Assembly: GCA_036494165.1 (NCBI GenBank)
Contig: DASXOQ010000084.1
Span: 40,859-104,858, forward strand
DNA length: 64,000 nucleotides
Direction: 5' to 3'
Source of the DNA: Steroidobacteraceae bacterium
GTDB lineage: Bacteria > Pseudomonadota > Gammaproteobacteria > Steroidobacterales > Steroidobacteraceae
Notes under the pieces: model-generated
What the model was told of the DNA's origin: nothing
The model's database searches: none
What the model saw: the letters and a program-made list of their open reading frames with translations, nothing else
Position numbers and translations under genes: made by a program
Shown here: piece by piece, positions 1 through 64,000 of the stretch
Numbering within the stretch: position 1 is the first letter of the stretch
How the letters are laid out: each line of letters begins with the position of its first letter

Positions 1-307
1 GCTCTATCCATCCAATGCGCTCGAGCGCCGCATCATCGCCGCAAACGTGCCCACCGCCATCCCCGGCGCGGATCCGAAGGATCACATCCTGGTGTTGCCG
101 CCTTTCGGTACGGACCTAGTCACCGTGCTCGCGTTCGAGAAGCAGCCGGAGTTTTTCGCGGCATTGACCGGGGCCGACAAGTTTTCCTATGACAGCACGC
201 GGGCGCAGGCCTTGAGCAAGGGTCTGGCGAACATCGGCGGCGAACTCAGCATTCACCAGGTCAGCGTCAACACCTATCCGGCGACCACCAACATCAGCTG
301 CAAGTAG
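1..307 (+). CDS. 3' end of a CDS entering from upstream; C-terminal region looks DUF4384-like
   Basis: The frame is open from base 2 (LYPSNALERRIIAAN...) to TAG 305-307; the track ORF 47..307 merely begins at an internal GTG. ...DHILVLPPFGTDLVTVLAFEKQPEFF parallels ...DHFMVMITETPRDFSALAL near the C-terminus of the caspase gene 1924..3570. Confidence 0.4.
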   Translation, partial: LYPSNALERRIIAANVPTAIPGADPKDHILVLPPFGTDLVTVLAFEKQPEFFAALTGADKFSYDSTRAQALSKGLANIGGELSIHQVSVNTYPATTNISCK

Positions 308-310
308 CCC

Positions 311-1927
311 GTGGGCATCACCGATTGGCTGTTAAGACCTCTAGGCTGGTTGTTCGCACGCCATCCTGACTGGCGCGACGCCTTCGGCCGGCTGCTGCTT
401 GCCGCGGGCGTCCGTTTCTACGTAGCGCTCGCCCTCGTGGTGGCGGCGTTCGGTGCGTGGAACCTGCTCTCGCATCCCTTTGACAATCAACTGGCGCACG
501 ACAGCTTCGATCTTCTGATGCGGCAGAGGCCCATCGCCTATCGGCCGGATGCGGATGTCGTGGTGCTCGACATCGACGAAGCGAGCCTTGCCGCCATGAA
601 CGCCGAATACGGCCGCTGGCCCTGGCCCCGCAAGGTGCTTTCCTCGGTGGCCGCGCCGCTCGAGGCGGCGAGGGCGCGTGCGGTGGTGTTCGACATCCTG
701 TTCACGGATGCGGATGTGGCGAACCTGGAGAGCGAGGCGGCGTTCGACCGCTACGTAAGGGCGAGCCGCGTCTCGTTCTTTCCGGCGATTCGCCTGAATC
801 CGAAGAACGATGCGGCCAGTGAGGTTCCGGTGTCGTTGTTGAATTTCGCGAGCCCGGATCCCGAAGCTCCCGGCATCGCGCTAAACGCGCACCGCACGCT
901 CGCCATCATGACACCGTACTTCAAGAGCATTTATGACAGCGGCCGGGTCGGCACCAGCAACATCTATCCCGACAGCGACAACATCGTGCGCTGGTATTCG
1001 AGTTTCGAGCCGTTGGCTGGATACAAGATTCCCTCGTTGCCTTACAAGGTGGCCGAACTGCTCAAGTGGCCGCTGCCGAAGCATGCGCACAACCTCATCA
1101 ACTGGCCCAAGGGCATCGCTCCCTACCGCACCATCAGTTTCGTGCGCGCCATGGCCGCGGCCAAGGCCAATGACGGCGCCTTCTTTGCGCAGTTTGCCGG
1201 CAAAGTCGTCGTGGTCGGTTCCACCGCGGCGGACTTGGGCGATATCAAGGCAACCCCGGTGGACGCCCAGTATCCCGGCGTCTATGTGCTCGCGACGGTG
1301 CTGGACAACACCAAGAACGATCGCTATTTGAAGCCCTTGAATCCCTGGCTCATCTTCTGCCTCGAACTCGCGCTGCTCATGGCTTCGGCGCTGCTGTTCA
1401 GCCGCACCAATCAGGCCCTCGCCATCGCCAAATATTTCTTCATCGTGCCGGCGGTGCTGTTCGCGCTCTCGCTCGCCTCGGTCAGCGTCAGCAACTGGCT
1501 GGTGGATCTGTCGGTTCCCGCCGCCCTGGTCTTGGCGTACTTCACCTTCGCGAAGCTCTTCGACGCGAATTTGCGCGACTTCATCGCCGGCACCGGTCCC
1601 TTCCTCGCCACCGCAGGTGAAGTGACCGGTCGCCTGCAGGTAGCCTGCCTGCCGGCGAGCGAACCGCGTGAGCGGGTGCTGCAGCTGCTCATCGACTGCC
1701 GGCCGGTGGTCAAGCTATGGGAACCGGACGCCGCAGGTATGGGACGACGTTGGCGCGATCAGGGCTGGGTGCTGTGGCGTTGGGCGGCGGCCGGCGCGGC
1801 GGGCGAGGAGGATGCGATCCCACCATCACTTCCATTATGCTGGGTGGACGTGCCGGGCAACACCGACGCTTCCTTTCCTCTCGCCGAAGCGCTGGCATCG
1901 GCCGGACGGGCCATGGAGAAAAAATGA
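311..1927 (+). CDS. CHASE2 domain-containing membrane sensor with no recognisable output domain
   Basis: GTG start 3 nt after the upstream stop. N-terminal TM helix (LLLAAGVRFYVALALVVAAFGAW), then a ~300-aa periplasmic region with CHASE2-type motifs (VVVLDIDEASL, GRWPWPR, VVFDILF, GSTAADLGDIKATPV), then three C-terminal TM helices. The ~130-aa cytoplasmic tail has no kinase, cyclase or GGDEF motifs. Its stop overlaps the next start (ATGA, 1924-1927). Confidence 0.8.
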   Translation: MGITDWLLRPLGWLFARHPDWRDAFGRLLLAAGVRFYVALALVVAAFGAWNLLSHPFDNQLAHDSFDLLMRQRPIAYRPDADVVVLDIDEASLAAMNAEYGRWPWPRKVLSSVAAPLEAARARAVVFDILFTDADVANLESEAAFDRYVRASRVSFFPAIRLNPKNDAASEVPVSLLNFASPDPEAPGIALNAHRTLAIMTPYFKSIYDSGRVGTSNIYPDSDNIVRWYSSFEPLAGYKIPSLPYKVAELLKWPLPKHAHNLINWPKGIAPYRTISFVRAMAAAKANDGAFFAQFAGKVVVVGSTAADLGDIKATPVDAQYPGVYVLATVLDNTKNDRYLKPLNPWLIFCLELALLMASALLFSRTNQALAIAKYFFIVPAVLFALSLASVSVSNWLVDLSVPAALVLAYFTFAKLFDANLRDFIAGTGPFLATAGEVTGRLQVACLPASEPRERVLQLLIDCRPVVKLWEPDAAGMGRRWRDQGWVLWRWAAAGAAGEEDAIPPSLPLCWVDVPGNTDASFPLAEALASAGRAMEKK

Positions 1928-3570
1928 ATACCGGGATGAGCCTCAATTGCATGCTCCCGTGCATCGCTTCGCTGCTGATGGCGCCGGCGTTCGCACAACA
2001 ACCCCAGGGCGACGCGCCGCACCTGGACAAACCCGCGGTGCAGCAGTCGCCACTCGCTCAGCTCAAGGACGGACGGCAGGCCGGCAACAACAACCAGATC
2101 CTGTCCACGGGCATCCGTGAGATCCAGCCGGGGTTTCCGCCGCCGCTGCCTTCAAATCACGCGCTCATCATCACGGTATCCGAGTATCAGAGGAGCCCGC
2201 TGCCGGGTGTGCTGACGGACCGCAAGCTCGGCATCGAGCTTGCGCGGCGCTTCGGCGTGCCGCAGGAAAACATCGTCGAGCTGTCGGAAACCCAGGTGAC
2301 GCGCGAGGGTTTGCGGCAGGCGTTCGCCACCCTGAATCAATCCATCATGCCGGGCGACAAGCTGTACGTGTATTTCTCGGGCCACGGTGCGCGCTTTTTC
2401 AACAAGGCCACCAATCAATGCACCGAGAGCATCGTGACGCAGGACATGAAGCTCGTCACCAATGTCGAATTCGCCGCCATGATCAAGCCGCTCGCGGCCA
2501 AGACAGACAAAACAATCGTGATGCTCGATTCCTGCCACTCAGGAGGAGTGGCGCAGGCCGCGGGAACGCGCTCACTGCCGCTGGATTTTCGCTCCAAGTT
2601 CAGCCCGGAGGTATCGAGTCCGCAATGCAGCGTGCCGGTGAATCTCGGCAGCTTTGCCACTTCCCGCGGCGCCGATTTTCATACCACCGACCACAATCTG
2701 GTGATCCTCGCCGCCGCCCGCAACAACGAGGTGGCCTGGGACACATCGAAGGGGGGCGCCATGACCTACGCCTTCGAACAGTGTCTGGCGGGCGGCGCCA
2801 CTGATTCCGATCACAGCGGCTCGCTGTCCATGCAGGAACTGGCCGACTGCGTGCAGGCGCGCCTCGACAAGACCCAGGAACAGGCGGCGCGTCAGCACGC
2901 CACGCTCGCAGGCAATGCGGGTCTGGTCCCGGCCATGACCGACGCGCCGCCGGTGCCGCAACCGGCAACCCCGCCGGCCGGCGCGACCGCCCCCGCGCCG
3001 CCCGCCGGGCCGTCGAGCGTCAGCATCGTGGCGGCCCTCACCGACATCTACAATCAGCGCGACGATCGCTGGACCGTGGATGCCAAGGCCGGCTCGCCGC
3101 TACTGAAGATTGGCACCAACATGACCCTCAAGGTAGCCTCCGATCACGAAGGCTACGTGTATGTGTTTTATCGCGGCACCTCCGCGGACAGTTTCTATCT
3201 TCTTTTCCCAAATCAACTCGATGCCGACAACCACATCGCCGCCAATCAGCAACTCGCCTTGCCGCGGAACAACTGGAATGTGACGGCCCTGGGACCTGCC
3301 GGCACCGACCATTTCATGGTGATGATCACCGAGACCCCCCGGGATTTTTCCGCCCTTGCGCTGCCCGCTGCGTACGTGAGCCAGGCGGGTCCCTTCGAGA
3401 AAATCGCGCCCAACCCGCAAGCGGTGGCGAGCGTCGGCCAGGCGGCCACTTTGTCATCGGCGTTGGCGAGGCCGGAATGCAAGAGCGCGCAAAACCGCGA
3501 TCTCGGCGTCGCCAAACGTTGCTCCAACGTGTTCGGCGCGAGCTTGCTATCGGTCGAGGAGACCGACTGA
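1924..3570 (+). CDS. Secreted caspase-family (peptidase C14) protein with C-terminal DUF4384 domain
   Basis: The ATG at 1924 gives a Sec signal peptide (MNTGMSLNCMLPCIASLLMAPAFA). Caspase His/Cys dyad: YFSGHGA (His codon 2383-2385) and LDSCHSGG (Cys codon 2533-2535). A Pro/Ala linker leads to the DUF4384-like block LKIGTNMTLKVASDHEGYVYVFYR...LLFPN. The track ORF start at 1717 lies inside the CHASE2 gene and was rejected. Confidence 0.85.
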   Translation: MNTGMSLNCMLPCIASLLMAPAFAQQPQGDAPHLDKPAVQQSPLAQLKDGRQAGNNNQILSTGIREIQPGFPPPLPSNHALIITVSEYQRSPLPGVLTDRKLGIELARRFGVPQENIVELSETQVTREGLRQAFATLNQSIMPGDKLYVYFSGHGARFFNKATNQCTESIVTQDMKLVTNVEFAAMIKPLAAKTDKTIVMLDSCHSGGVAQAAGTRSLPLDFRSKFSPEVSSPQCSVPVNLGSFATSRGADFHTTDHNLVILAAARNNEVAWDTSKGGAMTYAFEQCLAGGATDSDHSGSLSMQELADCVQARLDKTQEQAARQHATLAGNAGLVPAMTDAPPVPQPATPPAGATAPAPPAGPSSVSIVAALTDIYNQRDDRWTVDAKAGSPLLKIGTNMTLKVASDHEGYVYVFYRGTSADSFYLLFPNQLDADNHIAANQQLALPRNNWNVTALGPAGTDHFMVMITETPRDFSALALPAAYVSQAGPFEKIAPNPQAVASVGQAATLSSALARPECKSAQNRDLGVAKRCSNVFGASLLSVEETD

Positions 3571-3571
3571 A

Positions 3572-4465
3572 TCAGTCCTTGCTGATTTCCATGAACCAGT
3601 CCGGCCCTGACTCGATTTTGTGGGCGGCCGCGTAGCTCGACTGGTTGAGCGCCAACGCCACGTTCAAAAGACTGTTGATATAGACGAGCGGCTTGCCCAC
3701 CGGCACGCTGCCGAACGTGCGCTCGTAGGGGATACGCACCTCGTCGATCAGCTTGTCGTTGTGCAGGATGCGCACGTGCACCGTTTCGCCCAAGCCGACG
3801 TGCAGTTCTTCGAAGAGCGCTTTCGGGATGTTGCTCCAGACGTTGCCGAACTGCACGTCGAGCACCGGCACGATGCCCGAAATCTTGTTGCCGGTCCTTT
3901 GTGCGCGGCGATAGGGGATGGTGATGAGCGTTTCCGGCGGCAGCTTGGGACCAACCTGCTCGAATCCGATCACGCCGGCGGCGAGTCGCGCCCCCGTATA
4001 GACGAAGACATCGCGGCCGTGAAAGGTATGTGAGTCATCCGATCCCGGACGGCGATTGACCGATTCGTCTATCTGCCGCAGCCCCTCGATGCCGTCGCGT
4101 TCGGCCACGAGCGACAAAAGGCCGTTATCGGGGCCCACGAAGTAGCGGCCGGTTTTGGTCTTCAGGACCACGGAGAGCCGTTTGGTGCCGACTCCGGGAT
4201 CAACCACGGCGACGAAGACCGTGCCCTCGGGCCAAAACTGCTCGGTCTGATAGAGCCGGTAGGCACCCTCGAAAATGCTCGGGTTTTCGTGGGACAGGTC
4301 CGAGATCAGAAGCTCCTGCGACACCGAGTAGGCGACGCCCTTCATGGCCGATACCGCGCCGTCCGAGGTGCCGAAGTCGCTGAGCAGCACCAGCGGGGCG
4401 CGTGCTTGGGCGAGCGCGGCGAGCAGCGTCAGGACGATGCCGAACGCCGCGCCCTTGAAGGTCAC
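3572..4465 (-). CDS. DUF62 / SAM hydrolase (SAM hydroxide adenosyltransferase / halogenase fold) protein carrying a signal peptide
   Basis: Family motifs LLSDFGTSDGAVSAMKGV, VAVVDPGVGT and VGPDNGLLS. The N-terminus MTFKGAAFGIVLTLLAALAQARA is a Sec-type signal peptide. GTG start overlaps the SYLF stop (GTGA). The stop lies 1 nt from the convergent caspase stop. Confidence 0.8.
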   Translation of the reverse strand: MTFKGAAFGIVLTLLAALAQARAPLVLLSDFGTSDGAVSAMKGVAYSVSQELLISDLSHENPSIFEGAYRLYQTEQFWPEGTVFVAVVDPGVGTKRLSVVLKTKTGRYFVGPDNGLLSLVAERDGIEGLRQIDESVNRRPGSDDSHTFHGRDVFVYTGARLAAGVIGFEQVGPKLPPETLITIPYRRAQRTGNKISGIVPVLDVQFGNVWSNIPKALFEELHVGLGETVHVRILHNDKLIDEVRIPYERTFGSVPVGKPLVYINSLLNVALALNQSSYAAAHKIESGPDWFMEISKD

Positions 4466-5301
4466 GGCGTCGTGGGCTTCTTCGGGTCGTCGAGCGGGAA
4501 GGTGCGGGCCGGCTCCGCCGCGGGCGGTGTGCCATTGATCGGCGGCGCATCCGCAGATGCCGGCGTGTCGGCCTGCGGTGCGGGTGAGCCGCGAACCTGG
4601 GTGCGCGTCGCCTGCGCGAGGCGCTCCAGGAAGCGCTGCGCCGTCGGCGGCGGCGTGGGCGCCTGACCGGAGAAGATCTCGGAGGCCGTCACTCCGCTCT
4701 TGTGGTAGAAGTCCGCGTTCGCCGAGCGGTCGATGGAGATCACGCTGCCGTCGAGCGCGATGCCGCCGAAGAGCCCGCGGGTGCGCGCGTAGGAGTAGAT
4801 CTCCGCATTGAACTGGATGTCGGTGGCGGCAGATCCCTGGCGACCCACCGGACCGGTGGCTACCGAGGCATCGGCGCCCAAGGTCAACTTGCCGCCGGTG
4901 ATGCCTTCAATGCCCGCCTTGGTGGTGAACACCAGGATGATGTCCGAGGACTGCGCGCCGGCCTGAAACCCCCAGCTGCCGCCGGTGAGCGAGATGAAGA
5001 CCGGGTTGCTCCAGGGCCCATTCAGCTTGTCGCGCACCACCAGCACGCCGTTGCCGTGTCGGCCGCCGAAGATGAATGCGACCTTGGTGACATCCGGTAT
5101 CACGGCGATGCCGTAGGCATGGGAAAGAAGCGTGTCCGGCAGCCTCACATCGGGCATGGCCTGAACTTCCTCCAGCACTTCCGTTGCAGTGAGCAGACGT
5201 CCTTCCTCGCGCGCCGATCCTGCGCGCGCCACGCCTGCCAGACTCAAGGCAAGAGCAGCCAACAGAAACAGGCTGGTCAGAAAATTCTTGTGGGACATCA
5301 A
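4462..5301 (-). CDS. Exported SYLF (Ysc84/DUF500) lipid-binding domain protein
   Basis: Signal peptide, then the SYLF core GIAVIPDVTKVAFIFGGRHGNGVLV...SWGFQAGAQSSDIILVF...LTLGADASVATGPVGR, then a Pro-rich tail. An AGGAG RBS precedes the ATG. Confidence 0.8.
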   Translation of the reverse strand: MMSHKNFLTSLFLLAALALSLAGVARAGSAREEGRLLTATEVLEEVQAMPDVRLPDTLLSHAYGIAVIPDVTKVAFIFGGRHGNGVLVVRDKLNGPWSNPVFISLTGGSWGFQAGAQSSDIILVFTTKAGIEGITGGKLTLGADASVATGPVGRQGSAATDIQFNAEIYSYARTRGLFGGIALDGSVISIDRSANADFYHKSGVTASEIFSGQAPTPPPTAQRFLERLAQATRTQVRGSPAPQADTPASADAPPINGTPPAAEPARTFPLDDPKKPTTP

Positions 5302-5380
5302 GGACTCCTGAAAGGTTTGGCCGTAGCTTACCGCAACTTCTCCGGCAAGCCCTACGCTTCGAGGAGTCGGTGAAGCGGGT

Positions 5381-8074
5381 TTAATGTACGGGGACTTGAA
5401 GTTGCGCCGCGTCGGCTTCGCGGTGATGCTCGAGAAAGTACTCGGTGAGTCGCGCCGTGGTTTTCATGGCATCCGGATGCTGCGCTCCCAGCACCGCGGT
5501 GAGCTGTTGCTGCGCCGCTGCCAACATCGGCTCGCCTTCGATGTCGCGGCCTTCCTTGATCAATACCCAGCCGAGGCTTGCGCGCACCCGCGCGATGCGC
5601 CAATTATCGGCTCCGAATGCCGATATGTTGATATCCAGTGCCTTGCGCAATTCCGACTCCGCTGCGGAGAGTTGTCCTTTCGCCAGAAATATCTCGCCCA
5701 GGACGCGTCGCGTGGAGGCCACATAGGCGTGATTCGCCGGCAGGGTGTTGGAGTAGATGTCGAGCGCCTCTTTGGCATCGGCCTCGGCACCGTCAAGATC
5801 GTTGTCTTGCAGCTTAAGGTCGGCCAATCCATCGAGCCGGTAGGCATGCATGTAGTGATGGCTGCCCACTTGGGCGGTGGTGAGCTTGAGTGCGTCTTGC
5901 GCGAGCGAGATGGCATGCTTCAAATCCCCCGTATAGGCATACAGAGTCGACAGGCTTTCCTCCACGAACGAGACCCGGGGGTTGTCCTGCCCAAATACGC
6001 TGCGTTCGATGTCCAGCGTCTCGTGAAGTACCGCATCGGCCTCGGCGTACTTGCCGGTCTGAACCAAAATGTATCCCAAGGTGCCCATTGCCTCGGTGCG
6101 CTCAGGATTGGAGCGAGTGACCACCTCCAGGATCTTCAAGGCGTCGCGCTGTTCCTTTTCAGCAGTCTTGAAGTCTCCAGACCACGTGGAGGCCGCGGCC
6201 AGTGAGTTGTAGCTCTCGCCGATGTCGAAGGCGCGATCGCCTGGCAGCGCGCGGTAAATCGCCAGCGCATTCCTGAACAGGCTGCGGGCGCGGACCGGAT
6301 CGCTTTCGGCGGCGAGCACCATGTGACCGTATTGCAGATAAATGTCGGCCGTCTGCCGGCTTGCCGGTCCCCCCACATCGGAGAGTGCGAGCGCTTCCTG
6401 GATGTAACCCTCGGCGGCGGCGAAGTGTCCGCCATCGGACAGGGCGCGCGACAGATCGGCGAGCGAGGCGGCGACCAAGCGATTGTCCACCGGGCTCATG
6501 TCCTTGCGGATGGCCACCGCCTGTTCGAACAGCGGAATCGCCCGATCGTAGTGGCCCTCGTGCCGATAGGCGAGGCCGATGCTTTCCAGCAATTCGGCGC
6601 GAACTTCAGGGTGCAGGGATGTATTGTCCCTGATCCGCGCCTCGCCGGCGTCCAGCAGATCCTTTGCGGTCAATTCCTTGCCCTGGGCTGTGAAAGGGTC
6701 GGCGGCGGAAAATACATTCACCAGGAAGCCCGAGACCTCCTGAGCGCGCTCGCGTTGTTCTTCCGCGGCCTGCTTTTCCTTGTTGATCTGAATGTTTTGC
6801 CGCAAGGTGAGGACGGCGACGAATGCGATGCCGAGAAATATCACGCCCGTCACCACCGCGCCGAGCAGGTGGCGGCGTAGGAACTTGACCGAGTTGTAGC
6901 GCCAGTCCCCCTGGCGGGCGCGCACCGGCTGTCCGGCAAGATGGCGCCTCAGATCATCCGCCAGCGCTTCGACCGAGGGGTAGCGGCGGTCGGGTTCCTT
7001 GCGCATCGCCATCGCCACGATGGCATCGAGATCGCCGTTCAAGCGCGCGCGCAGACGCTCCGGGGGCGAGCCGCGCCGCGCCGCGATGCGCTCGCGGTCC
7101 TCATCACTCTCGTCCTTGAACTTCGCCATCACCATCTGGCTGGGACGCGCCGGTTCGTCCATGCAGATCGCGCGTTCCAGCTGCAGTTGGCTGTAGCTCA
7201 ACAGCCGATAGGGCGAGCGGCCCGATAGCAGCTGATAGAGGAGCACGCCCAGGGCGAAGACGTCGGTCGCGGTGGTGATCGGCCGTCCCAGCACCTGCTC
7301 GGGGGCGGCGTTTTCGGGGGTGAGGATGCGCTCCTGCAGCCGCGTCACGGGCAGGGTATGCGCCAGGCTTTCCGGCGCCAAGAGCTTCGCCACCCCGAAG
7401 TCCAGGAGCTTCGGCGTGCCCTGATCGGTGACGTAGATGTTCGAGGCCTTGATGTCGCGATGGACGACTAGGTTGCGATGTGCGTAGTGCACCGCCGAGC
7501 AGACCTCGACGAACAACTCGATGCGATCGCGCACTATCAGACTGCGTTGATCGCAATATTCGTCGAGCGAAACCCCGTCGACCAAGTCCATCACCAGATA
7601 GGGCGTGCCATCCTCGAGTTCGCCGCTGTCGCTCAAGCGGGCGATGTAGGGATGGTCGAGCGTGGCGAGGATGTGGCGTTCGCTATGCAGCCGGCTGCGC
7701 AGCCGCGGGTGCAGCGCCGCGCCCTGCAACACCTTCACGGCGACTGCGCGCGGATTCGCAGTTTCGCATTCGCCGCGGTACACGGTGCTCATCCCGCCAT
7801 GCCCCAGCACCGAGACGATGCGGTAGCGCCCGACCTGCGTGCCGATCAACCGGTCGCGGTGGTCCTCGAGCAGCGACTCGGCGGCGGCGCCGACCGCGTG
7901 CTGGAACGGGTCCCCGTGCTTCATGTCGGAGTCGAGCAAGGACTGCACGGAAGCGCGCAGCTCGGCGTCGTCGCCGCAGCGCTCTTTCAGCTGCCGGGTG
8001 CGGGCCGGTTCCTCCAGGTCCAACAATTCGTCGAACAACACATGGATCTGTTGCCAGCGCGCTCCGGTTTTCAT
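5381..8074 (-). CDS. Transmembrane Ser/Thr protein kinase with periplasmic TPR region
   Basis: Hanks kinase motifs GHGGMSTVY, AVKVL, HRDIKASNIYV, DFGVAK and AAPE. One TM helix (LLGAVVTGVIFLGIAFVAVLTL), followed by ~470 aa of TPR-like repeats. ATGA overlap with the sigma gene stop (8071-8074). Confidence 0.9.
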   Translation of the reverse strand: MKTGARWQQIHVLFDELLDLEEPARTRQLKERCGDDAELRASVQSLLDSDMKHGDPFQHAVGAAAESLLEDHRDRLIGTQVGRYRIVSVLGHGGMSTVYRGECETANPRAVAVKVLQGAALHPRLRSRLHSERHILATLDHPYIARLSDSGELEDGTPYLVMDLVDGVSLDEYCDQRSLIVRDRIELFVEVCSAVHYAHRNLVVHRDIKASNIYVTDQGTPKLLDFGVAKLLAPESLAHTLPVTRLQERILTPENAAPEQVLGRPITTATDVFALGVLLYQLLSGRSPYRLLSYSQLQLERAICMDEPARPSQMVMAKFKDESDEDRERIAARRGSPPERLRARLNGDLDAIVAMAMRKEPDRRYPSVEALADDLRRHLAGQPVRARQGDWRYNSVKFLRRHLLGAVVTGVIFLGIAFVAVLTLRQNIQINKEKQAAEEQRERAQEVSGFLVNVFSAADPFTAQGKELTAKDLLDAGEARIRDNTSLHPEVRAELLESIGLAYRHEGHYDRAIPLFEQAVAIRKDMSPVDNRLVAASLADLSRALSDGGHFAAAEGYIQEALALSDVGGPASRQTADIYLQYGHMVLAAESDPVRARSLFRNALAIYRALPGDRAFDIGESYNSLAAASTWSGDFKTAEKEQRDALKILEVVTRSNPERTEAMGTLGYILVQTGKYAEADAVLHETLDIERSVFGQDNPRVSFVEESLSTLYAYTGDLKHAISLAQDALKLTTAQVGSHHYMHAYRLDGLADLKLQDNDLDGAEADAKEALDIYSNTLPANHAYVASTRRVLGEIFLAKGQLSAAESELRKALDINISAFGADNWRIARVRASLGWVLIKEGRDIEGEPMLAAAQQQLTAVLGAQHPDAMKTTARLTEYFLEHHREADAAQLQVPVH

Positions 8075-8643
8075 CGGCGGTGGCCTTCGATTTCGTCCAG
8101 CAGCCAGGCGCGCGCGAGGCGGATCTCGCGGTGCACCGTGGCCGGAGAAGAATTCTGCGCCGCCGCGATTTCCTCGTAGGTCATGCCGCCGAAGTAGTGC
8201 AGCTCGATGACCTCGGCCAGCCGCGGCTCGAGCTCGGTGAGACTTTCCAGTGCATCGTCGAGCGCGATGACATCGACGTCCAGATGCGGCGGGGTTTCCC
8301 CAGGGTTGTGCGACGCAAAATTGAAAAGCGCGGGATTGCGTTTCCCTCGGCCGCGCGACTTCGCATGATCGACCAGCACGTGGCGCATCAAGCGCGATGC
8401 CAAGGAGAAGAAGTGCGCGCGGTCCTGCAGCGCCACATTGCCCTGGATCAGTCGCACGAACGCCTCATGCACCACGGCAGTGGCCTGCAGGGTGTGGCTG
8501 CCGCGTTCGGCACGCATGTAGCTGCGGGCAAGCTTGCGTAATTCCTCGTAAACCAGAGGCGCAAGCCGGTCGAGCGCATCGGGCTGTCCGGAACGCCAGT
8601 CCGAGAGGAGCTGAGTGAAGTTGACCGGGGCTGGCATCGTCAT
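8071..8643 (-). CDS. ECF-type RNA polymerase sigma factor of the kinase-associated (TIGR02999 / ECF43-like) kind
   Basis: N-terminus FTQLLSDWRSGQPDALDRLAPLVYEELRKLARSYMRAE and C-terminal HTH YFGGMTYEEIAAAQNSSPATVHREIRLARAWL. Translationally coupled to the Ser/Thr kinase. No anti-sigma gene is adjacent. Confidence 0.85.
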   Translation of the reverse strand: MTMPAPVNFTQLLSDWRSGQPDALDRLAPLVYEELRKLARSYMRAERGSHTLQATAVVHEAFVRLIQGNVALQDRAHFFSLASRLMRHVLVDHAKSRGRGKRNPALFNFASHNPGETPPHLDVDVIALDDALESLTELEPRLAEVIELHYFGGMTYEEIAAAQNSSPATVHREIRLARAWLLDEIEGHRR

Positions 8644-8796
8644 TCTCGTTTAACCGCAGGACTCGACCGCTCAGGCTTTCCCTTAAGCATACATCGTAGG
8701 TGCCCGTGAGGGTATTTGCGCCGGGTTGTCGCTTTTCTAGATGGAGCCGGGCCTCGGCTTGCCCGGCGTTTCAACCCATCGACCCGGAGTATCCCC

Positions 8797-8961
8797 ATGA
8801 AAAAGAGTTCTGTTGCGTTGATCGCCGGTTGCTTGTACGCGGTTTGTTCGCTGGCACTTTTTGACGTTCAGGCGTCCGGTTCTGCGCAGTTGGCAAGCGC
8901 CGCGGCACCCGTCATCGGCCAGTTCGATGTACCGCCCACCGCGCCGCCCCACCGAATTTAA
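8797..8961 (+). CDS. Small hypothetical secreted protein (54 aa)
   Basis: The ATG at 8797 gives MKKSSVALIAGCLYAVCSLALFDVQA, which is signal-peptide-like. No homology recognised. Confidence 0.3.
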   Translation: MKKSSVALIAGCLYAVCSLALFDVQASGSAQLASAAAPVIGQFDVPPTAPPHRI

Positions 8962-8979
8962 TTGATGCGAGGAGAAGAC

Positions 8980-9174
8980 ATGCCACGTCGAAGAGCAACC
9001 ATCGCGGCCGCCGCGGTGTTCGCGATCGGAGCCGCGTTTGCCGCGGATCCGACCTCGCTGCGCGCCGATTGGGGGGAATCTTCCCTGCAGCATCAACTGC
9101 CCTGGAGTCCCGGGGCCGGCAGCCTGATGTCGGCACACGATCCGGCTCAGCAAGTGGCCGAGCCGCCGCGCTAG
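8980..9174 (+). CDS. Small ORF with Tat/Sec-like signal peptide (64 aa); may be the orphaned leader of the downstream phosphodiesterase
   Basis: Strong RBS gAGGAGaagacATG. MPRRRATIAAAAVFAIGAAFAADP is signal-peptide-like. It overlaps the open part of the GDPD reading frame (9069-9174) in another frame. Confidence 0.3.
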   Translation: MPRRRATIAAAAVFAIGAAFAADPTSLRADWGESSLQHQLPWSPGAGSLMSAHDPAQQVAEPPR

Positions 9175-9269
9175 TGCTCGAAACCATGACGGCGGCACAG
9201 GGTCCGGCCACGGAACCTGTGCCGCCTGGTGCGCTACACTCTGGCATCTTTTGCCATGAGAGTTCTTGG

Positions 9270-10247
9270 ATGTCGAAAGTCATTGTGATCGCGCACCGAG
9301 GTGCCAGCGGCGAACGCCCTGAGCACACGCTTGCTTCCTATCAGCTGGCCATCGACCAGGGCGCCGACTACATAGAACCGGATCTGGTCATGACCAAGGA
9401 TGGGGTGCTCATTGCACGGCATGAAAACGAAATCGGCGGCACCACCGACGTCGCCCAGCATCCCGAGTTCGCCTCGAGGCGCCGCGTCCAATTCATCGAT
9501 GGCGAGACCATGGATGGCTGGTTTACCGAGGACTTCACGCTCTCGGAATTGAAAACATTGCGCGCGCGCGAGCGACTCCCCGAGCTGCGGCCGGCGAACC
9601 GCCAGTTCGACGGCCGGTTCACCGTTCCGACATTCGACGAAATCATGCAGCTCATCTTGAGCGCCAACCGCAGCACCGGGCGGCGCATCGGGGTGTACCC
9701 CGAGACCAAACATCCGGCGCATTTCGCCGCCATCGGATTGCCCTTGGAGCTTGCGCTGCTCGATGCCCTGCGCCGCTACGATCACGCGCGCGAGGGCTCG
9801 CCCGTATTCATACAAAGTTTCGATCCCAATAACCTCAAGCAGCTGCGCAAGATGACGCGCCTGCCTTTGGTGCAGCTTCTCGAACATGAGGTCGGGGATT
9901 CGAAGGAGACCGCCACCTACGCCGATGCGATCGGCATCGCCAAGGCATTGGCGACGCCGGAGGCGGTCCGCGCCGCCCACGCGGCCGGCATCAGCGTCCA
10001 CGTCTGGACGTTTCGGGCCGAGAACGAATTCCTACCCGCGCAGTTCAAGCGCGGCAGCGCGCCTGCTGATCACGGCGATCTGGCCGGTGAGATTCGAGCC
10101 TTTCTGGAGCGCGGAATCGACGGTTTCTTCGCCGACTTCCCATCGATCGGCGTCAAGACTCGGGATGCCTATATCTCCGGAGTCCAGGAGCTGCACCAGC
10201 CGGCGACCGCCACGGTTTTGCCGGGAAACACGGTGCAGGGCCGATAA
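9270..10247 (+). CDS. Glycerophosphodiester phosphodiesterase (GlpQ/UgpQ family)
   Basis: VIVIAHRGASGERPEHTLASYQLAIDQGADYIEPDLVMTKDGVLIARHENEIGGTTDV closely parallels E. coli GlpQ. The start is set at the ATG giving MSKVIVIAHRG; the frame is also open back to 9069. The last 79 nt overlap the convergent HiPIP gene. Confidence 0.8.
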   Translation: MSKVIVIAHRGASGERPEHTLASYQLAIDQGADYIEPDLVMTKDGVLIARHENEIGGTTDVAQHPEFASRRRVQFIDGETMDGWFTEDFTLSELKTLRARERLPELRPANRQFDGRFTVPTFDEIMQLILSANRSTGRRIGVYPETKHPAHFAAIGLPLELALLDALRRYDHAREGSPVFIQSFDPNNLKQLRKMTRLPLVQLLEHEVGDSKETATYADAIGIAKALATPEAVRAAHAAGISVHVWTFRAENEFLPAQFKRGSAPADHGDLAGEIRAFLERGIDGFFADFPSIGVKTRDAYISGVQELHQPATATVLPGNTVQGR

Positions 10248-10501
10248 GGCGCGCCGGCCGCGCCCTGAAGCTGCAGGCAGTTTTCACAGGTCTGACCCTT
10301 CGCATAGGCTGGAAATTTCTTGGCGTCGACCTGCGCGGCGGATTCGACGTAGCCGAGCTTCGCCGCCTGAGGATCCTTGGGGTCGAGGTGGGGCGCCTCG
10401 GCGGCTTGCGCGCCCTTCGCGAGCGCGACAACGGCGCCGGCGCCCAGGCCGAGTCGGATGAGCGCCGTGCGGCGCGAAAAGCGTTGCGGTTGCGATTTCA
10501 T
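10169..10501 (-). CDS. High-potential iron-sulfur protein (HiPIP) with Tat signal
   Basis: Tat motif SRRTALIRLGLGAG...AQA. The four cluster cysteines have HiPIP spacing: GQTCENCLQL...PCTVFPGKTVAVAGWCSSW. Start at the ATG giving MKSQPQRF. Confidence 0.85.
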   Translation of the reverse strand: MKSQPQRFSRRTALIRLGLGAGAVVALAKGAQAAEAPHLDPKDPQAAKLGYVESAAQVDAKKFPAYAKGQTCENCLQLQGAAGAPYRPCTVFPGKTVAVAGWCSSWTPEI

Positions 10502-10575
10502 GGGACTGACCTCGTTTCTCGATGACCGACCGTAAGGGCACATTTTGCTATGCTTTTGCGCTTTTGGAAGTCCTT

Positions 10576-10947
10576 ATGCCGTATCAAGTTCCGCTGCAGA
10601 GGCTCGCACAGGTGGCATTCTTCGCCGCGGTCATTTTCACCTTCTACAGCGCGGTCATACCGCCCACCGAGGCCGTGCAGTTGGTGCCCTATGACAAGGC
10701 AGAGCACTTCATGGCGTTCTACGGCCTCACCGGCCTCGCTGCCGCGGGCTTTCCGCGCTTGCACGTGCTCATCATCGGCGCGGCGCTGTCAGGGTTCGGC
10801 GCTTTGATTGAAGTGGTTCAGGGCCTGCCTTTCGTGCACCGGGACGAGGATTTCTGGGATTGGGTCGCCGATACGGCGGCGGTTGCCGCTGCGCTTTCAC
10901 CCATGCTGCTGGTGGGTTGGCGCGGTCTGTTCAAGCCGCGTCAGTAG
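10576..10947 (+). CDS. VanZ-like small membrane protein
   Basis: Four predicted TM helices plus the motif YDKAEHFMAFYGLTGL typical of the VanZ-like family. Start chosen at the ATG giving MPYQVP. Confidence 0.55.
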   Translation: MPYQVPLQRLAQVAFFAAVIFTFYSAVIPPTEAVQLVPYDKAEHFMAFYGLTGLAAAGFPRLHVLIIGAALSGFGALIEVVQGLPFVHRDEDFWDWVADTAAVAAALSPMLLVGWRGLFKPRQ

Positions 10948-12128
10948 AACATCGACACGAAGATCTGATAGACGTTCGCGTCGAAATTGTAGAGAGGCTC
11001 TTCGCCCACCGGGAAGCCGCCGCCGGCCGGGGTGTCGTTGAAGTTCTTGATGTTGCGGAAGTCGCTGTACTTGAACTGCAGGCGGGTGTACTCGCCCGTC
11101 ACGGTGCCGCGCTTGAAGATGTGCAGGCAGCCGGTGGGGCAGAACGCCCAGGTGCCCTTCAGGTCCAGCTGGTTGTTGATCGATGCGGCGAGATTCTTGT
11201 CGCGTCCCTCGAAGTTGAACTCATCGGGCTGCGTGAACAGGTCGCTGTAGAAGGTCGCGGCCGTCTGGTTGTAGTGACGCAGGCGCGCTTCGATGATGAA
11301 CCTGTTCGAGAACGGCTGGGTGTAGCCGAGCTCTTCGGTGTTGGCACGGATGCCCCAAGTGTCGTTGAAATAGCGATACGACAGCGCCACTGCAGCGCGG
11401 TAGGGGAGGTAGTACTTGCCGCGCACCTCCACTGCGGTGCTGGTGTGGGTGTTGGGATAAATCTGCGATGCGAGGCTGTATCCCAAGGCGGCGGTGGGAT
11501 CGATGTAGCGCACCGAGCGATAGGGATTGCTCAGAAGACCCTGGTCGGTGATCACTTCGAGCGTTGCGCCGGTGATGAAATTCTTGGTGATGATCTGCGA
11601 GACGCCGGCTTCGTAGCTGCGGCTCTCGGCGTGCCCCAGCCAGCTGACCTTCGGGTCGTTGGCCGTGCCGTTGTTCTCGCCGACCTTGTCGCGGCTGTCG
11701 GAGAAGCCCAGCGACACGGTGGTCAGATCGCCGAACATGTCCTGACTCAGGGAGAAGTGCACGGTGTTGGAGGTGTAGTCGCGCTCCGAACTCTGCGTGT
11801 AGGCAAGATTGTAGGTGGTCTTGTCGTGGATGAATTCCAGCGACAGGCTTTTCTGCTTGCGCTCGTCCTTGATGACGCTGGCGTTGGACAGCACGTCCAC
11901 CGAGGCGCCGCTCACCTTGTCGATGAAGTAGTTGCCTTCGACGGCGAAGTTCTCGCCGAACTTCTTGCGCACCAGCACCGACTCGCCGGTGATGTCCATG
12001 CCGCCGCCCTTGTAGCTGCTGTAGAAAATGTCGGCGCGATCGTCCGGCAGCACTGCGCTGCCGACGTTCATCGAGACGAGCACGCCCCAGGCGGCAGCGA
12101 GGCATAACAGTGGTGCGCGCAAATTCAT
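10941..12128 (-). CDS. DUF3570 family predicted outer-membrane beta-barrel protein
   Basis: Signal peptide, alternating beta-strand pattern and aromatic C-terminus (...FVSMFY). The N-terminal block DIFYSSYKGGGMDITGESVLVRKKF... is typical of DUF3570. It follows DUF4266 and TlpA genes, the usual DUF3570 neighbourhood. Confidence 0.7.
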   Translation of the reverse strand: MNLRAPLLCLAAAWGVLVSMNVGSAVLPDDRADIFYSSYKGGGMDITGESVLVRKKFGENFAVEGNYFIDKVSGASVDVLSNASVIKDERKQKSLSLEFIHDKTTYNLAYTQSSERDYTSNTVHFSLSQDMFGDLTTVSLGFSDSRDKVGENNGTANDPKVSWLGHAESRSYEAGVSQIITKNFITGATLEVITDQGLLSNPYRSVRYIDPTAALGYSLASQIYPNTHTSTAVEVRGKYYLPYRAAVALSYRYFNDTWGIRANTEELGYTQPFSNRFIIEARLRHYNQTAATFYSDLFTQPDEFNFEGRDKNLAASINNQLDLKGTWAFCPTGCLHIFKRGTVTGEYTRLQFKYSDFRNIKNFNDTPAGGGFPVGEEPLYNFDANVYQIFVSMFY

Positions 12129-12161
12129 GCAGGGATCAACTCTCGCGATGGCGCAGTTGCA

Positions 12162-12386
12162 TCAATTGCAACCGCAGCCGCCGCCCGCCGTGCCGGTAGC
12201 GCCGCGCGAACCTTCGCGGGACTCGCGGATGTGATCAAGGTAGGCGCTCGAGATCGCGTCCCGATCCCAGGCCATGATGGGGTCGGCCAGGCGGTCGCGT
12301 TCATACGGCTTGACCCAGGGGTTGATGCTGCAACCCTGCAGCATCAACCCTGCGCAAAAGAGAAAAATTGCCGGCATGGCTTTCAT
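12162..12386 (-). CDS. DUF4266 lipoprotein ending in GGGCGCN
   Basis: Lipobox LMLQGC, the conserved PWVKPYERDRLADPIMAWDRD block, and a C-terminal TGTAGGGCGCN tail typical of DUF4266 (recalled from memory). Confidence 0.7.
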   Translation of the reverse strand: MKAMPAIFLFCAGLMLQGCSINPWVKPYERDRLADPIMAWDRDAISSAYLDHIRESREGSRGATGTAGGGCGCN

Positions 12387-12390
12387 GGGA

Positions 12391-12897
12391 TTACTCGCGA
12401 ATCAATTGGCGAATTCGATCCTGGTACTCGTTTTCGTCGCCGGGCTTGTAGCCGCGGTGGATGTAGCGGATCTGGCCTTTCTTGTCGACGATCACCGTGC
12501 TCGGCATTTCATCCACGTGGTAGGCCTTGCTCACCTGGTTCGCCGGATCCAGCAGCACCGGGAAGCTGACGGGCTTGCGGGCCAGCAGCTCCTTCACGGG
12601 CGGCGCCTCCTTGTCGACGTTGATGCCGATCAAGGTGAAACCGGCCGGTTTGTACTTCTTGTACATCTGGTCGAGCAGCGGCATTTCCTGCTGGCACGGA
12701 CCGCACCAGGTGGCCCAGAAATTGACCATCACCACATTGCCCTTGTACTGGCTCAGGGCGCCGGGGTGGCCGGACAGGTCGGTGAGCGAGAAGGAGGGCG
12801 CAGGACCGCCGCTGTCGGCAGCGAAGGCGCCCGCCGAGGCGATGACGATGGCCGCCATCGCGCAGCGCTTCCAGATGTTCAGTTTCGAAAATTGCAT
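12391..12897 (-). CDS. TlpA-family periplasmic thiol:disulfide oxidoreductase
   Basis: Signal peptide, active site FWATWCGPC and thioredoxin fold. Strong GGAG RBS. Lies 4 nt upstream of the DUF4266 gene. Confidence 0.9.
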   Translation of the reverse strand: MQFSKLNIWKRCAMAAIVIASAGAFAADSGGPAPSFSLTDLSGHPGALSQYKGNVVMVNFWATWCGPCQQEMPLLDQMYKKYKPAGFTLIGINVDKEAPPVKELLARKPVSFPVLLDPANQVSKAYHVDEMPSTVIVDKKGQIRYIHRGYKPGDENEYQDRIRQLIRE

Positions 12898-12907
12898 AAG
12901 TGTCTCC

Positions 12908-13579
12908 TCAGAAGAATACCGACAAGCCCATGGTGGCTTCGATGTTGTGCACGTTCTTGGTCCGGCCGGTCAGATCGGTCTCGAACACGTGATCGCGCAC
13001 GTCCAAGTGCATTGCCAGCCAGTCCGTTATCAACAGCCGGTCACCCACTCCGAAGTTCAGAGCGAACTGATCCTTGTCGGCGAATTTCACATCGCCCATG
13101 CCGAAGGTCGCGTACAAGGCGTTGTTGAACGCGCGTCCCCGCCCGAGAAAGATCTCGCCGGGAAGCACGTTGTAGCCCAGGTCGATGTCGTAATACGTGA
13201 AATACCTCCCAGACTCGCTCACCACCGTGATGTTGGGAAATACGTCCTCCAGGCTGGTGGTGCCCGCCTTGGAGCGGCCCACGAAACCCTCCAGGAAGAT
13301 GTCCTCGGTGACGTGGTACGCCGCGCGCACACCGTAGAGTGGATTGGTGCCGAAATCCTGGATGCTCAGTGCGCCGAAGTAGCCGCCCACCTCGAAGTCC
13401 TTCGCCTTGATATGCGGCGTCTTCACCTTGCGGCGCGGCACCTGCGGTTCGACGATGGTCGGCTCCGCCTCGGTTTCCTCTGCGACGACCGGTTGCGGTC
13501 CCTTGTGACCGCGGTGAAACCAGCTGCAGCCGGACAACAAGATCGCGGCTAAAAGAACACAGCCAAGTCTACTTTCCAT
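12908..13579 (-). CDS. Outer-membrane beta-barrel lipoprotein
   Basis: The ATG at 13579 gives MESRLGCVLLAAILLSGC (lipobox). Alternating beta-strands; C-terminal ...MGLSVFF. The first 31 nt overlap the upstream gene. Confidence 0.65.
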   Translation of the reverse strand: MESRLGCVLLAAILLSGCSWFHRGHKGPQPVVAEETEAEPTIVEPQVPRRKVKTPHIKAKDFEVGGYFGALSIQDFGTNPLYGVRAAYHVTEDIFLEGFVGRSKAGTTSLEDVFPNITVVSESGRYFTYYDIDLGYNVLPGEIFLGRGRAFNNALYATFGMGDVKFADKDQFALNFGVGDRLLITDWLAMHLDVRDHVFETDLTGRTKNVHNIEATMGLSVFF

Positions 13580-14283
13580 TCGTCCGGTTCCTGGTTCTGG
13601 TTTTGGTTGGTGAAAATCACGTACTTGCGCCAATCGGCGCGCCACATGAAGCGGCGGGTGATGAAGCCACGGCCGCCGAGCGAGATATACGCCATTTGAT
13701 TGCTGTCCTGCTGCGGCGCCGGCGGTGCCTTGTCCTTGATGTACTGCCAGCCGAAGCCGATCCCGGCGGTCGGCGAGATCCATTTCCACTCCGGGATGAA
13801 GGTGTGACGCATGCCGATGGTCGTCATGTAGCGGTTGTCGATGGTGCCGAAGGCCTGCTGCACGACGAATTCCACATCGAGGCTGGTGGTGAGACCGAAA
13901 TCGCCATATGCCGTCACCAAGTTCTCGTGGTTGAACACGCCATAGCCTGCGCCCACCTCCCAGCGGTGCGTGGCGAACTCAGGGTAAGGCGGAATCGGCG
14001 CCGGCTCGCCCGAGGCCAGCAAGGTTCGCGCCAGATCGTCGCGCCGCACCCATCCTTCTTGTCCATGCGGTGCCCGCACCCGATACCAATCGGTGCGGCT
14101 GTAGAGCACTGTGACCACTTCGTCGCGTTCGGCCACATAGACCACCGGAAACCCGCGGCCCGGACCCGAATGCATTTCCAGGAACGGCTGCGCGACCACC
14201 AGCTCGAGCGGCGGGCGCCTTGCGTGTGCGGTTCCAAGATGTAACGCCTGCAGCAACAGCAGTAGCGCGAGCAGACGTCGCAT
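13549..14283 (-). CDS. Secreted SH3-domain + outer-membrane beta-barrel protein
   Basis: Signal peptide MRRLLALLLLLQALHLGTAHA. Bacterial SH3-like block (VVTVLYSRTDWYRVRAPHGQEGWVRRDDL), then a barrel-like C-terminal half ending ...VDLAVFF. Confidence 0.6.
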   Translation of the reverse strand: MRRLLALLLLLQALHLGTAHARRPPLELVVAQPFLEMHSGPGRGFPVVYVAERDEVVTVLYSRTDWYRVRAPHGQEGWVRRDDLARTLLASGEPAPIPPYPEFATHRWEVGAGYGVFNHENLVTAYGDFGLTTSLDVEFVVQQAFGTIDNRYMTTIGMRHTFIPEWKWISPTAGIGFGWQYIKDKAPPAPQQDSNQMAYISLGGRGFITRRFMWRADWRKYVIFTNQNQNQEPDEWKVDLAVFF

Positions 14284-14287
14284 TAGT

Positions 14288-16963
14288 TCAGTTCGCCACC
14301 GGTGCAACGAATGGATCGTTGTAGAACTGGGCGCCTATATCCAGCCACTCTGAGATCAACCGCAATTCCCCTGGCGTCAAGTAACCGGTGTGGTCCACCG
14401 TCGCTCCGTGGTCGGTACCGTCGAACTTCGACAGGAAGCTCGTCTGTGAGGCGAGGGCGCTGCCGGCCGCCATCGGCGGGTTCAAGACCACCGGTCCCGG
14501 CACGTCCTGCAAGATGCCCATATTAAGCGCCTGCTCATTATGTTGAAACAGCAGGATCTCATAGGATTGCAACACCGTGGGATCGATATTGCTGCTGATC
14601 GAGGTGAGGTCGAGCTGGCCGGCCGGCACCTGCACCACGTTGTTGGCGGTCGGGGCATGGCAGTTGGTGCAGGTCACGTTGGTCGCAACACCGTTCACCA
14701 TGGCGGTTCGCGAGGCCAGACTCCACATCGACTGCAGGAACGGCAGGCTCATGGAGGCCGCATTGGCGTAATGGATGGTGATGCGACATTGCGCGCTCCA
14801 CGGCACGCAGTTGGCGTTGGTGGGCGGGGACTCGTTGAGCCCGCCGACCCCGGAATAGGTCAGCGAAATGGCCGCATCGGTGTCGCCGGCCGGCAGGGTC
14901 ACGCCCTGCGTCCAGAGGGCGGTGTACAGCACGTCGGAAGTCATGAGCTGCGAGCAGGTCGTGCCGCTGCCCTTTGCGCAGCTGATGCGCGCAAGGGTCT
15001 GCGCCATGGTCTCGCCCTGGTTGGCAAACAGCGATGCGCTGGTGTTGGGGAAGGGCAGTCCGGTGGTGGGCGCCCCCGCATTCACCGCCACGGTGAGCCC
15101 CGCGCGGCCATGGGAGGTGCCGGTGGCCGTGGAGTGGCAGCCGTTACATTGCTTGATCTCGCCAGGGATCAGCTGCAGCCAGCTGGTATGCCGCGATCCG
15201 ATGCGGCGTGCGTTCTTGTCGAGCACGTCGATGGTGAAAGGCACGTTGGCCGGCACCTGGATCTGCACCGAACCGTCCGGCTGCACGGGGGCGTAGCCCA
15301 AGATCTCGCGCATCCCCATGCCGGCCGGGCCGAAGGCTGAGTTGTTGATCTTGCGCACCGTCTTGTCGGGTATCTCCACGGCCTTTTCGATGCGCACGAA
15401 GCGGGCGCTCCGGGAATAGAAGGACGCCTGGCTGGGATCGGCGGTGGCGGCGATGCTCGGTTTGGCCGTGTCGGTGCCGTCGAAGTCGTAGACGCTCGAG
15501 ATGTCGAGGAGCCCGACCCCGGCGTTGATCATGTTCGCTTGATCGGTGGTGGGGGTGGTCACGGCCGGAAACGAGGGCACCGGCAGGCGCGCCTGCATCA
15601 CCACCGGCTCGACCACCATCATGCCCTGCTCGGCGCCCAGCACCGGGCCCAGGGTGCCGGCGCTGAAGTCATAAATCCAAAGCGTGTACTGCGGCGGTGC
15701 CAGCTGCACATTGGTGCCGGCGGTATTGGTGCTGTTGCAGATCTCGGTCGCCCCCGAAACCATCACCATGCAAGGCGACCAGCTCACCAGCATGCGGTTG
15801 GTGCCGTCGTACAGCGGGTAGGCTGAGTAGAAGCGGCCGCCGAGGGAAGGCATGCTCGCATCGGTGGTCACCCCGAGGTCGGTGGCCTGAACCTGCCCGG
15901 TGACCGCCGGGTTCACGGCGGCCGGGGAGGTCGAGGAACTCGCTTGGTGGATGTCGACATAGTTGGCGGTGTCGAGCAAAAGGATGTCGCCGCCGAGCTG
16001 GGTGTTTTGCAGCGGCCGGTCGATGACGACGAGCTTGCCGTCGGCGCGCTCGCGCGCGTTCAAGAATTGGATGACGTTGTTGCTGGTGCCGGCGATGTTC
16101 GCGCCGGTGGCATGGCTGTTGGCGCCGTAAAGAAGCTGCAACCCGGTTCCGTCGACATTGGCGGTGTAAAGGCTGATCTGGTCGCCGTTGGTGACTTCCC
16201 AGCGGCTGAACACGATGTGGCCATCCGCCAGAAGCGAGGGTGCGAAGTCGTGGTTGGTGTTGAAGCTGATCTGACGCATGTTGGTGCCGTCGGCATTCAT
16301 CACGTGCAAGAGAAAGATGAACTGCTGGCGGTCATCGGTCACCGCCTGGTACTGCGGACGTCCTTCATCGAGCAGGATCGACTTGGTTGCGAGCTGTCGG
16401 GTGGAGGCGAACACGATCTTGCCGTCCGCGAGGTAGTGCGGCGAAATGTCGTGTCCCGAGGTGATGTTGTCGAAGGTCAGCTGGGTGACCACCTTCGCCC
16501 CGGCATCGTACTGGTAGATCTTCCAGTTCGGCTGCTTCGGATCGGTGTTCTTCAGATTGGGGTTGAGCGGCATGCGCAGCGAGAAGATCAGTTTCTTGCC
16601 GTCCGGTGAGACGTCGAGGTCCCGGACATCGCCCTGGCCGGTGGTTATGGCGCCGGTGACATTGGTTTCCAGTCCGCCGGCGCTCGCCTGCGCGCGCACA
16701 TACAGGTCGCCGCCGGTGATCGAGGTGATCAGATCGCGAACGTCGATGTCGTTTTTAGGCACGGGCTTCTTGATGTACGCCAGCGGATAGTTGGTAACCC
16801 CCGGCGTCAGCGACTCGCCACCGGCGAGGCCCGGCGCATGTCCGGTCGGGGCGGAGTTGCAGCCGAACAGAATCGCCCCGGCGGCGAGCAGGGCGAGCGC
16901 TCGCAATCCGTGACGCATGTCACGTCTCAATCCGGTCGTAGTTTTTTGCATCGTGCTACCCAT
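14288..16963 (-). CDS. Beta-propeller (PD40/TolB-like) lipoprotein with two CxxCH haem-binding motifs
   Basis: Lipobox ILFGC. PD40-like repeats (DVSPDGKKLIFS, SPHYLADGKIVFAS, APSLLADGHIVFSRWE). C-terminal CxxCH motifs in IKQCNGCHS and VTCTNCHAP. The start could be 16963 or 16951. Confidence 0.75.
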   Translation of the reverse strand: MGSTMQKTTTGLRRDMRHGLRALALLAAGAILFGCNSAPTGHAPGLAGGESLTPGVTNYPLAYIKKPVPKNDIDVRDLITSITGGDLYVRAQASAGGLETNVTGAITTGQGDVRDLDVSPDGKKLIFSLRMPLNPNLKNTDPKQPNWKIYQYDAGAKVVTQLTFDNITSGHDISPHYLADGKIVFASTRQLATKSILLDEGRPQYQAVTDDRQQFIFLLHVMNADGTNMRQISFNTNHDFAPSLLADGHIVFSRWEVTNGDQISLYTANVDGTGLQLLYGANSHATGANIAGTSNNVIQFLNARERADGKLVVIDRPLQNTQLGGDILLLDTANYVDIHQASSSTSPAAVNPAVTGQVQATDLGVTTDASMPSLGGRFYSAYPLYDGTNRMLVSWSPCMVMVSGATEICNSTNTAGTNVQLAPPQYTLWIYDFSAGTLGPVLGAEQGMMVVEPVVMQARLPVPSFPAVTTPTTDQANMINAGVGLLDISSVYDFDGTDTAKPSIAATADPSQASFYSRSARFVRIEKAVEIPDKTVRKINNSAFGPAGMGMREILGYAPVQPDGSVQIQVPANVPFTIDVLDKNARRIGSRHTSWLQLIPGEIKQCNGCHSTATGTSHGRAGLTVAVNAGAPTTGLPFPNTSASLFANQGETMAQTLARISCAKGSGTTCSQLMTSDVLYTALWTQGVTLPAGDTDAAISLTYSGVGGLNESPPTNANCVPWSAQCRITIHYANAASMSLPFLQSMWSLASRTAMVNGVATNVTCTNCHAPTANNVVQVPAGQLDLTSISSNIDPTVLQSYEILLFQHNEQALNMGILQDVPGPVVLNPPMAAGSALASQTSFLSKFDGTDHGATVDHTGYLTPGELRLISEWLDIGAQFYNDPFVAPVAN

Positions 16964-17306
16964 TATTCGGTTACGCGGCGAAGTTCACAGTTCGCACGTC
17001 GGACAGAAGCGCCCCGATGCCATCCTACTGAACTTAATGGTCCCATAATCGCATCATCGTTCGGGGATGCAGAGCATTCTGTTAACGCACTCACAGAAGA
17101 ACTTCGCTGCATACGATTCTCTGTGCATTCAGTAGACGCGGTGTGCGAACTGCGTTGCAGGATACGAGTGCAAAACGGGCTTTCGGTACTGTCGCGAATC
17201 GCCGACGTCGTGCCCCAGAGACATTCCTGCACGGGTTTTTACCCACGTATATTCGCGCCACGTCGAAACCGCAACACAGATACGGAACGTGAACATGGAG
17301 CATGGG

Positions 17307-18494
17307 ATGGACAAGCTAAGAGCACTTACGATCACCGCGGCCGCAGTGATTGGCGCGCTGACGTCCGCGGGTTCAGCCAGCGCTGCCGGCCCGACCGCCG
17401 ACCAGGCGACGCGCATGTACAACCGCATCGCCGGCGTGCCGCCAACCGCGCAGCAGCTGTCGAACATGATGGCGAGTTCGGATCTGGTCAACGCGGCGCT
17501 GATCGCCACCCAGGACCCCTCGTTCTACAACAACACCATCCGCAACATGGCGACGCCATGGACCAATCGCGATCAGACGGTGTTCGCTCCCTTGAACGAC
17601 TACACCGCCACGGTGGTCGGGATGGTGCGCGATGACGTTCCTTTCAATACGCTCCTGAGCGCCGACCTGGTCTACGTCGCCGACTCCGCAGCCGGGGTAC
17701 CGGCCTACTCACCGTCGAACAACGCCATGTACGACGCCATGGATTCAAAGAACGTCGATCTGAAGGCGCACCTGCAGTCGGCCACCCAGTCGACCCTGCA
17801 GGGTATCCCTTCGACGGCAACCGCCGGTGTCATGACCACGCGTGGCGCAGCGAGTGCTTTCTTCATCAACGGCACCAACCGGGCGATGTTCCGCTTCACC
17901 ATGCTGAATCATCTGTGCCATGACCTGCAGACCGTGATGGACATTACCCGACCGCCCGATCGCATCCGCCAGGACGTGACGCGCAGCCCCGGCGGCGTGT
18001 CCACGCTCTTCTTGAACAACTGCATCGGCTGCCACAGCGGCATGGATCCGATGGCGCAGGCCTTCGCCTATTACAATTTCAGCGCCACCGACGCGACCAT
18101 GACCGACACCACCGGCCAGATCGTGTACACCGCCGGCCAGACGCAGGCGAAATACCACATCAACAACCTGAACTTCCCGCAAGGGTTCAACACGCCGGAT
18201 GATGCGTGGGAGAACCGCTGGCGCGCCGGCCCCAACCAGCTGTTGGGCTGGAGCACCAACCCCAGCTACAAGGGCAGCGGCAATGGCGCGAAATCCCTCG
18301 GCCAGGAGCTCGAGAACTCCGAGGCGTTCGCCTCCTGCCAGGTCACCCGCGTGTTCAAACAAGTCTGCCTGCGTTCTCCGGCAAGCGCGCAGGACATTTC
18401 TCAAGTTGCCACCATGACCCAGTCGTTCCAGTCAGGCTATGTGCTGCGGCAGGTGTTTGCGCAAAGCGCGGCCTACTGTGCGACGAGTCTGTAG
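17307..18494 (+). CDS. Secreted protein with one CxxCH motif (Planctomycete-cytochrome PSCyt3/DUF1588-like block)
   Basis: GGAG lies 6 nt upstream of the ATG at 17307 (alternatives: GTG 17289, ATG 17295). Signal peptide MDKLRALTITAAAVIGALTSAGSASA. Motif FLNNCIGCHSGMDPMAQAF. Confidence 0.7.
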   Translation: MDKLRALTITAAAVIGALTSAGSASAAGPTADQATRMYNRIAGVPPTAQQLSNMMASSDLVNAALIATQDPSFYNNTIRNMATPWTNRDQTVFAPLNDYTATVVGMVRDDVPFNTLLSADLVYVADSAAGVPAYSPSNNAMYDAMDSKNVDLKAHLQSATQSTLQGIPSTATAGVMTTRGAASAFFINGTNRAMFRFTMLNHLCHDLQTVMDITRPPDRIRQDVTRSPGGVSTLFLNNCIGCHSGMDPMAQAFAYYNFSATDATMTDTTGQIVYTAGQTQAKYHINNLNFPQGFNTPDDAWENRWRAGPNQLLGWSTNPSYKGSGNGAKSLGQELENSEAFASCQVTRVFKQVCLRSPASAQDISQVATMTQSFQSGYVLRQVFAQSAAYCATSL

Positions 18495-18504
18495 GAACGT
18501 GACC

Positions 18505-21036
18505 ATGAACATGCACACGAGCACTAGACACATGATGAGCCACATGAAGTTCTCACGGATCGGAGCGCTGCTCGCGCTGGCAAGCACCCTGGTACTCAGC
18601 GCCTGCGGCGGCGGCGGTGCCCCCACCACCGCCAACGAAGTTGCCGGTACCGGCACCAGTTCGGTGAACGCTTACACCGGACCCGCGCCTGCCACGGCGG
18701 ACGTGCAGGCCTTCGAGGTGAACCTCTGGCAGAACATCCGCGGCCAGAACCGCTGCGGCGCCTGCCACAACGCGACCACCCCGGCGCAGATGCCGAACTT
18801 CGCGCGCTCGGACGATGTGAACCTTGCCTATGCGCAGGCGAACACCGTGGTCAACCTTCAGAATCCCTCGACCTCGTTGATGGTCACCAAGGTGGCCGGC
18901 GGTCACAACTGCTGGCTTGCGGACCCGTCTGCCTGCGGTCAGATCTTGACCACTTGGATCAGCAATTGGGCGGGCGCCACCGGCACCTCGTCCGCCACCA
19001 CGGTGCAGCTGGTCGCTCCGGTCGACACAACCGTCGGCCAGAGCCTGAACTTCCCGAACGACAACGGTGCGCTGTACGGCAGCACTATATATACGGTCAC
19101 CAGCCATTACTGCGTCGGCTGCCATACGCCCTCGTCGGCCACCGCGCAGTCGCCGTACTTCGCATCGCCCGACCTTCCCAACGCCTATCAGGCGGCCATC
19201 CCCAAGATCGATTTGTCGGGATGCGTGCCCTTCAATGCGACCACCTGCGGCACCAACTCGCGCTTCTATCAGCGCCTGCTCACCGACATGCATAACTGCT
19301 GGGACAACTGCGCGCAGGATGCCGCCATCATGCTCACGCAGATCCAGAATTTCGCCAAGGCGCTGACGCCCACCAACATCGACCCGTCGCTGGTGGTGAG
19401 CCGCCAGCTGCCCTTGAGCCAGGGCACCATCGCTTCGGGTGCGAACCGCTACGACGCGGATACGATCGCCAAGTACGAATTTCAGGAGATCGTCAATAAC
19501 ACCGCATTCGACACCAGCGGCGTCGACCCGTCTGCCGACCTGACTTTGAGCGGTTCAGTGACCCTTGCGGGAGGCTGGGGCGTGAACATCGGCGCCGGCG
19601 GCAAGCTGCAGGCCACCACCGCCGCGTCCGCCAAGATTTTCAACCAGATCCAGGCCACGGGCGAGTTCTCGGTCGAGGCATGGGTGGCCCCGGCCTTGGT
19701 CGCAGCCGACAAGTCCTACATGGTGAGCTACTCGGGCGGCGACACCACCCGAAACTTCACCCTGGGACAGACCAACCAGAACTACGACTTCATGGCGCGC
19801 AGCTCGGGCTCCGACCTGAACGGCATGCCGCAGCTCGCGACGCCCACCGCGGATACCGTCCTGCAGGCCTCGCTGCAGCACGTGGTGCTCACCTACGATC
19901 CGATCAACGGCCGCCAGATCTACGTCAATGGCGTCAACACCGGCGTCATGGACCCGCAGAAGGGCGGCACGATCTCCAACTGGGACAGCACCTTCGCGCT
20001 GGTCCTGGGCAACGAGGTATCGAGCGACCGCTCCTGGCAGGGCCTCATCAAGTTCGTGGCCATCCATAGCCGCGCGCTCACCCAGGCCCAGATCACGCAG
20101 AACTTCAACGCGGGCGTCGGCCAGCGCTACTACGTGCTGTTCGATGTCTCGGCGGTGACCGGCGTGAGCAAGGGCTACGTGATGTTCACCGTCAGCCAGT
20201 ACGACAGCTACAGCTACCTGTTCGACCAGCCGACCTTCGTATCGCTCGATTCGACGGTCACCTCGTCGAATCTGCCGAGCATCGCCATCAAGGGCATCCG
20301 CATCGGCTTGAACGGGCTGATTCCGCAGGTCGGCCAGGCCTACATCCCGCTCAACACCACCGTCACTGGGGCGAACTACAAGCCAACCGGCGAGGTGCTG
20401 TCGAACATCGGCACGGTCATCGGGCTGCAGAATGCCTCGACCGACACCTTCTTCCTGTCATTCGACCAGCTCGGCAGCCACACCCACGTGGTCACTGATC
20501 CGGTGCCGGCGCCTGAGGCACCGGTGGCTGGACCGACCGTGGCAGACGTCGGTGTGCGTTCCTTCGCCGAGGTGAATGCCACGCTCTCCATGCTGACGGG
20601 CGTGCCCAGCACCAACTCCGCGGTGAGCGCCACCTATCAAGCCGTGCAGCAGCAGCTGCCGGCGACCAACACCCTGGAGAGCTTCTCCTCCTCCAACCAG
20701 GTGGGTGTGGCGCAGCTGGCGATCCAGTACTGCAACGTGTCGGTCCAGAATGCGAGCTACGCCGCGGTCATGATGCCGGGAGTCACGGTGAGCGCCTCGA
20801 CACTGTCGAGTCCGGCGGGCGTCAGCCAGGTGACCAGTGCGCTCGCGGCACGGGTCTTGGGCAGCAGCCAGCAGGTGAACGTCCCTGCCGCTTCGACCAT
20901 CACCAACGAGCTCGGCACCCTGATCAACACTCTGTGCACGACCCAGGCCTGCTCGGGCAATCTGGCGCGCACCCAGTCGGTCATTGCCGCCGCGTGCGCC
21001 GCCAGTTTCGGCAGCGCCAACATGTTGATCAAGTAA
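18505..21036 (+). CDS. Lipoprotein with two CxxCH modules and a LamG (laminin-G/concanavalin-like) domain
   Basis: AGGAA RBS before the ATG at 18505. Lipobox LVLSAC. Haem motifs RCGACHN and YCVGCHT, each followed by an HNCW...C block. LamG-like region ...SLQHVVLTYDPINGRQIYVNGV...WQGLIKFVAIHSRALTQAQI. Confidence 0.75.
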   Translation: MNMHTSTRHMMSHMKFSRIGALLALASTLVLSACGGGGAPTTANEVAGTGTSSVNAYTGPAPATADVQAFEVNLWQNIRGQNRCGACHNATTPAQMPNFARSDDVNLAYAQANTVVNLQNPSTSLMVTKVAGGHNCWLADPSACGQILTTWISNWAGATGTSSATTVQLVAPVDTTVGQSLNFPNDNGALYGSTIYTVTSHYCVGCHTPSSATAQSPYFASPDLPNAYQAAIPKIDLSGCVPFNATTCGTNSRFYQRLLTDMHNCWDNCAQDAAIMLTQIQNFAKALTPTNIDPSLVVSRQLPLSQGTIASGANRYDADTIAKYEFQEIVNNTAFDTSGVDPSADLTLSGSVTLAGGWGVNIGAGGKLQATTAASAKIFNQIQATGEFSVEAWVAPALVAADKSYMVSYSGGDTTRNFTLGQTNQNYDFMARSSGSDLNGMPQLATPTADTVLQASLQHVVLTYDPINGRQIYVNGVNTGVMDPQKGGTISNWDSTFALVLGNEVSSDRSWQGLIKFVAIHSRALTQAQITQNFNAGVGQRYYVLFDVSAVTGVSKGYVMFTVSQYDSYSYLFDQPTFVSLDSTVTSSNLPSIAIKGIRIGLNGLIPQVGQAYIPLNTTVTGANYKPTGEVLSNIGTVIGLQNASTDTFFLSFDQLGSHTHVVTDPVPAPEAPVAGPTVADVGVRSFAEVNATLSMLTGVPSTNSAVSATYQAVQQQLPATNTLESFSSSNQVGVAQLAIQYCNVSVQNASYAAVMMPGVTVSASTLSSPAGVSQVTSALAARVLGSSQQVNVPAASTITNELGTLINTLCTTQACSGNLARTQSVIAAACAASFGSANMLIK

Positions 21037-21061
21037 GCAAAAGGATATTGAAGAGGTTCTT

Positions 21062-22678
21062 ATGCGTAGAAAGAAGCCAGCACCGGGACTGAACCAGCCC
21101 TTGTACCACTTGGGTCACTCGAAGCCGCGCTCTCGCCGGGAATTTCTCGCGCAGGGTTTTCTCACCGGTGCCGCCACCGTGGTGGGCCCCTCGCTCCTGG
21201 GCATGCTGGGCGTACCGAAGGAGGCCCAGGCTGCCTTGGCGCCCGACCTTCAGGCCCTGCTGCCGGGGTGTCAGATCACTACCGGTGCGGGCAAGATCCC
21301 CTTCATCTGCTTCGACCTCGCGGGAGGCGGCAATATCGCCGGCTCCAACGTGTTGGTCGGCGGTCCCAAGGGCCAGCTCGATTTTCTTTCGGTCGCGGGC
21401 TACAACAAGCTTGGACTGCCGGGCACCATGGTGCCGAACTCGAGCACCACCGGCAGCTTCGTCGATTCGAGCCTGGGCCTCCGCTACCATTCCGACAGCG
21501 CTCATCTTCGCGGCATCAAGGCACGCGCCAGCGCCGCCGCCATGGCCGGCACCAACGGCACCGTGATACCGGCGCTGTCGCAGAACGACACCAACACCAA
21601 CCCGCACAACCCGATGTACGCCATCTATCAGTATGGCGCGCGCGGTGCGCTGCTCAATCTGATCGGCTCCGACAACTCGCAGTCGGGCGGCAATTCCATG
21701 GCACCGCCCTCGATGGTGATCGCCGAGGCGATGCCCACCAAGGTGTCGAGTCCGGCGGACACCGCCGGTCTCGTCAGCACCGGACAGTTGGGCACGCTTC
21801 TGCCGAATGCCTCCGATGTAACCAGCGTCATGGAATCGATGAAGCGCATCAGCGACGCCAAGTACGGCAAGGTCACTGCCTACACCAGCGCCACCATGAA
21901 CTCAGCGGCGCTAGGCACCACCGGCATCGAGGCCTGCAGCTTCACAAAGGCGGCCTACATCGTCGACAAGTACAACGACCCGGGTTCGGTGAACCCGGCG
22001 CTCGATCCCAAGATCGTCGGTCCGAGCGGCATCTTCAGCACCGCGGAGTTCCAGAGCAACTCGGACTATCAGACCACCGCCTCCATCATGAAGCTGGTCA
22101 TCGACGGCAATGCGGCCGCCGGCACCATCGAGATGGGCGGCTTCGACTATCACACCGGCGATCGCTCCACGGGTGAAGCGAGGGACTTGAACCTCGGCAA
22201 CTGCATCGGCGCGGTGCTCGAGTACGCCAAGCGCGCCGGCAAACCGGTGATGATCTATGTGTTCACCGACGGTTCGCTTGCTTCCAGCGGCATGATCGAC
22301 AGCTCGGCCGGCGGGCGGGGCAAGGGCGTGTGGACCGCGGACAACCAAAGCGTGGCCGCCACCTACTTCTTGGTTTACAACCCGGCGGGCAAGGCGCAGA
22401 CGGCCATGAGCGGCATCGAGTCGAGCTTGCAGATCGGCAATTTCAACCCCGACGGTTCGCTCAACACCAACGGCAGCCCGGCGGGCAACAACGTGTTCAA
22501 CCTGGTGCAGATGGTGGTGCTCAACTACATCGCCCTGCACGAGGCGGATGCGGCGGATGTCTTCGCCAATCTCTATCCGCCGGCCATGCAGAACAACACG
22601 CTCGGCACCGGCTCCGCGCTTCAGTCGCTGATCGCCTGGCAGCCGCTCGCGGGCCTGGTGAACGGCAAGGTAATCTGA
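21062..22678 (+). CDS. Tat-exported DUF1501/DUF1552-like (alkaline-phosphatase/sulfatase-fold?) protein
   Basis: Twin-arginine motif SRREFLAQGFLTGAA. The block IEMGGFDYHTGD resembles the GG(W/F)DTH motif of DUF1501. It follows the CxxCH proteins, as in Planctomycete PSCyt/DUF1501 pairs. Confidence 0.6.
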   Translation: MRRKKPAPGLNQPLYHLGHSKPRSRREFLAQGFLTGAATVVGPSLLGMLGVPKEAQAALAPDLQALLPGCQITTGAGKIPFICFDLAGGGNIAGSNVLVGGPKGQLDFLSVAGYNKLGLPGTMVPNSSTTGSFVDSSLGLRYHSDSAHLRGIKARASAAAMAGTNGTVIPALSQNDTNTNPHNPMYAIYQYGARGALLNLIGSDNSQSGGNSMAPPSMVIAEAMPTKVSSPADTAGLVSTGQLGTLLPNASDVTSVMESMKRISDAKYGKVTAYTSATMNSAALGTTGIEACSFTKAAYIVDKYNDPGSVNPALDPKIVGPSGIFSTAEFQSNSDYQTTASIMKLVIDGNAAAGTIEMGGFDYHTGDRSTGEARDLNLGNCIGAVLEYAKRAGKPVMIYVFTDGSLASSGMIDSSAGGRGKGVWTADNQSVAATYFLVYNPAGKAQTAMSGIESSLQIGNFNPDGSLNTNGSPAGNNVFNLVQMVVLNYIALHEADAADVFANLYPPAMQNNTLGTGSALQSLIAWQPLAGLVNGKVI

Positions 22679-22684
22679 GCACGA

Positions 22685-22712
22685 CGCGCGTGCGACCTAA
22701 GTCGCACGCGCG
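22685..22712 (+). terminator. Intrinsic terminator hairpin after the DUF1501-like gene
   Basis: Perfect 12-bp stem cgcgcgtgcgac / gtcgcacgcgcg with a ctaa loop, starting 7 nt after the stop and followed by the T-rich attgtcttct. Confidence 0.7.
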
Positions 22713-22844
22713 ATTGTCTTCTCGTGCCGACACCTTGCGGCGAGCGATGCGCCCAGCTCCGCTGAGCGTCGCGGCAAGTGAATCAATATTTCACGAATGT
22801 GCGCCAAGTCATACTGGGACCTGGAAAAGGTACCCTTTGCCGCG

Positions 22845-22874
22845 TTGACACTGCGGCTTGCAGTGTGCGATTTT
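22845..22874 (+). promoter_or_regulatory. Candidate sigma70 promoter for the riboswitch-led operon
   Basis: Perfect -35 TTGACA (22845-22850), an 18-nt spacer, then an extended -10 TGcGATTTT (22866-22874). The predicted TSS at about 22881-22883 lies immediately 5' of the aptamer. Confidence 0.4.
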
Positions 22875-22883
22875 GCATAAGTC

Positions 22884-22965
22884 TGATCAGGGCAAACTCG
22901 CCGAAAGGCGAGGGCGCAAAGCTTCCGGTCTACGGGTCTTCCTAGGACAGCGGGGTTACCAGCGT
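22884..22965 (+). promoter_or_regulatory. c-di-GMP-I (GEMM-I) riboswitch aptamer
   Basis: GAUCAGGGCAAAC UCGCC GAAA GGCGA GGGCGCAAAGC UUCC GGUCUACGG GUCUU CCUAGGAC AGCGGGGUUACCAGC. All conserved blocks of the class-I aptamer, as recalled from V. cholerae Vc2, occur in the same order: AGGGCAAAC, a GAAA-capped first hairpin, GCGCAAAGC, a second hairpin, and AGCGGGGUUACC. Confidence 0.85.
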
Positions 22966-22977
22966 GATTGATGCATT

Positions 22978-23010
22978 GCTGCGCACCGGCGTCAGCGTAC
23001 GTTTCTTGGG
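22978..23010 (+). terminator. Candidate riboswitch expression-platform hairpin / attenuator
   Basis: Stem gctgcgc (22978-84) / gcgtcagc (22989-96): 7 bp with one bulge and an accg loop. The U-rich gtacgTTTCTTgggTTCTT follows. The 3' arm can alternatively pair with gacgcc (23017-22) next to the start codon. Confidence 0.4.
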
Positions 23011-23022
23011 TTCTTAGACGCC

Positions 23023-23538
23023 GTGAGACATCCCGGTATGCGTGGCCTATTGCTGACTGGCGTCATTTTGACGGGCGCGCTGTGCGCGACCGGCAGCGCC
23101 GCGCCGCCGTCGCTGCTTGGCAAGGAGGCGCCCGACTTCGCGCTGCGCGCCATGGACGGTCACAACGTTCGCCTCTCGGAATATCGCGGCGAAGTGGTGC
23201 TGGTGAATTTCTGGGCGCGTTGGGAAGGTGACTCGCGCCAGCAGATGCAGGCGCTCGATCACATCAACGTCACCTATCAGCGCGCCGGACTCGTGGTGCT
23301 CGGCATCTCGGTCGATGAGGATCAGCGTCGCGCACGCGAGTTCGCGACATCGATGGCGGTCTCCTATCCCATCCTGTTCGACACGGGAGCCACCATCGGC
23401 AAGGATTATCTGCTGCAAAAGATGCCGGTCACTTTACTGATCGACCGTTCGGGCGTCGTGCGCTATTCGGTTGTCGGCTACAAGCGCGGCGACGAGCAGG
23501 CTTATTTGGAACAAATCCGCGCACTGCTGCGGGAATAA
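23023..23538 (+). CDS. Secreted thioredoxin-fold (TlpA-like) protein lacking the CxxC active site
   Basis: Clear paralogue of 12391..12897, with VVLVNFWARWEGDSRQQM in place of VVMVNFWATWCGPCQQEM and a shared C-terminus (...GYKRGDEQAYLEQIRALLRE vs ...GYKPGDENEYQDRIRQLIRE). Signal peptide present. Start is GTG 23023 or ATG 23038. Confidence 0.8.
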   Translation: MRHPGMRGLLLTGVILTGALCATGSAAPPSLLGKEAPDFALRAMDGHNVRLSEYRGEVVLVNFWARWEGDSRQQMQALDHINVTYQRAGLVVLGISVDEDQRRAREFATSMAVSYPILFDTGATIGKDYLLQKMPVTLLIDRSGVVRYSVVGYKRGDEQAYLEQIRALLRE

Positions 23539-23552
23539 ACGTAGGTCTTTGT

Positions 23553-24206
23553 ATGAATTTCAATGTTCGAGTGACCGTTCTTCTTCTCAGCGCCGTGTTT
23601 GGGCTGAGTGCCGCCGCTCAACAGCCGGCACCGGCCACGCCGCAGACGCCGGCGCCCGCGACGCAGGCCCCGGCCGCTCCCGCCGATGCGCCGCCGCCCG
23701 CGGCGCAGGCCCCAACTGCTGATGCACCACCGCCCGCCGCCGATGCGCCATCCGGAGACACCAAGACGCTCGATCAGGAGGTACAGGGTCTCAAGAAGGA
23801 CGTCGTGGACCTCAACAAGGATCTCTTCGTCCTGCAGGAGGAACTGCTGTTCCCCGCCAACACGCAGGTTGCCGTCTACGTGTCCATGGACGTGGGCGCC
23901 TTCTTCGCGCTCGACTCGGTGCAGGTGAAGATCGACAACAAGGAAGTCAAGAACTACTTGTATACCGCCCGCGAGGCACAGGCGCTGCTGAAGGGCGGCG
24001 TGCAGCAGATTTACCTCGGCAACGTCAAAGTCGGCAAGCACGAGCTGGTGGCGTTTTTCACCGGCAAGGGACCCGCCGAGCGCGACTACAAGCGCGGCGC
24101 CACCATAACTTTCGAGAAAGGCGTGGGGGCCAAGTATCTGGAACTCAAGATCACGGATCGTGTTCCCAAACACCAGCCCGAGTTTTTGATCAAAGATTGG
24201 GAATGA
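23553..24206 (+). CDS. Secreted Pro/Ala-rich + coiled-coil + beta-rich domain protein, function unknown
   Basis: Signal peptide MNFNVRVTVLLLSAVFGLSAAA. PA-rich repeats (ADAPPPAA x2), a short coiled coil (LDQEVQGLKKDVVDLNKDLFVLQEEL), then a beta-rich C-terminal domain. Confidence 0.7.
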   Translation: MNFNVRVTVLLLSAVFGLSAAAQQPAPATPQTPAPATQAPAAPADAPPPAAQAPTADAPPPAADAPSGDTKTLDQEVQGLKKDVVDLNKDLFVLQEELLFPANTQVAVYVSMDVGAFFALDSVQVKIDNKEVKNYLYTAREAQALLKGGVQQIYLGNVKVGKHELVAFFTGKGPAERDYKRGATITFEKGVGAKYLELKITDRVPKHQPEFLIKDWE

Positions 24207-24209
24207 TGC

Positions 24210-26117
24210 GTGGGACGGAAGACTAACAGCCTCAAGCCGCTGCTGTTGGGTGCATTTCTCTGCGCCCTGCCATGGACGTCGCAGGGCGCAAAGTTCGTCA
24301 AGCCCGACCCCAACGGGCTCGCTCCGCACGAGGTTCAGGATCTCGCGTACGGAGATGTGCTCTTCTATTTCTTCGAAGACGACTACTTCGACTCTATCAC
24401 GCGCCTGCTCGCTGCGCAGGAGCTGAAGCGCGTTCCCCATACCGAGGAGGAAGCCGAACTGCTGCTCGGCGGGTTGTACCTATCCTTGGGGGAACACATC
24501 GAGGCGGGACGCATTTTCCAGGAGCTCTTGAATAAGAGCACGACCCAGGCGGTGCGCAACCGCGCCTGGTTCTATCTCGGCAAGGTCTGGTATCAGCGCG
24601 ACTACTTCGACGAGGCCACAAAGGCGCTGCACGAGGTTTCCGACAAGATCGATCCGCGCATCAACGCAGAACGCTACATGCTGCTTGCGCAGATCGACAT
24701 GAAGCAGGGCCGCTATGACGATGCCATCGCGGCCTTGAGCAACTGGCATGGCGCGCCCGATTGGACCGCCTATGCGCAGTTCAATCTAGGCGTCGCGCTG
24801 GTGCGCAAGAACCGGCTGCCGGAAGCCATCACGTATCTGGACCGCGTCGGCCAGATCACCACCAACAGCGAAGAGCTGATGGCCCTTCGTGACAAGGCGA
24901 ATCTTGCGCTCGGCTTCGCCCTGCTGCAGGCGCAGCGCTCTGCCGAGGCACGCCCAATACTCGAGCGGGTGCGCCTCGAGGGACCTTACTCGAGCAAGGC
25001 CCTGCTCGGCGTCGGCTGGGCGTCCGCGGGGCAAGGCGAGTTCAAGCGCGCCCTGGTGCCGTGGCTGGCGCTGCGCAAGCGCAGTCTGCTCGATTCCGCG
25101 GTGCAGGAATCGTTCCTCACGGTGCCCTATGCGTATCTGCAATTGAACGCGACCGGGCAGGCGGCGGAGTACTACAACTCGGCCATCGAATCTTTCGATG
25201 CCGAAATGAAGAACATCGATGACTCCATCGAACAGATCAAGGAGGGCAAGCTCCTCGATCGGCTGCTGAACGACGACAAGAAGGACGCGCTCACCTGGGT
25301 GTGGCAACTGCAGAAGCTGCCGGATGCGCCGGAGTCGCGCTACCTGTATCAGCTGCTCGCCAGCAACGAGTTCCAGGAGGGGCTGAAGAATTACCGCGAA
25401 CTCAATTTCATGAGCCGCAATTTGAACGAACTTCGCGAAAGCGTGTCGGCCTACGATGACATGATCGACACGCGCCAGGAGAAGTATCGCCAGCGCGTGC
25501 CGAAGGCGGATGCGGCGCTGGCTGCCACCGATCTTGACGCCCTCAACCAGAAGCGCGTCGATTTCGAGTCGCGCATCAACGAAATCGAAAAGAACAACGA
25601 CGTGGCGACATTGGGCACGCCGGACGAACAGGCCACCTGGGCGCGCCTCAAGAAGATCGAGGATTTCCTGAACGCGCACCCGGACGATCCGGACCTAGCC
25701 GACATGCGCGAACGGCTGCGGCTGCTCAAGGGCGTCATGTACTGGCGCTTGTCGGAGAGCTTCAAGGCGCGCCTGTGGAACGAGCGGCGCGCGGTGCACG
25801 AGCTCGAGGCCAACATCAAAGAGACGCAGAAGCAGTCGGTGCTGGTGCGCCAGGCGCGCAATACGGTGCCGGCCACTAGCGGCGGATTCAGCGAGAAGAT
25901 CGCCGCGATCCGCGAGCGCATCGACAAGCTTTTGGAAAGGCTCGCCGCGACCTCGGAGAAGCAGAATCGCTACCTGCAGGTGCTCGCCATACGCGAGCTC
26001 AAGGGCCAGCGCGAGCGAATCGAGACTTATCAGATTCAGGCGCGCTACGAGCTGGCCGCCATCTACGACCGCGCTTCGGATCAGGCCGATAAGCCCAAGC
26101 CGAAGGTGAACCCGTGA
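24210..26117 (+). CDS. Secreted TPR protein with long C-terminal coiled coil
   Basis: GTG start 3 nt after the upstream stop. Signal peptide, an N-terminal TPR-like half, and a coiled-coil-like C-terminal ~300 aa (heptad-rich, E/K/R/L). Confidence 0.75.
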   Translation: MGRKTNSLKPLLLGAFLCALPWTSQGAKFVKPDPNGLAPHEVQDLAYGDVLFYFFEDDYFDSITRLLAAQELKRVPHTEEEAELLLGGLYLSLGEHIEAGRIFQELLNKSTTQAVRNRAWFYLGKVWYQRDYFDEATKALHEVSDKIDPRINAERYMLLAQIDMKQGRYDDAIAALSNWHGAPDWTAYAQFNLGVALVRKNRLPEAITYLDRVGQITTNSEELMALRDKANLALGFALLQAQRSAEARPILERVRLEGPYSSKALLGVGWASAGQGEFKRALVPWLALRKRSLLDSAVQESFLTVPYAYLQLNATGQAAEYYNSAIESFDAEMKNIDDSIEQIKEGKLLDRLLNDDKKDALTWVWQLQKLPDAPESRYLYQLLASNEFQEGLKNYRELNFMSRNLNELRESVSAYDDMIDTRQEKYRQRVPKADAALAATDLDALNQKRVDFESRINEIEKNNDVATLGTPDEQATWARLKKIEDFLNAHPDDPDLADMRERLRLLKGVMYWRLSESFKARLWNERRAVHELEANIKETQKQSVLVRQARNTVPATSGGFSEKIAAIRERIDKLLERLAATSEKQNRYLQVLAIRELKGQRERIETYQIQARYELAAIYDRASDQADKPKPKVNP

Positions 26118-28918
26118 AGCGGCCGCTTCTCGCATCTTTGCTCCTCCTTCCACTGCTTGCGGCCGCCGCGCCGCAGAAGCAGCCGGCCACCATCAAGGAT
26201 CTCGAGAATCAGCAGCCGGCCGACGTCAGCACGGATCCGCCGAAGAACGTCGATGCGGAAAAGACCATGCAGAGCTACAAGCGCTTCCTGGACCTGAACG
26301 CCGGCGATGCTTCGCTGCGCGCCGAAGCCCTGAGGCGCCTGGGCGATCTCAACCTCGAGAGCGGCGAGAAGGAGCGCATCGAGAGAGAGCTCGCCACCAA
26401 CGAGGGACTGCGCGCCAACGAGGCGATCACGCTGTACTCGAAGCTGCTGCAGGCCTATCCGAAATATGAGCGCAACGATTCGGTGCTATACCAGCTCGCA
26501 CGCGCCTATGAACTCAACGCACAGCCTGAAAAAGCCCTCGCCTCGCTCGACCAGCTTGTGGCGCAATACCCGATCAGCCGTTACATCGACGAGGCGCAGT
26601 TTCGCCGCGGCGAAATCCTGTTCTCGCAGAAGGACTACCTCAAGTCGCAGACGGCTTACGAAGCGGTCATCAAGTCAGGCTCGAATTCGCCGTTCTACAA
26701 CCAGAGCCTCTACAAGCACGGCTGGTCGTTGTTCAAGCAGGGCGAGAACGAGAAGAGCCTCGATTCTTTCCAGAGCGTGCTTGACTCGGTGCTCATTTCC
26801 AAGCGCGACCCGAGCAAGATGGTGGACTTGGATTCCTTGAGCCGCCCCAGTCGCGAGCTCGTTGAGGACACCTTCCGGGTGATGTCCATCACCTTCTCTT
26901 ATCTCGAAGGCCCGAAATCGGTGGCCGACTTTGTCAAGCACCACAAGCAGCGCCCCTACTCCTACCTGCTGTACGCGCGCCTCGGCGACTTATACATGGA
27001 GAAGGAACGCTATACGGATGCGGCCGACGCCTACCGCGCGTTCGTGACGCTGGATCGCAACAACGAGAACGCCCCGCTGCTCGAAACGCAGGCGATCGAA
27101 GCCTATGCCAAGGGCGGCTTTCCGCAGCTGGTGCTGCAAGGGAAGAAGGAGTTCGTCGAGAACTACAGCTTCGGCACACCTTACTGGAACGGTCGCGAGC
27201 CGAAGGGCGAGCCTAAGGTCGTGGCGGTGCTCAAGACCAATCTGAAGGATGTGGCGCAGTACTATCACGCGACCGCACAGAAGACCAAGGACGTGGCGGA
27301 TTACCAGGAGGCGGCCAAGTGGTACCGCAGCTACCTGCACTCCTTCCCGGACGACAAGGATTCGGCGGTAACCAACTACCTGCTGGCCGACACGCTGTTC
27401 GAGAGCAAACAGTACGCAGAGGCAGCGCAAGAATACGAAAACACGGCCTACCACTACGGCAATAGCGATAAGGCGGCTGCCGCAGGCTATGCCGCGCTGG
27501 TCGCCTACAGCAAGCAGGAAGAGACCTTGAGCGGCGATGCCAAGGCGCAATTGCATGCCAAGAGCATGGACAGCGCGTTGAAATTCGCGCAGAGCTTCCC
27601 CGCCCATCCCGAGACGCCGCAGGTTCTGACGCGTGCGACCACCGAGCTGTACGCTGCAAAGGACTATTCGCGCGCCATGGGGGCCGCCGAGGCGCTGCTC
27701 GCGAGGCAGCCGCCGGTCGAACCTGACAAGCAGCGCATCGCCTGGACGGTGATCGGCAATTCCAATTTCGACCAGGGTGTGTTCGACAAGGCGGAGAACG
27801 CCTACACCCACGCGCAGGCAGTGATGCCGGCCAACGATCCGGAACGCCCGGTGATCGTCGAACGTCTCGCGGCCTCCATCTACAAGCAGGGTGAGCAGAA
27901 GAGCAAGGCGGGCGACAGCGATGCCGCGGTGAACGACTTCCTGCGAGTCGCGACCCTCGCGCCTGGCTCAAAAGTGCGCGCCAATGCCGACTTCGATGCC
28001 GCGATGCTGCTGGTGAAGGAAAAGAAATGGGATCGGGCCATCGGCGTTTTGGAGAGCTTCCGCAAGAATTTCCCGCAAAGCCCGCTGCAGGCCGATGTCA
28101 CCCGCAATCTTGCGGTGGCCTATTCGGAATCGGGCCGCCCCGGCGAGGCGGCCGGAGAGTTCGAATTGATTGCGGCCTCGCCCAAGGAAACCCCGGAAGT
28201 GCAGCGCGAGGCCACCCTGTCGGCTGCAGACCTGTACGACAAAGCGGGCAATACCGCCAAGTCCAAGACCATGCTCGAAGCGTTCGTGAAGCACTTCCCG
28301 CAACCCTTGAATCCTGCGATGGAAGCGCGCGATCGGCTGAGCAAAATCGCCGCAAAGCAGGGTGACCTGGGCGCGCGTGATACCTGGTTGCGCGACATCA
28401 TCTCCGCCGATCGCACCGCCGGCGCGCAGCGCACCGACCGCAGCCGGAGCCTTGCCGCCCACGCGACGCTCACCCTGGCTGCGCCTGTCCGCGAGGAATT
28501 CAACCGCATCAAACTGGTCATACCGCTGAAGAAATCGCTGGCGGAGAAACGCAAGGCGATGGAGGCCGCGCTCAAGGCCTATGAAGGTGCGGCCGACTAC
28601 CAGGTGGCCGACGTCACTACCGCGGCGACCTTCGAAAGCGCAGAACTCTATCGTCAGCTGGCCAAGGATTTGATCGCCTCGGAGCGGCCGAAGAATCTGA
28701 AGAAGGACGAGTTGGAGCAGTACGACGTGCTGCTCGAAGAGCAGGCATTCCCGTTTGAGGAGAAGGCCATCAAGCTGCACGAGGTGAATACCGCGCGGGT
28801 GAAAGACGGGACGTACGACGAATGGGTGCAGAAGAGCTTTGCGGCGCTCGCTCAGCTCAACCCGGGACGCTATGCGAAGGTGGAAATCGGTGAGCAACAA
28901 GTCGAATCAATCCGCTAG
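26114..28918 (+). CDS. Large secreted TPR-repeat protein (GltD/AgmU-like?)
   Basis: GTGA start/stop overlap with the upstream gene. Signal peptide MKRPLLASLLLLPLLAAAAP. TPR-like repeats run through all 934 aa. Confidence 0.8.
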   Translation: MKRPLLASLLLLPLLAAAAPQKQPATIKDLENQQPADVSTDPPKNVDAEKTMQSYKRFLDLNAGDASLRAEALRRLGDLNLESGEKERIERELATNEGLRANEAITLYSKLLQAYPKYERNDSVLYQLARAYELNAQPEKALASLDQLVAQYPISRYIDEAQFRRGEILFSQKDYLKSQTAYEAVIKSGSNSPFYNQSLYKHGWSLFKQGENEKSLDSFQSVLDSVLISKRDPSKMVDLDSLSRPSRELVEDTFRVMSITFSYLEGPKSVADFVKHHKQRPYSYLLYARLGDLYMEKERYTDAADAYRAFVTLDRNNENAPLLETQAIEAYAKGGFPQLVLQGKKEFVENYSFGTPYWNGREPKGEPKVVAVLKTNLKDVAQYYHATAQKTKDVADYQEAAKWYRSYLHSFPDDKDSAVTNYLLADTLFESKQYAEAAQEYENTAYHYGNSDKAAAAGYAALVAYSKQEETLSGDAKAQLHAKSMDSALKFAQSFPAHPETPQVLTRATTELYAAKDYSRAMGAAEALLARQPPVEPDKQRIAWTVIGNSNFDQGVFDKAENAYTHAQAVMPANDPERPVIVERLAASIYKQGEQKSKAGDSDAAVNDFLRVATLAPGSKVRANADFDAAMLLVKEKKWDRAIGVLESFRKNFPQSPLQADVTRNLAVAYSESGRPGEAAGEFELIAASPKETPEVQREATLSAADLYDKAGNTAKSKTMLEAFVKHFPQPLNPAMEARDRLSKIAAKQGDLGARDTWLRDIISADRTAGAQRTDRSRSLAAHATLTLAAPVREEFNRIKLVIPLKKSLAEKRKAMEAALKAYEGAADYQVADVTTAATFESAELYRQLAKDLIASERPKNLKKDELEQYDVLLEEQAFPFEEKAIKLHEVNTARVKDGTYDEWVQKSFAALAQLNPGRYAKVEIGEQQVESIR

Positions 28919-29615
28919 CGCGCTTGTAAGCGCGGCGCTGCTGGCCCTTCTGGCCGGCTGCGCAAGTGCGCCGCCCAAGGCAAAGCCCGCCCCGGCAGCG
29001 CCAGAATCGCAGCCGGTGCCGACCTCGACCAATGCACCGGCCGCGGCCACCGCAGCGCCTGCAGCCGGCGCTGCCGCCGGCATACCGGCGACAGCGGCAG
29101 CGCCGCAGCTGCCGGTGCCGGATCGCGCGGCGCAGCAGTACAGCCAGGCCCTCCAAATGATGAAGGCTGGACGTAAGACCGACGCGGAGTTGGAATTCAA
29201 ACAGCTGGCGGTGACTTATCCGCAGTTTGCAGGTCCTCAGTTGAATCTGGGGCTGCTGTACTTGAACGATGCGCGCCTGGCCGACGCGGAGGGCGCCTTC
29301 AAGACGGCGCTCTCCATCAATCCTGCCAACCCGGTGGCAGGCGACGAGCTCGGCATCGTTGAGCGGCGACTCGGCAAGTTTGCGGACGCGGAAGCCGCGT
29401 ATCAGCGCGCCATCGAAGCGGACGGCAATTACGCCCCCGCGCACCTGAATCTCGGCGTGCTTTACGATTTATATTTGCTTGAACCGCAAAAGGCGCTCGA
29501 ACAGTTCGAGCGATACATCGAAATCGCCGGCGAGAACAAGCAGGTCGCCGGTTGGGTTATCGAACTTAAGAAGCGAGTCGGTGCCCCGGCCGCGAAAAAG
29601 GAGCAACCCGCATGA
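28890..29615 (+). CDS. TPR lipoprotein
   Basis: Lipobox LLAGC, an Ala/Pro linker, then three to four TPR repeats (QLNLGLLYLNDARLADAEGAFKTALSINP...). Start is GTG 28890 (AAGGTGG RBS) or ATG 28872; both overlap the end of the upstream gene. Confidence 0.75.
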   Translation: MSNKSNQSASALVSAALLALLAGCASAPPKAKPAPAAPESQPVPTSTNAPAAATAAPAAGAAAGIPATAAAPQLPVPDRAAQQYSQALQMMKAGRKTDAELEFKQLAVTYPQFAGPQLNLGLLYLNDARLADAEGAFKTALSINPANPVAGDELGIVERRLGKFADAEAAYQRAIEADGNYAPAHLNLGVLYDLYLLEPQKALEQFERYIEIAGENKQVAGWVIELKKRVGAPAAKKEQPA

Positions 29616-30130
29616 CCTCCACCAAATTCGCGCTCCTCGGTGTTGTATGCTGCACCGCAGCGATCGCCTATGCTCAAGATCCCCCGGCGACCCCGCCCAA
29701 GGATAGCGCTCAAGCGGAGGCCGGAGAGCCTCGGGCGGACACCTCCGCCCGGCCCAGCCCTCAGGCCGAGGCGGGCGAGCCACGAGCCAATACCTCATCG
29801 GCTGCCCCGGCGCAGGCCAAACCCACTCCGCCACCGCCCAAGGCTGCCGCCAAACCCGGCCAAAAGCCCTCCAATGCGGCCGATCACGTCGAATTGTCGA
29901 CCGCGACCGTTACTGGCGACCGCGAGCAGCCCAAGGTCATGTACATCGTGCCCTGGAAGAGGTCGGATATTGGCGATCTCGAGGGTAAGCCTATGAATAG
30001 CTTGGTGGATGAGGTCTTATCCCCGGTCGACCGGGACGTATTCAAGCGCGAAGTGCGCTATTACGACGCCGTGAAATCCGATGCCCCTTCGCCCAGCGGG
30101 GCGGTGCCGCCCAAGCAGGGTGAGAAGTAA
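29612..30130 (+). CDS. Small secreted protein with tandem QAEAGEPRA(D/N)TS repeat and structured C-terminal domain
   Basis: ATGA overlap with the upstream gene and a strong AAGGAG RBS. Signal peptide, then the C-terminal block TGDREQPKVMYIVPWKRSDIGDL. Confidence 0.7.
   Translation: MTSTKFALLGVVCCTAAIAYAQDPPATPPKDSAQAEAGEPRADTSARPSPQAEAGEPRANTSSAAPAQAKPTPPPPKAAAKPGQKPSNAADHVELSTATVTGDREQPKVMYIVPWKRSDIGDLEGKPMNSLVDEVLSPVDRDVFKREVRYYDAVKSDAPSPSGAVPPKQGEK
29711..29796 (+). repeat. Imperfect 51-bp-period direct repeat inside the CDS (two QAEAGEPRA(D/N)TS units)
   Basis: caagcggaggccggagagcctcgggcggacacctc (29711-45) versus caggccgaggcgggcgagccacgagccaatacctc (29762-96). Confidence 0.6.
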
Positions 30131-30203
30131 GTCATAGCCTATTTTACGGAATCTGTTGAAATCTTAATGATGCAAAGCACGAGTTTTTTCTAGGAGCGCG
30201 CAG

Positions 30204-30902
30204 ATGAATTTCATGACGTCCGTGGTTAACTTCTTCAAGGACGGCGGGGTATTTCTCTACCCGCTGGCTTTGATCTTCGTCGTCGGCGTCGCGATCGCCA
30301 TTGAGCGATACGTGTACCTGACGCGCGAAACCATCAGGAACCGCAGCCTGTGGGAATCGCTGGTCCCGGCATTGAGCTCGGGCAACTTCAAGCAGGTCGT
30401 GGGGCTCACGCAGAACTCCAAGGCCTCCATCGCCACCATCCTGAACTACGGCGTCGCTCGGGTCGCGAGCGCTCGGCGCCGCGACGACATCGAGAAGGCG
30501 ATGGACGAGAGCCTGCTCGAGGTCATTCCGCGCATTGAGAAGCGCACCCACTATCTGTCCTCGCTCGCCAACGTGGGCTTGCTCATCGGCCTGCTCGGCA
30601 CCATCACCGGCCTCATCGGCGCGTTCAGCGCGGTTGCGACCGCGAATCCCGCAGAGAAGGCGAGCCTGCTCGCCGCAGCCATTTCAGTCGCGATGAACAA
30701 CACCGCCTCGGGCCTGGCGGTCGCCATCACGCTGCTTCTCTCGCACATGTTCCTCGAGTCGAAGACCACTTCGCTGATCGACAGCCTGGAGATCGCGTCC
30801 GTGAAGTTCTTGAACTCGATCACCGAGCGCAACGAAGCGGCGCCCGCCGCGCCGGCTGCGCCCACGGTGCGTGCCCCAGCGGCGGCCCGCGGCACCATCT
30901 AA
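30204..30902 (+). CDS. MotA/TolQ/ExbB-family proton channel (AglR-like)
   Basis: GGAG RBS. Three TM helices and the conserved C-terminal block LANVGLLIGLLGTITGLIGAF...AISVAMNNTASGLAVAI. Confidence 0.9.
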   Translation: MNFMTSVVNFFKDGGVFLYPLALIFVVGVAIAIERYVYLTRETIRNRSLWESLVPALSSGNFKQVVGLTQNSKASIATILNYGVARVASARRRDDIEKAMDESLLEVIPRIEKRTHYLSSLANVGLLIGLLGTITGLIGAFSAVATANPAEKASLLAAAISVAMNNTASGLAVAITLLLSHMFLESKTTSLIDSLEIASVKFLNSITERNEAAPAAPAAPTVRAPAAARGTI

Positions 30903-30929
30903 AGCAAAGAACGCAAAGACAGCCAACGC

Positions 30930-31436
30930 ATGAAGTCGAAATCACAACGGATGGTCCATCGCAATCACGCCCGTTATCACACGGGCCGTGACGATCTGAA
31001 CATCGTGCCGATGATCGACATGATGGTGATTCTGGTGTTCTTCCTGATCTTCACCGCGGTGTTCTCCAAGACCAATATCCTGCAGCTCAATCTTCCGGCG
31101 AGCGCGACCGCTCCCGTGGACTTGCCGAAGACTTTGCAGCTGGAAGTGATCATCCGTGCGGATGACCTGGTGGTGAACGACAAGAATTCGGGTCCGCTGA
31201 AGGACCTCCCCAACATCGCCACCGGTTACGATCTCGATCACCTGTCGGAGTTCATGCGGCAGATCAAATCGCAGTTTCCGACGATGACCAATGCCACCGT
31301 CTTGCCGTCCGCCAACATCCCGTACGACACGATCGTGCAGGTCATGGACACGGTGCGGGTGTATGAATTGCCGACGCCGCCTTTTTCCAAGGCGGAGCTC
31401 TTCCCTGACATCTCTTTGGGGGATGCGCCCATATGA
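30930..31436 (+). CDS. ExbD/TolR-family protein 1
   Basis: LNIVPMIDMMVILVFFLIF is the single TM helix carrying the conserved Asp; a periplasmic domain follows. Confidence 0.9.
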   Translation: MKSKSQRMVHRNHARYHTGRDDLNIVPMIDMMVILVFFLIFTAVFSKTNILQLNLPASATAPVDLPKTLQLEVIIRADDLVVNDKNSGPLKDLPNIATGYDLDHLSEFMRQIKSQFPTMTNATVLPSANIPYDTIVQVMDTVRVYELPTPPFSKAELFPDISLGDAPI

Positions 31437-31927
31437 CCCCGACCCGCATCAAGCGCCATCGGCAGCGCAAGCACGGCGGCAGCCATTTCGCGCTGGTGCC
31501 TTTCATCGACATGATGACGATCCTGGTGGTGTTCCTTCTGGCGCACACCGCCGATGTGGACATCCTGCCGAACACCAAGAACATCTCCATTCCGCAATCC
31601 CTTTCCGACCGCAAGCCCGATGCGGCCATCGTGGTGATGGTCACCAAGGATCAATTGTTCGTCGACGGGCAGTTGGTGGGCAACCTCAGCGACGTCGTCG
31701 CCGATCAGGGTACGTATTTCGAACCATTGAAGGCGGCCTTGGTTGCGCAGAACCAGCGCCTGCTGGGGCAGCAGGCGCAGAGCGATGCGTCCAAGCGCGA
31801 AGTCACCATCATGGGCGACAAGAGCACGCCCTACAGCGTGCTCAAGAAGATCATGATGAGCTGCGCCCAGGCCGACTACGGCAAGGTCTCATTCGCGGTG
31901 GTGGAACGCGAAAGGGCGGCGAGCTGA
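31433..31927 (+). CDS. ExbD/TolR-family protein 2
   Basis: ATGA overlap with the upstream gene. FALVPFIDMMTILVVFLL is the TM helix with the conserved Asp. Confidence 0.9.
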   Translation: MTPTRIKRHRQRKHGGSHFALVPFIDMMTILVVFLLAHTADVDILPNTKNISIPQSLSDRKPDAAIVVMVTKDQLFVDGQLVGNLSDVVADQGTYFEPLKAALVAQNQRLLGQQAQSDASKREVTIMGDKSTPYSVLKKIMMSCAQADYGKVSFAVVERERAAS

Positions 31928-31928
31928 C

Positions 31929-32848
<920 letters not shown>

Positions 32849-32852
<4 letters not shown>

Positions 32853-33199
32853 ACGTCCAATCTGAAATCGAGTTCTTCAGCGATCTCGGCTTGGTCGACA
32901 AGGCGCGTTTCGTCACGCGCCTGATCTGCGAGATCTGCGATGAGGCGAAGGTTGGCGCGGGCGACGGCAATGAGGCGGCGCGCTGGCGCTTTGCCAACGA
33001 GATGGCCGCGCGCCTGGCGCGCTTCAGCTACCAGATATTGAGCGAGGATCACGGCCGTCCGCAGGACGATGTGGTGATTCGCATGCTGTTGGGGGCCCGC
33101 AGCGACAAGAATGCCGAGCGCATCATGCACAACGCCTACCGGCGCGTGCTCAACGGCTTTGAGAGCTTCGATACCACCGTTCTGATGAACCCGCGCTAG
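32849..33199 (+). CDS. Small cytoplasmic hypothetical protein, last gene of the operon
   Basis: ATGA overlap with the TonB-like gene. 116 aa, no signal peptide or TM helix, no family recognised. Confidence 0.55.
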
Positions 33200-35004
33200 G
33201 AACCCGCCACGCTGCGCCGGGGCTTGACGGGCATAGCGTCGCTGTCGAGATCAGTTTCGAACAATTGCTGCAGTTGCTCGGCGGATTCGCGCGAGGTCTG
33301 CAGAAACTTGTTCTCGTCATCCTTCACCGAATACTGCTTTGCCAGCGTCTCCTCGTCGTGAGTGCGAAAGCGCCGCACCGCCTCCACGGCTCGCGCCTTC
33401 GACTGTCCGAGGCTTTCCAGCACCTGCACCGACATCTCGAGACTCGAGACATAGGTCTCGCGGATGATGTAGCGCACCTCGAGATCCAAGAGTCTGAAGG
33501 CATGCTGGCGATTGCGCGCGCGGGCGAAGATCTTGAGGTGCGGAAAGTGCTTGCGCACCAATTCTGCGGTGCGCACCGAAGCCTCGACGTCGTCGACGGC
33601 CAGCACCAGCACCTCGGCGTTCTCGGCGTGCGCCGCGCGCAGCAGCTCCAGGCGCGAGGCGTCGCCGTAGAACACCTGATTGCCGAAGCGGCGCAAAAAA
33701 TCCACCTGCGTTTGGCTCGCCTCCAGCGCCGTGAAGGCTATCTTCTTGGCGCGCAGAATGCGCCCGACGATCTGCCCGAAACGGCCGAAGCCGGCAATGA
33801 TCACTTTGGGGTACAGTTCCTGCGGCGTGTCGAAGGGGCGGGTCTCGGCTTCGCGCGGCTTGAAGGTCAGCTCGTAGAGCGCGAGCAGCATGGGGCTCAA
33901 GATCATCGAAGCGGTAACCGCGAGCACCAAAAGCTCCGAGGTCTCCGGATCCATGATGCCGAGCGTTGCGGCCAGTCCGAACAGCACGAATGCGAATTCA
34001 CCGCCGGAAGGCAGGCTGATGGCAAGCCCGCGGCTCGCCGTGGAGGACAGTCCCGACATACGGCCGATCGCCCAGAGCACGGTCACCTTGATCGCCATGA
34101 ATCCCACCGTGATGGCAAGCAGCTGCAGCGGCCGCTGATACACCAGCGAGAGATTGGCCGACATGCCGACGGTGATGAAAAACAGCCCCAGCAGCAGCCC
34201 CTTGAAAGGCTCTATGTCGGCTTCCAGTTCGTGACGATACTCGCTGTCGGCGAGCAGCACGCCCGCAAGGAAAGCGCCGAGCGACAGCGAAAGCCCCACC
34301 TGGCTGACCAGCAACGCGGTGCCGAGTACGATCAGCAGGCCCGCGGCGGTGAAGGCTTCCGCCACCTGCGTCGCGGCGACGATTCGGAGCATGGGTCGCA
34401 GCACGTAGCGTCCGCCGACGATCACCGCCGCGAGCACGCCGATCAGCTTCGCCACCAGCAGATATCCGCCCGGCCCATGGGACCTCTCCGCCGCGGCGCC
34501 GAGCAGCGGCAACAGCGCCAGGGCGGGCAATACCGATACATCTTGGAACAGCAGAATGCTGAACGCCGAGCGCCCGAACTGCGAATTCAACTGTCCGCGC
34601 TCCGCTAGAAGCTGCAACGCGAGCGCGGTGGACGACATCGACAGGCCGAATCCGATGACCAGGGCCGATTGCCAGGTGGGACCAATGCTAAAATACGCGG
34701 CGACACCGATGCACAAGCTCGTGAGGAGCACCTGGGCGCTGCCCAGACCGAAAATGGGCTTGCGCATGACCCAGAGCCGGGAGGGTTGCAGCTCCAGTCC
34801 GATCACGAACATGAGCAGGACGATGCCGAATTCGGCGATGTGCTGTGTCGTGTCGATGGTATCGATGAGACCCAGGACCGAAGGCCCGATAATGATGCCG
34901 GCGGTGAGATAGCCCAATACCGAGCCTAACTTGAAGCGTCGAAAAATAGGAATGGCAATGACCGCTGCGGCGAGGAAGATAGCGATCTGCGCCAACAAGC
35001 TCAT
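33196..35004 (-). CDS. CPA2-family K+ efflux/antiporter (KefB/KefC-like) with C-terminal RCK/KTN domain
   Basis: The ATG at 35004 follows a GGAGAA RBS. MSLLAQIAIFLAAAVIAIPIFRRFKLGSVLGYLTAGIIIGP leads into about 12 TM helices. KTN motif VIIAGFGRFGQIVGRIL. The track ORF extends to 36477 only as antisense of ppc. Confidence 0.9.
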   Translation of the reverse strand: MSLLAQIAIFLAAAVIAIPIFRRFKLGSVLGYLTAGIIIGPSVLGLIDTIDTTQHIAEFGIVLLMFVIGLELQPSRLWVMRKPIFGLGSAQVLLTSLCIGVAAYFSIGPTWQSALVIGFGLSMSSTALALQLLAERGQLNSQFGRSAFSILLFQDVSVLPALALLPLLGAAAERSHGPGGYLLVAKLIGVLAAVIVGGRYVLRPMLRIVAATQVAEAFTAAGLLIVLGTALLVSQVGLSLSLGAFLAGVLLADSEYRHELEADIEPFKGLLLGLFFITVGMSANLSLVYQRPLQLLAITVGFMAIKVTVLWAIGRMSGLSSTASRGLAISLPSGGEFAFVLFGLAATLGIMDPETSELLVLAVTASMILSPMLLALYELTFKPREAETRPFDTPQELYPKVIIAGFGRFGQIVGRILRAKKIAFTALEASQTQVDFLRRFGNQVFYGDASRLELLRAAHAENAEVLVLAVDDVEASVRTAELVRKHFPHLKIFARARNRQHAFRLLDLEVRYIIRETYVSSLEMSVQVLESLGQSKARAVEAVRRFRTHDEETLAKQYSVKDDENKFLQTSRESAEQLQQLFETDLDSDAMPVKPRRSVAGS

Positions 35005-35037
35005 AATGTTTTCTCCGTGGACAGCTGAGAGCCTAGC

Positions 35038-37758
35038 ATGATGTATCGCCAGGGGATTCAATTCCCGATCAAGGACGAAGCGCTGCGCGAGGATGTACAC
35101 GCGCTCGGCGGACTGATCGGTGAAACCCTGCGCGACCAGGGCGGCGATGAATACTTGCAGTTCGTCGAGGCTGATCGGCAGGCCGCGATCCGCGGCCGCG
35201 AGGGCGACAGCGCCGGAACGGCGTTGATCGAGGAGCGCGCCCAGGGAAGAACGCCGGCGGCGGCCACCGATCTCACGCGCGCCTTCGCGCTCTGGTTCAT
35301 GACCGTGAACACGGCGGAAAAGGCGCACCGAGTGCGCCGGCGGCGCCAATATTTGAGCGACGCGCACGCGGTGCAACCTGGCGGCATCGCCGAGTGCATA
35401 AGCCGTCTGCATCGCGAAGGTTTCGCGCTCGAGCAGGTGCTCCATCTCATCGGATCGATGAGCATCGAGCCGGTGTTTGCTGCCCATCCGACAGAGTCCA
35501 CCCGCCGCACCATCCTGCGCAAACAGCAGCATATCGCGCACGATCTTCTGGATCGCCATACGCCGGGCTCCACGCGCGCGGAACTCGACACGCTTTGGGC
35601 GCGCGTGCGTCTCGAGATCACCAGCATCTGGCAGACTGAGGATCATCCGCGCGAACGCCTCACGGTCGGCGACGAACGCGAACATGTGCTCTTCTATCTC
35701 ATCGACATCCTGTATCGGGTGGTGCCGCTGTTCTACGAGGAACTGGAGGCGGCGGTCGCGGCTGCCTACTCGGTGCCTGCCGAACAACTGGACGTTCCCA
35801 ACATCCTGCGCTTCGGCTCCTGGGTGGGCGGCGACATGGATGGCAAGAACGACGTGCACGGCAAGACCGTGCGCGAGACCCTGCACCGGCATCGCCAGGT
35901 CATCGTGTCCTCCTATTTCACCGAGTGCGGCCACTTGGCGGAGTCCTTGAGTCAGAGCGCCAGCCGCGTCGGTGTGAGCGCGGCGCTCGCCGCACGCATC
36001 GATGCCTATGGCGCCATCATGCCGGCGGCGCAGGCCCTCACGCCCACGCGCCACGATCGCATGCCGTACCGCATGTACTTCGGGCAGATCGCCGAGCGCC
36101 TCAAGGCGACCTACGAGGGCCGTCCCAACGCGTATCAGGCGCCCGAAGAACTGCTCTCGGACGTGGGCCTCGCAGCGGACAGCCTGCTCGAGAACCGCGG
36201 CCGTCATGCCGGCTACTTCCTGGTGCGGCGCCTGCAGCGCCGGGTGCGCACCTTCGGTTTTCATCTGGCGAGCCTCGACATCATCCAGCACTGCCAGGTG
36301 CACAACGAAGTGATCGCGCAGGGCCTGGGGGTCGCCGGTTGGCCGGCTCTCTCCGCGGCCGAGCGACTTGCCTCGCTGCGCGACTTGTTGCAACGGGATC
36401 AGGGTCCCACTTCGGCGTTCGATGCCACCGGGCGGCGCACGCTCTGGGTGTTCGAGGCCATCGCACAGGCGCGCCACAAATACGGCCGCCCCGCCATCGG
36501 CGAATACGTGGTGAGCGGTGCCTCGGGTCCGGAGGACGTGTTGGCTGTGCTGCTGCTGGGGCGCTGGGCCGACATCACCGACAAACGCAGCGGCGAGTGC
36601 CCGCTCGATGTCGCGCCTCTGCTCGAGACCATCGGCTCACTGGAGACCGCGGGCGAGATGTTGCGCGCGCTACACCGGGAACCTGCCTATCGGCGGCACC
36701 TCGCCGCCCGCGGCGACCGGCAGCGCGTGGTGATCGGCTATTCGGACACCAACAAGCAGGGCGGCATCGCCGCCTCGCGCTGGGCATTGCAAGTGGCGCA
36801 ATCACAGCTGCTCGTCGCCGCCAAGGAGACCGGCATCAAGGTCTCCATATTCCACAGCCGCGGCGGCACGGCGTCGCGCGGCGGCGGACGCACCGAGGAC
36901 CTGGTGGCCTCGGTGCCCTCCGGTGCGATTCGCGGAGTGTTGCGTCTCACCGAGCAGGGTGAGGTGGTCAACCAGAATTACGGACTGCGACCGATTTCGC
37001 TGCGCACGTTGGAACGAACTTTCGCCTCCGTGGCGCTCGCCACCGCGCACGCGGATGCCGCTCCCGTGGAGAGCGATTTCTTAAGCGCCATGCACGGCCT
37101 CGCGCGCGAGAGCTTCGAATGCTACCGGCGTCTGGTGTATGGCGGCGAGAGCTTTTTCCGATACTTCTGCGATGCCACGCCGCTCGACGTCATCGAGCGC
37201 ATGCACATCGCCTCGCGACCCGCCTCGCGCGGCGCGCGCGGCACGGTCGAGGCGTTGCGGGCGGTTCCATGGGTATTCGCCTGGACGCAGAGCCGTCACA
37301 TGCTGCCCGGCTGGTATGGATTCGGCAGCGGCCTTCAGGCTGCACGCGCCGAGCACGGCGTCGAGGTGTTTCGGGGCATGCTCGAACGCTGGCCGTTTTT
37401 CACACACCTAGTGGATGATGTCGAAGCCATGCTGGCGCGCGCCGACCTTGGCATCGCCGGCCACTACGATGCGCTTGCCAGGGAGGCGGGCGGCGAATTC
37501 GCCGCCGCGATTCGCAGCGAATACGATCGCGCAGCCGCGGGCGTACTCGAACTGCGGGGCAGCGCGCGGCTGCTCGATCATGACCCGACTTTGCAGCGCT
37601 CGATCGCGCTGCGAAACCCCTACATCGATCCAATGCACCTGATGCAGGTGGATCTGCTCAAGCGCTGGCGGTCATCGGGGCGTCAGGATGAAGCATTGTT
37701 CGGCGCGCTCAGGACCACCATCAGCGGCATCGCCCAGGGTCTGCAGGCGACCGGCTAA
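35038..37758 (+). CDS. ppc: Phosphoenolpyruvate carboxylase
   Basis: FAAHPTESTRRT, GSWVGGDMDGK, GYSDTNKQGG, FHSRGGTASRGGG, VPWVFAWTQSR, and a C-terminus ending ...GLQATG; collinear with E. coli Ppc. Confidence 0.95.
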   Translation: MMYRQGIQFPIKDEALREDVHALGGLIGETLRDQGGDEYLQFVEADRQAAIRGREGDSAGTALIEERAQGRTPAAATDLTRAFALWFMTVNTAEKAHRVRRRRQYLSDAHAVQPGGIAECISRLHREGFALEQVLHLIGSMSIEPVFAAHPTESTRRTILRKQQHIAHDLLDRHTPGSTRAELDTLWARVRLEITSIWQTEDHPRERLTVGDEREHVLFYLIDILYRVVPLFYEELEAAVAAAYSVPAEQLDVPNILRFGSWVGGDMDGKNDVHGKTVRETLHRHRQVIVSSYFTECGHLAESLSQSASRVGVSAALAARIDAYGAIMPAAQALTPTRHDRMPYRMYFGQIAERLKATYEGRPNAYQAPEELLSDVGLAADSLLENRGRHAGYFLVRRLQRRVRTFGFHLASLDIIQHCQVHNEVIAQGLGVAGWPALSAAERLASLRDLLQRDQGPTSAFDATGRRTLWVFEAIAQARHKYGRPAIGEYVVSGASGPEDVLAVLLLGRWADITDKRSGECPLDVAPLLETIGSLETAGEMLRALHREPAYRRHLAARGDRQRVVIGYSDTNKQGGIAASRWALQVAQSQLLVAAKETGIKVSIFHSRGGTASRGGGRTEDLVASVPSGAIRGVLRLTEQGEVVNQNYGLRPISLRTLERTFASVALATAHADAAPVESDFLSAMHGLARESFECYRRLVYGGESFFRYFCDATPLDVIERMHIASRPASRGARGTVEALRAVPWVFAWTQSRHMLPGWYGFGSGLQAARAEHGVEVFRGMLERWPFFTHLVDDVEAMLARADLGIAGHYDALAREAGGEFAAAIRSEYDRAAAGVLELRGSARLLDHDPTLQRSIALRNPYIDPMHLMQVDLLKRWRSSGRQDEALFGALRTTISGIAQGLQATG

Positions 37759-39119
37759 CACTCCGGTACGTTCACCGCGAGACCGCCTTGGGAGGTCTCC
37801 TTGTAGATGGTCGACATGTCGACACCCGTCTGGCGCATGGTGTTGATGACTTGGTCCAACGAGACCTTGTGCGAGCCATCGCCGCGAAGCGCGAGACGCG
37901 CGGCGTTGATGGCCTTCACCGATCCCATGGCGTTGCGCTCGATGCAGGGTATCTGCACCAGACCGGCCACCGGGTCACAGGTAAGACCCAGGTTGTGTTC
38001 CATGCCGATCTCGGCGGCGTTTTCGATCTGCTCGTTGCTGCCATGCAGCGCGGAGGCGAGGCCCGCGGCCGCCATAGAGCAGGCCACTCCGACTTCGCCC
38101 TGGCAGCCCATTTCTGCGCCGGAAATGGAGGCATTCTGCTTGTACAGCATGCCGATCGCTCCGGCGGTGAGCAGGAAGCGAATCACGCCGTCATCGTCCG
38201 CCCCTTTTTCGAAGCGCCGGTAGTAATGCAGCACCGCCGGCACGATCCCGGCCGCGCCATTGGTCGGCGCGGTCACCACCTGGCCTCCGGCTGCGTTTTC
38301 TTCGTTGACCGCCAGCGCGTAGACGTTGACCCAATCGAGCGCGTGCATGGGGTTGGCAGGATCTCCGCTCATCAGCTGTCGATAGAGCTTCGGTGCACGC
38401 CTGCGCACGTTGAGCACGCCGGGCAGCAGTCCCTGCGCTTCGAATCCGCGTCGCACGCAATCCTGCATCACCTGCCAGATTCGTTCGATGCCGGCGCGAA
38501 TCTCCGCATCGCTGCGCCAGGTACGCTCGCGCGCCATCATCAGCTCGTGGATCTCGAGCCCGCGGCTCTTGCCGATCGCCAGCAGGTCCGCGCCCGAGTT
38601 GAATTCGAACGGCGGCGCGGCGCGCGCGGCACCCGAGATCTCGGTCGCGCCTGCCTGGATGATGAAGCCGCCGCCGATGCTGTAGTACTCCTCGCGCGCC
38701 AACACGTTGAGCGCGGCATCGTGCGCGGTGAAGCGCATGCCGTTGCTGTGGCCTGGAAGCACCTGATCGGTGTGAAACAGAAGATTCAGGGGCTCATCGA
38801 AATCGATTTCGTGGGTGCCGTTCAGGCGTATGCGCTTCGCTTGTCGGATGCGCTGCAAGGCGGGGTCCACCTGCTTCGAATCGATGCTGTCCGGACTCAT
38901 GCCCTCCAGGCCGAGCAGCACTGCGCGATCGGTGCAGTGGCCGCGGCCGGTTAGGGCCAGGGAACCATACAGTTGCGCGGAGATTTGCGCGGTGCGGGTC
39001 AGAAGATCGCGACTCTGCAAGAGTTGCACAAAGCCGCGTGCGGCATTCATCGGTCCCATGGTGTGGGAACTGGATGGGCCGATGCCAATCTTGAAGATGT
39101 CGAAAACGCTCAAGCTCAT
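37755..39119 (-). CDS. sdaA: L-serine ammonia-lyase (Fe-S dependent, single-chain)
   Basis: [24 protein letters not shown] at the N-terminus and the C-terminal CIERNAMG block. The stop overlaps the ppc stop by 4 nt (convergent). Confidence 0.95.
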
Positions 39120-39233
39120 GCAAAGATCCTGTGACCGCGTGGTAGCCGCATATGATACGCCGCAGGTGCAATGTTAAGATTGCGGCACGTCGAGAAAAAC
39201 CCTTCAAGTCGGCTATTCACGGAGAAATCGAAC

Positions 39234-39986
39234 ATGCGCCATCCGATTCTTTGTTCGTCGTTTCTGATTGTCGCGGCTGCGTTCGGAAGCGTCGCATCTG
39301 CAGCTACCACGCCTGCGAACATCAAGGTAGCCGTTGCCGACAGCAACCGCCCGGCACCCGATACTGCGCGCGACGCTGATCGCAAGCCAGAGGAGACGCT
39401 CGCATTCGCCGGCGTGAAGGACGGTGCAAGCGTCTCGGAACTGCTGCCTGGTCACGGCTATTTCACGCGCATCCTGAGCAAGGCGGTCGGCCCCAAGGGT
39501 CACATCTACGCTTGGGTGCCTCCCGCACAAGGCGACCGTGACTTTGCCAAGGGCTTGAAGGACATCCTCGGCAACAGCACATACGCCAATGTCACGCTGG
39601 TGCAGCAGGGCTTCAGCAAGGGCTTGGCGCCGGCTCCGGTCGACTTGGTGTTCACCGCCCAGAATTACCATGATCTGCACAACGTGAAGGAAATCGATGT
39701 CGCCGGATTCAACAAGGCGGTATTCGATGCGCTGAAGCCCGGCGGCGTCTACCTGGTGATCGATCACTCCGCCGAGAAAGGCTCGGGAGCGCGCGATACC
39801 TCGACGCTGCACCGTATCGACAAGGACACTGTGAAACAGGAAGTGACCGCGGCAGGGTTTCAGTACGTGGGCGAAAGCGACGTACTGGCCAATGCGAAAG
39901 ATCCGCGCACCGCCAAGGTGTTCGACGAATCCATCCGCGGCAAGACCGATCAATTCATATTAAAATTTCGTAAGCCTAAGAAATGA
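39234..39986 (+). CDS. Exported class-I SAM-methyltransferase-fold protein
   Basis: GGAGAA RBS. Signal peptide MRHPILCSSFLIVAAAFGSVASA. Rossmann-like VSELLPGHGYFTRIL and LKPGGVYLVIDH. Confidence 0.7.
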   Translation: MRHPILCSSFLIVAAAFGSVASAATTPANIKVAVADSNRPAPDTARDADRKPEETLAFAGVKDGASVSELLPGHGYFTRILSKAVGPKGHIYAWVPPAQGDRDFAKGLKDILGNSTYANVTLVQQGFSKGLAPAPVDLVFTAQNYHDLHNVKEIDVAGFNKAVFDALKPGGVYLVIDHSAEKGSGARDTSTLHRIDKDTVKQEVTAAGFQYVGESDVLANAKDPRTAKVFDESIRGKTDQFILKFRKPKK

Positions 39987-39993
39987 GATGTAT

Positions 39994-40030
39994 CTGCCCC
40001 AAGGATCGGATTATCTGATCTTTGGGGCAG
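39994..40030 (+). terminator. Hairpin after the methyltransferase gene (candidate terminator)
   Basis: ctgccccaaggatc / gatctttggggcag: a 14-bp stem (one G-U pair) with a 9-nt loop, starting 8 nt after the stop. No clear U-tract. Confidence 0.45.
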
Positions 40031-40126
40031 GCAGGGCCTGCGGTGCGGAAACTTAGGACCTGATTTGTTGTCAACTGGGCATGTGCTGCGACGTTGTTCA
40101 GGGAACAGGATTCGAGGATTAAGCGT

Positions 40127-40684
40127 ATGAGTGTGGCCACGATTTTCGCGCCGTTGCGCGCCATTGCACGTTTTTCCCTGCCGCTTGCAAGTGCCGCCAT
40201 GCTGGCGGCCTGCGTTGCGCCACCGCCGCGCACGGTTGCCGTAGCCGGACCTCCGCCACAGCGGGTTTTCGTCTACCCCGCGCAGGGACAAAGCCCCGAG
40301 CAAACCGAGCGCGATCGCTATGAATGTCACGAGTGGGCCGTCCAGCAGACCGGCGTGGATCCGAGCCGTCCCGGCACGAATGCCTATGAGCGTGTCGTGG
40401 TGCAGCCGGCCAACCCCCCGGGTTCGGGCGCGCTCGCCGGGGCCATCGGCGGAGCCATCATCGGCTCCATTCTCGGCGGCCCGCGCAACGCAGGTGCCGG
40501 CCTCATTTTGGGTGGCGCCACCGGCGCCATCGTCGGCTCGGCGGCCGATGCCAGCGCGCAAGCGCAGGCATCCCAGACCCAGGCACAGCTCAATGAGAGC
40601 GCAGCGCAGGGTCGTGCCAAAGCCGATTCCTATCGGCGCGCCATCGGGGCGTGCCTGCAAGGACGCGGTTACACGGTCTCCTGA
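40127..40684 (+). CDS. Glycine-zipper lipoprotein
   Basis: Lipobox MLAAC and the Gly-zipper GALAGAIGGAIIGSILGG...GLILGGATGAIVG, inserted in a Cys-pair module shared with the next gene. Confidence 0.7.
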   Translation: MSVATIFAPLRAIARFSLPLASAAMLAACVAPPPRTVAVAGPPPQRVFVYPAQGQSPEQTERDRYECHEWAVQQTGVDPSRPGTNAYERVVVQPANPPGSGALAGAIGGAIIGSILGGPRNAGAGLILGGATGAIVGSAADASAQAQASQTQAQLNESAAQGRAKADSYRRAIGACLQGRGYTVS

Positions 40685-40699
40685 GGCGCTATAAACCCT

Positions 40700-41503
40700 A
40701 TGAAGAAGCTAACGACCATCGCCGTAACGGTTTCGCTCCTGATGGGCGCCAGCGTGTGCCTGGCGCGGGGCGACGAACACGACCGCCAGCGCCCTGCAGT
40801 GGAGCGCGGCGCACCAGGCCGCCCGGCGGCGCCGCCTCGGCCGGCAGCGATGCCCGTGCGCCCGACGATGCCGAGCCGGCCCGCGGTGCCGTCGCGGCCG
40901 GCATTTGACGGCCGTGGGCAGGTCTTGGACAGCCGCTACAATCACGGCCGCTACTACCCGCCGTTGGGGACGGTGCGTCCGGCCCTCCCGGACGCCTACC
41001 GCCCCTACTATCGGGGCGGCGCGCGCTATTATTTCAGCGGCGGGGTCTGGTACGCGCCGCGCGGTCCGGGATTCGTCGTGGTGCACCCGCCCGTAGGCCT
41101 GGTGATTTCGGTGCTGCCCCCGTACTACTCGACCGTTTGGTACAGCGGTGTGCCGTACTACTACGCCGACAATGTGTATTACAGCTGGCAGCCCGATCAG
41201 AACGGATATGCGGTGGTCGATACGCCGCCCGGCGCGAGCGATGATTCGGACGCCCAGCCGGACGCTGCGCCCCCTGAAGACAACTCCGCGATGGATTTGA
41301 TCGTTTATCCCAAGGACGGGCAGAGCAAGGAACAGCAGGCCGCGGATAAATTCGAGTGCCACACCTGGGCGAAGGGCCAGACCGGATTCGATCCGACTCA
41401 ACCCAACGGCGGCGCCAATCCGCCGGATGCGGACGTCAACCGCAGCAATTACAACCGCGCAATGTCCGCATGTCTGCAGGCGCGAGGCTACCAAGTTAAC
41501 TAA
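40700..41503 (+). CDS. Secreted Pro/Tyr-rich protein with C-terminal Cys-pair module
   Basis: Signal peptide MKKLTTIAVTVSLLMGASVCLA. RP-rich repeats and Y-rich blocks (VWYSGVPYYYADNVYYSW). C-terminal VYPKDGQSKEQQAADKFECHTWA...YNRAMSACLQARGYQV. Confidence 0.7.
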   Translation: MKKLTTIAVTVSLLMGASVCLARGDEHDRQRPAVERGAPGRPAAPPRPAAMPVRPTMPSRPAVPSRPAFDGRGQVLDSRYNHGRYYPPLGTVRPALPDAYRPYYRGGARYYFSGGVWYAPRGPGFVVVHPPVGLVISVLPPYYSTVWYSGVPYYYADNVYYSWQPDQNGYAVVDTPPGASDDSDAQPDAAPPEDNSAMDLIVYPKDGQSKEQQAADKFECHTWAKGQTGFDPTQPNGGANPPDADVNRSNYNRAMSACLQARGYQVN

Positions 41504-41617
41504 ACACCGTGGGCCAAGTCCTACGCGATGGCTTGTTGGCAGCCGACAGTGCCGCCTGCACCGCGCGCCGTATGCTCATTGTTAAGTCATACGGAAAGTG
41601 TCTTGAGGGAGATCGCA

Positions 41618-41872
41618 ATGATTTTGACCGTGCATCCAAGCGCTTACGAACAAAAACGAGATTTGCACGTGGGCGGCCTCGGTACTCATTCGGCTCCGAC
41701 TCTCGCAGCCATTGCCGATCCTGTGCACGACGTCGCAGATTCGTGGCTTGAAAAAGCGAAAGATGCAGCTGAGGTCGCGGACGATATGGTGCGCGATAAT
41801 CCATGGGCAGCGGTTGCCGTGGTCGGCGCGGTGGGTCTGGCCTTAGGCTGGTTCCTGGCGCGACGAGTCTGA
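41618..41872 (+). CDS. DUF883 (ElaB/YqjD-like) tail-anchored membrane protein
   Basis: GAGGGA RBS. C-terminal DNPWAAVAVVGAVGLALGWFLARR anchor typical of DUF883. Confidence 0.65.
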   Translation: MILTVHPSAYEQKRDLHVGGLGTHSAPTLAAIADPVHDVADSWLEKAKDAAEVADDMVRDNPWAAVAVVGAVGLALGWFLARRV

Positions 41873-41888
41873 CGGCAGGGGAGTCGAG

Positions 41889-42098
41889 ATGGCAGTCGTC
41901 ATGAAGGCCTTCGAAGATATGCGGCACAGTTTTTCGAACCGCCGCGAGTGGCGAGAGTTCGCCGCCGCGCTGCAATGCCCCGTGAGTCTGCCCGGCATTA
42001 TCGACGCGCTTCGAGCAAGCGCAGCGCGCTTTCACGATGTGGTCAATCCACCGGCCCCGCCGCCCGAGCCTGCAGGCAATCTCCAACAGCAGATTTAA
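41889..42098 (+). CDS. Hypothetical protein (69 aa)
   Basis: AGGGGAG RBS 6 nt upstream of the ATG. No family recognised. Confidence 0.4.
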   Translation: MAVVMKAFEDMRHSFSNRREWREFAAALQCPVSLPGIIDALRASAARFHDVVNPPAPPPEPAGNLQQQI

Positions 42099-42224
42099 GC
42101 TTCGCGCATCCTAATGCAGCATGAGCCGTCCAGGCTCAGGTGCGCTGCGCATAAACGTTGCATACGCGATCACCAACCAATCCAGCCCGAGTAGTTCCGC
42201 GCTCCTGATGCGCCTATCGCGTGC

Positions 42225-42254
42225 GCGGCCGCAGGTTCAAGAACCTGCGGCCGC
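42225..42254. terminator. Perfect palindromic hairpin between convergent genes (bidirectional terminator candidate)
   Basis: gcggccgcaggttc aa gaacctgcggccgc: 14-nt arms, 10 nt beyond the TonB-dependent receptor stop. No U-tract on either strand. Confidence 0.5.
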
Positions 42255-42263
42255 CTCGGAGGC

Positions 42264-44795
42264 TCAGTGGCGGTACGTGAAAGTCACACCGAAGGTGCGC
42301 GGCCGGAAGGCGAACTGCCGCTCCAGACGCGAATTGCCATCGCCCGGATCGATAGTCCATTCGTAGTTGGTGACCGTGTGGGTATCCATCAGGTTGTCGC
42401 AGAACGCGGCGATCTGCAATGTGCCGAAGCTCGCGCCGGCGCGAGCCGAGGCGAAGTTGGTGGCCGACAGATGGTAGTTCGCGTCGTCGAATTGCGCAGT
42501 ATTGATGTCCTGACTGGGCGAGTTGTAGTGGTTGCGGCTCTCATATTCGTCGTCGAAGCGCACGAATGAAGGCACGTTGAACACGTTGAATTTGTATTCA
42601 AGGCCCAGCGAGGCAGTGAACGGCGCGTTCGGCTGACCGCTCTGGCCGCTGATGGCATCGCCACGTTCCACAATCGGCTGATTGGGCGGGGCAGTCGGAT
42701 CGGGGTTCGCAAATCCGCCGGAGGCGGTGTAGCGAGCGTCCGTGTAGCCGGTGGAAAACTCAGCGGTGAAGTTGTCGGTGATGGCAACTTCAGCCTGCAG
42801 ATCCACGCCCTTGGCGATGGCCGTGCCCAGATTGTCGATGAAGGAGATCTGGCAGATCGGCGGCACCACGGTCTGTTGGATGTGATTCCAGCGGATGTAG
42901 TAGACGCTGCTCGCGATCTTCACGCGGTTGTCGAAGTTGTTCTTCGCGCCGACCTCGAAGCTGTGCACGCTGTCGGATCCGAACGTCGCCGGCGAACCGG
43001 TGATGCCGAAATTCGAGAAGTCCTCCGCGCAGGCCGGATAAGGCACGGGGTTGTTCGCACCGCCCGGTCTGAAGCCCTTCGCGTAGGTGAAGTAGAAGAG
43101 ATTGTTCGGGTCCATCTGGTAGGAGAAGCTGAGCTTCGGGGTGAACGATTTCTCCTTCTCGGACGAGTCGACCGCGGTATTGATGTAAAAGAGCTGCGGA
43201 CCGCCGGTCAGCGAGTCGTTGCTGAACTGCGTCCAGGACATGCGCGCGCCCAAGGTCAGTTTGAATTGGTCGGTGAAGGAGTAGGTGCCTTCGCCGAACG
43301 CGGCGATCTGCTGATCCTTGGCGCGGGTGTGCAGGAAGTAGCTGTCTTGCGGGTAATGAGGGTCGAACAGCGTCGGAATGTAATTTCCCGCATTGTCGGT
43401 ATAGCCGAACCAATTGTCGTAGGTCGCCCCGGTCAGCCCCACCGACAGCGCGTTCAGCATCGGATCGTGGATTTGCTCGGTATACGACTGGCGGTTCACG
43501 CTGGCAAACAGGCCCGTGGTCCATTGCAGCTTGGCCGACGGATCGTTGGACTGCAGGCGGATTTCCTGCGCGAAATTTCGCTGCGTGTTGTCAATGGATG
43601 CCGGCGAACGATAGTTCGTGAGTCCTGGCGGCAGATGTACGCCGCTGCCGTCGAGCAGTGGATAGGTCGAGGAGGCCGGACTCCCGTCCCCGTTGATGAA
43701 CACGCCCGACTGATAGAAGCCGAGGTTGTAGAGGGTGCCCGAGTACCCGGTTTCCTCAATGCGGTGATAGAACGAGGTGTTGGAGATCAGCTTGGCTATT
43801 CCAATGTCGCCTTCCACCTTGAAGGAAGCAAGATAGAAGCGGTCCGGATCGGTGCGCGTGTCCGGATCGGCACTGACGAAGCGGTTGTTGCTGGGATTCG
43901 AATAGAGCGGCCAGTAGTCGTTGAACTCGTTACGGAACCGGTCCTGGTAGTAGATCGAGGGCTGTACCGACCAGCTGTCGCTCACCTGCCAGAGCGTCGA
44001 GAGACGTGCGAGGAAGGTCTGCTCGTAATTGGCGTTCTTCTCGATGGTCTGCAAGGAGGTCGGATCGATGTGATCGATATAGCCGCCGTCGCGCCGGTAC
44101 CAGATCGTCAAACGGGCGCCGAGCTTGCCGTCTATAAGCGGCATGCCGCCCGCAACGCCTGCCTCGTAGCTGGGCGCGCCGCCCTCGGTATAGGACACTT
44201 CATCGCGGCTGTAGAAGCTGGTCTTCGTCAGGCTGGGCTGCGTGGTGATGTATCGCACCGTGCCGCCTTCGGAGCCTGCGCCGAACAGCGTGCCCTGCGG
44301 TCCGCGCAGCACTTCCACGCGGTCAATGTCGAACGACTTGGGCAGTGCATCGTCCGGATTGAACGCGAGCGCGCGAATCTGGATCGGCGTGTCGTCGATG
44401 TAAATGCCCGTGGTTCCCGCGCCGCCGCTCGAGGAGATGCCGCGGATCGCTATGTTGTTGGTGCCCGAAGTGTCGACCGTAACGCCCGGCGTGAAGCGTG
44501 CGATATCGGAAATGTCCTTGATGCCCTTGATATCCATCGCTTCCTGCGTCACCGCCGTGACGCTGATGGGCACCTTGCTCAACGACTCGTCGTGACGCGT
44601 AGCCGTCACGATGATATCCGCCAGCGGCCCCTGATTTTCGGCCGCATTGTCCGCCACGTCGGCGCCATGTGAGATCGTCGCCGCACCCAGACAGAGCAGC
44701 GCAGCGACGGCTGCTGCCGATACGCTCAGTTTTCTGGTGGGCAAAGTGCGGACGTAGTTCTCACGCAACGCAAGACGGACAGGCTTTTGCATCAT
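42264..44795 (-). CDS. TonB-dependent outer-membrane receptor
   Basis: Signal peptide, TonB-box-like DIIVTATR, plug domain (VPISVTAVTQEAMDIKGIKDISDIARFTPGV...RGISS...IDRVEVLRGPQGTLFG), and a long barrel. Start is at the MMQKP ATGs (44795/44792) with an AAGGGA RBS. Confidence 0.9.
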   Translation of the reverse strand: MMQKPVRLALRENYVRTLPTRKLSVSAAAVAALLCLGAATISHGADVADNAAENQGPLADIIVTATRHDESLSKVPISVTAVTQEAMDIKGIKDISDIARFTPGVTVDTSGTNNIAIRGISSSGGAGTTGIYIDDTPIQIRALAFNPDDALPKSFDIDRVEVLRGPQGTLFGAGSEGGTVRYITTQPSLTKTSFYSRDEVSYTEGGAPSYEAGVAGGMPLIDGKLGARLTIWYRRDGGYIDHIDPTSLQTIEKNANYEQTFLARLSTLWQVSDSWSVQPSIYYQDRFRNEFNDYWPLYSNPSNNRFVSADPDTRTDPDRFYLASFKVEGDIGIAKLISNTSFYHRIEETGYSGTLYNLGFYQSGVFINGDGSPASSTYPLLDGSGVHLPPGLTNYRSPASIDNTQRNFAQEIRLQSNDPSAKLQWTTGLFASVNRQSYTEQIHDPMLNALSVGLTGATYDNWFGYTDNAGNYIPTLFDPHYPQDSYFLHTRAKDQQIAAFGEGTYSFTDQFKLTLGARMSWTQFSNDSLTGGPQLFYINTAVDSSEKEKSFTPKLSFSYQMDPNNLFYFTYAKGFRPGGANNPVPYPACAEDFSNFGITGSPATFGSDSVHSFEVGAKNNFDNRVKIASSVYYIRWNHIQQTVVPPICQISFIDNLGTAIAKGVDLQAEVAITDNFTAEFSTGYTDARYTASGGFANPDPTAPPNQPIVERGDAISGQSGQPNAPFTASLGLEYKFNVFNVPSFVRFDDEYESRNHYNSPSQDINTAQFDDANYHLSATNFASARAGASFGTLQIAAFCDNLMDTHTVTNYEWTIDPGDGNSRLERQFAFRPRTFGVTFTYRH

Positions 44796-44953
44796 GAAGC
44801 ATCCCTTGTGGCGAACCATTTCGGCTCGTTATTCGGCTCCAAATCCCCGAGCCATTGCACCATAACGGCAGTCCAGTGGAAAGGGTGTGCAATAAGCTAC
44901 GTTGCGGGGACACAACTTAGCCATCGTCATGCACTTGTGGGATCATCGGACGC

Positions 44954-46738
44954 ATGCCCCATCCTGAGGACCGCCCCCGCGCCAAATCGCTAGACCCGCT
45001 GCGCGCATTGATGCCGTTTTTAAGGCCCTACCGCCTCATGATGGTGCTCGCTCTGGCGGCCCTTTTGATAGCTTCCGCCTCGCTGCTGGTGCTGCCCGTC
45101 GCGCTCCGCGGCCTGATCGATCATGGGCTTGCGACGCGCAGCGCAGCCACTATCAACCTGTATTTCATCGGCTTCCTGGCGGCTGCCGTGGCCTACGGCC
45201 TGTTCGCCGCACTGCGCTTCTACATGGTCACGTGGGTCGGCGAACGCGTGGTTGCGGATCTTCGCACCGCCATCTACCGGCGGGTCGTGCGCATGGATCC
45301 GATGTTCTTCGAAACCACGCGGGTCGGTGAGGTATTGTCGCGCTTGACCACCGATACCACCCTCGTCCAGGCGATTTCGGGGGTCAACCTGTCCATCATC
45401 CTCAGGTCAATCTTGAGCTTGGTGGGTGCGCTGGTGTTGATGGGTCTCACCAGTGCAAAGCTCATGGGCGTCATATTGGTGCTGATGCCGGTTGTCGTCG
45501 CGCCGCTCATCATCACCGGCCGTCGCGTGCGCGGGCTGTCGCGCGCATCGCAGGATAGGATCGCCGATACCAGCGGCATGGCCGATGAGACCCTGAACGC
45601 CATCCAGACCGTGCAGGCGTTCACTCTGGAGGAATTGCAGAGCCAGCGTTTCCAGGGCGCCGTGGAAGACAGCTTCAAGACCGCGGTACGGCGCACCCGC
45701 GTGCGCGCCGCGCTGACGGCGCTCGGCATTACCCTGGTGTTTGCCGGGATCACCTTCGTGCTCTGGCTGGGCGCGCGCCAGGTGCTGGCAGGCCAGCTCA
45801 CATACGGACAACTCAGCCAATTCCTGTTCTACGCGGTGTTCGTCGGATCCTCCGCGGCAGCACTCTCCGAAATGTGGGGCGAAATGCAGCGTGCAGCGGG
45901 CGCTATGGAACGGCTCTCGGAGCTCCTGGCGGCGAGGCCGGTCATCGGCCCTCCTGCGCACCCATTGGTTTTGCCTGCGCGCATCAGCGGGGCGATTCGC
46001 TTCGAGAACGTTACGTTCCGCTACCCCTCGCGACCCGACGCTTCGGCACTCGAGCATTTCAGCCTGGAAGTGGCGCCGGGCGAGACCATCGCTTTCGTGG
46101 GTCCCTCGGGCGCGGGGAAGAGCACCACGTTCCAGTTGATGCTGCGCTTTTACGACCCGGCAGTAGGGCGCGTCCTGATCGACGATGTGGCGCTCACCGA
46201 TCTGAAACCCGAAGACGTGCGTGCCCGCATCGGCCTGGTCCCGCAGGAGACGATGCTGTTCGGGGCGACCGCGCGCGAGAACATCCGTTACGGCAGGCCG
46301 ACGGCAAGCGATGAGGAAATCGAGGCGGCTGCCGTGGCGGCCGCCGCGGACGGCTTCCTGAAGAAACTACCTCAGGGCTATGACACATTCCTCGGTGAGC
46401 GCGGCACCCGCCTGTCGGGCGGACAGCGCCAGCGCATCGCGTTGGCCCGCGCCATCCTGAAGGATCCGCCTATCCTGCTGCTCGACGAGGCCACCAGTTC
46501 CCTGGATGCCGAATCGGAACGGCTGGTGCAGGAGGCGCTCGAGAAGCTGATGCGCGGCCGTACCACCATCATCATCGCGCACCGCCTGGCGACGGTGCTG
46601 AAAGCCGATCGGATCGTCGTCATGGATCACGGACACAAGATCGCGGTCGGGTCCCACGCCGAGCTTCTGCAGCACAGTCCGCTATACGCGCGACTCGCTG
46701 CTTTGCAATTTACTTCACCAGCCCTTCAGCTCGCATAG
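44954..46738 (+). CDS. ABC exporter, fused permease/ATPase (ABCB/MsbA-Atm1-like)
   Basis: Six TM helices, Walker A GPSGAGKST, signature LSGGQRQRIALARA and Walker B ILLLDEATSSLD. The last 29 nt overlap the convergent gstA. Confidence 0.9.
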   Translation: MPHPEDRPRAKSLDPLRALMPFLRPYRLMMVLALAALLIASASLLVLPVALRGLIDHGLATRSAATINLYFIGFLAAAVAYGLFAALRFYMVTWVGERVVADLRTAIYRRVVRMDPMFFETTRVGEVLSRLTTDTTLVQAISGVNLSIILRSILSLVGALVLMGLTSAKLMGVILVLMPVVVAPLIITGRRVRGLSRASQDRIADTSGMADETLNAIQTVQAFTLEELQSQRFQGAVEDSFKTAVRRTRVRAALTALGITLVFAGITFVLWLGARQVLAGQLTYGQLSQFLFYAVFVGSSAAALSEMWGEMQRAAGAMERLSELLAARPVIGPPAHPLVLPARISGAIRFENVTFRYPSRPDASALEHFSLEVAPGETIAFVGPSGAGKSTTFQLMLRFYDPAVGRVLIDDVALTDLKPEDVRARIGLVPQETMLFGATARENIRYGRPTASDEEIEAAAVAAAADGFLKKLPQGYDTFLGERGTRLSGGQRQRIALARAILKDPPILLLDEATSSLDAESERLVQEALEKLMRGRTTIIIAHRLATVLKADRIVVMDHGHKIAVGSHAELLQHSPLYARLAALQFTSPALQLA

Positions 46739-47318
46739 CTTCCTGCACCTTGGGCCGGTGCAGAATGCGTGTGTGATAGGCGGCCAACACCGGCCACTTG
46801 GAAAGATCGATCTTCAGTGGCTTGGTCCAGCCCAGGACCGTGAACAGATACGCATCCGCCACGCTGAACTGACTGCCGAGCAGGTACTCGCGGCTGCCGA
46901 GAAAGCCGGTGAGCCAATCGAATTTCTTGCCGAGCGCGGTGAGAGTCGCCTCTTTCCACTCCGCTGTGATTGCGGGATTGAAGAGCGGACTGAAGCCTTT
47001 GTGCACTTCGGAGGTGATGTAGTTGAGGATCTCCATCAGCCGGTAACGTTCGAAACTCCCCGCTTTCGGGGCAAGCCCCGCGTCGGGCTTGAGGTCCGCA
47101 AGATACTGCACGATCGCCGGGCCTTCGGTGAGCACCTGTCCGTTGTCGAGTTCCAGCGCGGGAACCGCCCCCTTGGAATTGACTTTGAGGTAGTCGGCGC
47201 CGCCTTCAGTACGCTTCGCCTTCGCGTCCACCTGAACCAGCGTGAAGGGCAAGCCCAGTTCGAGCAGAACAATGTGCGGAGACAGCGAGCAGGCGCCTTT
47301 GAAATAGTAGAGCTTCAT
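46710..47318 (-). CDS. gstA: Glutathione S-transferase (beta class)
   Basis: MKLYYFKGACSLSPHIVLLELGLPFTLVQVD...KGAVPALELDNGQVLTEGPAIVQYLAD is collinear with E. coli GstA over its full length. Confidence 0.9.
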   Translation of the reverse strand: MKLYYFKGACSLSPHIVLLELGLPFTLVQVDAKAKRTEGGADYLKVNSKGAVPALELDNGQVLTEGPAIVQYLADLKPDAGLAPKAGSFERYRLMEILNYITSEVHKGFSPLFNPAITAEWKEATLTALGKKFDWLTGFLGSREYLLGSQFSVADAYLFTVLGWTKPLKIDLSKWPVLAAYHTRILHRPKVQEAMRAEGLVK

Positions 47319-47358
47319 GTCAATTCCTCATCGTTGGGTGCACGAATGATAGCCTACC

Positions 47359-47934
47359 TCAGCGCTTTTCGATGACGCGCCGCGCGCCAATGAATCCTTC
47401 CGCGTAGGGCGGTGCATTGAGCGAGTCGATCCGCACGTGGCCGCCGCTCGAGGGAGCGTGAATGAAGCGCGTGCCGTCGAGCGCGATTCCAACGTGCAGT
47501 TCCTTGCGTTTCAGATGCATGAAGACCAGATCGCCGGCGCGCACCTGGGTGCGTGCCACAGGAGCGCCGAAGTCCTCCTGCTCGCGCGCAGTGCGTGGCA
47601 GGCGCAAGCCCGCGCCGGCGGCTGCGTAGTAGACCAGGCCGCTGCAATCAAAGCCGCCGGGCGCAGCGCCGCCCCACCGGTAAGGCTGGCCGATCATGGC
47701 CGTAGCGCTGTCGACCATCTGGATGCGAGCGTCCGCCGCCGAGGCAGTTGCGGCGGGGGCAGACGGAACGATGATGGAACTGCCGGTCGGCGGCGTCCGC
47801 GGTGCGCCGGCGCAGGCGCCGAGCAGCAGCGAGGCGAGGACGACGCAGGCTCTTAAGGAGTTTTTCGAGCAACCAATGTCGTGGCCCAAGCCGCACCGAC
47901 GATACCGGCCTCCGAGCGCATGGCTCCGATGCAT
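47359..47934 (-). CDS. NlpC/P60 (C40) peptidoglycan endopeptidase lipoprotein
   Basis: Lipobox LLLGAC and catalytic block YRWGGAAPGGFDCSGLVYY...HVGIAL...FIHAP. The start is uncertain: the ATG at 47934 would overlap the end of ppgK by 82 nt. Confidence 0.75.
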   Translation of the reverse strand: MHRSHALGGRYRRCGLGHDIGCSKNSLRACVVLASLLLGACAGAPRTPPTGSSIIVPSAPAATASAADARIQMVDSATAMIGQPYRWGGAAPGGFDCSGLVYYAAAGAGLRLPRTAREQEDFGAPVARTQVRAGDLVFMHLKRKELHVGIALDGTRFIHAPSSGGHVRIDSLNAPPYAEGFIGARRVIEKR

Positions 47935-48644
47935 AGGCGCGCCTCGCATTTGAGTTTGTCCATGAACTTCTCGGGCTCTTCGGTAATCCCACCGCATAGA
48001 ACTATCTGATCAGGCCACAACAGCGCATGTAATTCCTTCAACACTCTGTTGAGTTCTTCGGCCCACGCATCCCAGCCCAAGTTCCCGTCGATCTTTGCTT
48101 TTCCCGATGCGCGCTTTTCGGCCTCGCGGCCGGCGACCTCCAAGTGGCCGAGTTCTGTATTCGGCACGAGCTTGCCGTCGACGAACAGGGCACTGCCGAT
48201 GCCGGTGCCCAACGTGAGCAGCAATACCGTGCCGGGGACATTGCGTGCGGCCCCGTATTGCAATTCCGCCAGGCCTGCCGCATCGGCATCGTTGATGAGA
48301 ACCACATGCCGCTTCAACCGCTCGCTCGCCATCTGCGCCAATGGCTGGCCGATCCAGGCTTTGTTGATGTTTGCCGCGGTGCGCACGCGGCCATCGCGGA
48401 TCACGCTCGGAAAGGCGAGTCCGACGGCATGCTCGCCGGGAATATTTGCCACCACGCCGGTCAATGCGTCCAGCAGGGCGTCGGTTGATTCGTGTGCCGG
48501 AGTGGGGGTGCTGAACCGCTCGCCGGCGAAGGTCCCGGTTTTCAGATCGATGAGAGCGCACTTGATGGAGGATCCGCCTACATCGACGCCTACAGCCAAT
48601 GATGCAGCGTTCAAGTGAAAATCCGCATTGTGAGCTTCGCCCAT
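47853..48644 (-). CDS. ppgK: Polyphosphate glucokinase (ROK family)
   Basis: VGVDVGGSSIKCALID, VVLINDADAAGLAE, LTLGTGIGSALF and ELGHLEV. The ~260-aa ROK protein without a repressor HTH fits PpgK. Confidence 0.8.
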   Translation of the reverse strand: MGEAHNADFHLNAASLAVGVDVGGSSIKCALIDLKTGTFAGERFSTPTPAHESTDALLDALTGVVANIPGEHAVGLAFPSVIRDGRVRTAANINKAWIGQPLAQMASERLKRHVVLINDADAAGLAELQYGAARNVPGTVLLLTLGTGIGSALFVDGKLVPNTELGHLEVAGREAEKRASGKAKIDGNLGWDAWAEELNRVLKELHALLWPDQIVLCGGITEEPEKFMDKLKCEARLCIGAMRSEAGIVGAAWATTLVARKTP

Positions 48645-48681
48645 CCCGGTTCAGGTAAGAACCCTATAATAACCCACCAAT

Positions 48682-51141
48682 ATGGATTCCACAGAGAGCC
48701 AATTCGCCAATCGGCGCACCGCCGCGCTTCAGCCGGGGACCCTGCTGGCGGCGCTCCTTGAGCGTTTGACCCGCAGCCTCGGCAAGAATCCCGACACTGC
48801 CACTCGGCGTGACATCTACGACGCGCTTTCTCTTGCCGTGCGCGAGGAGTTGATGCTCAGGTGGCTGGCGACGCAACGGCGCGTCGCGAATGCGCATGTA
48901 AAGCGCGTTTGCTATTTTTCGGTCGAATACCTGCCGGGGCGCTCGTTGCTGAATGCACTCTCCAGCCTGGAAGGGGACCTCGTACACGAAGCACGCACCG
49001 CGCTCAAGAGCATGGGCCACGATCTGGATGATATAGCGGCGGAGGAGGTTGATCCCGGACTTGGCAACGGCGGCCTCGGTCGCCTCGCGGCCTGCTTTCT
49101 GGATTCCCTGGCCACCCTCCAGTACCCGGCCGTGGGCTATGGCATCCGCTACGATTACGGCATCTTCACCCAGGTCGTCGCCGAGGACGGCGGTCAGCGC
49201 GAGGTGGCGAGCAGCTGGCTGCGCCTGCGAAACGTCTGGGAGACCCCGCGCGGCAGTGCGCGCTACACGGTGAAATTCGGCGGGCGCAGCGAGGCGGATG
49301 CGGGCGCCGATGCGAGCGGGCCGCACCGCTGGGTCGGCACCAACGATATCCATGCGATCGGGTTCGATCAGCTGACCCCGGGGAATGCCGGTCCCACAGT
49401 GAATCATCTGCGCCTATGGTCGGGGCGCGGCATCACGCCGTTTCGCATCGAGTCCTTCAATCACGGCGATTACGGGGCGGCGGTCGCCGAGCAAGTCGAG
49501 GCGAAAAACCTGTCGCGGGTGCTATATCCCGACGATTCCACGCCGCAGGGCAAGGAGCTGCGGCTCAAGCAGCAATATTTCTTCGTGAGCGCGAGCCTGC
49601 AGGACATCCTCGTGACTCACAAGCGCGAGGGCCGTTCGCTCGGCAGCCTGCCGGAATCTATTGCCATCCAGCTGAACGACACGCATCCGGCGATCGCCAT
49701 CCCGGAACTGATGCGCCTTTTGGTGGATGAAGAACGCCTGCCCTGGAAGGAGGCCTGGCGCATCACCAATGGAGTGTTCTCCTACACCAATCACACCCTG
49801 CTGCCCGAGGCGCTCGAAACGTGGTCGGTGGCGATGTTCGAGCGTCTGCTGCCGCGCCATCTGGAGATCATCTATCTGATCAACCGCGATTTCCTGCTGG
49901 CGCTCGACCACCAGTTTCCGGGCGACATCGACCGGCGCCGCAATCTCTCGATCATCGACGACGGCGGCGACCGGCGCGTGCGCATGGCGCATTTGGCCAT
50001 TATCGGCAGCCACCGCGTCAACGGGGTGGCGCAGCTGCATTCCGATCTGATGCGCAAGGTGGTATTTCGCGAATTCAACGAGGTATTCCGCGACCGATTC
50101 GTGAATGTGACCAACGGCATCGCGGTGCGCCGCTGGCTCAAACAGTCTAATCCCGGCTTGTCGGCGCTGCTGACCCAGCATCTGGGTCGAGCCTGGGAGA
50201 ACGATCTCGAAGAACTCGGCCGCTTGATCGGCGCCGCCGACGATGCGGAATTCCGCCGGCAGTTCCGCGGCATCAAACGCACCAACAAGCAGCGTCTCGC
50301 GGCCGAAGTTTTCAAGCGCACCGGCATGCAGTTGGAAATCGACATGCTGTTCGACGTGCAGGTGAAACGCATCCATGAGTACAAGCGCCAGCTACTCAAC
50401 CTGCTGTATGTCGTCAGCCGCTACTTGCGCATCCGCGAGCATCCCGAGGCCCCCGTAGTACCGCGAACCGTGTTCTTCGCCGGCAAGGCGGCTCCGGGTT
50501 ACGCGATGGCCAAGGCCATCATCAAACTGATCAACAACGTCGCGCGCACTATAGATCAGGATCCACATGCACGCGGCAAGCTCAAGCTGGTCTTTCTCGC
50601 AGACTACGAAGTCTCCCTGGCGCAGAGGATCATTCCGGCCGCGGACCTGTCGCAGCAGATCTCGACCGCGGGCATGGAGGCCTCGGGTACCGGTAACATG
50701 AAGCTCGCGCTGAACGGTGCGCTCACCATAGGCACGTTGGACGGCGCCAACATCGAAATTCGCGACCATGTCGGAGCGGAGAACATTTTCATCTTCGGGC
50801 TCACTGCGGAGCAGGTCGCGCAGCGGCGTGCCGCCGGCTATAGACCCCATGCCGAACTCGAGCAGCTGCCGCAGCTCAGGCGCACCCTGGACTTCATCCG
50901 CGAGACCTACGATGCACATCTGATCGTCGATCGGGTGCTGAGCGATGGTGAACCGTTTCTGGTGTTGGCGGACTACGCGGCATATGCGCGCGCGCAGGAC
51001 GAGGTCGACGCCCTGTATGTGAACGAAGAGATCTGGAGCCGCCGCGCGGTCCTCAACTGCCTCAGCATGGGCTATTTCTCCAGCGACCGAAGCATCCGCG
51101 AATACGCCGACCGGATCTGGTCGGTCCGTCCGGTGATCTAG
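48682..51141 (+). CDS. glgP: Glycogen/alpha-glucan phosphorylase
   Basis: GNGGLGRLAACFLDS and the PLP-lysine block EASGTGNMKLALNGALTIGTLDGANIE; 819 aa. Confidence 0.95.
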   Translation: MDSTESQFANRRTAALQPGTLLAALLERLTRSLGKNPDTATRRDIYDALSLAVREELMLRWLATQRRVANAHVKRVCYFSVEYLPGRSLLNALSSLEGDLVHEARTALKSMGHDLDDIAAEEVDPGLGNGGLGRLAACFLDSLATLQYPAVGYGIRYDYGIFTQVVAEDGGQREVASSWLRLRNVWETPRGSARYTVKFGGRSEADAGADASGPHRWVGTNDIHAIGFDQLTPGNAGPTVNHLRLWSGRGITPFRIESFNHGDYGAAVAEQVEAKNLSRVLYPDDSTPQGKELRLKQQYFFVSASLQDILVTHKREGRSLGSLPESIAIQLNDTHPAIAIPELMRLLVDEERLPWKEAWRITNGVFSYTNHTLLPEALETWSVAMFERLLPRHLEIIYLINRDFLLALDHQFPGDIDRRRNLSIIDDGGDRRVRMAHLAIIGSHRVNGVAQLHSDLMRKVVFREFNEVFRDRFVNVTNGIAVRRWLKQSNPGLSALLTQHLGRAWENDLEELGRLIGAADDAEFRRQFRGIKRTNKQRLAAEVFKRTGMQLEIDMLFDVQVKRIHEYKRQLLNLLYVVSRYLRIREHPEAPVVPRTVFFAGKAAPGYAMAKAIIKLINNVARTIDQDPHARGKLKLVFLADYEVSLAQRIIPAADLSQQISTAGMEASGTGNMKLALNGALTIGTLDGANIEIRDHVGAENIFIFGLTAEQVAQRRAAGYRPHAELEQLPQLRRTLDFIRETYDAHLIVDRVLSDGEPFLVLADYAAYARAQDEVDALYVNEEIWSRRAVLNCLSMGYFSSDRSIREYADRIWSVRPVI

Positions 51142-51150
51142 GACGGTGCG

Positions 51151-53136
51151 GTGAGGTTAATTCAGGCCGGTTTGCCGCGCCCGCTGGGAGCCACTTGGAC
51201 CCAGCGCGGCGTCAACTTCGCGCTCTTCTCCAGCAACGCCACGCGGGTGGAGGTGTGCCTGTTCGATGCGGAGAGCGATGCCGAGATCTCGCGCTACGAT
51301 CTGCCGGCACGCACCGGAAATGTCTGGCATGGCCTGGTCTCGCCGCGCCGCGCGGGGCCCGGCACGCACTACGCGTTTCGCGTGCACGGCCCGGATGAAC
51401 CGGAAAACGGACACCGCTTCGATCCCTCGGTTACTCTGGTCGATCCATATTCCCGCGAGCTTTCCGGAGGGCCGAAGCTGCGCTCGCGGGTGATCGACCG
51501 GCACTTCGACTGGGAAGGCGACCGGCCTCCCGGGATCACGTGGCGCGACACGGTGATGTACGAACTGCACGTCAAGGGCTTCACCAAGCTGCATCCGGCG
51601 GTGCCGATGGCATGGCGCGGGAAATATCTCGGGATGAGCGTCCCGGCAGTCATAGAGCATTTGAAGTCCATCGGCGTCACGGCGGTGGAACTGTTGCCAT
51701 GCCAGGCGTTCGTCAGCGAAGAGTTTCTGCTGGAACGGCGCCTGACAAATTATTGGGGCTACAACTCGATTGCCTGGTTCGCTCCCGCCAACCAATATGC
51801 CGTGGAGGATGCGGTTGTCGAATTCAAGACCATGGTCAAGGCGCTGCACGCCGCGGGTATCGAGGTCATCCTCGATGTGGTCTTCAACCATACCGCCGAG
51901 GGCAACGAGCATGGGCCGATGCTGTCGCTGCGTGGCATCGACAACTCCGTCTACTATCGTTTGACGCCGACGGATCTGCGCTTCTACGAGAATCTGACCG
52001 GCTGCGGAAATACCGTCAACTGCGACCACCCGCAGGTGCGGTCCCTGATCGTCGAGTGTCTGAGGTACTGGGTCGAGGAAATGCATGTCGATGGATTTCG
52101 CTTCGATCTCGCGACCGTATTGGGTCGAGACGCCAACGGGTTCAACGAGCACGCGTCTCTGTTCAAGGCCCTGCGTGCGGAGTCCTCGCTCGCCTACGTC
52201 AAGCTGATCGCCGAACCCTGGGATGTGGGCTGGGGAGGGTATCAACTGGGTCGTTTCCCGCCCGGCTGGTCGGAATGGAATGACCGTTATCGCGACACGA
52301 TTCGCAGCTTCTGGCGCGGCGATTCCGGGCGGGTCGGAGAACTCGCCGAGCGCTTTGCAGGGTCGAGCGACTTTTTCAGGCACGACGGCCGCAAGCCGAC
52401 CGCGGGCATCAATTTCATCACCGCGCACGATGGGTTCACCTTGTGCGACCTCGTCAGCTACAGCGACAAGCACAACGAAGCCAACCTGGAAGAAAACCAG
52501 GACGGCCACAGCAACAATTTGAGCTGGAACTGCGGGGCCGAGGGGCCCAGCGAGGATCCGAACATTGTTTCCCTGCGCAAGCGCCAGATGCGCAATTTCC
52601 TCGCGACCCTGTTCTTTTCTCAGGGCGTGCCCATGTTGCAGGCGGGCGACGAGCTCGCTCGCACCCAGCGGGGCAATAACAACGCCTACTGTCAGGACAA
52701 TGAAATATCCTGGATGGACTGGGGTCTGCGCAGCGCCAACCACGAATTGCTGGAATTCGTGCAGCTGCTCGCTCAGCTCAGGCGCCACCACGTCGAATTT
52801 CGGCGCGAGACATTTTTGAAGGGCGCCGCGACCCGCCCCGGTATCAAGGATGTCACGTGGCTCAATGTTCATGGCGGCGAGATGGCTCAGGAACAATGGC
52901 ATGATTCCTCTCTGCGCGCCTTGGGTATATGGTACGGACAACAGTCAGGCTCCGTGGAACACCTGCTGTTGTTGGTCAATGCCGGCGAACAGGCGCAGTC
53001 CTTCAAACTGCCGGCTGCGGATGGACCATGGATCTGTCTGTTCGACACTTCGATCACCGGGCTGACGGCAAAGAGCCTGGGATCGGCACAGGAGTACACA
53101 CTGACCGCGCGCAGCGTTGCGCTCTTGGAGTGCTGA
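51151..53136 (+). CDS. glgX: Glycogen debranching enzyme
   Basis: GTG start. GH13 motifs VILDVVFNHTAEG, VDGFRFDLATVL, AEPWDVG and FITAHDGFTL. Confidence 0.93.
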   Translation: MRLIQAGLPRPLGATWTQRGVNFALFSSNATRVEVCLFDAESDAEISRYDLPARTGNVWHGLVSPRRAGPGTHYAFRVHGPDEPENGHRFDPSVTLVDPYSRELSGGPKLRSRVIDRHFDWEGDRPPGITWRDTVMYELHVKGFTKLHPAVPMAWRGKYLGMSVPAVIEHLKSIGVTAVELLPCQAFVSEEFLLERRLTNYWGYNSIAWFAPANQYAVEDAVVEFKTMVKALHAAGIEVILDVVFNHTAEGNEHGPMLSLRGIDNSVYYRLTPTDLRFYENLTGCGNTVNCDHPQVRSLIVECLRYWVEEMHVDGFRFDLATVLGRDANGFNEHASLFKALRAESSLAYVKLIAEPWDVGWGGYQLGRFPPGWSEWNDRYRDTIRSFWRGDSGRVGELAERFAGSSDFFRHDGRKPTAGINFITAHDGFTLCDLVSYSDKHNEANLEENQDGHSNNLSWNCGAEGPSEDPNIVSLRKRQMRNFLATLFFSQGVPMLQAGDELARTQRGNNNAYCQDNEISWMDWGLRSANHELLEFVQLLAQLRRHHVEFRRETFLKGAATRPGIKDVTWLNVHGGEMAQEQWHDSSLRALGIWYGQQSGSVEHLLLLVNAGEQAQSFKLPAADGPWICLFDTSITGLTAKSLGSAQEYTLTARSVALLEC

Positions 53137-55319
53137 TCTTGGACCATGGGATCATCGAGCGACTGGCCAGAGCGCGCGGCATCGGCGAGGCCTATCACGA
53201 CTATCGCGGCGAACTGAAATATTTCAGTTTGGAGACAAAGATCGGGATTCTGCGGGCCATGGGCTGCCCGGTCGACGATCATGCGGCGATGGTGGCGGCC
53301 GTGAGTCAGATCGAAATCGGCAGATGGCGAAATTTCCTTCCCGCACTGGTGGCCGTGCGCGGCACACGCGCCGTCATCGAGATCAATTTTACCGCTCGCC
53401 AATTCGGAGCGACGCTCCTCTGGTCGCTCCATCTGGAGGATGGCAGCAAGCGCCAGGGGACGGTTTCCAGCGCCGATTGCCGCGAGACCTGGCGCGGTGA
53501 AATGGAAGGCACGTGGATTACCCGTCGTTTGTTCGAACTGCCGGTCGACCTGCCGCCTGGATATCACGAACTCGATGTCAGGCTGGGGAACGCTCCGGCA
53601 GAGCGTTGCCTACTCATCTGCGCGCCACCGCGCTGCTTCGAGCCGGAGCCCCTGGCGGGCGGTCGCGGGCTGTGGGGGCTCGCCGTACAGCTCTACACGG
53701 TGCGGTCGCGTGAAAATTGGGGGATCGGGGACTTCCACGATCTGACGCTGCTGATACGCTGGGCGGCCGCGCATGGCGCGGGCTTCATCGGCTTGAACCC
53801 GCTGCACGCGCTGGCACCGGCCGATCCAGAACGTGCCAGCCCCTACAGCGCCTCGAGCCGCCATTTTCTGAACGTGCTCTACATCGCGGTGCCCCAGGTG
53901 GCCGACTATGTGCACAGCGCACTCGCCCAGGAACGCTGCAACGATCCGCGCTTTCAGTCGCGTTTGGCGGATTTGCGGGCGCGAAGCCACGTTGATTACC
54001 AAGGCGTGGCGCAGCTCAAGTTCGAGGTCTTGGAGATTCTTTACCGCGAGTTTCGCGAGCGCCATCTCGAGTCTGCCAGCGAACGCGGCAGGCGCTACCG
54101 GGCGTTCGTCACCGCCTGCGGCGCTCCTCTGCAGATGCACGCGCGCTTCGACGCTTTGGATCGGCACTTTCGACTGGCGCAGGAATGTCAATCGGGCTGG
54201 ATGAACTGGCCGGAGGAATTTCGAGACGTGAATGGCCGGGCGGCGACCCGCTTTGCCGCCGAACACCCGGTCCAGGTCGAGTTCTTCGTGTACCTGCAGT
54301 GGCTCGCGCACGAGCAATTGCTGGCGGCCCAGCGTCTGGGTCGGGATCTAGGCATGGCCGTGGGCCTATACGGTGATTATGCCGTCGGCGCGAATCCCGG
54401 TGGCTCGGAAACTTGGGTCGACCGGCAGGCTTATTCCTTGGGCGCGGAAATCGGCGCGCCACCCGACCCGCTGGCGCTCAAGGGGCAGGGCTGGGGAATT
54501 CCGCCGCAAGATCCTTCATCCATGTTGGGGCTGAAATTGCAGGGCTTCATCCGCTTGTTGCGCAATAACATGCGCTACTACGGCGCGCTGCGTCTCGACC
54601 ATGTCATGTCGTTGTTCAGGCTCTGGTGGGTGCCTGCCGGGTCGTCGCCGCGCGACGGAGCCTACGTGCATTACCCGCTGCACGAGTTGCTGACCGTAGT
54701 AGCGCTCGAAAGCGCACGCAACCATTGCCTCATCGTCGGCGAAGACCTTGGCGTGGTGCCGGACGAAATGCGGCACGCCATGCCGGAGTTCGGTCTATAT
54801 CACTACAAGGTGCTGCTGTTCGAGAAACACGACGGACGCTTCCGCCGGCCGGTTGAGTACTTGCGTCACGCCCTGGCCACCGTCACGACTCATGACATGC
54901 CGACTTTGCGCAGTTTTTGGGAAGGGCGGGACATAGATCTGCGGCGCGGACTGGCTTTATATCCAAGCGCCGAACTGGAACAGGAAATCATCCAGGAGCG
55001 CGAGCGTGACCGCCGCGAGTTGCTCGCTGTGCTCGATGCGGAAGGCTTGCGGCCCCACTCGCCGGCGAGTCCTGATGATCCGTTTACCAGCGATCTTGCG
55101 CAAGCTCTGCACCTGTATCTTGCGCGGTCAACTGCCCGCATGGTCGCGGTGCAGGTCGAGGACCTGCTTGGCATGATTGATCCTGTCAACGTTCCGGGTA
55201 CCCACCACGAATATCCCAACTGGCAGCGCAAACTCAGCACCGACATCGAGGACATGGCCGCAGATGCGAACTTGACGCTTCATCTTGAGCGCATCCGCGC
55301 CGCCCGCGACCATCACTGA
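53130..55319 (+). CDS. malQ: 4-alpha-glucanotransferase (amylomaltase, long MalQ type)
   Basis: The N-terminus LDHGIIERLARARGIGEAYHDYRGELKYFSLETKIGILRAMG parallels the E. coli MalQ N-terminus. GH77 blocks GLYGDYAVG, IVGEDLGVVP and THDMPTL. Start taken as GTG 53130 (TTG 53139 is possible); the track start at 52929 lies inside glgX. Confidence 0.9.
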   Translation: MLILDHGIIERLARARGIGEAYHDYRGELKYFSLETKIGILRAMGCPVDDHAAMVAAVSQIEIGRWRNFLPALVAVRGTRAVIEINFTARQFGATLLWSLHLEDGSKRQGTVSSADCRETWRGEMEGTWITRRLFELPVDLPPGYHELDVRLGNAPAERCLLICAPPRCFEPEPLAGGRGLWGLAVQLYTVRSRENWGIGDFHDLTLLIRWAAAHGAGFIGLNPLHALAPADPERASPYSASSRHFLNVLYIAVPQVADYVHSALAQERCNDPRFQSRLADLRARSHVDYQGVAQLKFEVLEILYREFRERHLESASERGRRYRAFVTACGAPLQMHARFDALDRHFRLAQECQSGWMNWPEEFRDVNGRAATRFAAEHPVQVEFFVYLQWLAHEQLLAAQRLGRDLGMAVGLYGDYAVGANPGGSETWVDRQAYSLGAEIGAPPDPLALKGQGWGIPPQDPSSMLGLKLQGFIRLLRNNMRYYGALRLDHVMSLFRLWWVPAGSSPRDGAYVHYPLHELLTVVALESARNHCLIVGEDLGVVPDEMRHAMPEFGLYHYKVLLFEKHDGRFRRPVEYLRHALATVTTHDMPTLRSFWEGRDIDLRRGLALYPSAELEQEIIQERERDRRELLAVLDAEGLRPHSPASPDDPFTSDLAQALHLYLARSTARMVAVQVEDLLGMIDPVNVPGTHHEYPNWQRKLSTDIEDMAADANLTLHLERIRAARDHH

Positions 55320-55370
55320 TCAGGCGTTGCCCACGATCCGGGAAAGGACTTCAGGCGCATTTAAGCTGCG

Positions 55371-56663
55371 TCAAGCGGGAGCCGAACCTCGACCATCCTG
55401 GCCACGGTTCAGCCTCGGTTTGCTCATGGCTGCAAAAGTCCAGCCGACAGCCGCCAAAACCACCGCCAGCGGCACAATTTTGACGGCCTGCTGGAGCGAC
55501 GATGCGTCTGAAAGTGCGCCTATCAAAGGCGGCGATATCACATCGCCGAGGAGGTGAATCGAAAACACGCTGAGCGCGATGGCGCTGGCGCGTTCCAAGG
55601 GGGAGACCAGATTGACGATGGCGGCATTGATCGGTCCTGTCGAGAGGAACAGGCACAACTGGGCGCACACCATCGCGGAGTAGTAGACCTTGTAGCTGGG
55701 CGCGGTGAGCGCCAGCCAAACCAGGGGCGCGGCGATCAGCGTCGAAGCCGCGGACAGCCACAGATACGCCTGTCCGGATCGTTTGGCGAGATAGTCGCCA
55801 ACCCAGCCGCCGATGAAAGTGCCGACGAGGCCGGTGACCACCACAATGGTGCCGAAGCTCACCGTCGCATCGACCCTCGCAATGCCGCGCACTCGCTCGA
55901 GAAAGGCCGGCATCCAGAAGGCGAGGCCGCCCACGGCGAACGTATAGGCCGCATATCCGAGCACCGTAAGACCGTAGGCCCGGTCTTTCAGAAGTCTGGC
56001 GTAGGTGCGCGCAGTCTCGATCACCATGTTGCCGCGGGACTTGGCGGCCGGCGCCGGCTTGACGTCCTCGCTCGCTCCACGGGGAGGGTCCCTCATCAGC
56101 AGGCACAATCCGGCGAGCAGCAGCCCCGGCCACCCGGCTACGAAGAACGCCGCACGCCATCCAAAGTGCTTGTCGACGATTCCACCGACTATATAGCCAA
56201 GCGCGGAGCCCACGGGGATGGCGCAGAAAAACACTGCCATAACTCGGCCGCGCTGTCGCAGTGGAAAATAGTCACTCAACAGGCTCGGCGCAATGGTCAC
56301 GTAGGACGCCTCGCCGACGCCGACCACCGAGCGCCCGAGGAACAGGCCCAGGTAGTTTCTGGCAAAGCCCGAGAGCGCGGTTGCAAAGCTCCAGATGGAG
56401 ATGCCGAGCGCAATCAGGCGCGGTCGCGAACGCCGGTCGCCGAAGGCGCCGAAGAATGGAGCGGTGAGCGTGTAGACGATCAAGAATGCCGACATCAGGG
56501 TGCCTAGATTGGCGTCGGTGAGTCCGAGGTTGGCGTGTTTCAGGCTCTCGGCGACCGCAGCGACGATGTAGCGATCGAGGTAACTCAAGAGATTAATGAA
56601 GGCAAGAACGGCTAGGGCAACCTTCGCCGAGGAGATCACGTGGCTTCGATTGTCGTCGACCAT
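55371..56663 (-). CDS. MFS transporter (Spinster-like)
   Basis: GAGAGG RBS before the ATG at 56663. Twelve TM helices. LSYLDRYIVAAV...FGAFGDRRSRPRLI is the MFS signature loop. Confidence 0.85.
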   Translation of the reverse strand: MVDDNRSHVISSAKVALAVLAFINLLSYLDRYIVAAVAESLKHANLGLTDANLGTLMSAFLIVYTLTAPFFGAFGDRRSRPRLIALGISIWSFATALSGFARNYLGLFLGRSVVGVGEASYVTIAPSLLSDYFPLRQRGRVMAVFFCAIPVGSALGYIVGGIVDKHFGWRAAFFVAGWPGLLLAGLCLLMRDPPRGASEDVKPAPAAKSRGNMVIETARTYARLLKDRAYGLTVLGYAAYTFAVGGLAFWMPAFLERVRGIARVDATVSFGTIVVVTGLVGTFIGGWVGDYLAKRSGQAYLWLSAASTLIAAPLVWLALTAPSYKVYYSAMVCAQLCLFLSTGPINAAIVNLVSPLERASAIALSVFSIHLLGDVISPPLIGALSDASSLQQAVKIVPLAVVLAAVGWTFAAMSKPRLNRGQDGRGSAPA

Positions 56664-56862
56664 GGCCTCTCTTATCAGGTTGGCGGGGCTGGGGGAGTTC
56701 GGCCATATTGTGCACCGTCGCCGTGCGGGGCGCATGGTTTATGTCGAGCGATTCCGCTCCGGTTGTTACGAGCCGCTTGCGTCTCGCCGGCGATGAGCAC
56801 CGGAATACTCCGGCGCAGCCGCGGTACCATAACGGCTAACTCTTCGCCTGGTGGGAAAGAAT

Positions 56863-58008
56863 ATGAGCGCACAAGTGTCGGGATGGATGGATGACGATCT
56901 CGCGATTTTCCGCGAGTCGGTGTCTCGGTTCGTCGAGACCGAGATGGTTCCAAATGACGCGTCGTGGCGCAAGCAGCAGCATGTGGGTAAGGAAATTTGG
57001 CGCAAGGCCGGGGAGATGGGGTTTCTCTGCACCGACGTACCGGCAGAATATGGCGGGGCCGGCGGAGACTTTCGCCACGAGGCCATCGTTTACGAGGAGA
57101 TGGCGCGCCGTGGTATTTCAGGATTCGGGCAAGGCGTGCACAGCATTTGCGCGCACTATGTTCTAAATCACGGAACCGAGGAGCAGAAACGCCGCTTGCT
57201 GCCGCGCATGGCGGCCGGCGAACTGATCGGTGCCATCGGCATGTCCGAGCCGGCCGCAGGATCCGACCTGCAGGGTTTGAAGACCCGCGCGGAACGCGAT
57301 GGCGAGCACTATCTCATCAATGGCTCCAAGATCTTCATCTCCAACGGCTATCTGGCGGGGCTCATCGCGCTGGTGGTCAAGACCCAGCCCGGCGCCGGCG
57401 CCAAGGGGACTTCCATCATCATGGTCGAGACCGAGAACCTAACAGGCTTCAAGGTCGGCCGGATACTCGACAAGATGGGCATGAAATCACAGGATACTTC
57501 GGAGCTGTTCTTCGAGAATGTCCGGGTGCCGACGGCCGATTTGCTGGGCGATGCCGAAGGACAAGGCTTCTATCAGCTGATGCGGGATTTGCCATATGAG
57601 CGGGCGGTGATTGCAGTGGCGGGAGTCGCCGCGATGGAGGGCGCTCTCGAAGAGACCCTGCGTTACGTGAAGGAGCGCAAGGCTTTCGGCAAGACCATCG
57701 TCGAATTCCAAAATACCAAGTTCAAACTCGCGGAACTTGCCACCAAGACTCGCGTGGCGCGCGTGTTCGTAGACGACTGCATTGCGAAGGTGGTCGCCGG
57801 GACTTTGGACACGGTCACGGCCTCAATGGCGAAGTATTGGGTCACGGAAAATCAGATGCAGGTGATCGATGAGTGCCTGCAGTTGCATGGCGGTTACGGA
57901 TACATGAACGAATATCTCGTTTGCCGCATGTTTGCCGACGCGCGAGTGCAGAGCATCTATGGCGGTACCAACGAGATCATGAAGGAACTGATCTCTCGGG
58001 CGCTCTAG
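56863..58008 (+). CDS. Acyl-CoA dehydrogenase
   Basis: GMSEPAAGSDL, the central beta-domain, and C-terminal LHGGYGYMNEY...IYGGTNEIMKELISRAL. Confidence 0.9.
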   Translation: MSAQVSGWMDDDLAIFRESVSRFVETEMVPNDASWRKQQHVGKEIWRKAGEMGFLCTDVPAEYGGAGGDFRHEAIVYEEMARRGISGFGQGVHSICAHYVLNHGTEEQKRRLLPRMAAGELIGAIGMSEPAAGSDLQGLKTRAERDGEHYLINGSKIFISNGYLAGLIALVVKTQPGAGAKGTSIIMVETENLTGFKVGRILDKMGMKSQDTSELFFENVRVPTADLLGDAEGQGFYQLMRDLPYERAVIAVAGVAAMEGALEETLRYVKERKAFGKTIVEFQNTKFKLAELATKTRVARVFVDDCIAKVVAGTLDTVTASMAKYWVTENQMQVIDECLQLHGGYGYMNEYLVCRMFADARVQSIYGGTNEIMKELISRAL

Positions 58009-58143
58009 GGACCGCCACCACGCAGCGGAAATTCTCCTCAGCTCCGCAACGCATTGATGAACCATGCCGACCCTTGCAGGGTGATCGCAGCGCAAATCAG
58101 GGGGTTCGCCTCTCGGCTCCGTTTACGCCGCCTGAACGGCGGC

Positions 58144-58173
58144 TCGACCTACTCGCGCGCCGGGATCTATACT
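58144..58173 (+). promoter_or_regulatory. Candidate sigma70 promoter upstream of gnd
   Basis: TCGACC (58144-49), an 18-nt spacer, then TATACT (58168-73), about 40 nt upstream of the ATG at 58213. Confidence 0.3.
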
Positions 58174-58212
58174 GAGTGCCCCCGCGTTCGCGCTTCAGCA
58201 CGGTTGATTACT

Positions 58213-59118
58213 ATGGAAATTGCAATGATTGGGTTGGGTCGTATGGGCGCCAACATGGCGCAACGTATTGCCCGTGGTGGTAACCGCGTGGTCGGCTACG
58301 ATCCGGCGGAACCGGCCCGCAAAGCCCTAGAAGAGAAGGGCTGCGAATCTGCCGCCTCGCTGGAGGCGCTGGTCGGCAAATTGAAGTCCCCGCGCGCGGT
58401 GTGGCTGATGGTTCCTGCGGGCGCCATTACCGACAGCACCATTCAAAACCTCATGCCCTTGCTCGCGCCTGGCGACACCATCATTGATGGGGGCAATTCC
58501 AACTACAAGGATAGCCAGCGCCGCGCCGATACCCTGAAGCAGCGGGGCATCAACTTCGTCGACTCCGGTACCAGCGGCGGCGTTTGGGGCCTGACAGAAG
58601 GGTACAGTCTGATGATCGGGGGCGACGAAGCCGTGTGCGAGTCGCTGCGACCGATCTTCGAAGCCCTCGCGCCGGCCAAGGACAAGGGCTGGGGCCGGGT
58701 TGGACCGGTGGGCTCGGGCCACTACACCAAAATGGTCCACAACGGCATTGAATACGGCCTGATGCAGGCCTACGCGGAAGGTTTTTCCATTCTCCAGCAC
58801 AAACAGGACTTCAAGCTCGACCTGTTCCAGATAGCGCAGATCTGGCGCTATGGCAGCGTGGTGCGTTCCTGGTTGCTGGATCTGAGCGCCAACGCGCTGG
58901 AGAAGAATCCAACCCTCAAAGGCATCGCGCCGTTCGTTGCCGATTCGGGTGAGGGACGCTGGACCGTGGCCGATGCGATCGAGCTCGGCGTATCGGCGCC
59001 GATTATCACGCTGTCGCTGCTCGAGCGGCTGCGCTCGCGCGACAATGATTCGTTCACCGACAAGCTGCTCGCTGCCATGCGAAATCAGTTCGGCGGACAC
59101 GAGATAAAGAAGGAATAA
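58213..59118 (+). CDS. gnd: 6-phosphogluconate dehydrogenase, decarboxylating (short ~300-aa form)
   Basis: MIGLGRMGANMA, IDGGNSNY and GSGHYTKMVHNGIEYGLMQAYAEGF. Confidence 0.88.
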   Translation: MEIAMIGLGRMGANMAQRIARGGNRVVGYDPAEPARKALEEKGCESAASLEALVGKLKSPRAVWLMVPAGAITDSTIQNLMPLLAPGDTIIDGGNSNYKDSQRRADTLKQRGINFVDSGTSGGVWGLTEGYSLMIGGDEAVCESLRPIFEALAPAKDKGWGRVGPVGSGHYTKMVHNGIEYGLMQAYAEGFSILQHKQDFKLDLFQIAQIWRYGSVVRSWLLDLSANALEKNPTLKGIAPFVADSGEGRWTVADAIELGVSAPIITLSLLERLRSRDNDSFTDKLLAAMRNQFGGHEIKKE

Positions 59119-59128
59119 CCGCGCTCCC

Positions 59129-60064
59129 ATGAGAATCCTCACGGTAGGCGCCGGCGCGATCGGCGGATACTTCGGCGCGCGCCTGATGGCCGCGGGCCGC
59201 GACGTCACTTTTTTGGTGCGGCCGGCCCGGGCCGCCCTTTTGGCGCGTGACGGCCTCAACGTACGCAGCCCGCTCGGCGACTTGAATCTGCCGGCCCCCC
59301 CGACCGTGATCGCCGCGGAGCTCAAACAACCCTTCGATCTGATTCTCCTCAGCTGCAAATCATACGATCTGGACTCATGCATGGCCGATGTTGCGCCTGC
59401 GATGGGTCCACGCAGTCATATTGTCCCGCTGCTCAACGGTCTGCGTCACATGGACAAGCTCGACGAGCGGTTTGGCAGCGAGCGGGTGCTGGGCGGCTTG
59501 GCGAGGATCTCCTCGACGCTCGACGCCCAAGGAGTAATTCACCACTTCGGGCAGTATCAAACACTGGTGCTGGGGTCGCGCACGCCGCAGGACGCCTTGC
59601 TCGAGGAGCTGTCCCGAGTGTTGAGTGTTCCCGGTTTTGAGACCGGCATAAGCCGCAAAATCCTGCAGGATTTGTGGGAAAAATGGGTTTTCATCGCATC
59701 CGCCGCGTCCCTGACCTGCCTGATGCGCGCCAGCGTCGGCGACATCGTCGCCTCCGGTGGCAGCGAGATTGCCCGCGGTCTCATCGCGGAGTGCTCGGCG
59801 ATCGCCGCGGAAAACGGCTTTGCGCCGAGCAGCGCGACCGTGGACATCGCCGTATCGATACTCACTGGCCCCGGCTCCGAGTTCACCGCCTCGATGTTCC
59901 GCGACATAGAAAACAAGTCCCGGGTCGAGGCAGACCACATCGTCGGCGATTTACTGAGCCGCAGCCGGGAACCCAGGGCGCTGCTCAAGCTCGCCTATGC
60001 CCACCTCAAGGCTTATGAGGTGCGTCGCGTGCGCGAAGCTGCGCTATCCCGCTCAGGCCACTAG
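59129..60064 (+). CDS. panE: Ketopantoate reductase family (2-dehydropantoate 2-reductase-like)
   Basis: MRILTVGAGAIGGYFGARL Rossmann N-terminus and an ApbA/PanE-like C-terminal domain (...SMFRDIE...E.DHIVGDLL). Confidence 0.7.
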   Translation: MRILTVGAGAIGGYFGARLMAAGRDVTFLVRPARAALLARDGLNVRSPLGDLNLPAPPTVIAAELKQPFDLILLSCKSYDLDSCMADVAPAMGPRSHIVPLLNGLRHMDKLDERFGSERVLGGLARISSTLDAQGVIHHFGQYQTLVLGSRTPQDALLEELSRVLSVPGFETGISRKILQDLWEKWVFIASAASLTCLMRASVGDIVASGGSEIARGLIAECSAIAAENGFAPSSATVDIAVSILTGPGSEFTASMFRDIENKSRVEADHIVGDLLSRSREPRALLKLAYAHLKAYEVRRVREAALSRSGH

Positions 60065-61497
60065 GCTGCCGGCAACTCCGCCTTGTGCTGGCTCACCGCC
60101 GCGCCGTCGCCGCTCTTCAATACACTGAAGACCACGGTCGAGGCGATCGTGAGCGCTGCGAGAGCGAGGAGCGCCGAGTGAACGCCGTGGATCATCTGCG
60201 CTGGCGAGGCCAGGGTGTGTTCGGGGATGAAAACGGCGGCGGTCAGCGAGGCGGTGGCCACGCCGAAGCTCACCGCCAGCTGCTGCACCGTGCTGGCAAT
60301 GGTGCTGGCATCTGCGGTGTCGCGTTCGCCCACATCGGCGTACACGAGGGTGTTCATGCTCGTGTATTGCAGGGATGTGAGGAATCCATAGGCGAAGGCC
60401 TGTAGCACGATCAACCAGGCGGGCGTTCCGACATCGATGGTCGCAAACAGCACGATCATTGCCCCGAGCGAGAGCGTGTTGACGATCAGAACGGTCCGGT
60501 AGCCAAATTTCTGCAGGATCTTCGGCATCGTGAGTTTCAGGCTCATCGCGGCAAACGCCTGCGGCATGATGAGCAGACCCGATTGGATCGGTGTGAATCC
60601 GAGGCCGACCTGATACAGCAGGGGCAACAGGAAAGGTATGCCGCCGATGCCCAGTCGGGTAAACAGATTGCCGGTGATCGCGACCCGGAAGCTGCGGAAT
60701 TTGAGCAGACCGAGGCGCAAGAGCGGATGCGCGACGCGGCGCGAATGCGCCCGATACGCCGCGAGCAGTGCCGCCGATAAAGCCAGGAGACCGAGCATCT
60801 CCCGGCCGCTCAGGGAGGTCTCGCCGAACACCTCCAGTACGTACGACAACAGCGAAATGCCGGCGCCGAACAGGGTCAGACCGACGAGGTCGAGTGGAAA
60901 CGTGCGCGTCTCACGGTAATTCGGCAAATGTCGGTACACCATGTAAAGACCGAGCAGTCCGATGGGTATATTGACGAAAAAGATCACGCTCCAATGAAAA
61001 TAGCGGATGATCGCGCCGCCGAGCACCGGGCCCAGCATGGGAGCGATGAGGCCTGGAATGGACACGAAGCTCATGGCGCGGATAAGTTCGGACTTGGGGA
61101 AGCTGCGCACCATGGTGATGCGACCCACGGGGAGCATCATGGCGCCCCCCGCGCCCTGCAAAACTCGGCAGGCCACCAGGAAATGAATGTCGGTTGAGAG
61201 GCCGCAGAGAAAGGAACTTGCCGTAAAGATGCCGATGGCGGCCGCGTATACATCGCGGGTACCGAAGCGGTTGGCCATCCAGCCGCTGATCGGAATGAAC
61301 ACCGCCAGGCTCAGCGTATAGCTCGCAAGCACGGCCTTCATGCTCAGCGGCGCAACCTTCAGAGCGTGGGCAACGGCCGGCACGGCGGTGTTCAGAATGG
61401 TGATGTCCAGGGACTCCATGAACAGTCCCACGGCCACCAGCCAGGGCAACAATCGTCTGGCAGCGGCGCTAAGTTCGCTGTCGGGGCCGTTAGGCAA
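60061..61497 (-). CDS. MFS transporter, DHA2 (EmrB/QacA-like, 14 TM)
   Basis: TTG start. FMESLDITILNTAVP...SGWMANRFGTRDVY with about 14 TM helices. Lies 9 nt downstream of pgm. Confidence 0.85.
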   Translation of the reverse strand: MPNGPDSELSAAARRLLPWLVAVGLFMESLDITILNTAVPAVAHALKVAPLSMKAVLASYTLSLAVFIPISGWMANRFGTRDVYAAAIGIFTASSFLCGLSTDIHFLVACRVLQGAGGAMMLPVGRITMVRSFPKSELIRAMSFVSIPGLIAPMLGPVLGGAIIRYFHWSVIFFVNIPIGLLGLYMVYRHLPNYRETRTFPLDLVGLTLFGAGISLLSYVLEVFGETSLSGREMLGLLALSAALLAAYRAHSRRVAHPLLRLGLLKFRSFRVAITGNLFTRLGIGGIPFLLPLLYQVGLGFTPIQSGLLIMPQAFAAMSLKLTMPKILQKFGYRTVLIVNTLSLGAMIVLFATIDVGTPAWLIVLQAFAYGFLTSLQYTSMNTLVYADVGERDTADASTIASTVQQLAVSFGVATASLTAAVFIPEHTLASPAQMIHGVHSALLALAALTIASTVVFSVLKSGDGAAVSQHKAELPAA

Positions 61498-61506
61498 CGT
61501 GCGGCG

Positions 61507-63159
61507 TCACGCTGTTGCCAGTGCTGCGTCGACCATGGCCTGAGCCTCGGCGATCAGCCGCTTGAGATGCGCCACGTCGTGAAAGCTCTCGGCATAGATC
61601 TTGTAGATGTTCTCGGTGCCCGAGGGACGAGCTGCGAACCAGCCGCCTGCGGATACCACCTTGATGCCGCCGATGGGAGCGCCGTTGCCTGGTGCCTGGG
61701 TGAGGATGCTCTCTATGCGTTCTCCCGCCAGCTCGCCGCTTCTCACTTGTTTTGCATCGAGCTTGCTCAGGCGGGTTTTCTGCTCGGGCGTCGCGGGCGC
61801 ATCCACGCGATCTGCGAAGGTGGCCCCGAGTTCCTGGCAGATCTTCTGATAACCGCGTCCGGGATCCATGCCGGTGCGAGCTGTGATCTCCGCGGAGAGC
61901 AGGGCGGCCGTTATGCCATCCTTGTCGGTGGACCAGGGGCCCCCGTCATGACGAATGAAGGATGCACCCGCACTTTCCTCGCCGCCAAATCCGAGGCTGC
62001 CGTCCAATAGGCCGTTTACGTACCACTTGAACCCCACCGCGACCTCGTAGAGCCGGCGCCCCAATCTCTTGGTCACCCTGTCGATCATGGCGCTGCTGAC
62101 CACGGTCTTTCCGACCGCCGCATCCGGCCGCCACCGCGGCCTAAACCGGTACAGGTAGTCCACCGCCGTCGCCAGGTAGTGGTTGGGGGGCATCAATCCG
62201 GTGGATGCGCAGACGATGCCATGCCGGTCATGATCGGTGTCGCAGCCAAAGGCGATATCGAAGCGGTCTTTGAGTCCTATCAGGCGTTGCATCGCATAGC
62301 TGGACGAGGGGTCCATGCGAATCTTGCCGTCCCAATCGAGGGTCATGAAGCGAAATGTGGGATCGACCACGTCGTTGGTGACGGTCAGATCCAGCCGGTA
62401 CTGCTCCGCTATGCGCGGCCAGTAATGCACGCCGGCGCCGCCCAACGGATCTACGCCCATTCTGATCTTCGCGTCGCGGATCGCATCCATGTCAATGATG
62501 GCACCGAGTTCCTGGACGTACGCACTCAGGTAGTCGTGTTGATGCGTGCTGCTCAAACGCAGCGCCGCCGCCACTGTCATGCGCTTGATGCCTGCGAGCT
62601 TGTCGCGCAACAGCTGATTGGCGCGTTTCTCGATCCAGCCTGTGACCTGAGTGTCTGCGGGACCGCCGTTGCTCGGGTTGTACTTGAAGCCGCCGCTGTC
62701 CGGCGGGTTGTGCGAGGGGGTAATGACTATGCCGTCGGCAAGTCCATCGCGGCGGCCGCGATTGAACGACAGAATCGCGTGGGAAACCGCTGGGGTCGGG
62801 GTGTATTCGCCTCCGGACGAGACCATCACCTCGATGCCGTTCGCGGCGAGCACTTCGAGTGCGCTCGCGAACGCCGGGGCCGACAATGCGTGCGTGTCAG
62901 AGCCGATGAACAACGGCCCGCCGATGCGTTGCTGTTGCCGGTACTCGCAAATTGCCTGGGTGATCGCAAGCACATGGCCTTCGTTGAAGGCGGCATCGAA
63001 CGAGGTGCCGCGATGCCCGGAAGTGCCGAAGGCGACACGCTGGCTCGCAACCTCGGGATCCGGTCGCTCGGTATAGTAGGCCGTCACCAGTCGCGGCACG
63101 TCCACCAACGATGCCGCCGGCGCCGGTTTTCCGGCGAGCGGATGCAACCGCTCGCTCAA
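61507..63159 (-). CDS. pgm: Phosphoglucomutase (alpha-D-glucose-1,6-bisphosphate dependent)
   Basis: Collinear with E. coli Pgm: FGTSGHRG, ITPSHNPP, GVDPLGG, GFGGEESAG, ARPSGTE. There is no in-frame ATG near the homologous N-terminus. TTG at 63159 (overlapping the tal stop as TTGA) or TTG at 63147 is the likely start; the track start at 63471 lies inside tal. Confidence 0.92.
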   Translation of the reverse strand: MSERLHPLAGKPAPAASLVDVPRLVTAYYTERPDPEVASQRVAFGTSGHRGTSFDAAFNEGHVLAITQAICEYRQQQRIGGPLFIGSDTHALSAPAFASALEVLAANGIEVMVSSGGEYTPTPAVSHAILSFNRGRRDGLADGIVITPSHNPPDSGGFKYNPSNGGPADTQVTGWIEKRANQLLRDKLAGIKRMTVAAALRLSSTHQHDYLSAYVQELGAIIDMDAIRDAKIRMGVDPLGGAGVHYWPRIAEQYRLDLTVTNDVVDPTFRFMTLDWDGKIRMDPSSSYAMQRLIGLKDRFDIAFGCDTDHDRHGIVCASTGLMPPNHYLATAVDYLYRFRPRWRPDAAVGKTVVSSAMIDRVTKRLGRRLYEVAVGFKWYVNGLLDGSLGFGGEESAGASFIRHDGGPWSTDKDGITAALLSAEITARTGMDPGRGYQKICQELGATFADRVDAPATPEQKTRLSKLDAKQVRSGELAGERIESILTQAPGNGAPIGGIKVVSAGGWFAARPSGTENIYKIYAESFHDVAHLKRLIAEAQAMVDAALATA

Positions 63160-64000
63160 GCGCTTGCCAGCGCCGCGCTCTTGTCCTCGATGCGCTTCAT
63201 CAATTCCTTCCAAGACTTCACGAACGAGGTGGCGCCTTCCTCCTGCAGTTGCTTGGCGAGGGCGATTACGTCGATCCCGGCGGCCGCAAATTTCTGCAGC
63301 ACACTTTCGGCATCGCCGCCGTCCTTGGCCATCGCGCCGGCCACTTTGCCCTTTTCGGCGAATGCGAGCAGCGTCTTGTCGGGCATGGTGTCCACGGTCT
63401 CCGGTGCGGCAAGGGCTTCGACGTAGAGCGCGGGCGGGGCATTTGGATCCTTGACCCCGGTGCTCGCCCACAGCATGCGTTGCTTACGGGCGCCCTTGGA
63501 TTCAAGATCCTGCCAGCGCTTGCCGGCGATGAGTTCGCAGTGTGCGCGATAGGTCCGTTGGGCGATTGCTATGCCGAGCTTGTTGACCAACTCTTTGGGC
63601 GCCTTGTCGGCGACGCTGCGGTCCCAACGGCTGATGAAAACCGAGGCAACCGAATTGATCTTGGGGTCGAGACCTGCGGCGATACGGCGCTCGATGCCCC
63701 GCATGTAGGCTTCCGCGACGGCAATATACTGTTCACGCGAGAAAAGCAGCGTCACATTGACCGGGACTCCCGCGAAAATCGCCTCCTCGATCGCCGGCAC
63801 GCCCTCAGGCGTGCCTGGAATCTTCACATACAGATTCGGGCGATTCGCCTGCTTGTGAATCAGGAGCGCCGCTTCGATGGTGCCCTTGGTGTCGCTCGCG
63901 AGCAGCGGCGAAACCTCCATGGAAACCCAGCCGTCGATTCCCTTGGTGCGATCAAACTCGGGCCGAAACAGATCTGCCGCACGTCGCAGATCCTCCAGCG
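63156..64000 (-). CDS. tal: Transaldolase (long/type-2 form), 5' end beyond the window
   Basis: NLYVKIPGTPEG (Schiff-base Lys) and VNVTLLFS. The frame remains open upstream of the track start 63920 to the window edge (...LEDLRRAADLFRPEFDRTKGIDGWVSMEV). Confidence 0.9.
   Translation of the reverse strand, partial: LEDLRRAADLFRPEFDRTKGIDGWVSMEVSPLLASDTKGTIEAALLIHKQANRPNLYVKIPGTPEGVPAIEEAIFAGVPVNVTLLFSREQYIAVAEAYMRGIERRIAAGLDPKINSVASVFISRWDRSVADKAPKELVNKLGIAIAQRTYRAHCELIAGKRWQDLESKGARKQRMLWASTGVKDPNAPPALYVEALAAPETVDTMPDKTLLAFAEKGKVAGAMAKDGGDAESVLQKFAAAGIDVIALAKQLQEEGATSFVKSWKELMKRIEDKSAALASA

Follow-up and report, generated by a model that had tools for sequence, protein, structure and literature searches.

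The first three genes of the window (the whole 64,000-nucleotide stretch of DNA analyzed here, from an uncultured Steroidobacteraceae bacterium) belong to a cell-envelope module on the chromosome, of which they make up the right-hand half. The explanation that best accommodates the data overall, which we put forward tentatively and as falling a little short of probable, is that of an exported caspase module in which a CHASE2 protein acts as the membrane-bound regulator of one of two caspases, caspB.

A first-pass annotation of this DNA had described three consecutive genes, with the CHASE2 gene starting 3 nt past the stop codon of the first and the third overlapping it by ATGA. Open reading frame and Pfam checks bear out this layout, coordinates included (Table 1), with domain E-values far past chance level: the CHASE2 gene runs from GTG 311, following the TAG of gene 1, to TGA 1927, and caspB starts at ATG 1924, with GGAG 7 nt upstream, and ends at 3570. 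The reading frame of gene 1 is open at the 5′ end of the window, and its 101-aa fragment alone gives no Pfam match. Extending the sequence upstream, as had been suggested, was possible through contig L006, which is the same DNA (11924 of 11927 overlapping bases identical) and carries the full gene (L006 5869-7563, 564 aa). The protein has Peptidase_C14 (E 4e-14) and DUF4384 (aa 435-507, E 4e-11) domains in Pfam, a predicted signal peptide (MTLRIAALLLCLIATGSAGA, cut before KN), and the catalytic motifs YFSGHG and SDSCYSGQ, with a His/Cys dyad invariant across orthologues. Thus, the DUF4384 resemblance noted for the fragment was correct, and gene 1 is a second caspase, caspA. With only ~23% identity between their caspase domains, caspA and caspB are, to judge from sequence, old paralogous caspases.

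Table 1. Positions of the features discussed, in window coordinates.
Feature	Position	Strand	Basis
caspA 3′ end	2..307	+	aa 464-564 of 564; window edge cuts gene
CHASE2 membrane protein, 538 aa	311..1927	+	Pfam CHASE2; homologues ~540 aa, full-length alignment
Conserved cytoplasmic N-terminal helices, aa 1-34, TDWLLxPLGWLFARxPxWRDAFGR	311..412	+	alignment; AF2 helices 3-17, 19-32
Transmembrane helix 1, aa 35-53	413..469	+	hydropathy; AF2 helix 35-53
Periplasmic CHASE2 ectodomain (predicted), ~aa 54-344	470..1342	+	Pfam aa 50-358; between TM1 and TM2
Transmembrane helices 2-4, aa 345-426	1343..1588	+	hydropathy; AF2 helices 345-365, 369-393, 401-426
Cytoplasmic tail, aa 427-538, orphan alpha/beta domain	1589..1924	+	invariant motifs; AF2
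caspB, exported (predicted) Peptidase_C14 + DUF4384, 548 aa	1924..3570	+	Pfam; ATGA overlap with CHASE2 gene
Predicted Sec signal peptide, aa 1-24, ...MAPAFA/QQ	1924..1995	+	hydrophobic N-terminus, AxA-type site, all orthologues
CHASE2-linked N-terminal peptide of mature caspB, aa 39-65, VQQSPLAQLKDGRQAGNNNQILSTGIR	2038..2118	+	tracks CHASE2 presence
Caspase (p20-like) domain of caspB	2155..2880	+	Pfam
Pro/Ala-rich linker, aa 341-363, length variable	2944..3012	+	alignment
DUF4384 domain of caspB	3103..3339	+	Pfam E 4e-15
Conserved C-terminal region, Cys519/Cys533 pair	3340..3567	+	alignment
Neighboring ECF sigma/kinase/Ysc84 operon, one clade only	4462..8643	-	linkage across loci
Exported Ysc84/SYLF protein	4462-5301	-	Pfam, NCBIfam
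Ser/Thr kinase, TM segment + TPR domain	5381-8074	-	Pfam, NCBIfam
ECF sigma	8071-8643	-	Pfam, NCBIfam

The description of caspB as a signal-peptide-bearing peptidase with an intact dyad, a Pro-rich linker and a DUF4384 domain also stands. Its Pfam matches are Peptidase_C14 over aa 78-319 (E 5e-17) and DUF4384 over aa 394-472 (E 4e-15), and the dyad, His154 (nt 2383-2385, YFSGHG) and Cys204 (nt 2533-2535, DSCHSGG), is invariant in all orthologues, as it is in caspA. In an alignment to Arabidopsis metacaspase-4, both the dyad and the two S1 aspartates are matched (LPGVLTD and DSC), and the matches to this protein include PDB 4afr and 4f6o (TbMCA2 and yeast Yca1). Export of caspB is predicted because all orthologues share a hydrophobic N-terminus ending AFA/QQ, together with six conserved noncatalytic cysteines.

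The CHASE2 protein scores 142 bits on Pfam CHASE2 (aa 50-358; cut-off 26.3 bits), and its GTG start is supported by the conservation of the N-terminus, MGxTDWLL, among homologues. Both hydropathy and the AF2 model (pLDDT 85.5, pTM 0.79) give a topology of one transmembrane helix, the ectodomain, three further transmembrane helices and a tail, for four in total, so that, with the signal-peptide-like N-termini of the caspases, the earlier placement of caspase and CHASE2 ectodomain on the same, periplasmic side holds as a prediction. Structural searches with the CHASE2 ectodomain and fold gave no solved relative, nor any match hinting at a peptide-binding mode. No further domain was found in Pfam or NCBIfam, in agreement with the first-pass statement that the usual CHASE2 outputs (kinase, cyclase, GGDEF/EAL) are absent; describing the protein as having no output domain is, however, an overstatement, since strong conservation marks its 112-aa tail, an alpha/beta domain (LQxACLP...KLWEP..GLG..W..QGWVLWRW...W.DV...F.LA), modeled by AF2 as beta-alpha-beta-beta-beta-alpha at pLDDT 73. 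The cytoplasmic N-terminus is likewise strongly conserved, with P10, W13, F15, R22, D23, G26 and R27 invariant in homologues. A profile search with the tail against 1.84 billion representatives returned 21 matches, all from the same CHASE2 family or fragments of it except two repeat proteins, and the tail gave nothing below E 0.1 with Foldseek against the PDB and no Pfam match. By these searches, the tail is a conserved orphan domain apparently confined to one family, and not a known output.

Taking the gene trio as the whole system, as the first-pass annotation did, captures only half of it. Upstream of the window, on the opposite strand, lies a conserved operon for three further predicted exported proteins: a TPR-DUF900 serine hydrolase (the first gene, with its Ser/Asp/His triad intact), a 483-aa Cys-rich, coiled-coil protein of no known family, and an OmpA-like protein of the peptidoglycan-binding type. 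Each of the five proteins other than CHASE2 begins, in every orthologue, with a signal-peptide-like segment and has conserved cysteine pairs. When 185,579 species genomes were scanned with DUF900 as the seed, ~47 loci emerged in Steroidobacterales and relatives, and these fall into three architectures: CHASE2-containing loci, loci with caspA and caspB adjacent and no CHASE2, and loci with a single caspase-DUF4384 gene downstream of OmpA. The old core of the module, present in ~45 species-level genomes of this group, consists of four proteins predicted to be exported, namely the hydrolase, the 483-aa protein, OmpA and a caspase member (one or more) that is a putative metacaspase-type cysteine protease with a C-terminal DUF4384; some loci carry extra caspase paralogues. 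In one sub-lineage, caspA and caspB are transcribed divergently from the hydrolase operon, across a shared promoter region of 153 bp with 3 sigma70-like sites vs 0.1 expected, and many genomes of this caspase-pair sub-lineage have the four-TM CHASE2 protein between the two caspases. Every CHASE2 locus with enough flank has OmpA, the 483-aa protein, the hydrolase, caspA, CHASE2 and caspB together. The CHASE2 gene of this family always lies between caspA and caspB (12 genomes and the window), was never found in any other position, and keeps its ATGA coupling.

The pairing of CHASE2 with caspases is nevertheless not obligatory, as 19 species-level genomes have caspA and caspB directly adjacent with no CHASE2 between them. 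L141 nests within L006/L145/L189 (bootstrap 0.99), and L179/L180 nest within L169/L157/L184/L174 (0.66-0.94, with moderate support of 0.48-0.65 for their sister relation); the large CHASE2-less clade has a support of 0.94 in the caspase tree and is not recovered in the DUF900 + 483-aa tree. On these trees, CHASE2 is an accessory that was lost on at least three occasions from loci that kept both caspases, a small number of events drawn from MAGs of one bacterial order. The motif-based CHASE2 scan is not fully sensitive, having overlooked at least one true locus (L184), and CHASE2 could be encoded elsewhere in genomes scored as lacking it. The module evidently works without CHASE2 in most genomes, and the contribution of CHASE2 is thus dispensable.

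What ties CHASE2 to caspB is a 27-aa peptide at the N-terminus of the mature protease (consensus V.QSPLAQL.NGR.A.NNQIL.TGIR, with conserved GR and GIR sites), which is found in 7/7 CHASE2 loci in one comparison, or 11/11 with a second included, and in 0/19 loci without CHASE2, where the distance between the caspA stop and the start of the first caspase strand in caspB is only 104-243 nt. No indels in caspA track CHASE2 presence. In both L141 (AQQ...EVKPDAHYAEPQLSNHALII, compared with its sister L189) and L180 (VQSP-TTGIHAP, compared with L174), the peptide core has been precisely excised, with homologous flanks and the signal peptide retained, indicating that the deletions of peptide and of CHASE2 were separate events. 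This, together with the perfect co-variation, supports a specific interaction of CHASE2 with caspB, predicted to take place in the periplasm. The protease-sensor pair proposed by the first-pass annotation is upheld in its linkage, with strong comparative support from the peptide and the invariable position of CHASE2, but is not obligatory.

In the mechanism that we favor, the periplasmic CHASE2 domain would bind the 27-aa extension of caspB and hold the protease at the inner membrane, latent and blocked by its prodomain, in much the way that type I metacaspases such as TbMCA2 and yeast Yca1 are kept in check by their inhibitory N-terminal region. A cue would then free the protease; CHASE2 could sense it in the periplasm, or it could come from the cytoplasm by way of the N-terminal helices and the 112-aa tail. 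Release would possibly include proteolysis C-terminal to the extension's conserved Arg residues. Once active, caspB and caspA may cut envelope proteins after Arg/Lys, the likeliest substrates or partners being the co-conserved TPR-DUF900 hydrolase and 483-aa protein.

The same observations could be read in the opposite direction, with CHASE2 as a true transmembrane sensor and the caspB peptide as its ligand, freed by caspB or caspA processing after Arg, such that the tail reports "protease active", for example to transcription. We consider this unlikely, although it shares the perfect co-variation of peptide and CHASE2, the GR and GIR sites of the peptide would suit an Arg/Lys-specific metacaspase, conservation in the tail and N-terminal helices matches that of the ectodomain, which transmembrane information flow would predict, and a gene for a secreted partner also accompanies other CHASE2 receptors (FecR/LysM, in Burkholderia; PMC5192318). 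However, the tail has no relatives outside its family and no recognizable signaling fold, DNA-binding domain or enzymatic domain. The nearby ECF sigma/kinase operon adjoins the module both with and without CHASE2, in L004, L006, L009-L012, L140, L141, L146-L153 and others, and is lacking in the L001/L013/L018 clade; being kept without CHASE2 and missing from half of the CHASE2 loci, the sigma/kinase pair is not an obligate downstream partner.

The wider surroundings of the locus hold glycogen metabolism, TonB-dependent receptor and cation/proton antiporter genes. This setting of ordinary chromosomal genes, which bears no mobile-element or defense-island marks and no specific PADLOC system match, would also suit extracytoplasmic housekeeping or nutrient scavenging, in which polymers outside the cell or in the periplasm are digested by the proteases and an esterase/lipase, with DUF4384 and OmpA as their wall anchors and CHASE2 adjusting expression or activity to the substrate available. 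Exported bacterial caspase homologues are common (PMC3501461), and the promoters look sigma70-like. We nevertheless find this account quite improbable: that four to six specific proteins, one of them a coiled-coil protein of no known family, are so tightly inherited together suggests a dedicated machine more than a collection of digestive enzymes, and the same goes for the additional caspase paralogues, for the peptide resembling a prodomain and for the one-clade linkage to an ECF sigma/Ser-Thr kinase pair. Finally, it is very improbable that CHASE2 is an inherited operon insertion with no functional link, the missing peptide being a by-product of neighboring-gene deletion or shared ancestry: the overlap of the CHASE2 stop with the caspB start means that a single deletion could remove both, most CHASE2-less loci fall in one large clade and so represent few independent events, and 0/21 randomly sampled unrelated CHASE2 loci have a caspase within 8 kb, but the signal peptide that lies between the CHASE2 gene and the peptide is retained in CHASE2-less loci with adjacent caspases, the precise excisions in L141 and L180 need a second deletion, and the family-specific gene occurs only between caspA and caspB, with its ATGA coupling conserved.

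Should regulation of caspB by CHASE2 prove true, CHASE2 would be the membrane-bound regulator of a periplasmic protease, and not a classical receptor driving a kinase or cyclase. With type I metacaspases, caspB shares the His/Cys dyad and an acidic S1 pocket suited to Arg/Lys, and in both p20 is preceded by an extension that is a possible prodomain; those enzymes are cytosolic and calcium-regulated, whereas caspB is predicted to be exported, and its extension is unrelated in sequence and tied to a co-encoded membrane protein. The triad-intact TPR-DUF900 protein can be likened, by family membership only, to Cinquedea, an alpha/beta hydrolase of the DUF900 family that Haloferax secretes and whose phospholipase A activity is bactericidal (bioRxiv 10.64898/2026.06.10.730825). 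It is the only DUF900 relative found with measured activity, and is a single-gene archaeal toxin without TPR, caspase or OmpA partners. The type III-E CRISPR "Craspase", in which the TPR-CHAT protease Csx29 cleaves Csx30, which binds an ECF sigma, and in which some Csx30 C-terminal domains are DUF4384 (bioRxiv 10.1101/2022.08.17.504292), likewise joins a caspase-fold protease, DUF4384 and an ECF sigma in one neighborhood and is a precedent for protease-controlled sigma regulation. It is, however, cytoplasmic, RNA-guided and built on CHAT instead of C14, whereas here only the CHASE2 tail, the kinase domain and the sigma factor are not predicted to be extracytoplasmic, and the sigma/kinase linkage is clade-specific.

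The Burkholderia "BiofilmReg" CHASE2 histidine kinases (PMC5192318) also have a co-encoded exported partner that probably meets the ectodomain in the periplasm; they comprise a PAS-HisKA-HATPase kinase with a response regulator, and their FecR/LysM partner is not a protease, whereas the CHASE2 protein here has no kinase, and its partner, a caspase, bears an N-terminal peptide dedicated to the pairing. Caspase-CHASE2 fusions are known from cyanobacteria such as Trichodesmium erythraeum, and so are EACC2-caspase-CHASE2 proteins (PMC3501461, PMC2853523, PMC8195603); both similarly combine a C14 homologue with a CHASE2 flanked by one plus three TM helices and are read as receptor-coupled proteases. 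In these single polypeptides the caspase lies at the N-terminus, in the cytoplasm, and so serves as the output of a CHASE2 input; here, each protein has its own gene, the caspases are predicted to be exported to the CHASE2 side, the cytoplasmic side carries an orphan domain, and there is no EACC domain (44-48 bits on NCBIfam caspase_w_EACC1 vs a cut-off of 140). The module is a variant of prokaryotic caspase modules, and the caspase-CHASE2 combination itself is already in the literature in the form of these fusion proteins.

The 5′ end of the window carries three co-directional genes, placed by an ORF listing and direct reading of the sequence. The first-pass annotation had described here a truncated gene, a CHASE2 membrane protein and a secreted caspase-DUF4384 protease, and it was correct in both gene coordinates and domain assignments, as the ORF reading, the Pfam domains, the catalytic residues and an alignment to metacaspases all agree. 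In the third gene product (caspB), Pfam assigns Peptidase_C14 to aa 78–319 (62.8 bits, cut-off 21.4) and DUF4384 (PF14326) to aa 394–472 (56.1 bits, cut-off 27). Its catalytic dyad is intact, with His154 in YFSGHG and Cys204 in DSCHSGG. Plant metacaspases 4 and 9 give the best alignments to the caspase domain, dyad included, and the aspartates of LPGVLTD and DSC align (by alignment only) with the S1 aspartates that form the basic-residue pocket of Arabidopsis metacaspase-4. Six noncatalytic cysteines are also conserved. The truncated first gene, of which only a DUF4384-like C-terminus had been read, can be completed from a contig carrying the same DNA (L006, 11924 of 11927 overlapping bases identical), which reaches 7.2 kb upstream of window position 1. 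There it encodes a second caspase of 564 aa (caspA), in which a predicted signal peptide is followed directly after the cleavage site by Peptidase_C14 (53.4 bits) and then by DUF4384 (43.3 bits), with dyad motifs YFSGHG and SDSC[YF]SGQ. The His-Cys dyad is invariant across all orthologues of both proteins, which share ~23% identity within the caspase domain and are, judging by their sequences, old paralogues.

Caspase module and neighboring features, in window coordinates; the last three rows are products of the operon upstream of caspA
Feature	Position	Strand	Remark
Gene 1 (3′ end of caspA)	frame of nt 2–307	+	ORF cut at the 5′ edge of the window
Gene 2 (CHASE2), 538 aa	GTG 311 to TGA 1927	+	start 3 nt past the TAG of gene 1
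Gene 3 (caspB), 548 aa	ATG 1924 to 3570	+	ATGA overlap with the stop of gene 2; GGAG upstream
SAM hydroxide adenosyltransferase gene	3572–4465	−	SAM_HAT_N/C
ECF sigma/Ser-Thr kinase/Ysc84 operon	4462–8643	−	adjoins the caspase module in one clade, with or without CHASE2
891-aa protein	14288–16963	−	unrelated to the caspase and CHASE2 genes
TPR + DUF900 alpha/beta hydrolase, 605 aa		opposite to caspA	operon gene product
483-aa protein		opposite to caspA	operon gene product; no family
OmpA-like protein, 183 aa		opposite to caspA	operon gene product

Upstream of caspA, L006 carries an operon of three translationally coupled genes on the other strand, the products of which all have signal-peptide-like N-termini. 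Since such N-terminal features recur in every orthologue, we predict that these three proteins, as well as caspA and caspB, are exported. In all orthologues, the hydrolase triad is retained as Ser in AHSMGN, Asp in FTAPDVD and His in LGHSYF. The 483-aa protein combines four invariant cysteines with a C-terminal half that is coiled-coil; sequence searches for solved-structure relatives of this protein, of the DUF900 domain and of the DUF4384 region returned none beyond TPR repeats. The 153-bp divergent region between caspA and this operon (L006 5716–5868, upstream of window position 1) contains three sigma70-like sites against 0.1 expected, and ECF-type promoter control of the module was discarded in view of this sigma70-like character, with the upstream alignment being poor. 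Upstream of caspA, three homologous loci (L001, L012 and L018) share the motifs GAAATCATAA and GTGTACAATGAAAAT with this region.

A scan of 185,579 species genomes seeded with the DUF900 domain yielded ~47 loci from Steroidobacterales, along with one from Woeseiaceae and others labeled only Gammaproteobacteria or Pseudomonadota. All genomes compared are MAGs from one order and its close relatives. Three architectures occur. In type A (12 species-level genomes and the window), the order is caspA-CHASE2-caspB; in type B (19 genomes), caspA directly adjoins caspB, with a gap of only 104–243 nt between the caspA stop and the first strand of the caspB caspase domain, too short for any CHASE2 remnant; and in type C (at least 10 genomes), the hydrolase, the 483-aa protein, OmpA and a single caspase, likewise matching DUF4384, lie on one strand, and another caspase gene is often present upstream. 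Farther afield, DUF900 genes (in Hyphomicrobium, Planctomycetota, Acidobacteriota and others) have no module partners by tblastn. As types B and C keep the other genes while CHASE2 is missing, the conserved core consists of the hydrolase, the 483-aa protein, OmpA and an exported caspase-DUF4384 protein, and CHASE2 is accessory. The expectation that the CHASE2-caspase pairing is conserved thus holds in one direction only: every locus with this CHASE2 family and sufficient flank has caspA-CHASE2-caspB and the divergent hydrolase/483-aa/OmpA operon, but the 19 type-B genomes keep caspA-caspB without CHASE2. This absence is read at the locus, and an orthologue may still lie elsewhere in a type-B genome because our motif-based genome scans are incompletely sensitive, one of them having missed a homologous locus (L184). 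Adjacency to caspases as a general property of CHASE2 was dismissed, as sampling by the GRWPWPR motif gave 21 CHASE2 loci, none with a caspase 8 kb or less away, in what is a weak test (tblastn on short blocks).

Some loci hold additional genes in or beside the module, among them extra caspase paralogues of 672 aa in L001 (5028–7046 and 1–734), 307 aa in L162 (8205–9128) and 526 aa in L183 (862–2442 and 4270–6819). L001 also has a TPS/ESPR hemagglutinin-like gene, and in L183 a gene for a PLD-like phospholipase separates the hydrolase gene from the 483-aa gene. A Peptidase_C14 + FGE-sulfatase protein a few genes past the module in L004 (1–1625) illustrates the abundance of caspase homologues in these genomes.

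In neighbor-joining trees of concatenated proteins (hydrolase with 483-aa protein, and caspA with caspB), type C falls outside the two-caspase clade, within which the CHASE2-bearing loci are paraphyletic, with CHASE2-less loci nested among them at least three times. L141 lies within L006/L145/L189 (bootstrap 0.99 in both data sets), L179/L180 within L169/L157/L184/L174 (0.66 and 0.94), and one large CHASE2-less clade has 0.94 in the caspase tree and is not recovered as a clade in the other. The simplest reading of these trees would be a single gain of CHASE2, followed by repeated loss.

These losses coincide with a change in caspB. Between its signal peptide and its caspase domain, caspB carries the peptide V.QSPLAQL.NGR.A.NNQIL.TGIR (aa 39–65 in the window, VQQSPLAQLKDGRQAGNNNQILSTGIR), which is present in 7 of 7 type-A proteins (11 of 11 with further type-A loci added) and in 0 of 19 from type B. 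The CHASE2-less L141 has AQQAHTREVKPDAHYAEPQLSNHALII where its sister L189 has AQQKPEPSAVEQSPLVQLRDGREAGNNTQILTTGIRTLQPESGFAQALPSNHALII, and L180 has ..SVQSPTTGIHAPAQLSNH where its relative L174 has ..VEVSPLAKVRNGREAKGNNQILTTGIRAPRLPSNH, the peptide core having been excised separately in both lineages. A single deletion would not suffice to remove both peptide and CHASE2, because the signal peptide, which lies between them, is retained. In caspA, no feature tracks the locus type, A versus B. Of the evidence gathered here, this co-elimination speaks most strongly for CHASE2 and caspB acting together, with the peptide as the likely contact point; the independent loss events are few.

The CHASE2 protein matches PF05226 at 142.4 bits (cut-off 26.3, aa 50–358), and hydropathy segments and an AlphaFold2 (AF2) model agree on one TM helix, an ectodomain and three further TM helices. 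In the model (63 sequences, pLDDT 85.5, pTM 0.79), two N-terminal cytoplasmic helices precede the TM helices at 35–53, 345–365, 369–393 and 401–426, with the alpha/beta ectodomain at aa 59–342 and a domain at the C-terminus. Homologues fall into >500 clusters, all ~540 aa and aligned end to end, with the named ones from Steroidobacteraceae MAGs; on metagenomic contigs, homologues of this protein and of the 483-aa protein number >500. For a more distant member (P0139), no loci were found in the genome and metagenome collections. We also considered that the protein might be a caspase-like pseudo-protease heterodimerizing with the caspases, but the AF2 model has no caspase-fold match: Foldseek of the full-length model matched nothing in the PDB below E 0.8, and a profile search against PDB sequences returned no hit.

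The first-pass annotation had described this protein as lacking an output domain, which is correct for the usual outputs: Pfam, NCBIfam, profile, Foldseek and hhalign comparisons detect no kinase, cyclase, GGDEF/EAL or Ser/Thr kinase after the last TM helix. However, the last 112 residues are not a mere spacer. They contain the invariant motifs LQ.A, KLWEP, GLG and W..QGWVLWRW, and are predicted to fold as beta-alpha-beta-beta-beta-alpha (AF2 pLDDT 73). There is no Pfam hit to the tail at E up to 1, no NCBIfam hit to the whole protein at E up to 0.01, and no Foldseek match of the tail in the PDB below E 0.1. Given these invariant motifs, the family-restricted profile matches described below and the lack of a structural relative, the protein is without every known CHASE2 output, yet its cytoplasmic tail is a conserved orphan domain. 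That the tail might be a decayed class III cyclase was suggested by a JGI “adenylate cyclase” label, a related CHASE2-cyclase in locus L130 and the cyclase-like tail of a Methylophilus protein; against it, hhalign gives a probability of 0.1% versus both the L130 and the Methylophilus protein, and Foldseek matches are generic ferredoxin-like only, above E 0.1. A mobile domain used elsewhere was rejected as well, as the tail profile has only 21 hits among 1.84 billion representative proteins, all from its own family or fragments except two repeat proteins. In these (P0131, 1822 aa, which also has a P-loop-like motif, and P0137, 802 aa), it matched 12 and 8 tandem LATLPGExRRQRLxEALAAYDEALR repeats, respectively, and the matches are probably compositional.

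Among the neighboring genes, the operon at 4462–8643 encodes an ECF sigma factor (TIGR02999, 188 bits, cut-off 126), a Ser/Thr kinase (its gene overlapping the sigma gene) in which a TM segment is combined with a long TPR region at the C-terminus, and a Ysc84/SYLF protein predicted to be exported. Its link to the CHASE2 and caspase genes is clade-specific rather than defining. In some loci only, an adenosyltransferase gene lies between caspB and Ysc84; the signal-peptide-like N-terminus of its product (MTFKGAAFGIVLTLLAALAQARA) is odd on a SAM-using enzyme. Farther along, the 891-aa protein combines the middle domain of hydrazine synthase alpha (HZS_alpha, E 4e-16) with PD40 repeats. Elsewhere, in a Methylophilus sp. 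locus (L068 3920–7031), a CHASE2-only protein with a ~150-aa unassigned tail has genes for an exported SH3_3 protein and a Peptidase_M48 downstream of it, which hints that output-less CHASE2 proteins beside exported proteases may be a wider theme.

Taking the established gene content, predicted topology, intact catalytic residues, accessory status of CHASE2 and its co-variation with the caspB peptide together, we favor a model in which CHASE2 acts as regulator or tether. The ectodomain would bind the caspB peptide in the periplasm, keeping caspB latent at the inner membrane through this prodomain-like extension, and a cue would then release caspB from CHASE2. The conserved Arg residues of the peptide would fit self-processing by an Arg/Lys-specific enzyme. 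The protease-sensor pair originally proposed thus looks real as a partnership, but it is accessory, caspB-specific and part of a larger envelope module. The main rival to the tether model draws on the same co-varying peptide, which, once freed, would be the ligand of CHASE2, with CHASE2 then a genuine transmembrane sensor and the orphan tail its signaling route. The ECF sigma operon, with its transmembrane kinase, is unlikely to be an obligate output of CHASE2, because type-B loci retain it and half of the type-A loci lack it.

Obvious candidates for caspase substrates are the co-inherited hydrolase and 483-aa protein. An extension of the tether model, which we consider improbable, is that the module is a protease-triggered effector of the envelope, in which CHASE2 holds caspB through its propeptide, and the freed caspase pair cleaves the TPR-DUF900 protein and/or the 483-aa protein, unleashing a phospholipase-type activity on the cell’s own or neighboring membranes. 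Such a protease-activated, membrane-damaging effector is possible, if unproven, because a DUF900 relative, cinquedea of Haloferax, is a secreted bactericidal phospholipase A, most homologues of which have DUF900 (bioRxiv 10.64898/2026.06.10.730825). Cinquedea is the only DUF900-family relative with measured activity that we found. It is comparably doubtful that the module is a periplasmic counterpart of cytoplasmic caspase-like suicide or defense systems, with an optional dedicated receptor; were the effector reading true, the finding would be considerably more interesting.

To our knowledge, no ligand or partner has been described for any CHASE2 domain, and we know of no exported bacterial caspase homologue with an assigned role. 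The locus offers a concrete pair, a CHASE2 ectodomain and a 27-aa protease peptide that appears and disappears with CHASE2, for which the type-B genomes serve as a natural “knock-out” comparison. Should the two interact, this would be the first CHASE2 partner identified, and the CHASE2 protein would here regulate a protease instead of serving as the input part of a kinase or cyclase. Beyond this pair, the analysis delimits a conserved periplasmic module of four to six genes, built on caspase, DUF900 hydrolase and OmpA, which is restricted to uncultured Steroidobacterales and their relatives.

In terms of known systems, PADLOC-DB 2.0 gives only generic matches (caspase, a MotB-like match to the OmpA domain, and kinase), nothing for CHASE2, the 483-aa protein or DUF900, and no specific system matched by several components, and we therefore set aside a known anti-phage defense system. 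Our literature search retrieved no paper joining CHASE2 with CHAT domains, and no description of exported caspase/DUF4384/DUF900 clusters or of the whole module; DUF4384 itself is barely mentioned, and then only as a frequent fusion partner of proteases and kinases. Among bacteria, exported homologues of caspases are described as frequent but uncharacterized (PMC3501461), and for the CHASE2 kinases of Burkholderia, a secreted partner is co-encoded (PMC5192318). EACC-associated caspases differ from those described here, which score 44–48 bits against caspase_w_EACC1, below the cut-off of 140. Caspase-CHASE2 combinations are on record as fusions in one polypeptide, the caspase being cytoplasmic (PMC3501461, PMC2853523, PMC8195603), in contrast to the separate genes found here, where both caspases have predicted signal peptides. 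As the known combinations are fusions, and neither the literature searched nor PADLOC contains the module, we regard it as an addition to the caspase modules of prokaryotes, one in which CHASE2 has a partnership of a new kind.

What the first reader, a model, noticed from the sequence alone, without database searches (positions are those of the whole stretch)
10941..22712. Divergent nine-gene locus in which every product is exported: barrels + Trx + CxxCH proteins
Seen, minus strand: six genes run 16963 to 10941 with gaps of 33 nt or less, or overlaps. They encode a beta-propeller di-CxxCH lipoprotein, an SH3+barrel protein, a barrel lipoprotein, TlpA (CGPC), a DUF4266 lipoprotein and a DUF3570 barrel. 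Seen, plus strand: three genes run 17307 to 22678 and are closed by a strong terminator. They encode a mono-CxxCH protein, a di-CxxCH LamG lipoprotein and a Tat-exported DUF1501-like protein. All nine have signal peptides, lipoboxes or a Tat motif, and all three barrels end in an aromatic residue (BAM-substrate-like). Five CxxCH motifs plus a thiol reductase suggest a periplasmic/outer-membrane redox or haem-dependent system (inference). I know of no characterised system with this composition. DUF3570-DUF4266-TlpA is a recurrent neighbourhood with no assigned function.
Basis: partly seen in the sequence, partly recalled or inferred. Interest (0 to 1): 0.7.

Follow-up and report, generated by a model that had tools for sequence, protein, structure and literature searches.

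The report
Conserved nine-gene outer-membrane redox module
Nine neighbouring genes in a soil Steroidobacteraceae genome, all encoding exported proteins, form a module inherited as a unit that most likely builds an outer-membrane-anchored electron-transfer enzyme system of unknown substrate, assembled from three building blocks that have each been noticed before but never explained.

Summary
There are nine genes in two divergent operons (10941-16963 minus, 17295-22678 plus). All nine products carry export signals, there are five CxxCH motifs, and a 12-bp hairpin terminator follows the last gene.

The two operons are co-conserved. Each partner gene sits in the expected place and orientation in 44/44 to 80/80 testable related loci (g1 in 51/52), and 45 loci show all nine. 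These loci span 39-71% G+C and include an Aliikangiella MAG with unrelated flanks.

The module combines three described but uncharacterised themes.
- A TlpA/DUF4266/DUF3570 thiol-flavin relay. DUF3570 is a proven ApbE flavinylation substrate. ApbE lies next to the module in 9 of 23 distant loci but not in this window.
- A hydrazine-synthase-alpha-like propeller/di-haem lipoprotein. It lacks the HZS-specific Tyr ligand and the beta/gamma partners.
- A remote version of the planctomycete pair of PSCyt cytochrome (+LamG) and Tat-exported enzyme. The Tat protein (g9) matches no Pfam or PDB profile. Its model resembles the alkaline-phosphatase fold only weakly.

Best reading: an outer-membrane-anchored extracytoplasmic redox enzyme complex with unknown substrate and unknown direction of electron flow. 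It is a new variant of known kinds, of moderately high interest.

The parts
10941..12128 (-). g1: DUF3570 protein, a predicted outer-membrane beta-barrel. It has a conserved candidate ApbE flavinylation site, D-K-V-S-G-A-S, at residues 70-76.
   Evidence: PF12094 E 8.1e-42. The motif D-x-[VI]-[ST]-[GS]-A-S was present at this position in all the commonest variants among the 55 orthologs. The second motif, TGAT at residue 186, is not conserved. The C-terminal aromatic residue is conserved. DUF3570 was shown to be flavinylated by ApbE in PMC8238504.
12162..12386 (-). g2: DUF4266 lipoprotein (74 aa) with an invariant C-terminal GGGCGCN (CxC).
   Evidence: PF14086 E 1.4e-22. The C-terminus is [ASV]GGGCGCN in 26/26 orthologs.
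12391..12897 (-). g3: periplasmic TlpA/ResA-type thiol-disulfide oxidoreductase with active site WCGPC.
   Evidence: Redoxin E 1.2e-31 and AhpC-TSA E 1.6e-30. The best NCBIfam match is ResA, 125.6 bits, below its 170-bit cutoff. WCGPC is conserved in at least 90% of 68 sequences.
12908..13579 (-). g4: lipoprotein with an OMP_myx_plus outer-membrane beta-barrel domain.
   Evidence: TIGR04565 E 5.2e-43. OMP_b-brl E 1.2e-6. Lipobox LSGC.
13549..14283 (-). g5: Sec-exported protein with an SH3_3 domain followed by a small beta-barrel-like C-terminal half.
   Evidence: SH3_3 E 1.1e-10, OMP_b-brl E 0.0033, below threshold. The C-terminal FF is conserved in 76 of 81 orthologs.
14288..16963 (-). g6: lipoprotein related to the hydrazine synthase alpha subunit. 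It has a PD40/TolB-type propeller, an HZS_alpha middle domain with CNGCH, and a C-terminal CTNCH haem domain. An alternative start lies at 16918.
   Evidence: PF18582 E 4.2e-16 and PD40. Three colinear matches to 5c2v_A, hydrazine synthase alpha, E 1.8e-7. Both CxxCH motifs and the lipobox Cys are invariant in 39 sequences of 35-58% identity. The family has 477 clusters (50% identity) at E<=1e-30.
16964..17294 (.). Divergent intergenic region with several conserved non-coding blocks, presumably promoters and operators for both operons.
   Evidence: Blocks conserved at 85% or more in 34 close-clade loci. No sigma-70 consensus match.
17295..18494 (+). g7: Sec-exported mono-haem protein (CIGCH-SGMDP). 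It is a remote relative of the planctomycete PSCyt3 (DUF1588) / PSD2 (DUF1585) domains.
   Evidence: The window protein has only PSCyt3 at E 0.21. Among 21 orthologs, 18 hit PSD2 (best E 7.8e-6), 17 hit PSCyt3 (best E 0.019) and 6 hit PSCyt2. CxxCH is invariant.
18532..21036 (+). g8: lipoprotein with two repeated CxxCH...GGHNCW haem units, a Laminin_G_3 domain, and a C-terminal region of about 300 aa with no known relatives.
   Evidence: Laminin_G_3 E 4.5e-21, found in 21/21 orthologs. Cytochrome_CBB3 matched 17/21 orthologs, best E 7.7e-5. Both CxxCH motifs are invariant. No PDB relative found by profile search.
21062..22678 (+). g9: Tat-exported 538-aa protein from a family with no Pfam, NCBIfam or PDB match. 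It is a candidate metalloenzyme with an alkaline-phosphatase-like core.
   Evidence: Tat motif SRREFL, conserved in the orthologs examined. No family at E<=10 for g9 or 15 orthologs. No PDB hit by profile search. More than 7000 homologs, all named 'hypothetical'. AlphaFold2 model: pLDDT 74, pTM 0.79. All 50 top Foldseek PDB hits are alkaline-phosphatase-superfamily enzymes, but the matches are weak: E>=0.011, TM<=0.22.
22685..22712 (+). Intrinsic-terminator-like hairpin closing the g7-g9 operon.
   Evidence: 12-bp stem with 10 G-C pairs, followed by a T-rich tail.

Best explanation
The nine genes form one functional module. It encodes an outer-membrane-anchored, extracytoplasmic redox enzyme system.

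Shown here:
- All nine products are exported.
- Four are lipoproteins without Asp at +2. Three look like outer-membrane barrels.
- The nine genes travel together in a fixed order across lineages whose flanking genes differ.
- g1, g2 and g3 are the DUF3570/DUF4266/TlpA trio.
- g6 is a hydrazine-synthase-alpha-like propeller/di-haem protein.
- g7 is a remote PSCyt3/PSD2-type cytochrome.
- g8 is a di-haem LamG lipoprotein.
- g9 is a Tat-exported protein of a new family.

From the literature: DUF3570 is covalently flavinylated by ApbE.

Inferred mechanism:
1. Reducing equivalents from the cytoplasm cross the inner membrane through a DsbD/CcdA-type protein encoded elsewhere.
2. They pass to the TlpA-like reductase g3 (CGPC).
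3. They move to the CxC pair of the DUF4266 lipoprotein g2.
4. They reach FMN attached at Ser76 of the DUF3570 barrel g1.
5. From there they are exchanged with the five c-type haems of g6, g7 and g8.
6. Catalysis would occur at the HZS-alpha-type haem of g6 and/or the putative metal site of the Tat-exported g9.
7. The substrate would be held by the LamG domain of g8, so it is probably a polymeric or surface-associated compound.

The substrate and the net direction of electron flow are not known. In the window's own clade a HiPIP gene directly follows g1. That would also allow electrons to leave towards the respiratory chain.
For: Module unity:
- Partner genes are in the expected place and orientation in g9 44/44, g8 49/49, g7 66/66, g5 80/80, g4 74/74, g3 68/68, g2 63/63 and g1 51/52 testable loci. 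45 loci show all nine.
- The same order is found in an Aliikangiella MAG (Oceanospirillales, 39% G+C, g6 38% identical) flanked by unrelated housekeeping genes.
- It is also found in L115 (47% G+C; g6 1114 aa, 39% identical to the window's g6 in the library search), again with different flanks.

Thiol-flavin branch:
- Domain hits for g1-g3.
- WCGPC in g3, GCGCN in g2 and D-x-V-S-[GS]-A-S in g1 are conserved.
- DUF3570 flavinylation and the proposed DsbD > thioredoxin-like > DUF4266/DUF3570 path are in PMC8238504.
- ApbE (PF02424, E 1e-78 and 1.5e-82) lies directly beside the module in 9 of 23 distant-clade loci, either 17-63 nt after g1 or downstream of g9.

Haem branch:
- Five invariant CxxCH motifs.
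- g6 is colinear with hydrazine synthase alpha, 5c2v_A.
- g7 orthologs hit PSD2 and PSCyt3.

Outer-membrane location:
- Lipoboxes without Asp at +2, and conserved C-terminal aromatic residues.
- OMP_myx_plus in g4, E 5e-43.

g9 as an enzyme:
- Conserved Tat signal.
- Invariant Asp/His/Ser/Asn residues: D85, H143, D145, N175, D176, D362, H364, D403.
- Top 50 structural neighbours are all alkaline-phosphatase-superfamily enzymes.

Precedent: PVC bacteria pair a PSCyt cytochrome (sometimes with Laminin_G_3) with a Tat-exported DUF1501 protein. Those modules were interpreted as membrane-targeted electron transport of unknown function (PMC3542564; PMC5615132).
Against: - No experiment bears on this locus. 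Haem attachment, flavinylation, localisation and complex formation are all inferred.
- ApbE and a DsbD/CcdA-type protein were not found in the 64-kb window. ApbE is absent by tblastn, and neither appears among the Pfam annotations obtained across the window. ApbE is also absent from 30 of 30 close-clade loci.
- Only one of the two flavinylation sites described for the Chlorobium DUF3570 is conserved here.
- The thioredoxin-fold protein belongs to the Redoxin/AhpC-TSA family, not PF13899 as in the published clusters.
- The g9 fold assignment is weak (E>=0.011, TM<=0.22). No HMM links g9 to DUF1501 or DUF1552.
- The g7 matches to PSD2 and PSCyt3 are below Pfam's curated cutoffs.
- A thiol/FMN relay has a low potential, whereas HiPIP has a high one. 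The two hints about direction therefore conflict.
- Most loci come from a single family, Steroidobacteraceae, where wider synteny is also conserved. That weakens part of the co-occurrence argument.
Confidence: 0.45

Rival explanations
1. Two independent systems sit back to back by descent. One is a DUF3570/DUF4266/TlpA flavin relay serving the HZS-alpha-like lipoprotein (g1-g6). The other is a separate 'cytochrome plus Tat enzyme' pair (g7-g9). They share no function.
For: Each theme exists on its own elsewhere. DUF3570 trios occur with ApbE/DsbD in many phyla. PSCyt/DUF1501 pairs occur in PVC bacteria without DUF3570. HZS-alpha homologs occur with beta-gamma partners in Planctomycetota and Desulfobacterota. 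Within Steroidobacteraceae the wider neighbourhood is also syntenic.
Against: No locus that extends far enough lacks either half. The divergent arrangement persists where the flanks are unrelated: L011, L115, L088, L095 and L099. ApbE sits after g1 in some loci and after g9 in others, so accessory genes of the flavin branch attach to either operon.
Confidence: 0.2
2. A substrate-oxidising periplasmic cytochrome system. g6 and/or g9 oxidise a compound, and electrons run through the c-haems to HiPIP and a terminal oxidase. TlpA and DUF4266 only keep the CxxCH and other cysteines reduced during maturation, as ResA/CcmG do.
For: The best NCBIfam match of g3 is ResA. The locus has five CxxCH motifs and many invariant extra cysteines in g6, g7 and g8. 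HiPIP (PF01355, E 7e-23) lies downstream of g1 in the window. It follows g1 within 6-50 nt in L030, L044 and L055.
Against: HiPIP is confined to the close clade. It is absent from the distant clade, L011 and L115. The DUF3570/DUF4266 pair and cis-encoded ApbE in 9 loci point to a flavin cofactor, not merely to maturation.
Confidence: 0.15
3. A reductive metal (iron) acquisition device. The flavinylated barrel and the cytochromes reduce ferric or other metal complexes at the outer membrane, working with the TonB/ExbBD block that often accompanies the module.
For: Meheust et al. link flavinylation clusters, including 25 DUF3570 clusters, to iron transporters. A TlpA2-h217-TPR-ExbB-ExbD-ExbD-TonB block travels with the module, and in L088 it has moved to the other side of it. 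A TonB-dependent receptor lies next to g9 in L099.
Against: There is no iron transporter or TonB-dependent receptor inside the module. The TonB block is absent beside the module in L011, L095, L099 and L115. This reading gives no role to the LamG domain, the propeller or the alkaline-phosphatase-like g9.
Confidence: 0.1
4. Nitrogen-oxide or hydroxylamine chemistry. g6 would act like hydrazine synthase alpha, binding hydroxylamine, NO or ammonia at its middle-domain haem.
For: g6 is colinear with HZS-alpha, including the haem-alpha-I domain.
Against: The HZS-specific Tyr591 ligand is replaced: H618 aligns there. There is no beta or gamma subunit homolog in the locus. Hagglund et al. 2025 conclude that non-anammox homologs lack the key residues, and none has a confirmed function.
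Confidence: 0.05

Closest known systems
ApbE-associated DUF3570 / DUF4266 / thioredoxin-like extracytosolic electron-transfer clusters (Meheust et al. 2021, eLife, PMC8238504)
   Same: The same three families are adjacent here. These are DUF3570 with a conserved [S/T][G/S]A[S/T] site, DUF4266 with a C-terminal CxC, and a periplasmic thioredoxin-fold reductase. ApbE lies beside the module in 9 of 23 distant loci.
   Different: There is no ApbE or DsbD in this window or in the close clade. The thioredoxin-fold protein is TlpA/Redoxin-type rather than PF13899. Only one flavinylation site is conserved. The trio is invariably embedded with two extra barrels, an HZS-alpha-like cytochrome and a divergent three-gene cytochrome/Tat operon, which is not described in that study.
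Hydrazine synthase alpha subunit (Kuenenia stuttgartiensis kuste2861, PDB 5c2v chain A) and its non-anammox 'HZS_alpha domain-containing' homologs (Hagglund et al. 2025, PMC12758564)
   Same: A propeller, a middle haem domain and a C-terminal haem domain appear in the same order. The PF18582 hit is above threshold, and both CxxCH motifs are conserved.
   Different: g6 is a lipoprotein. His618 aligns where Tyr591 ligates haem alpha-I. There are no beta/gamma (CCP/MauG-like plus seven-bladed propeller) partners and no FG-GAP/CRTAC1 neighbour. The gene context is entirely different from clades I-IV of that paper.
PVC 'PSCyt cytochrome (+Laminin_G_3) plus Tat-exported DUF1501/DUF1552' gene pairs (Studholme 2004 domains; Kamneva et al. 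2012, PMC3542564; He et al. 2017, PMC5615132)
   Same: Exported CxxCH proteins, one of them with a Laminin_G_3 domain, are followed by a twin-arginine-exported putative enzyme. g7 orthologs give sub-threshold PSD2, PSCyt3 and PSCyt2 hits.
   Different: The hosts are Gammaproteobacteria. The cytochrome part is split over two genes. g9 has no HMM similarity to DUF1501 or DUF1552. The pair is locked to a DUF3570/HZS-alpha operon.
Porin-cytochrome outer-membrane conduits (MtrCAB type) and fused porin-cytochrome Cyc2. This comparison rests on my own knowledge and is an analogy only.
   Same: Outer-membrane barrel(s) are encoded together with periplasmic and lipoprotein c-type cytochromes. A redox cofactor site lies near the N-terminus of a barrel of about 400 aa (g1), as in Cyc2.
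   Different: The cofactor on the barrel would be FMN, not haem. The cytochromes carry one or two haems, not ten. No sequence relationship was found.

Membership tests
DUF3570/DUF4266/thioredoxin-like flavinylation-associated system (Meheust 2021) | DUF3570 (PF12094) protein | tested here: met
   g1 matches PF12094 at E 8.1e-42, 143.9 bits against a cutoff of 25.
DUF3570/DUF4266/thioredoxin-like flavinylation-associated system (Meheust 2021) | Conserved [S/T]GA[S/T] flavinylation motif(s) in DUF3570; two are present in the tested Chlorobium protein | tested here: inconclusive
   Site 1 (SGAS at residues 73-76, preceded by D70) is conserved as S[GS]AS in the 55 orthologs. Site 2 (TGAT at 186) is not conserved. 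I had no direct alignment to the Chlorobium protein.
DUF3570/DUF4266/thioredoxin-like flavinylation-associated system (Meheust 2021) | DUF4266 (PF14086) secreted protein with a C-terminal CxC | tested here: met
   g2 matches PF14086 at E 1.4e-22. GGGCGCN is found in 26/26 orthologs.
DUF3570/DUF4266/thioredoxin-like flavinylation-associated system (Meheust 2021) | Extracytosolic thioredoxin-like protein | tested here: met
   g3 is Redoxin/AhpC-TSA with WCGPC and a signal peptide. The family differs from the PF13899 named in the paper.
DUF3570/DUF4266/thioredoxin-like flavinylation-associated system (Meheust 2021) | ApbE flavin transferase in the cluster | tested here: inconclusive
   ApbE is absent from the 64-kb window (tblastn; no ApbE among the Pfam annotations) and from 30/30 close-clade loci. 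It is present beside the module in 9/23 distant-clade loci. Whether this genome has ApbE elsewhere could not be checked.
DUF3570/DUF4266/thioredoxin-like flavinylation-associated system (Meheust 2021) | Covalent FMN on DUF3570 | not testable with these tools
   This requires co-expression with ApbE followed by UV fluorescence or mass spectrometry.
Hydrazine synthase alpha subunit | Propeller + HZS_alpha middle haem domain + C-terminal haem domain | tested here: met
   PF18582 E 4.2e-16 and PD40. Three colinear segments match 5c2v_A.
Hydrazine synthase alpha subunit | Tyr591 as axial ligand of haem alpha-I | tested here: not met
   In the phmmer alignment, g6 GTSHGRA aligns with HZS GSYRGRA, so H618 takes the place of the Tyr. 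H618 is at least 90% conserved. The zinc-site Cys303 of HZS was not examined here.
Hydrazine synthase alpha subunit | Co-encoded beta (seven-bladed propeller) and gamma (CCP/MauG-like di-haem) subunits | tested here: not met
   None of the other eight products, nor the flanking genes, has such domains.
PVC PSCyt / DUF1501 (or PSCyt3 / DUF1552) modules | Cytochrome protein with PSCyt and PSD domains | tested here: inconclusive
   The window's g7 has only PSCyt3 at E 0.21. Of 21 orthologs, 18 hit PSD2 (best E 7.8e-6) and 17 hit PSCyt3 (best E 0.019). The PSCyt3 scores are below the curated cutoff of 27 bits. g8 gives no PSCyt or PSD hits.
PVC PSCyt / DUF1501 (or PSCyt3 / DUF1552) modules | Adjacent Tat-exported DUF1501 (PF07394) or DUF1552 protein | tested here: not met
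   The Tat motif is present and conserved. There is no Pfam hit at E<=10 for g9 or 15 orthologs.
Alkaline-phosphatase superfamily (for g9) | Alkaline-phosphatase-type alpha/beta core with a metal-binding Asp/His/Ser set | tested here: inconclusive
   AlphaFold2 model: pLDDT 74, pTM 0.79. The top 50 Foldseek PDB hits are all alkaline phosphatases, cofactor-independent phosphoglycerate mutases or PorX, but with E 0.011-0.35 and TM 0.09-0.22. Invariant D85, D362-Y-H364 and D403-G-S405 are compatible with this fold but were not mapped in 3D.

The most novel reading that the evidence does not exclude
The module could be a new kind of outer-membrane redox machine. A covalently flavinylated beta-barrel (DUF3570) would take the place of the multihaem porin-cytochrome conduit. 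It would be fed by a thiol relay and wired to an HZS-alpha-type catalytic haem-propeller and to a new Tat-exported alkaline-phosphatase-fold metalloenzyme. Abundant soil Steroidobacteraceae could then carry out a not-yet-described extracellular or periplasmic redox transformation, for example of recalcitrant organic polymers, metals or nitrogen compounds. The same chemistry would then explain the long-unexplained PSCyt/DUF1501 modules of Planctomycetes and Verrucomicrobia.
Probability: 0.12. Interest if true: 0.85.

Novelty: new variant of a known kind. Interest (0 to 1): 0.6.

Why it matters
Three protein themes have been flagged repeatedly as conserved but unexplained. They are flavinylated DUF3570 systems (2021), hydrazine-synthase-alpha homologs outside anammox bacteria (2025), and planctomycete-type cytochrome/Tat-enzyme pairs (2004-2017).

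Here, remote versions of all three are locked into one nine-gene unit that is almost never broken. The unit is very common in soil and peat metagenomes. The g9 family alone has more than 7000 members in the protein collection. The g6 family has 477 clusters (50% identity) at E<=1e-30.

The module also occurs in MAGs assigned to a genus with cultured species, Aliikangiella, and in a family with cultured genera, Steroidobacteraceae. If cultured strains carry it, a single genetic system could be used to test all three unknowns together. A function for it would add a missing envelope redox activity to a dominant soil gammaproteobacterial lineage.

Tried and rejected
- **First g9 structure model.** Built from 34 homologs of 75-83% identity, it was unusable (pLDDT 40.6). 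I replaced it with an 86-sequence alignment that includes a 50-56% identity clade.
- **Searches that found nothing.**
  - Pfam at E<=10 for g9 and 15 orthologs.
  - NCBIfam for g1, g2 and g7-g9.
  - PDB profile searches for g1, g7, g8 and g9.
  - hhalign of g7 against g8.
- **A marginal match.** hhalign of g8 against g6 gave one match of 47% probability between the region after LamG and the HZS_alpha middle domain. I did not rely on it.
- **Promoter scan.** There is no sigma-70 consensus promoter anywhere in 10400-23100.
- **Second flavinylation motif in g1.** TGAT at residue 186 is not conserved, so I treat it as chance.
- **Minus-strand ORF 23502-24440.** I first used this 312-aa ORF as a synteny marker. 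It is almost certainly spurious. The overlapping plus-strand 217-aa gene (23553-24206) is the one called by JGI and is 66-89% conserved.
- **ApbE in the window.** I looked for it by tblastn, and neither ApbE nor a DsbD-type protein appears among the Pfam annotations obtained across the window.
- **Reading g6 as a hydrazine synthase.** Rejected on the ligand residue and the missing partner subunits.
- **Literature.** No paper in the held library links Steroidobacteraceae to hydrazine synthase homologs.

Full report
**1. What is there**

The window has about 62-63% G+C. Exact or near-exact protein matches place it in a Steroidobacteraceae metagenome-assembled genome (taxonomy).

Minus strand:
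- g1 10941-12128, DUF3570
- g2 12162-12386, DUF4266
- g3 12391-12897, TlpA/ResA-like, WCGPC
- g4 12908-13579, OMP_myx_plus lipoprotein
- g5 13549-14283, SH3_3 plus a barrel-like half
- g6 14288-16963, propeller + HZS_alpha, two CxxCH motifs; an alternative start lies at 16918

Spacings from g6 to g1 are 4, -31, 10, 4 and 33 nt.

Plus strand:
- g7 17295-18494, one CxxCH
- g8 18532-21036, two CxxCH + Laminin_G_3
- g9 21062-22678, Tat motif SRREFL
- a 12-bp, G-C-rich hairpin at 22685-22712

Domain assignments come from Pfam and NCBIfam. An independent JGI gene call on the same contig gives the same nine genes.

Export signals are visible in the translations, and the lipoboxes, Tat motif and C-terminal aromatic residues are conserved in orthologs.
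- Lipoboxes never have Asp at +2.
- The Tat motif is in every g9 ortholog examined.
- The three barrel-like proteins keep a C-terminal aromatic residue.
- All five CxxCH motifs are invariant in alignments reaching 35-48% identity.

**2. Are the two operons one unit?**

I searched for relatives of g6, the gene at the divergent junction, in two collections.
- One genome per GTDB species gave 14 full-length relatives.
- JGI metagenome contigs gave 591 confirmed hits, of which 80 were fetched.

I located the other eight proteins by tblastn. I then counted only loci whose contig extends far enough to test each gene. The number of loci with the gene in the expected position and orientation was:

| Gene | Present / testable |
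|---|---|
| g9 | 44/44 |
| g8 | 49/49 |
| g7 | 66/66 |
| g5 | 80/80 |
| g4 | 74/74 |
| g3 | 68/68 |
| g2 | 63/63 |
| g1 | 51/52 |

Forty-five loci show all nine genes.

Much of this is within Steroidobacteraceae, where the wider neighbourhood is also syntenic. The informative cases are therefore those with different flanks.
- **Aliikangiella MAG L011** (Oceanospirillales, 39% G+C, g6 38% identical). The nine genes sit between RNase T/DUF3224 and M13 peptidase/DUF885.
- **L115** (47% G+C; g6 1114 aa). All nine are present, next to MarR, NapC/NirT-type cytochrome, hemerythrin and ferredoxin genes.
- **L114** (52% G+C) and **L113** show the parts that their short contigs allow.
- **L088, L095 and L099** have other flanks again.

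Distant HZS_alpha proteins of Planctomycetota (26-27% identical, L015 and L017) lack the partner genes. The module is therefore specific to this g6 subfamily. I conclude that the nine genes are a discrete, selected unit.

**3. What the parts are**

*(a) g1-g3.*
- The DUF3570/DUF4266/thioredoxin-like trio was analysed by Meheust et al. 2021 (PMC8238504).
- They showed that a Chlorobium DUF3570 is covalently flavinylated by ApbE at two [S/T]GA[S/T] sites. They noted the CxC end of DUF4266.
- They proposed a hybrid thiol/flavin extracytosolic electron path fed by DsbD, with its function uncertain.
- Here, site 1 (D-K-V-S-G-A-S, residues 70-76) is conserved as S[GS]AS across the 55 orthologs. The second motif is not conserved.
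- WCGPC in g3 and GCGCN in g2 are invariant or nearly so.
- ApbE was not found in the 64-kb window (no ApbE among the annotations). In the more distant clade it lies directly beside the module in 9 of 23 loci with enough flank. It is 17-63 nt after g1 in L067, L070, L073, L088, L103 and L107, and downstream of g9 in L079, L080 and L098.
- This supports the view that the g1 proteins of this module are flavoproteins.

*(b) g6.*
- g6 matches hydrazine synthase alpha (PDB 5c2v_A) in three colinear segments: propeller, middle haem domain and C-terminal haem domain.
- It is not a hydrazine synthase. The residue aligned with the unusual Tyr591 haem ligand is His618, and no beta or gamma subunit homolog is nearby.
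- Hagglund et al. 2025 report hundreds of such 'HZS_alpha domain-containing' proteins. None has a known function, and their clades have different gene contexts.
- The g6 family is large: 4577 clusters (50% identity) at E<=1e-3 and 477 at E<=1e-30.

*(c) g7-g9.*
- The window's g7 has only a faint PSCyt3 match. Of 21 diverse orthologs, 18 hit PSD2 (DUF1585), 17 hit PSCyt3 (DUF1588) and 6 hit PSCyt2.
- g8 has two repeats of a CxxCH...GGHNCW unit, a Laminin_G_3 domain and an unassigned C-terminal region of about 300 aa.
- g9 has no Pfam, NCBIfam or PDB relative at any threshold tried. It has more than 7000 homologs, all named 'hypothetical'.
- A second AlphaFold2 run with a deeper alignment gave a usable g9 model (pLDDT 74, pTM 0.79).
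- Its 50 best PDB neighbours are all alkaline-phosphatase-superfamily enzymes, but at weak scores (E>=0.011, TM<=0.22). I regard an alkaline-phosphatase-like core as plausible but not shown.
- The arrangement 'exported cytochrome(s), one with Laminin_G_3, followed by a Tat-exported enzyme' mirrors the PSCyt/DUF1501 and PSCyt3/DUF1552 pairs of Planctomycetes and Verrucomicrobia. Those were interpreted as membrane-targeted electron transport of unknown function.

*(d) g4 and g5.* These add a lipoprotein barrel (TIGR04565, E 5e-43) and an SH3b-barrel protein.

**4. How it most likely works**

Shown:
- Nine co-inherited exported proteins.
- Seven carry signatures of outer-membrane location.
- The locus has one conserved flavinylation motif, two redox-active cysteine motifs, five haem-attachment motifs, and one Tat-exported protein with invariant Asp/His/Ser/Asn residues.

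Inferred:
- The system is an outer-membrane-anchored redox enzyme complex.
- Cytoplasmic reductant would enter through a DsbD/CcdA-type protein encoded elsewhere.
- It would pass through g3 and g2 to FMN on g1, and would be exchanged with the haems of g6, g7 and g8.
- Catalysis would occur at the HZS-alpha-type haem of g6 and/or the metal site of g9.
- The substrate would be bound by the LamG domain of g8.

Confidence:
- I give the general statement (one extracytoplasmic redox module) about 0.7.
- I give the particular electron path about 0.3.
- My overall confidence is 0.45.

The direction of flow is uncertain.
- A thiol/FMN relay is low-potential, which suggests reduction of an external substrate.
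- In the window's clade, however, a HiPIP gene (10169-10501, minus strand) follows g1. It is as close as 6-50 nt in L030, L044 and L055. HiPIP would suit an oxidative system that donates electrons to the respiratory chain.

**5. Rival explanations**
- Two independent systems that are adjacent by descent (0.2).
- An oxidising cytochrome system in which TlpA is only a maturation factor (0.15).
- Reductive metal acquisition linked to the accompanying TonB block (0.1).
- HZS-like nitrogen chemistry (0.05).

The evidence for and against each is in the structured fields.

**6. Surroundings**
- Upstream of g1: HiPIP, a GDPD phosphodiesterase, an ECF sigma factor of the PF07638 type with a Ser/Thr kinase-TPR protein (5381-8643), Ysc84, and a caspase-like/CHASE2 cluster.
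- Downstream of the g9 terminator: a c-di-GMP-I-class riboswitch (22882-22964, 64.1 bits against a gathering score of 59).
- The riboswitch precedes a second TlpA-like gene (23038-23538), a conserved 217-aa protein, three TPR proteins, a 172-aa protein, and ExbB-ExbD-ExbD-TonB.
- This block, with its riboswitch, accompanies the module in many loci. In L088 it has moved to the other side of the module. It is missing next to the module in L011, L095, L099 and L115. I therefore treat it as an accessory, not as core.
- The rest of the window is housekeeping: PEP carboxylase, KefB, serine dehydratase, a TonB-dependent receptor, and glycogen metabolism genes.

**7. Novelty and verdict**
- Each building block has been described as conserved but unexplained. 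Their fixed union into one nine-gene unit is not described in the library I could search.
- I class it as a new variant of known kinds, not as categorically new.
- Interest is moderately high (0.6). The module is very common in soil metagenomes. It links three open 'unknown function' problems. It occurs in MAGs of a genus and a family that have cultured members. No mechanism can yet be demonstrated, and part of the conservation signal comes from a single family.

Noticed in passing
window 22882-22964 (+): A c-di-GMP-I-class riboswitch aptamer (Rfam RF03167, GGC variant; 64.1 bits against a gathering score of 59, E 1.7e-13). It lies between the g9 terminator and a second TlpA-like gene. The same leader is found upstream of the TlpA2 ortholog in L088 (RF03167, 69.2 bits), L001 and L094 (RF01051, 65.9 and 62.1 bits). 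I could not establish the ligand of the GGC variant from the library.
   Followed up: partly
window 23038-32852 (+): An operon-like block: TlpA2 (23038-23538), a conserved 217-aa protein with no Pfam match (23553-24206), three TPR proteins (24210-26117, 26114-28918, 28839-29615), a 172-aa protein (29612-30130), ExbB, ExbD, ExbD and a TonB-like protein (30204-32852). It accompanies the nine-gene module in many loci, and in L088 it is relocated to the g1 side. It is absent next to the module in L011, L095, L099 and L115.
   Followed up: partly
window 10169-10501 (-): A HiPIP gene (PF01355, E 7e-23) lies downstream of g1. In some close relatives it starts only 6-50 nt after g1, so it may be a tenth gene of that operon in the close clade. 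It is absent in the distant clade.
   Followed up: partly
window 5381-8643 (-): A planctomycete-type ECF sigma factor (PF07638, E 3.5e-44) overlaps by 4 nt a Ser/Thr kinase with TPR repeats (897 aa). The pair is also found near the module in a locus with a g6 only 42% identical (L103). It is a candidate regulator.
   Followed up: no
window 16964-17294: The divergent intergenic region holds several blocks conserved at 85% or more in 34 close-clade loci. Examples, on the g6 strand, are CACGACGTCGG..TTCGCGACAG, GTTCTTCTGTGAGTGCGTTAACAG and ATTAAGTTCA. There is also a GGAAT-N15-CGTC element resembling an ECF-type promoter at about 17200-17226. No sigma-70 consensus was found.
   Followed up: partly
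L079:2922-4304, L088:2837-4210 and four further loci (L080, L083, L094, L096): A 445-460-aa gene with Trm112-like, SAM-methyltransferase and PqqD-like (peptide-recognition) regions lies directly downstream of g9 in six distant-clade loci. It is not present in the window.
   Followed up: no
L095:16488-17456 and L099:16277-17254: A DUF3187 / Phenol_MetA_deg-type outer-membrane barrel gene directly follows g1 in two distant loci (E 2e-36 and 2e-45). It is a further barrel attached to the module.
   Followed up: no
window 23502-24440 (-): A 312-aa minus-strand ORF overlaps the real plus-strand 217-aa gene. It gives 45-59% tblastn 'conservation' only because it is antisense to a conserved gene. It serves as a caution when reading ORF lists in high-G+C DNA.
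   Followed up: yes
window g6 residue 618 (within 14288-16963, -): His618 (in SHGR) is at least 90% conserved. In the phmmer alignment it falls where hydrazine synthase alpha has Tyr591, the unusual axial ligand of haem alpha-I. This might indicate a non-standard haem environment in this family too.
   Followed up: no
window 18532-21036, g8 residues about 497-559: The segment just after the LamG domain of g8 gives a marginal profile-profile match (hhalign probability 47%, E 1.9e-4) to the start of the HZS_alpha middle domain of g6.
   Followed up: no
window 311-3570 (+): A CHASE2 sensor protein and a caspase-like Peptidase_C14/DUF4384 protein lie here. A second Peptidase_C14/DUF4384 gene sits just beyond the window's start on the JGI contig. 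Next to them are a SAM hydroxide adenosyltransferase-like gene and a Ysc84 gene (3572-5301, -).
   Followed up: no
L008, L010, L011, L013, L014: Several GTDB MAG loci show frameshift-like breaks in module genes, for example g9 split at L011:4259-5879. These are probably long-read assembly errors rather than pseudogenes. L008 also lacks g1 after an apparent rearrangement.
   Followed up: no

Follow-up and report, generated by a model that had tools for sequence, protein, structure and literature searches.

A class-I c-di-GMP aptamer adjoining a conserved leader ORF at the head of an eleven-gene envelope operon in Steroidobacteraceae

The locus and its genes

In the 64-kb stretch of Steroidobacteraceae DNA analyzed here, which as a whole is referred to as the window, a GEMM-type aptamer lies on the forward strand between a promoter candidate and a run of eleven co-oriented ORFs, and a short leader ORF occupies the space between the aptamer and the first of these genes. 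The coordinates of all features are collected in Table 1. Upstream, a strong intrinsic terminator ends a 538-aa gene and parts it from the riboswitch transcription unit. Downstream, the eleven ORFs are closely spaced or overlapping, the terminator scan found no convincing internal terminator among them, and all eleven are syntenic in every related locus, so that the eleven-gene operon headed by the aptamer, as proposed in the first-pass annotation, is well founded. The last gene is followed by a convergent Na+/H+ exchanger gene on the minus strand.

Table 1. Features of the riboswitch locus (window coordinates)
Feature	Position	Strand	Description or basis
Intrinsic terminator, strong	22685-22712	+	12-bp stem (10 G-C pairs), T-rich tail
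Promoter candidate	22845-22874	+	-35 TTGACA 22845-22850, 18-nt spacer, TGc + GATTTT 22866-22874
P1 5' strand, CUG	22883-22885	+	pairs with CAG 22960-22962
Conserved block AGGGCAAAC	22889-22897	+	sequence
G20 equivalent	22891	+	model position 10; invariant G (G10) in alignment A1 of the orthologues
First GEMM hairpin	22892-22917	+	GC/AAA/CUCGCC-GAAA-GGCGAG/GGC/GC
Conserved block GCGCAAAGC	22914-22922	+	sequence
A47 equivalent	22918	+	A in window and all 52 aligned orthologues
Second hairpin (P3)	22920-22957	+	tetraloop-receptor-like motif GGUCUACGG ... CCUAGGAC
Conserved block AGCGGGGUUACC	22949-22960	+	sequence
GGGG in P3 3' strand	22952-22955	+	Shine-Dalgarno-like, 8 nt 5' of leader-ORF start
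A91/C92 equivalents	22958-22959	+	Rfam alignment; C invariant in 52 orthologues
Leader ORF (uORF)	22964-23017	+	GUG start, 17 sense codons (VIDALLRTGVSVRFLGS), UAG stop
Hairpin GCUGCGC-ACCG-GCG(U)CAGC	22978-22996	+	within leader ORF; in minimum-free-energy fold
Gene 1, secreted AhpC/TSA-redoxin (TlpA/ResA-like thiol-disulfide oxidoreductase)	23038-23538	+	Pfam PF00578, E 1e-23
Gene 2, 217-aa secreted protein	23553-24206	+	C-terminal ~147 aa almost invariant
Genes 3-5, three TPR proteins (635, 934, 258 aa as ORFs)	24210-29615	+	Pfam TPR families
Gene 6, 172-aa protein	29612-30130	+	predicted ORF
Genes 7-9, MotA/TolQ/ExbB-type channel protein and two ExbD/TolR-type proteins	30204-31927	+	PF01618 once, PF02472 twice
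Gene 10, TonB-like, AgmX/PglI-type C-terminal domain	31929-32852	+	NF033768, 65.4 bits vs cut-off 40
Gene 11, 116-aa ORF, operon end	32849-33199	+	ORF list, synteny

The first-pass annotation described an ExbB/ExbD/TonB operon whose first gene begins 58 nt after the riboswitch. While the ExbB, ExbD and TonB-like genes are present, they are genes 7-10, and the first gene encodes a redoxin of the AhpC/TSA type. Its NCBIfam match to ResA/TlpA-like proteins is below the cut-off. The distance is not simply 58 nt either: the conserved start of this gene, which reads AUGCGU in the orthologues, is AUG 23038, and GUG 23023 lies in frame with it. Gene 2 has at least 7998 homologues; searches of Pfam, NCBIfam and the PDB gave no match for it, and its AlphaFold2 model is unusable (pLDDT 38). 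The 258-aa TPR ORF overlaps the preceding ORF by 80 nt, and its true start is therefore probably later; the best NCBIfam match of this third TPR protein is GltE, weak and below the cut-off. Gene 6 gave no family match, and its PDB sequence search was blank. The ExbB homologue is 82-96% identical between loci. Gene 10 also matches TIGR01352 (31.1 bits vs 27.1), while its matches to GltG and GltJ are weak and a PDB sequence search returned nothing. A search for the GG[DE]EF motif found no obvious diguanylate cyclase in the 64-kb window.

On these genes, the operon is better compared with the Agl/Glt core than with a generic TonB system. PMC3169522 describes a non-myxobacterial 'core complex', in which one TolQ/ExbB and two TolR/ExbD types are clustered with GltG-type TonB-like and TPR genes; it is the presumed origin of both the Agl-Glt gliding motor and the Nfs spore-coat machine. 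The same make-up is found here: one PF01618, two PF02472, three TPR proteins and one NF033768 (AgmX/PglI) protein, contiguous and syntenic in all loci. The NCBIfam equivalog scores for GltE, GltG and GltJ are far below their cut-offs. The operon thus appears to resemble the Agl/Glt core, as judged from one domain model above its cut-off and from gene make-up rather than from a phylogeny.

At the upstream boundary, the first-pass annotation had placed a promoter with a perfect TTGACA just 5' of the aptamer. This was borne out by comparison, since the promoter block hardly varies among 73 of the 80 related loci. A simple sigma-70 scan called no promoter at 22845-22874, because the -10 element fits at three of six positions only; conservation alone is the basis of our call. 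The transcript would start at about 22878-22881. A sigma-54 reading of TGTGCGATTTTGCA was ruled out by a mismatch in the GG/GC spacing.

The aptamer and its ligand pocket

The sequence quoted in the first-pass annotation was found at 22884-22965, with every conserved block named there. With gathering thresholds, cmscan returned a single match in the whole window, at 22882-22964 on the forward strand, to RF03167 (c-di-GMP-I-GGC, clan CL00126), with 64.1 bits (gathering score 59), an E-value of 7.7e-13 and coverage of model positions 1-80 of 80. The clan filter masks one more CL00126 match above its own gathering score (two are masked in E-value mode), which we infer to be RF01051 (gathering score 35). 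The earlier expectation of an RF01051 hit was therefore right about the clan, which is matched above its gathering score, and wrong about the best model. The cause is hairpin length. While RF03167 is the top Rfam model for the window and for two orthologues (L016 and L057), seven orthologous leaders match RF01051, six of them at 50-66 bits and the degraded L032 at 36, and the length of P3 is the sole difference of the longer-P3 orthologues that score 50-66 bits. RF03167 therefore outscores RF01051 on account of the short P3 hairpin here, and the binding pocket plays no part in the label. A family-specific covariance model (R1) gives 22882-22964 a score of 106.6 bits, on par with the best copies.

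The clan match, the orthologues and model R1 together uphold the class-I assignment made in the first-pass annotation for the plus strand of the operon's 5' leader: by its sequence, the window RNA is a genuine, canonical and full-length class-I c-di-GMP (GEMM-I) aptamer. Folding either the aptamer by itself or the complete leader did not recover the GEMM fold and was no better than for shuffled sequences (z -0.35 and -0.71). Thermodynamic folding usually misses aptamers of this class, and the outcome is uninformative.

The architecture of the first hairpin fits the GEMM definition of PMC1950547. A 2-bp stem (GC 22892-93 with GC 22916-17) leads into an AAA internal loop. Beyond this loop, 22897-22902 and 22907-22912 form a perfect stem of 6 bp, CUCGCC/GGCGAG, which ends in a GAAA tetraloop at 22903-22906; three of the six pairs are changed on both sides among the orthologues. 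The AAA linker between the hairpins, a criterion of the same study (PMC1950547), is at 22918-22920. Its first two A's are kept in 52 of 52 orthologues, the exceptions in the linker being a U at the third position in L032 and one extra A in L003. C22915 and G22950 are the equivalents of C44 and G83 of the interhelical pair, both at the expected model positions. In the Rfam alignment, P1 contains the pairs 22884/22961 and 22885/22960, cells that are 97% paired among the 52 orthologues. The cells of P3 are 94% paired, and the length of this hairpin differs by lineage, giving aptamers of 83-139 nt. Within P3, the motif GGUCUACGG...CCUAGGAC has two differences from the consensus receptor GguCUAAgg...cuAuGac when aligned with it, and may act as a tetraloop receptor.

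The roles of the ligand-contacting nucleotides were taken from PMC6140456 and PMC4744006 and transferred by alignment to the Rfam models. G20 recognizes one ligand guanine, a G favoring c-di-GMP and an A favoring c-GAMP (PMC6140456), while the second guanine is held by Watson-Crick pairing to C92 (PMC6140456, PMC4744006). The A47 equivalent is the base that intercalates between the two ligand bases; an A is canonical and a G marks the RF03167 'GGC' type. The equivalents of G20, A47 and C92 in the window, at 22891, 22918 and 22959, are the canonical bases, each the same in all 52 aligned orthologues. The RNA is thus predicted to bind c-di-GMP, and the specificity for this ligand over c-GAMP foreseen in the first-pass annotation agrees with the G, rather than an A, at position 20.

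Conservation of the aptamer and the leader ORF

The related loci were gathered by one scan of a genome collection with the 217-aa protein, which returned only Steroidobacteraceae-type genomes. Model R1 located a full-length aptamer at the same place, just 5' of the redoxin gene, in 59 of the 74 related loci with upstream sequence, one copy each. Its pair cells are paired in 95.5% of cases, a share that drops to 40-47% once the partners are slid. The orthologues, close sequences of a single bacterial family, show hardly any covariation in P1 and P3. The aptamer has been lost or damaged, with the promoter kept, in no fewer than 11 separate lineages, and control is therefore dispensable. All eight lineages with a partly deleted aptamer keep exactly the same 3' piece, GACAGCGGGGUUACCAGCGUG, which includes the GGGG and the GUG.

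This GUG opens the leader ORF. The Rfam match to the aptamer ends on the first G of this codon, where P1 closes on its 3' side, and an ORF from the same codon (UUG in L066) is found in 59 of the 59 leaders analyzed, the window among them. In the variable part of the ORF, frame 0 is without a stop, while stops occur in 30 sequences in frame 1 and in 19 in frame 2; 63% of shuffled leaders also remain open, and the statistics are inflated by the shared ancestry of close sequences from one family. An alternative start at the AUG in GAUUGAUG, in frame +1, was ruled out by stops in about half of the leaders.

The ORF ends at two landmarks only. The first is a UAG or UAA that overlaps the main start as AUGCGUAG/A, in the 18-, 27- and 29-codon forms; the second is a UGA within GGUGAGG, 15 nt 5' of the AUG, in most 21-codon forms. 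In the 18-codon leaders, the main AUG has no preceding Shine-Dalgarno sequence, and in the 21-codon leaders a hairpin, GCGGUGAGG...CCGC, covers the Shine-Dalgarno region of the main AUG. In the window, 20 nt separate the stop from AUG 23038 and 5 nt separate it from GUG 23023. The AUGCGUAG overlap is absent, and coupling is therefore less evident than it is for most of the orthologues.

The leader peptide is conserved at codons 1-3 and not beyond, suggesting that the act of translation matters and not its product. In two loci the ORF is fused to the gene and has become the redoxin start. L040 has ACG in place of the main AUG, and its GUG frame continues into the redoxin, while in L060 a GUG/AUG beside an intact aptamer leads straight into a normal signal peptide. 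The integrity of the ORF, its stop positions, its retention after aptamer loss and these two fusions support the proposal that the leader ORF is translated. The GGGG at 22952-22955 may serve as its Shine-Dalgarno-like element; it is a weak Shine-Dalgarno match, paired in P3 in the free and bound states alike.

The proposed expression platform and its relation to known systems

The aptamer, with its pocket nucleotides and its position, and the leader ORF, with its stop placed relative to the main start, are conserved features of these loci. Building on them, we consider it probable that the expression platform is translational, and that c-di-GMP blocks initiation at the leader ORF and hence the coupled expression of the operon. 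An mRNA transcribed from the strongly conserved promoter would begin with the aptamer. Binding of c-di-GMP would lock P1 and the junction to the base of P3 and so shut the 30S subunit out of GUG 22964. Without the ligand, the weak base of P3 and P1 would open and the leader ORF would be translated. Ribosomes ending the leader ORF may then enable initiation at the redoxin gene (AUG 23038 or GUG 23023), either by terminating on or beside its start or by melting the small hairpin that covers its ribosome-binding region, while an untranslated leader would probably also cut downstream expression via polarity. The net effect would be that high c-di-GMP lowers expression of the eleven-gene envelope operon. 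The sign of regulation is a judgement, given the weak Shine-Dalgarno match of the GGGG and its pairing within P3 with and without ligand. The fuller proposal, that the closing helix is fused to the leader-ORF start so that c-di-GMP gates a ribosome relay, through the AUGCGUAG overlap or a GUGA hand-over, into an Agl/Glt-type motor, is advanced tentatively, as a reading with nearly as much for it as against it.

Another possibility would be the opposite sign, in which the same architecture is used and c-di-GMP exposes the leader-ORF start, for instance by freeing the 3' strand of P1 from a hairpin that holds the GUG, so that the operon is turned on. We regard this as unlikely, although it has several points in its favor. 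Among c-di-GMP-I switches, both ON and OFF types are known. Vc1 is one that responds positively (PMC4744006). The 18-codon leaders place the GUG in a hairpin, GUGAUU-GAUG-AAUCGC, supported by wobble-compatible changes, and the window has a weaker equivalent. However, the GGGG and the start codon belong to, or stack directly on, helices that the ligand would stabilize, and no conserved alternative pairing is available for the ligand to release. The candidate for such a pairing, a ligand-free closing helix of UGAUCA (22885-22890) with UGAUUG (22965-22970), carries a double compensatory change in L004 and was rejected, being broken in L011, L055, L060 and L016.

Transcription termination, in which the ligand decides whether the hairpin at 22978-22996 and the U-rich stretch after it stop RNA polymerase, seems to us rather improbable as the main mechanism. 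The first-pass annotation pointed out this hairpin and its U-tract, GUACGUUUCUU, which together would be the terminator. The hairpin does form in the minimum-free-energy fold, the 21-codon group retains a hairpin at its position in spite of changes to both strands, some 18-codon leaders have a 5-bp GGCGC/GCGUC stem followed by AUUUUU, and 78 of 322 GEMM RNAs have terminators (PMC1950547). Yet the scan calls no terminator between 22965 and 23040, the U-tract of the window is interrupted, with GUAC between the stem and the U's, and orthologues of the same group carry CUCAA there instead, so that the U-tract is unconserved. Moreover, L016 is without the hairpin, the stem sits within the conserved ORF, and there is no convincing anti-terminator overlapping P1. 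The hairpin and the U-rich stretch could add some termination to the translational control that we favor.

Far less probable is that the aptamer is a variant of altered specificity, of the RF03167 'GGC' or the c-GAMP class, sensing a ligand other than c-di-GMP. The top Rfam score speaks for it. The RF03167 variant is like the window RNA in total length and in the size of its hairpins. Compared with each other, the Rfam consensus sequences suggest that 'GGC' stands for G, G and C at positions 20, 47 and 92. After CGC, the RF03167 consensus reads CGC-G-AAgC where RF01051 has CGC-A-AAgC, and the window, like all 52 orthologues, has the A (A22918), which by this defining feature sets it apart from RF03167. 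The RF03167 consensus also has an A before GGC and a G before the C92 equivalent, where the window has the canonical G and A, and the orthologues with a longer P3, otherwise alike, match RF01051. As for the c-GAMP (GEMM-Ib) class, of which Geobacter Gs1761 is an example, it has its fold and Rfam clan in common with the window RNA and differs by an A at the G20 position (PMC6140456); the window has G22891, and all orthologues have a G. Automated Rfam annotation would thus label such short-P3 copies as the orphan 'GGC' variant despite a canonical pocket. Finally, that the aptamer is a decaying relic, out of use in an operon controlled at the promoter alone, is hardly credible: the promoter does outlast the aptamer in the lineages where the latter is deleted or truncated, and its invariant palindrome could bind a regulator, but most loci keep the aptamer at full length, all ligand-contact bases are conserved, stem changes keep the pairing and the score of the window copy is level with the highest.

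The riboswitch belongs to a known class, and its target and expression platform are the points of interest. Direct c-di-GMP control would place a core-complex machine, whose function has been unexplained since 2011 (PMC3169522), in the programme that decides between surface or biofilm life and motility, and the riboswitch would offer a functional clue to it. If our proposal is true, this widespread envelope machine would have its first known direct regulatory input and would be tied to the motile/sessile decision outside Myxobacteria. A change in c-di-GMP, or deletion of the aptamer, would be a simple handle to switch the machine in a host group of abundant, mostly uncultured soil bacteria. 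Natural variants already act as 'mutants': some have lost the aptamer and retain the uORF, some have the uORF joined to the gene, and some have lost everything. Our literature search for c-di-GMP riboswitches with ExbB/TonB or AglR/Glt genes found nothing relevant, the available part of PMC3169522 makes no mention of a riboswitch at core-complex clusters, and we found no description of a c-di-GMP riboswitch with a leader ORF running from the 3' end of the aptamer to the start of the next gene.

The gene cluster shares with the core complex its organization as a single cluster, its three TPR proteins, extra genes without myxobacterial homologues and a gammaproteobacterial host (PMC3169522). Its ExbB and two ExbD genes have the one-plus-two make-up of AglR/AglQ/AglS, and the AgmX/PglI-type C-terminal domain of gene 10 is as in GltG/GltJ, while the leading redoxin gene and the highly conserved 217-aa protein are additions. 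The RNA itself is most like the RF01051 type Vc2 of V. cholerae, with two hairpins, the 2 + 6-bp first hairpin, AAA internal loop, GAAA tetraloop, AAA linker, receptor-like motif in the second hairpin, equivalents of G20, A47, C92 and C44/G83, and location in a 5' leader. Compared with Vc2, P3 is short and P1 has just about 3 bp, the start codon of the leader ORF proposed as the platform lies directly against P1, and the Steroidobacteraceae host and envelope-motor operon are outside the classic GEMM associations. For the platform, the closest parallel is the B12 riboswitch of M. tuberculosis ppe2, which controls a uORF, PPE2 being made by termination-reinitiation (PMC11260477). In both systems a riboswitch controls a short upstream ORF on whose translation the downstream gene depends, an arrangement that is proposed here from sequence comparison. 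The ppe2 switch is of another aptamer class and senses another ligand, whereas here the uORF start is fused to the closing helix of the aptamer and the uORF stop overlaps the main start as AUGCGUAG or sits within its Shine-Dalgarno hairpin.

A c-di-GMP-I aptamer ahead of the operon

The riboswitch described in the first-pass annotation is found as written in the window. When the whole window was scanned with Rfam 15, at curated thresholds and with the clan filter on, the sole match was to RF03167 (c-di-GMP-I-GGC, clan CL00126); it scored 64.1 bits (gathering score 59; E 7.7e-13) and covered the model from end to end. One more match of the same clan exceeded its own gathering score and was masked by the clan filter, and two were masked in E-value mode; we infer that the one above threshold is RF01051 (gathering score 35). 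The earlier prediction of an RF01051 hit on the + strand was thus right as to clan and strand, and wrong as to the top model. The features that define GEMM (PMC1950547) are all present: a first hairpin built of a 2-bp and a 6-bp stem, with AAA as internal loop and a GNRA loop; the AAA linker; and a second hairpin (P3) with a receptor-like motif, as expected when the loop is GAAA. Together with the clan match, they confirm the proposed class, and the riboswitch is a new example of a well-known one.

The consensus sequences of RF03167 and RF01051 differ after CGC (CGC-G-AAgC versus CGC-A-AAgC), at the base that is A47 in Vc2 numbering. Because this site separates the two models, and because G20, A47 and C92 are the ligand contacts of the class (PMC4744006), with G20 and C92 reading the two ligand guanines (PMC6140456), the name "GGC" most plausibly stands for G20, G47, C92. 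The pocket bases of the window, G22891, A22918 and C22959, are canonical, and their equivalents are identical in all 52 aligned orthologues, consistent with the ligand predicted earlier, c-di-GMP. Membership of the "GGC" variant was rejected, as the window has A22918 at the position of the defining G47. A c-GAMP aptamer was likewise excluded: such riboswitches have A at position 20 (PMC6140456), where the window and its orthologues have G. Orthologous leaders whose main difference is a longer second hairpin fall to RF01051 (six at 50-66 bits, the degraded leader of locus L032 at 36), and the two tested short-hairpin leaders to RF03167 (62-64 bits). Given this and the canonical pocket, the "GGC" label reflects model length. 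Clan competition sends short-P3 aptamers to RF03167 even when A47 is canonical, as it did for the window, L016 and L057, so automated counts of the orphan "GGC" variant may be inflated.

Features of the window around the aptamer and in the operon
Feature	Position (nt)	Strand	Description
Two upstream genes	18439-22678		865-aa protein with Laminin_G_3/ConA-like domain; 538-aa protein, no family match
Terminator	22685-22712		Strong, at end of upstream gene; terminator scan
Candidate -35	22845-22850		TTGACA; near-invariant across related loci
Inverted repeat	22849-22865		CACTGC-N5-GCAGTG, perfect
Palindrome	22864-22879		TGTGC-N6-GCATA, imperfect, 16 bp
Candidate -10 region	22866-22874		TGc + GATTTT, 18 nt after TTGACA; near-invariant across related loci
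Aptamer	22882-22964	+	RF03167 match
Leader ORF	GUG 22964-22966 to UAG 23015-23017	+	17 codons; start overlaps last aptamer nucleotide
Hairpin	22978-22996		From folding
Gene 1			Secreted AhpC/TSA-type redoxin
Gene 2	23553-24206		217-aa secreted protein: Pro/Ala-rich linker, predicted helix, C-terminal ~147 aa
Genes 3-5			TPR proteins
Genes 7-9			One MotA/TolQ/ExbB-type and two ExbD/TolR-type proteins
Gene 10			TonB-like; C-terminus passes NCBIfam AgmX/PglI domain model (65.4 bits vs 40)
Gene 11			116-aa ORF, then a convergent gene
4-nt start/stop overlaps	26114-26117, 29612-29615, 31433-31436, 32849-32852		Four operon junctions

Conservation of the leader and its promoter region

Relatives of gene 2, one genome per species, gave 80 loci (the L-numbered loci of this text), nearly all of which carry the label Steroidobacteraceae or unclassified Gammaproteobacteria; one contig was placed in a Luteitalea bin. 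In every locus long enough, the two upstream genes, the leader and the 11 ORFs are syntenic. The leader was detected in 73 loci by nhmmer, and six loci lack upstream DNA. A family covariance model built from 52 aptamers found exactly one full-length copy in 59 loci and in the window, in each case immediately upstream of the redoxin gene, which bears out the placement of the riboswitch in the operon leader, and truncated remnants in five further loci. Standard pairs occupy 95.5% of pair cells, versus 40-47% with partners slid by 1-3 columns, and three pairs of the GAAA hairpin have changed on both sides. The closing helix (P1) and most of P3 are nearly invariant among orthologues, and their pairing support therefore says little either way.

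On a rough tree, the aptamer has been lost or shortened in at least 11 separate branches, with the operon kept. It is absent from L007, L008, L064, L058, L071, L029 and L061 and partial in L077, L041, L079, L067, L040, L045, L074 and L022; in L077 and L041 the first hairpin alone is missing. The promoter is retained in the aptamer-loss loci except L061. These loci and the remnants provide ready-made natural mutants. In L006 (9269-9407), ~52 nt inserted into the P3 loop form a long additional hairpin, and this 139-nt aptamer still scores 81 bits with the family model. The most distant locus, L069 (9282-9460), whose promoter differs and whose operon proteins mostly show 55-68% identity, retains the aptamer; there, a GUG overlapping the P1 3' strand (CCAGUGAGG) is open in frame into the redoxin gene.

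After the -10 region, the near-invariant promoter block continues as GCATAAG-UCUGAUCA into the aptamer. A simple promoter scan missed the block because the -10 is weak; the promoter, with a transcript start near 22878-22881, is therefore suggested by conservation. The palindrome in this block overlaps the -10 region; with half-sites similar to CRP/FNR/Clp-type sites, it may serve as operator for a second control layer. The perfect inverted repeat between -35 and -10 occurs in the window alone. The two upstream genes, syntenic with the operon in every locus and cut off from it by the terminator, may encode functionally linked cargo or surface components.

The leader ORF and the mode of control

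In all 59 analysable leaders, an ORF begins at the GUG that overlaps the last aptamer nucleotide in the window (UUG once). Its variable part has no stops in frame 0, against stops in 30 sequences in frame 1 and 19 in frame 2; about 63% of shuffled leaders stay open, which makes an open run of this length over many lineages unlikely to have arisen by chance, though shared ancestry inflates these numbers. The stop is confined to two places. One, 4 nt into the redoxin gene, is the UAG or UAA of AUGCGUAG/A and ends the 18-codon form (27 loci) and the 27- and 29-codon forms; this is why the redoxin gene so often starts AUG-CGU-AGN/AAN although the genome is GC-rich. The other, used by most of the 21-codon form (23 loci), is the UGA of GGUGAGG, 15 nt ahead of the AUG; an overlapping GUG in this motif opens a 7-codon frame ending in AUGCGUAG, and the motif lies inside a small hairpin (GCGGUGAGG...CCGC) adjoining the AUG. 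The peptide is conserved in its first three codons only.

Three natural "experiments" support the view that GUG 22964 is a genuine start. Locus L040 has ACG in place of the main AUG, and its GUG frame continues into redoxin. The intact aptamer of L060 precedes GUG-AUG, after which a normal signal peptide begins at once. Where the aptamer is partly deleted, in eight lineages, the part retained is in every case exactly its 3' end, GACAGCGGGGUUACCAGCGUG, comprising the GUG and a GGGG 8 nt upstream. Moreover, no Shine-Dalgarno sequence precedes the main AUG in the 18-codon leaders, as would fit dependence on an upstream ribosome.

In the c-di-GMP-I class, ligand binding locks the P1 and P3 helices together. 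As the GGGG lies within the P3 3' strand and the leader-ORF start codon touches P1, bound c-di-GMP would keep the 30S subunit off the leader ORF; for want of leader translation, initiation at the first gene would then be poor, and the untranslated leader may also subject the operon to polarity. A translational, uORF-coupled OFF switch is thus the reading that we consider probable. The same leader-ORF architecture could act with the opposite sign, which seems unlikely. More doubtful still is a terminator mechanism, for which the first-pass annotation had proposed a hairpin and U-tract: the hairpin does exist in folding and is kept at the same place in one orthologue group, but the scan called no terminator between the aptamer and the first gene, CUCAA... 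replaces the U-run in that group, and L016 lacks the hairpin despite an intact aptamer. We give little credence to a variant ligand or a dead relic. The uORF-coupled OFF switch, proposed here from sequence, would resemble the M. tuberculosis ppe2 B12 riboswitch, which controls a uORF and acts on the main gene via termination-reinitiation (PMC11260477); our literature search turned up no c-di-GMP riboswitch described with such a platform.

The regulated operon

The window belongs to an uncultured gammaproteobacterium of the Steroidobacteraceae, and a protein from a genome of this kind is 100% identical to that of gene 2. The C-terminal portion of the gene 2 protein is almost invariant (37 homologues, 74-99% overall identity), and the protein has at least 7998 homologues in metagenomes. 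It has no Pfam, NCBIfam or PDB match, and its AlphaFold2 model (pLDDT 38) is unusable; the gene 6 protein matched no family and nothing in PDB. Translational coupling seems to run through the whole operon. The gene 5 ORF overlaps gene 4 by 80 nt, and its real start is therefore probably downstream of 28839.

A literature search found no link of a c-di-GMP riboswitch to ExbB/TonB or Agl/Glt genes. The interest of the locus would lie in both its target, a Glt-like motor of unknown function under second-messenger control, and its proposed leader-ORF platform, each directly testable. Luciano et al. (PMC3169522) describe a "core complex" of unknown function whose genes form clusters in Geobacter, Fibrobacter and several Gammaproteobacteria, and from which the gliding and spore-coat machines are held to descend. 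The gene make-up of the operon matches this complex as described there, a resemblance that has passed one domain-level test, that of AgmX/PglI.
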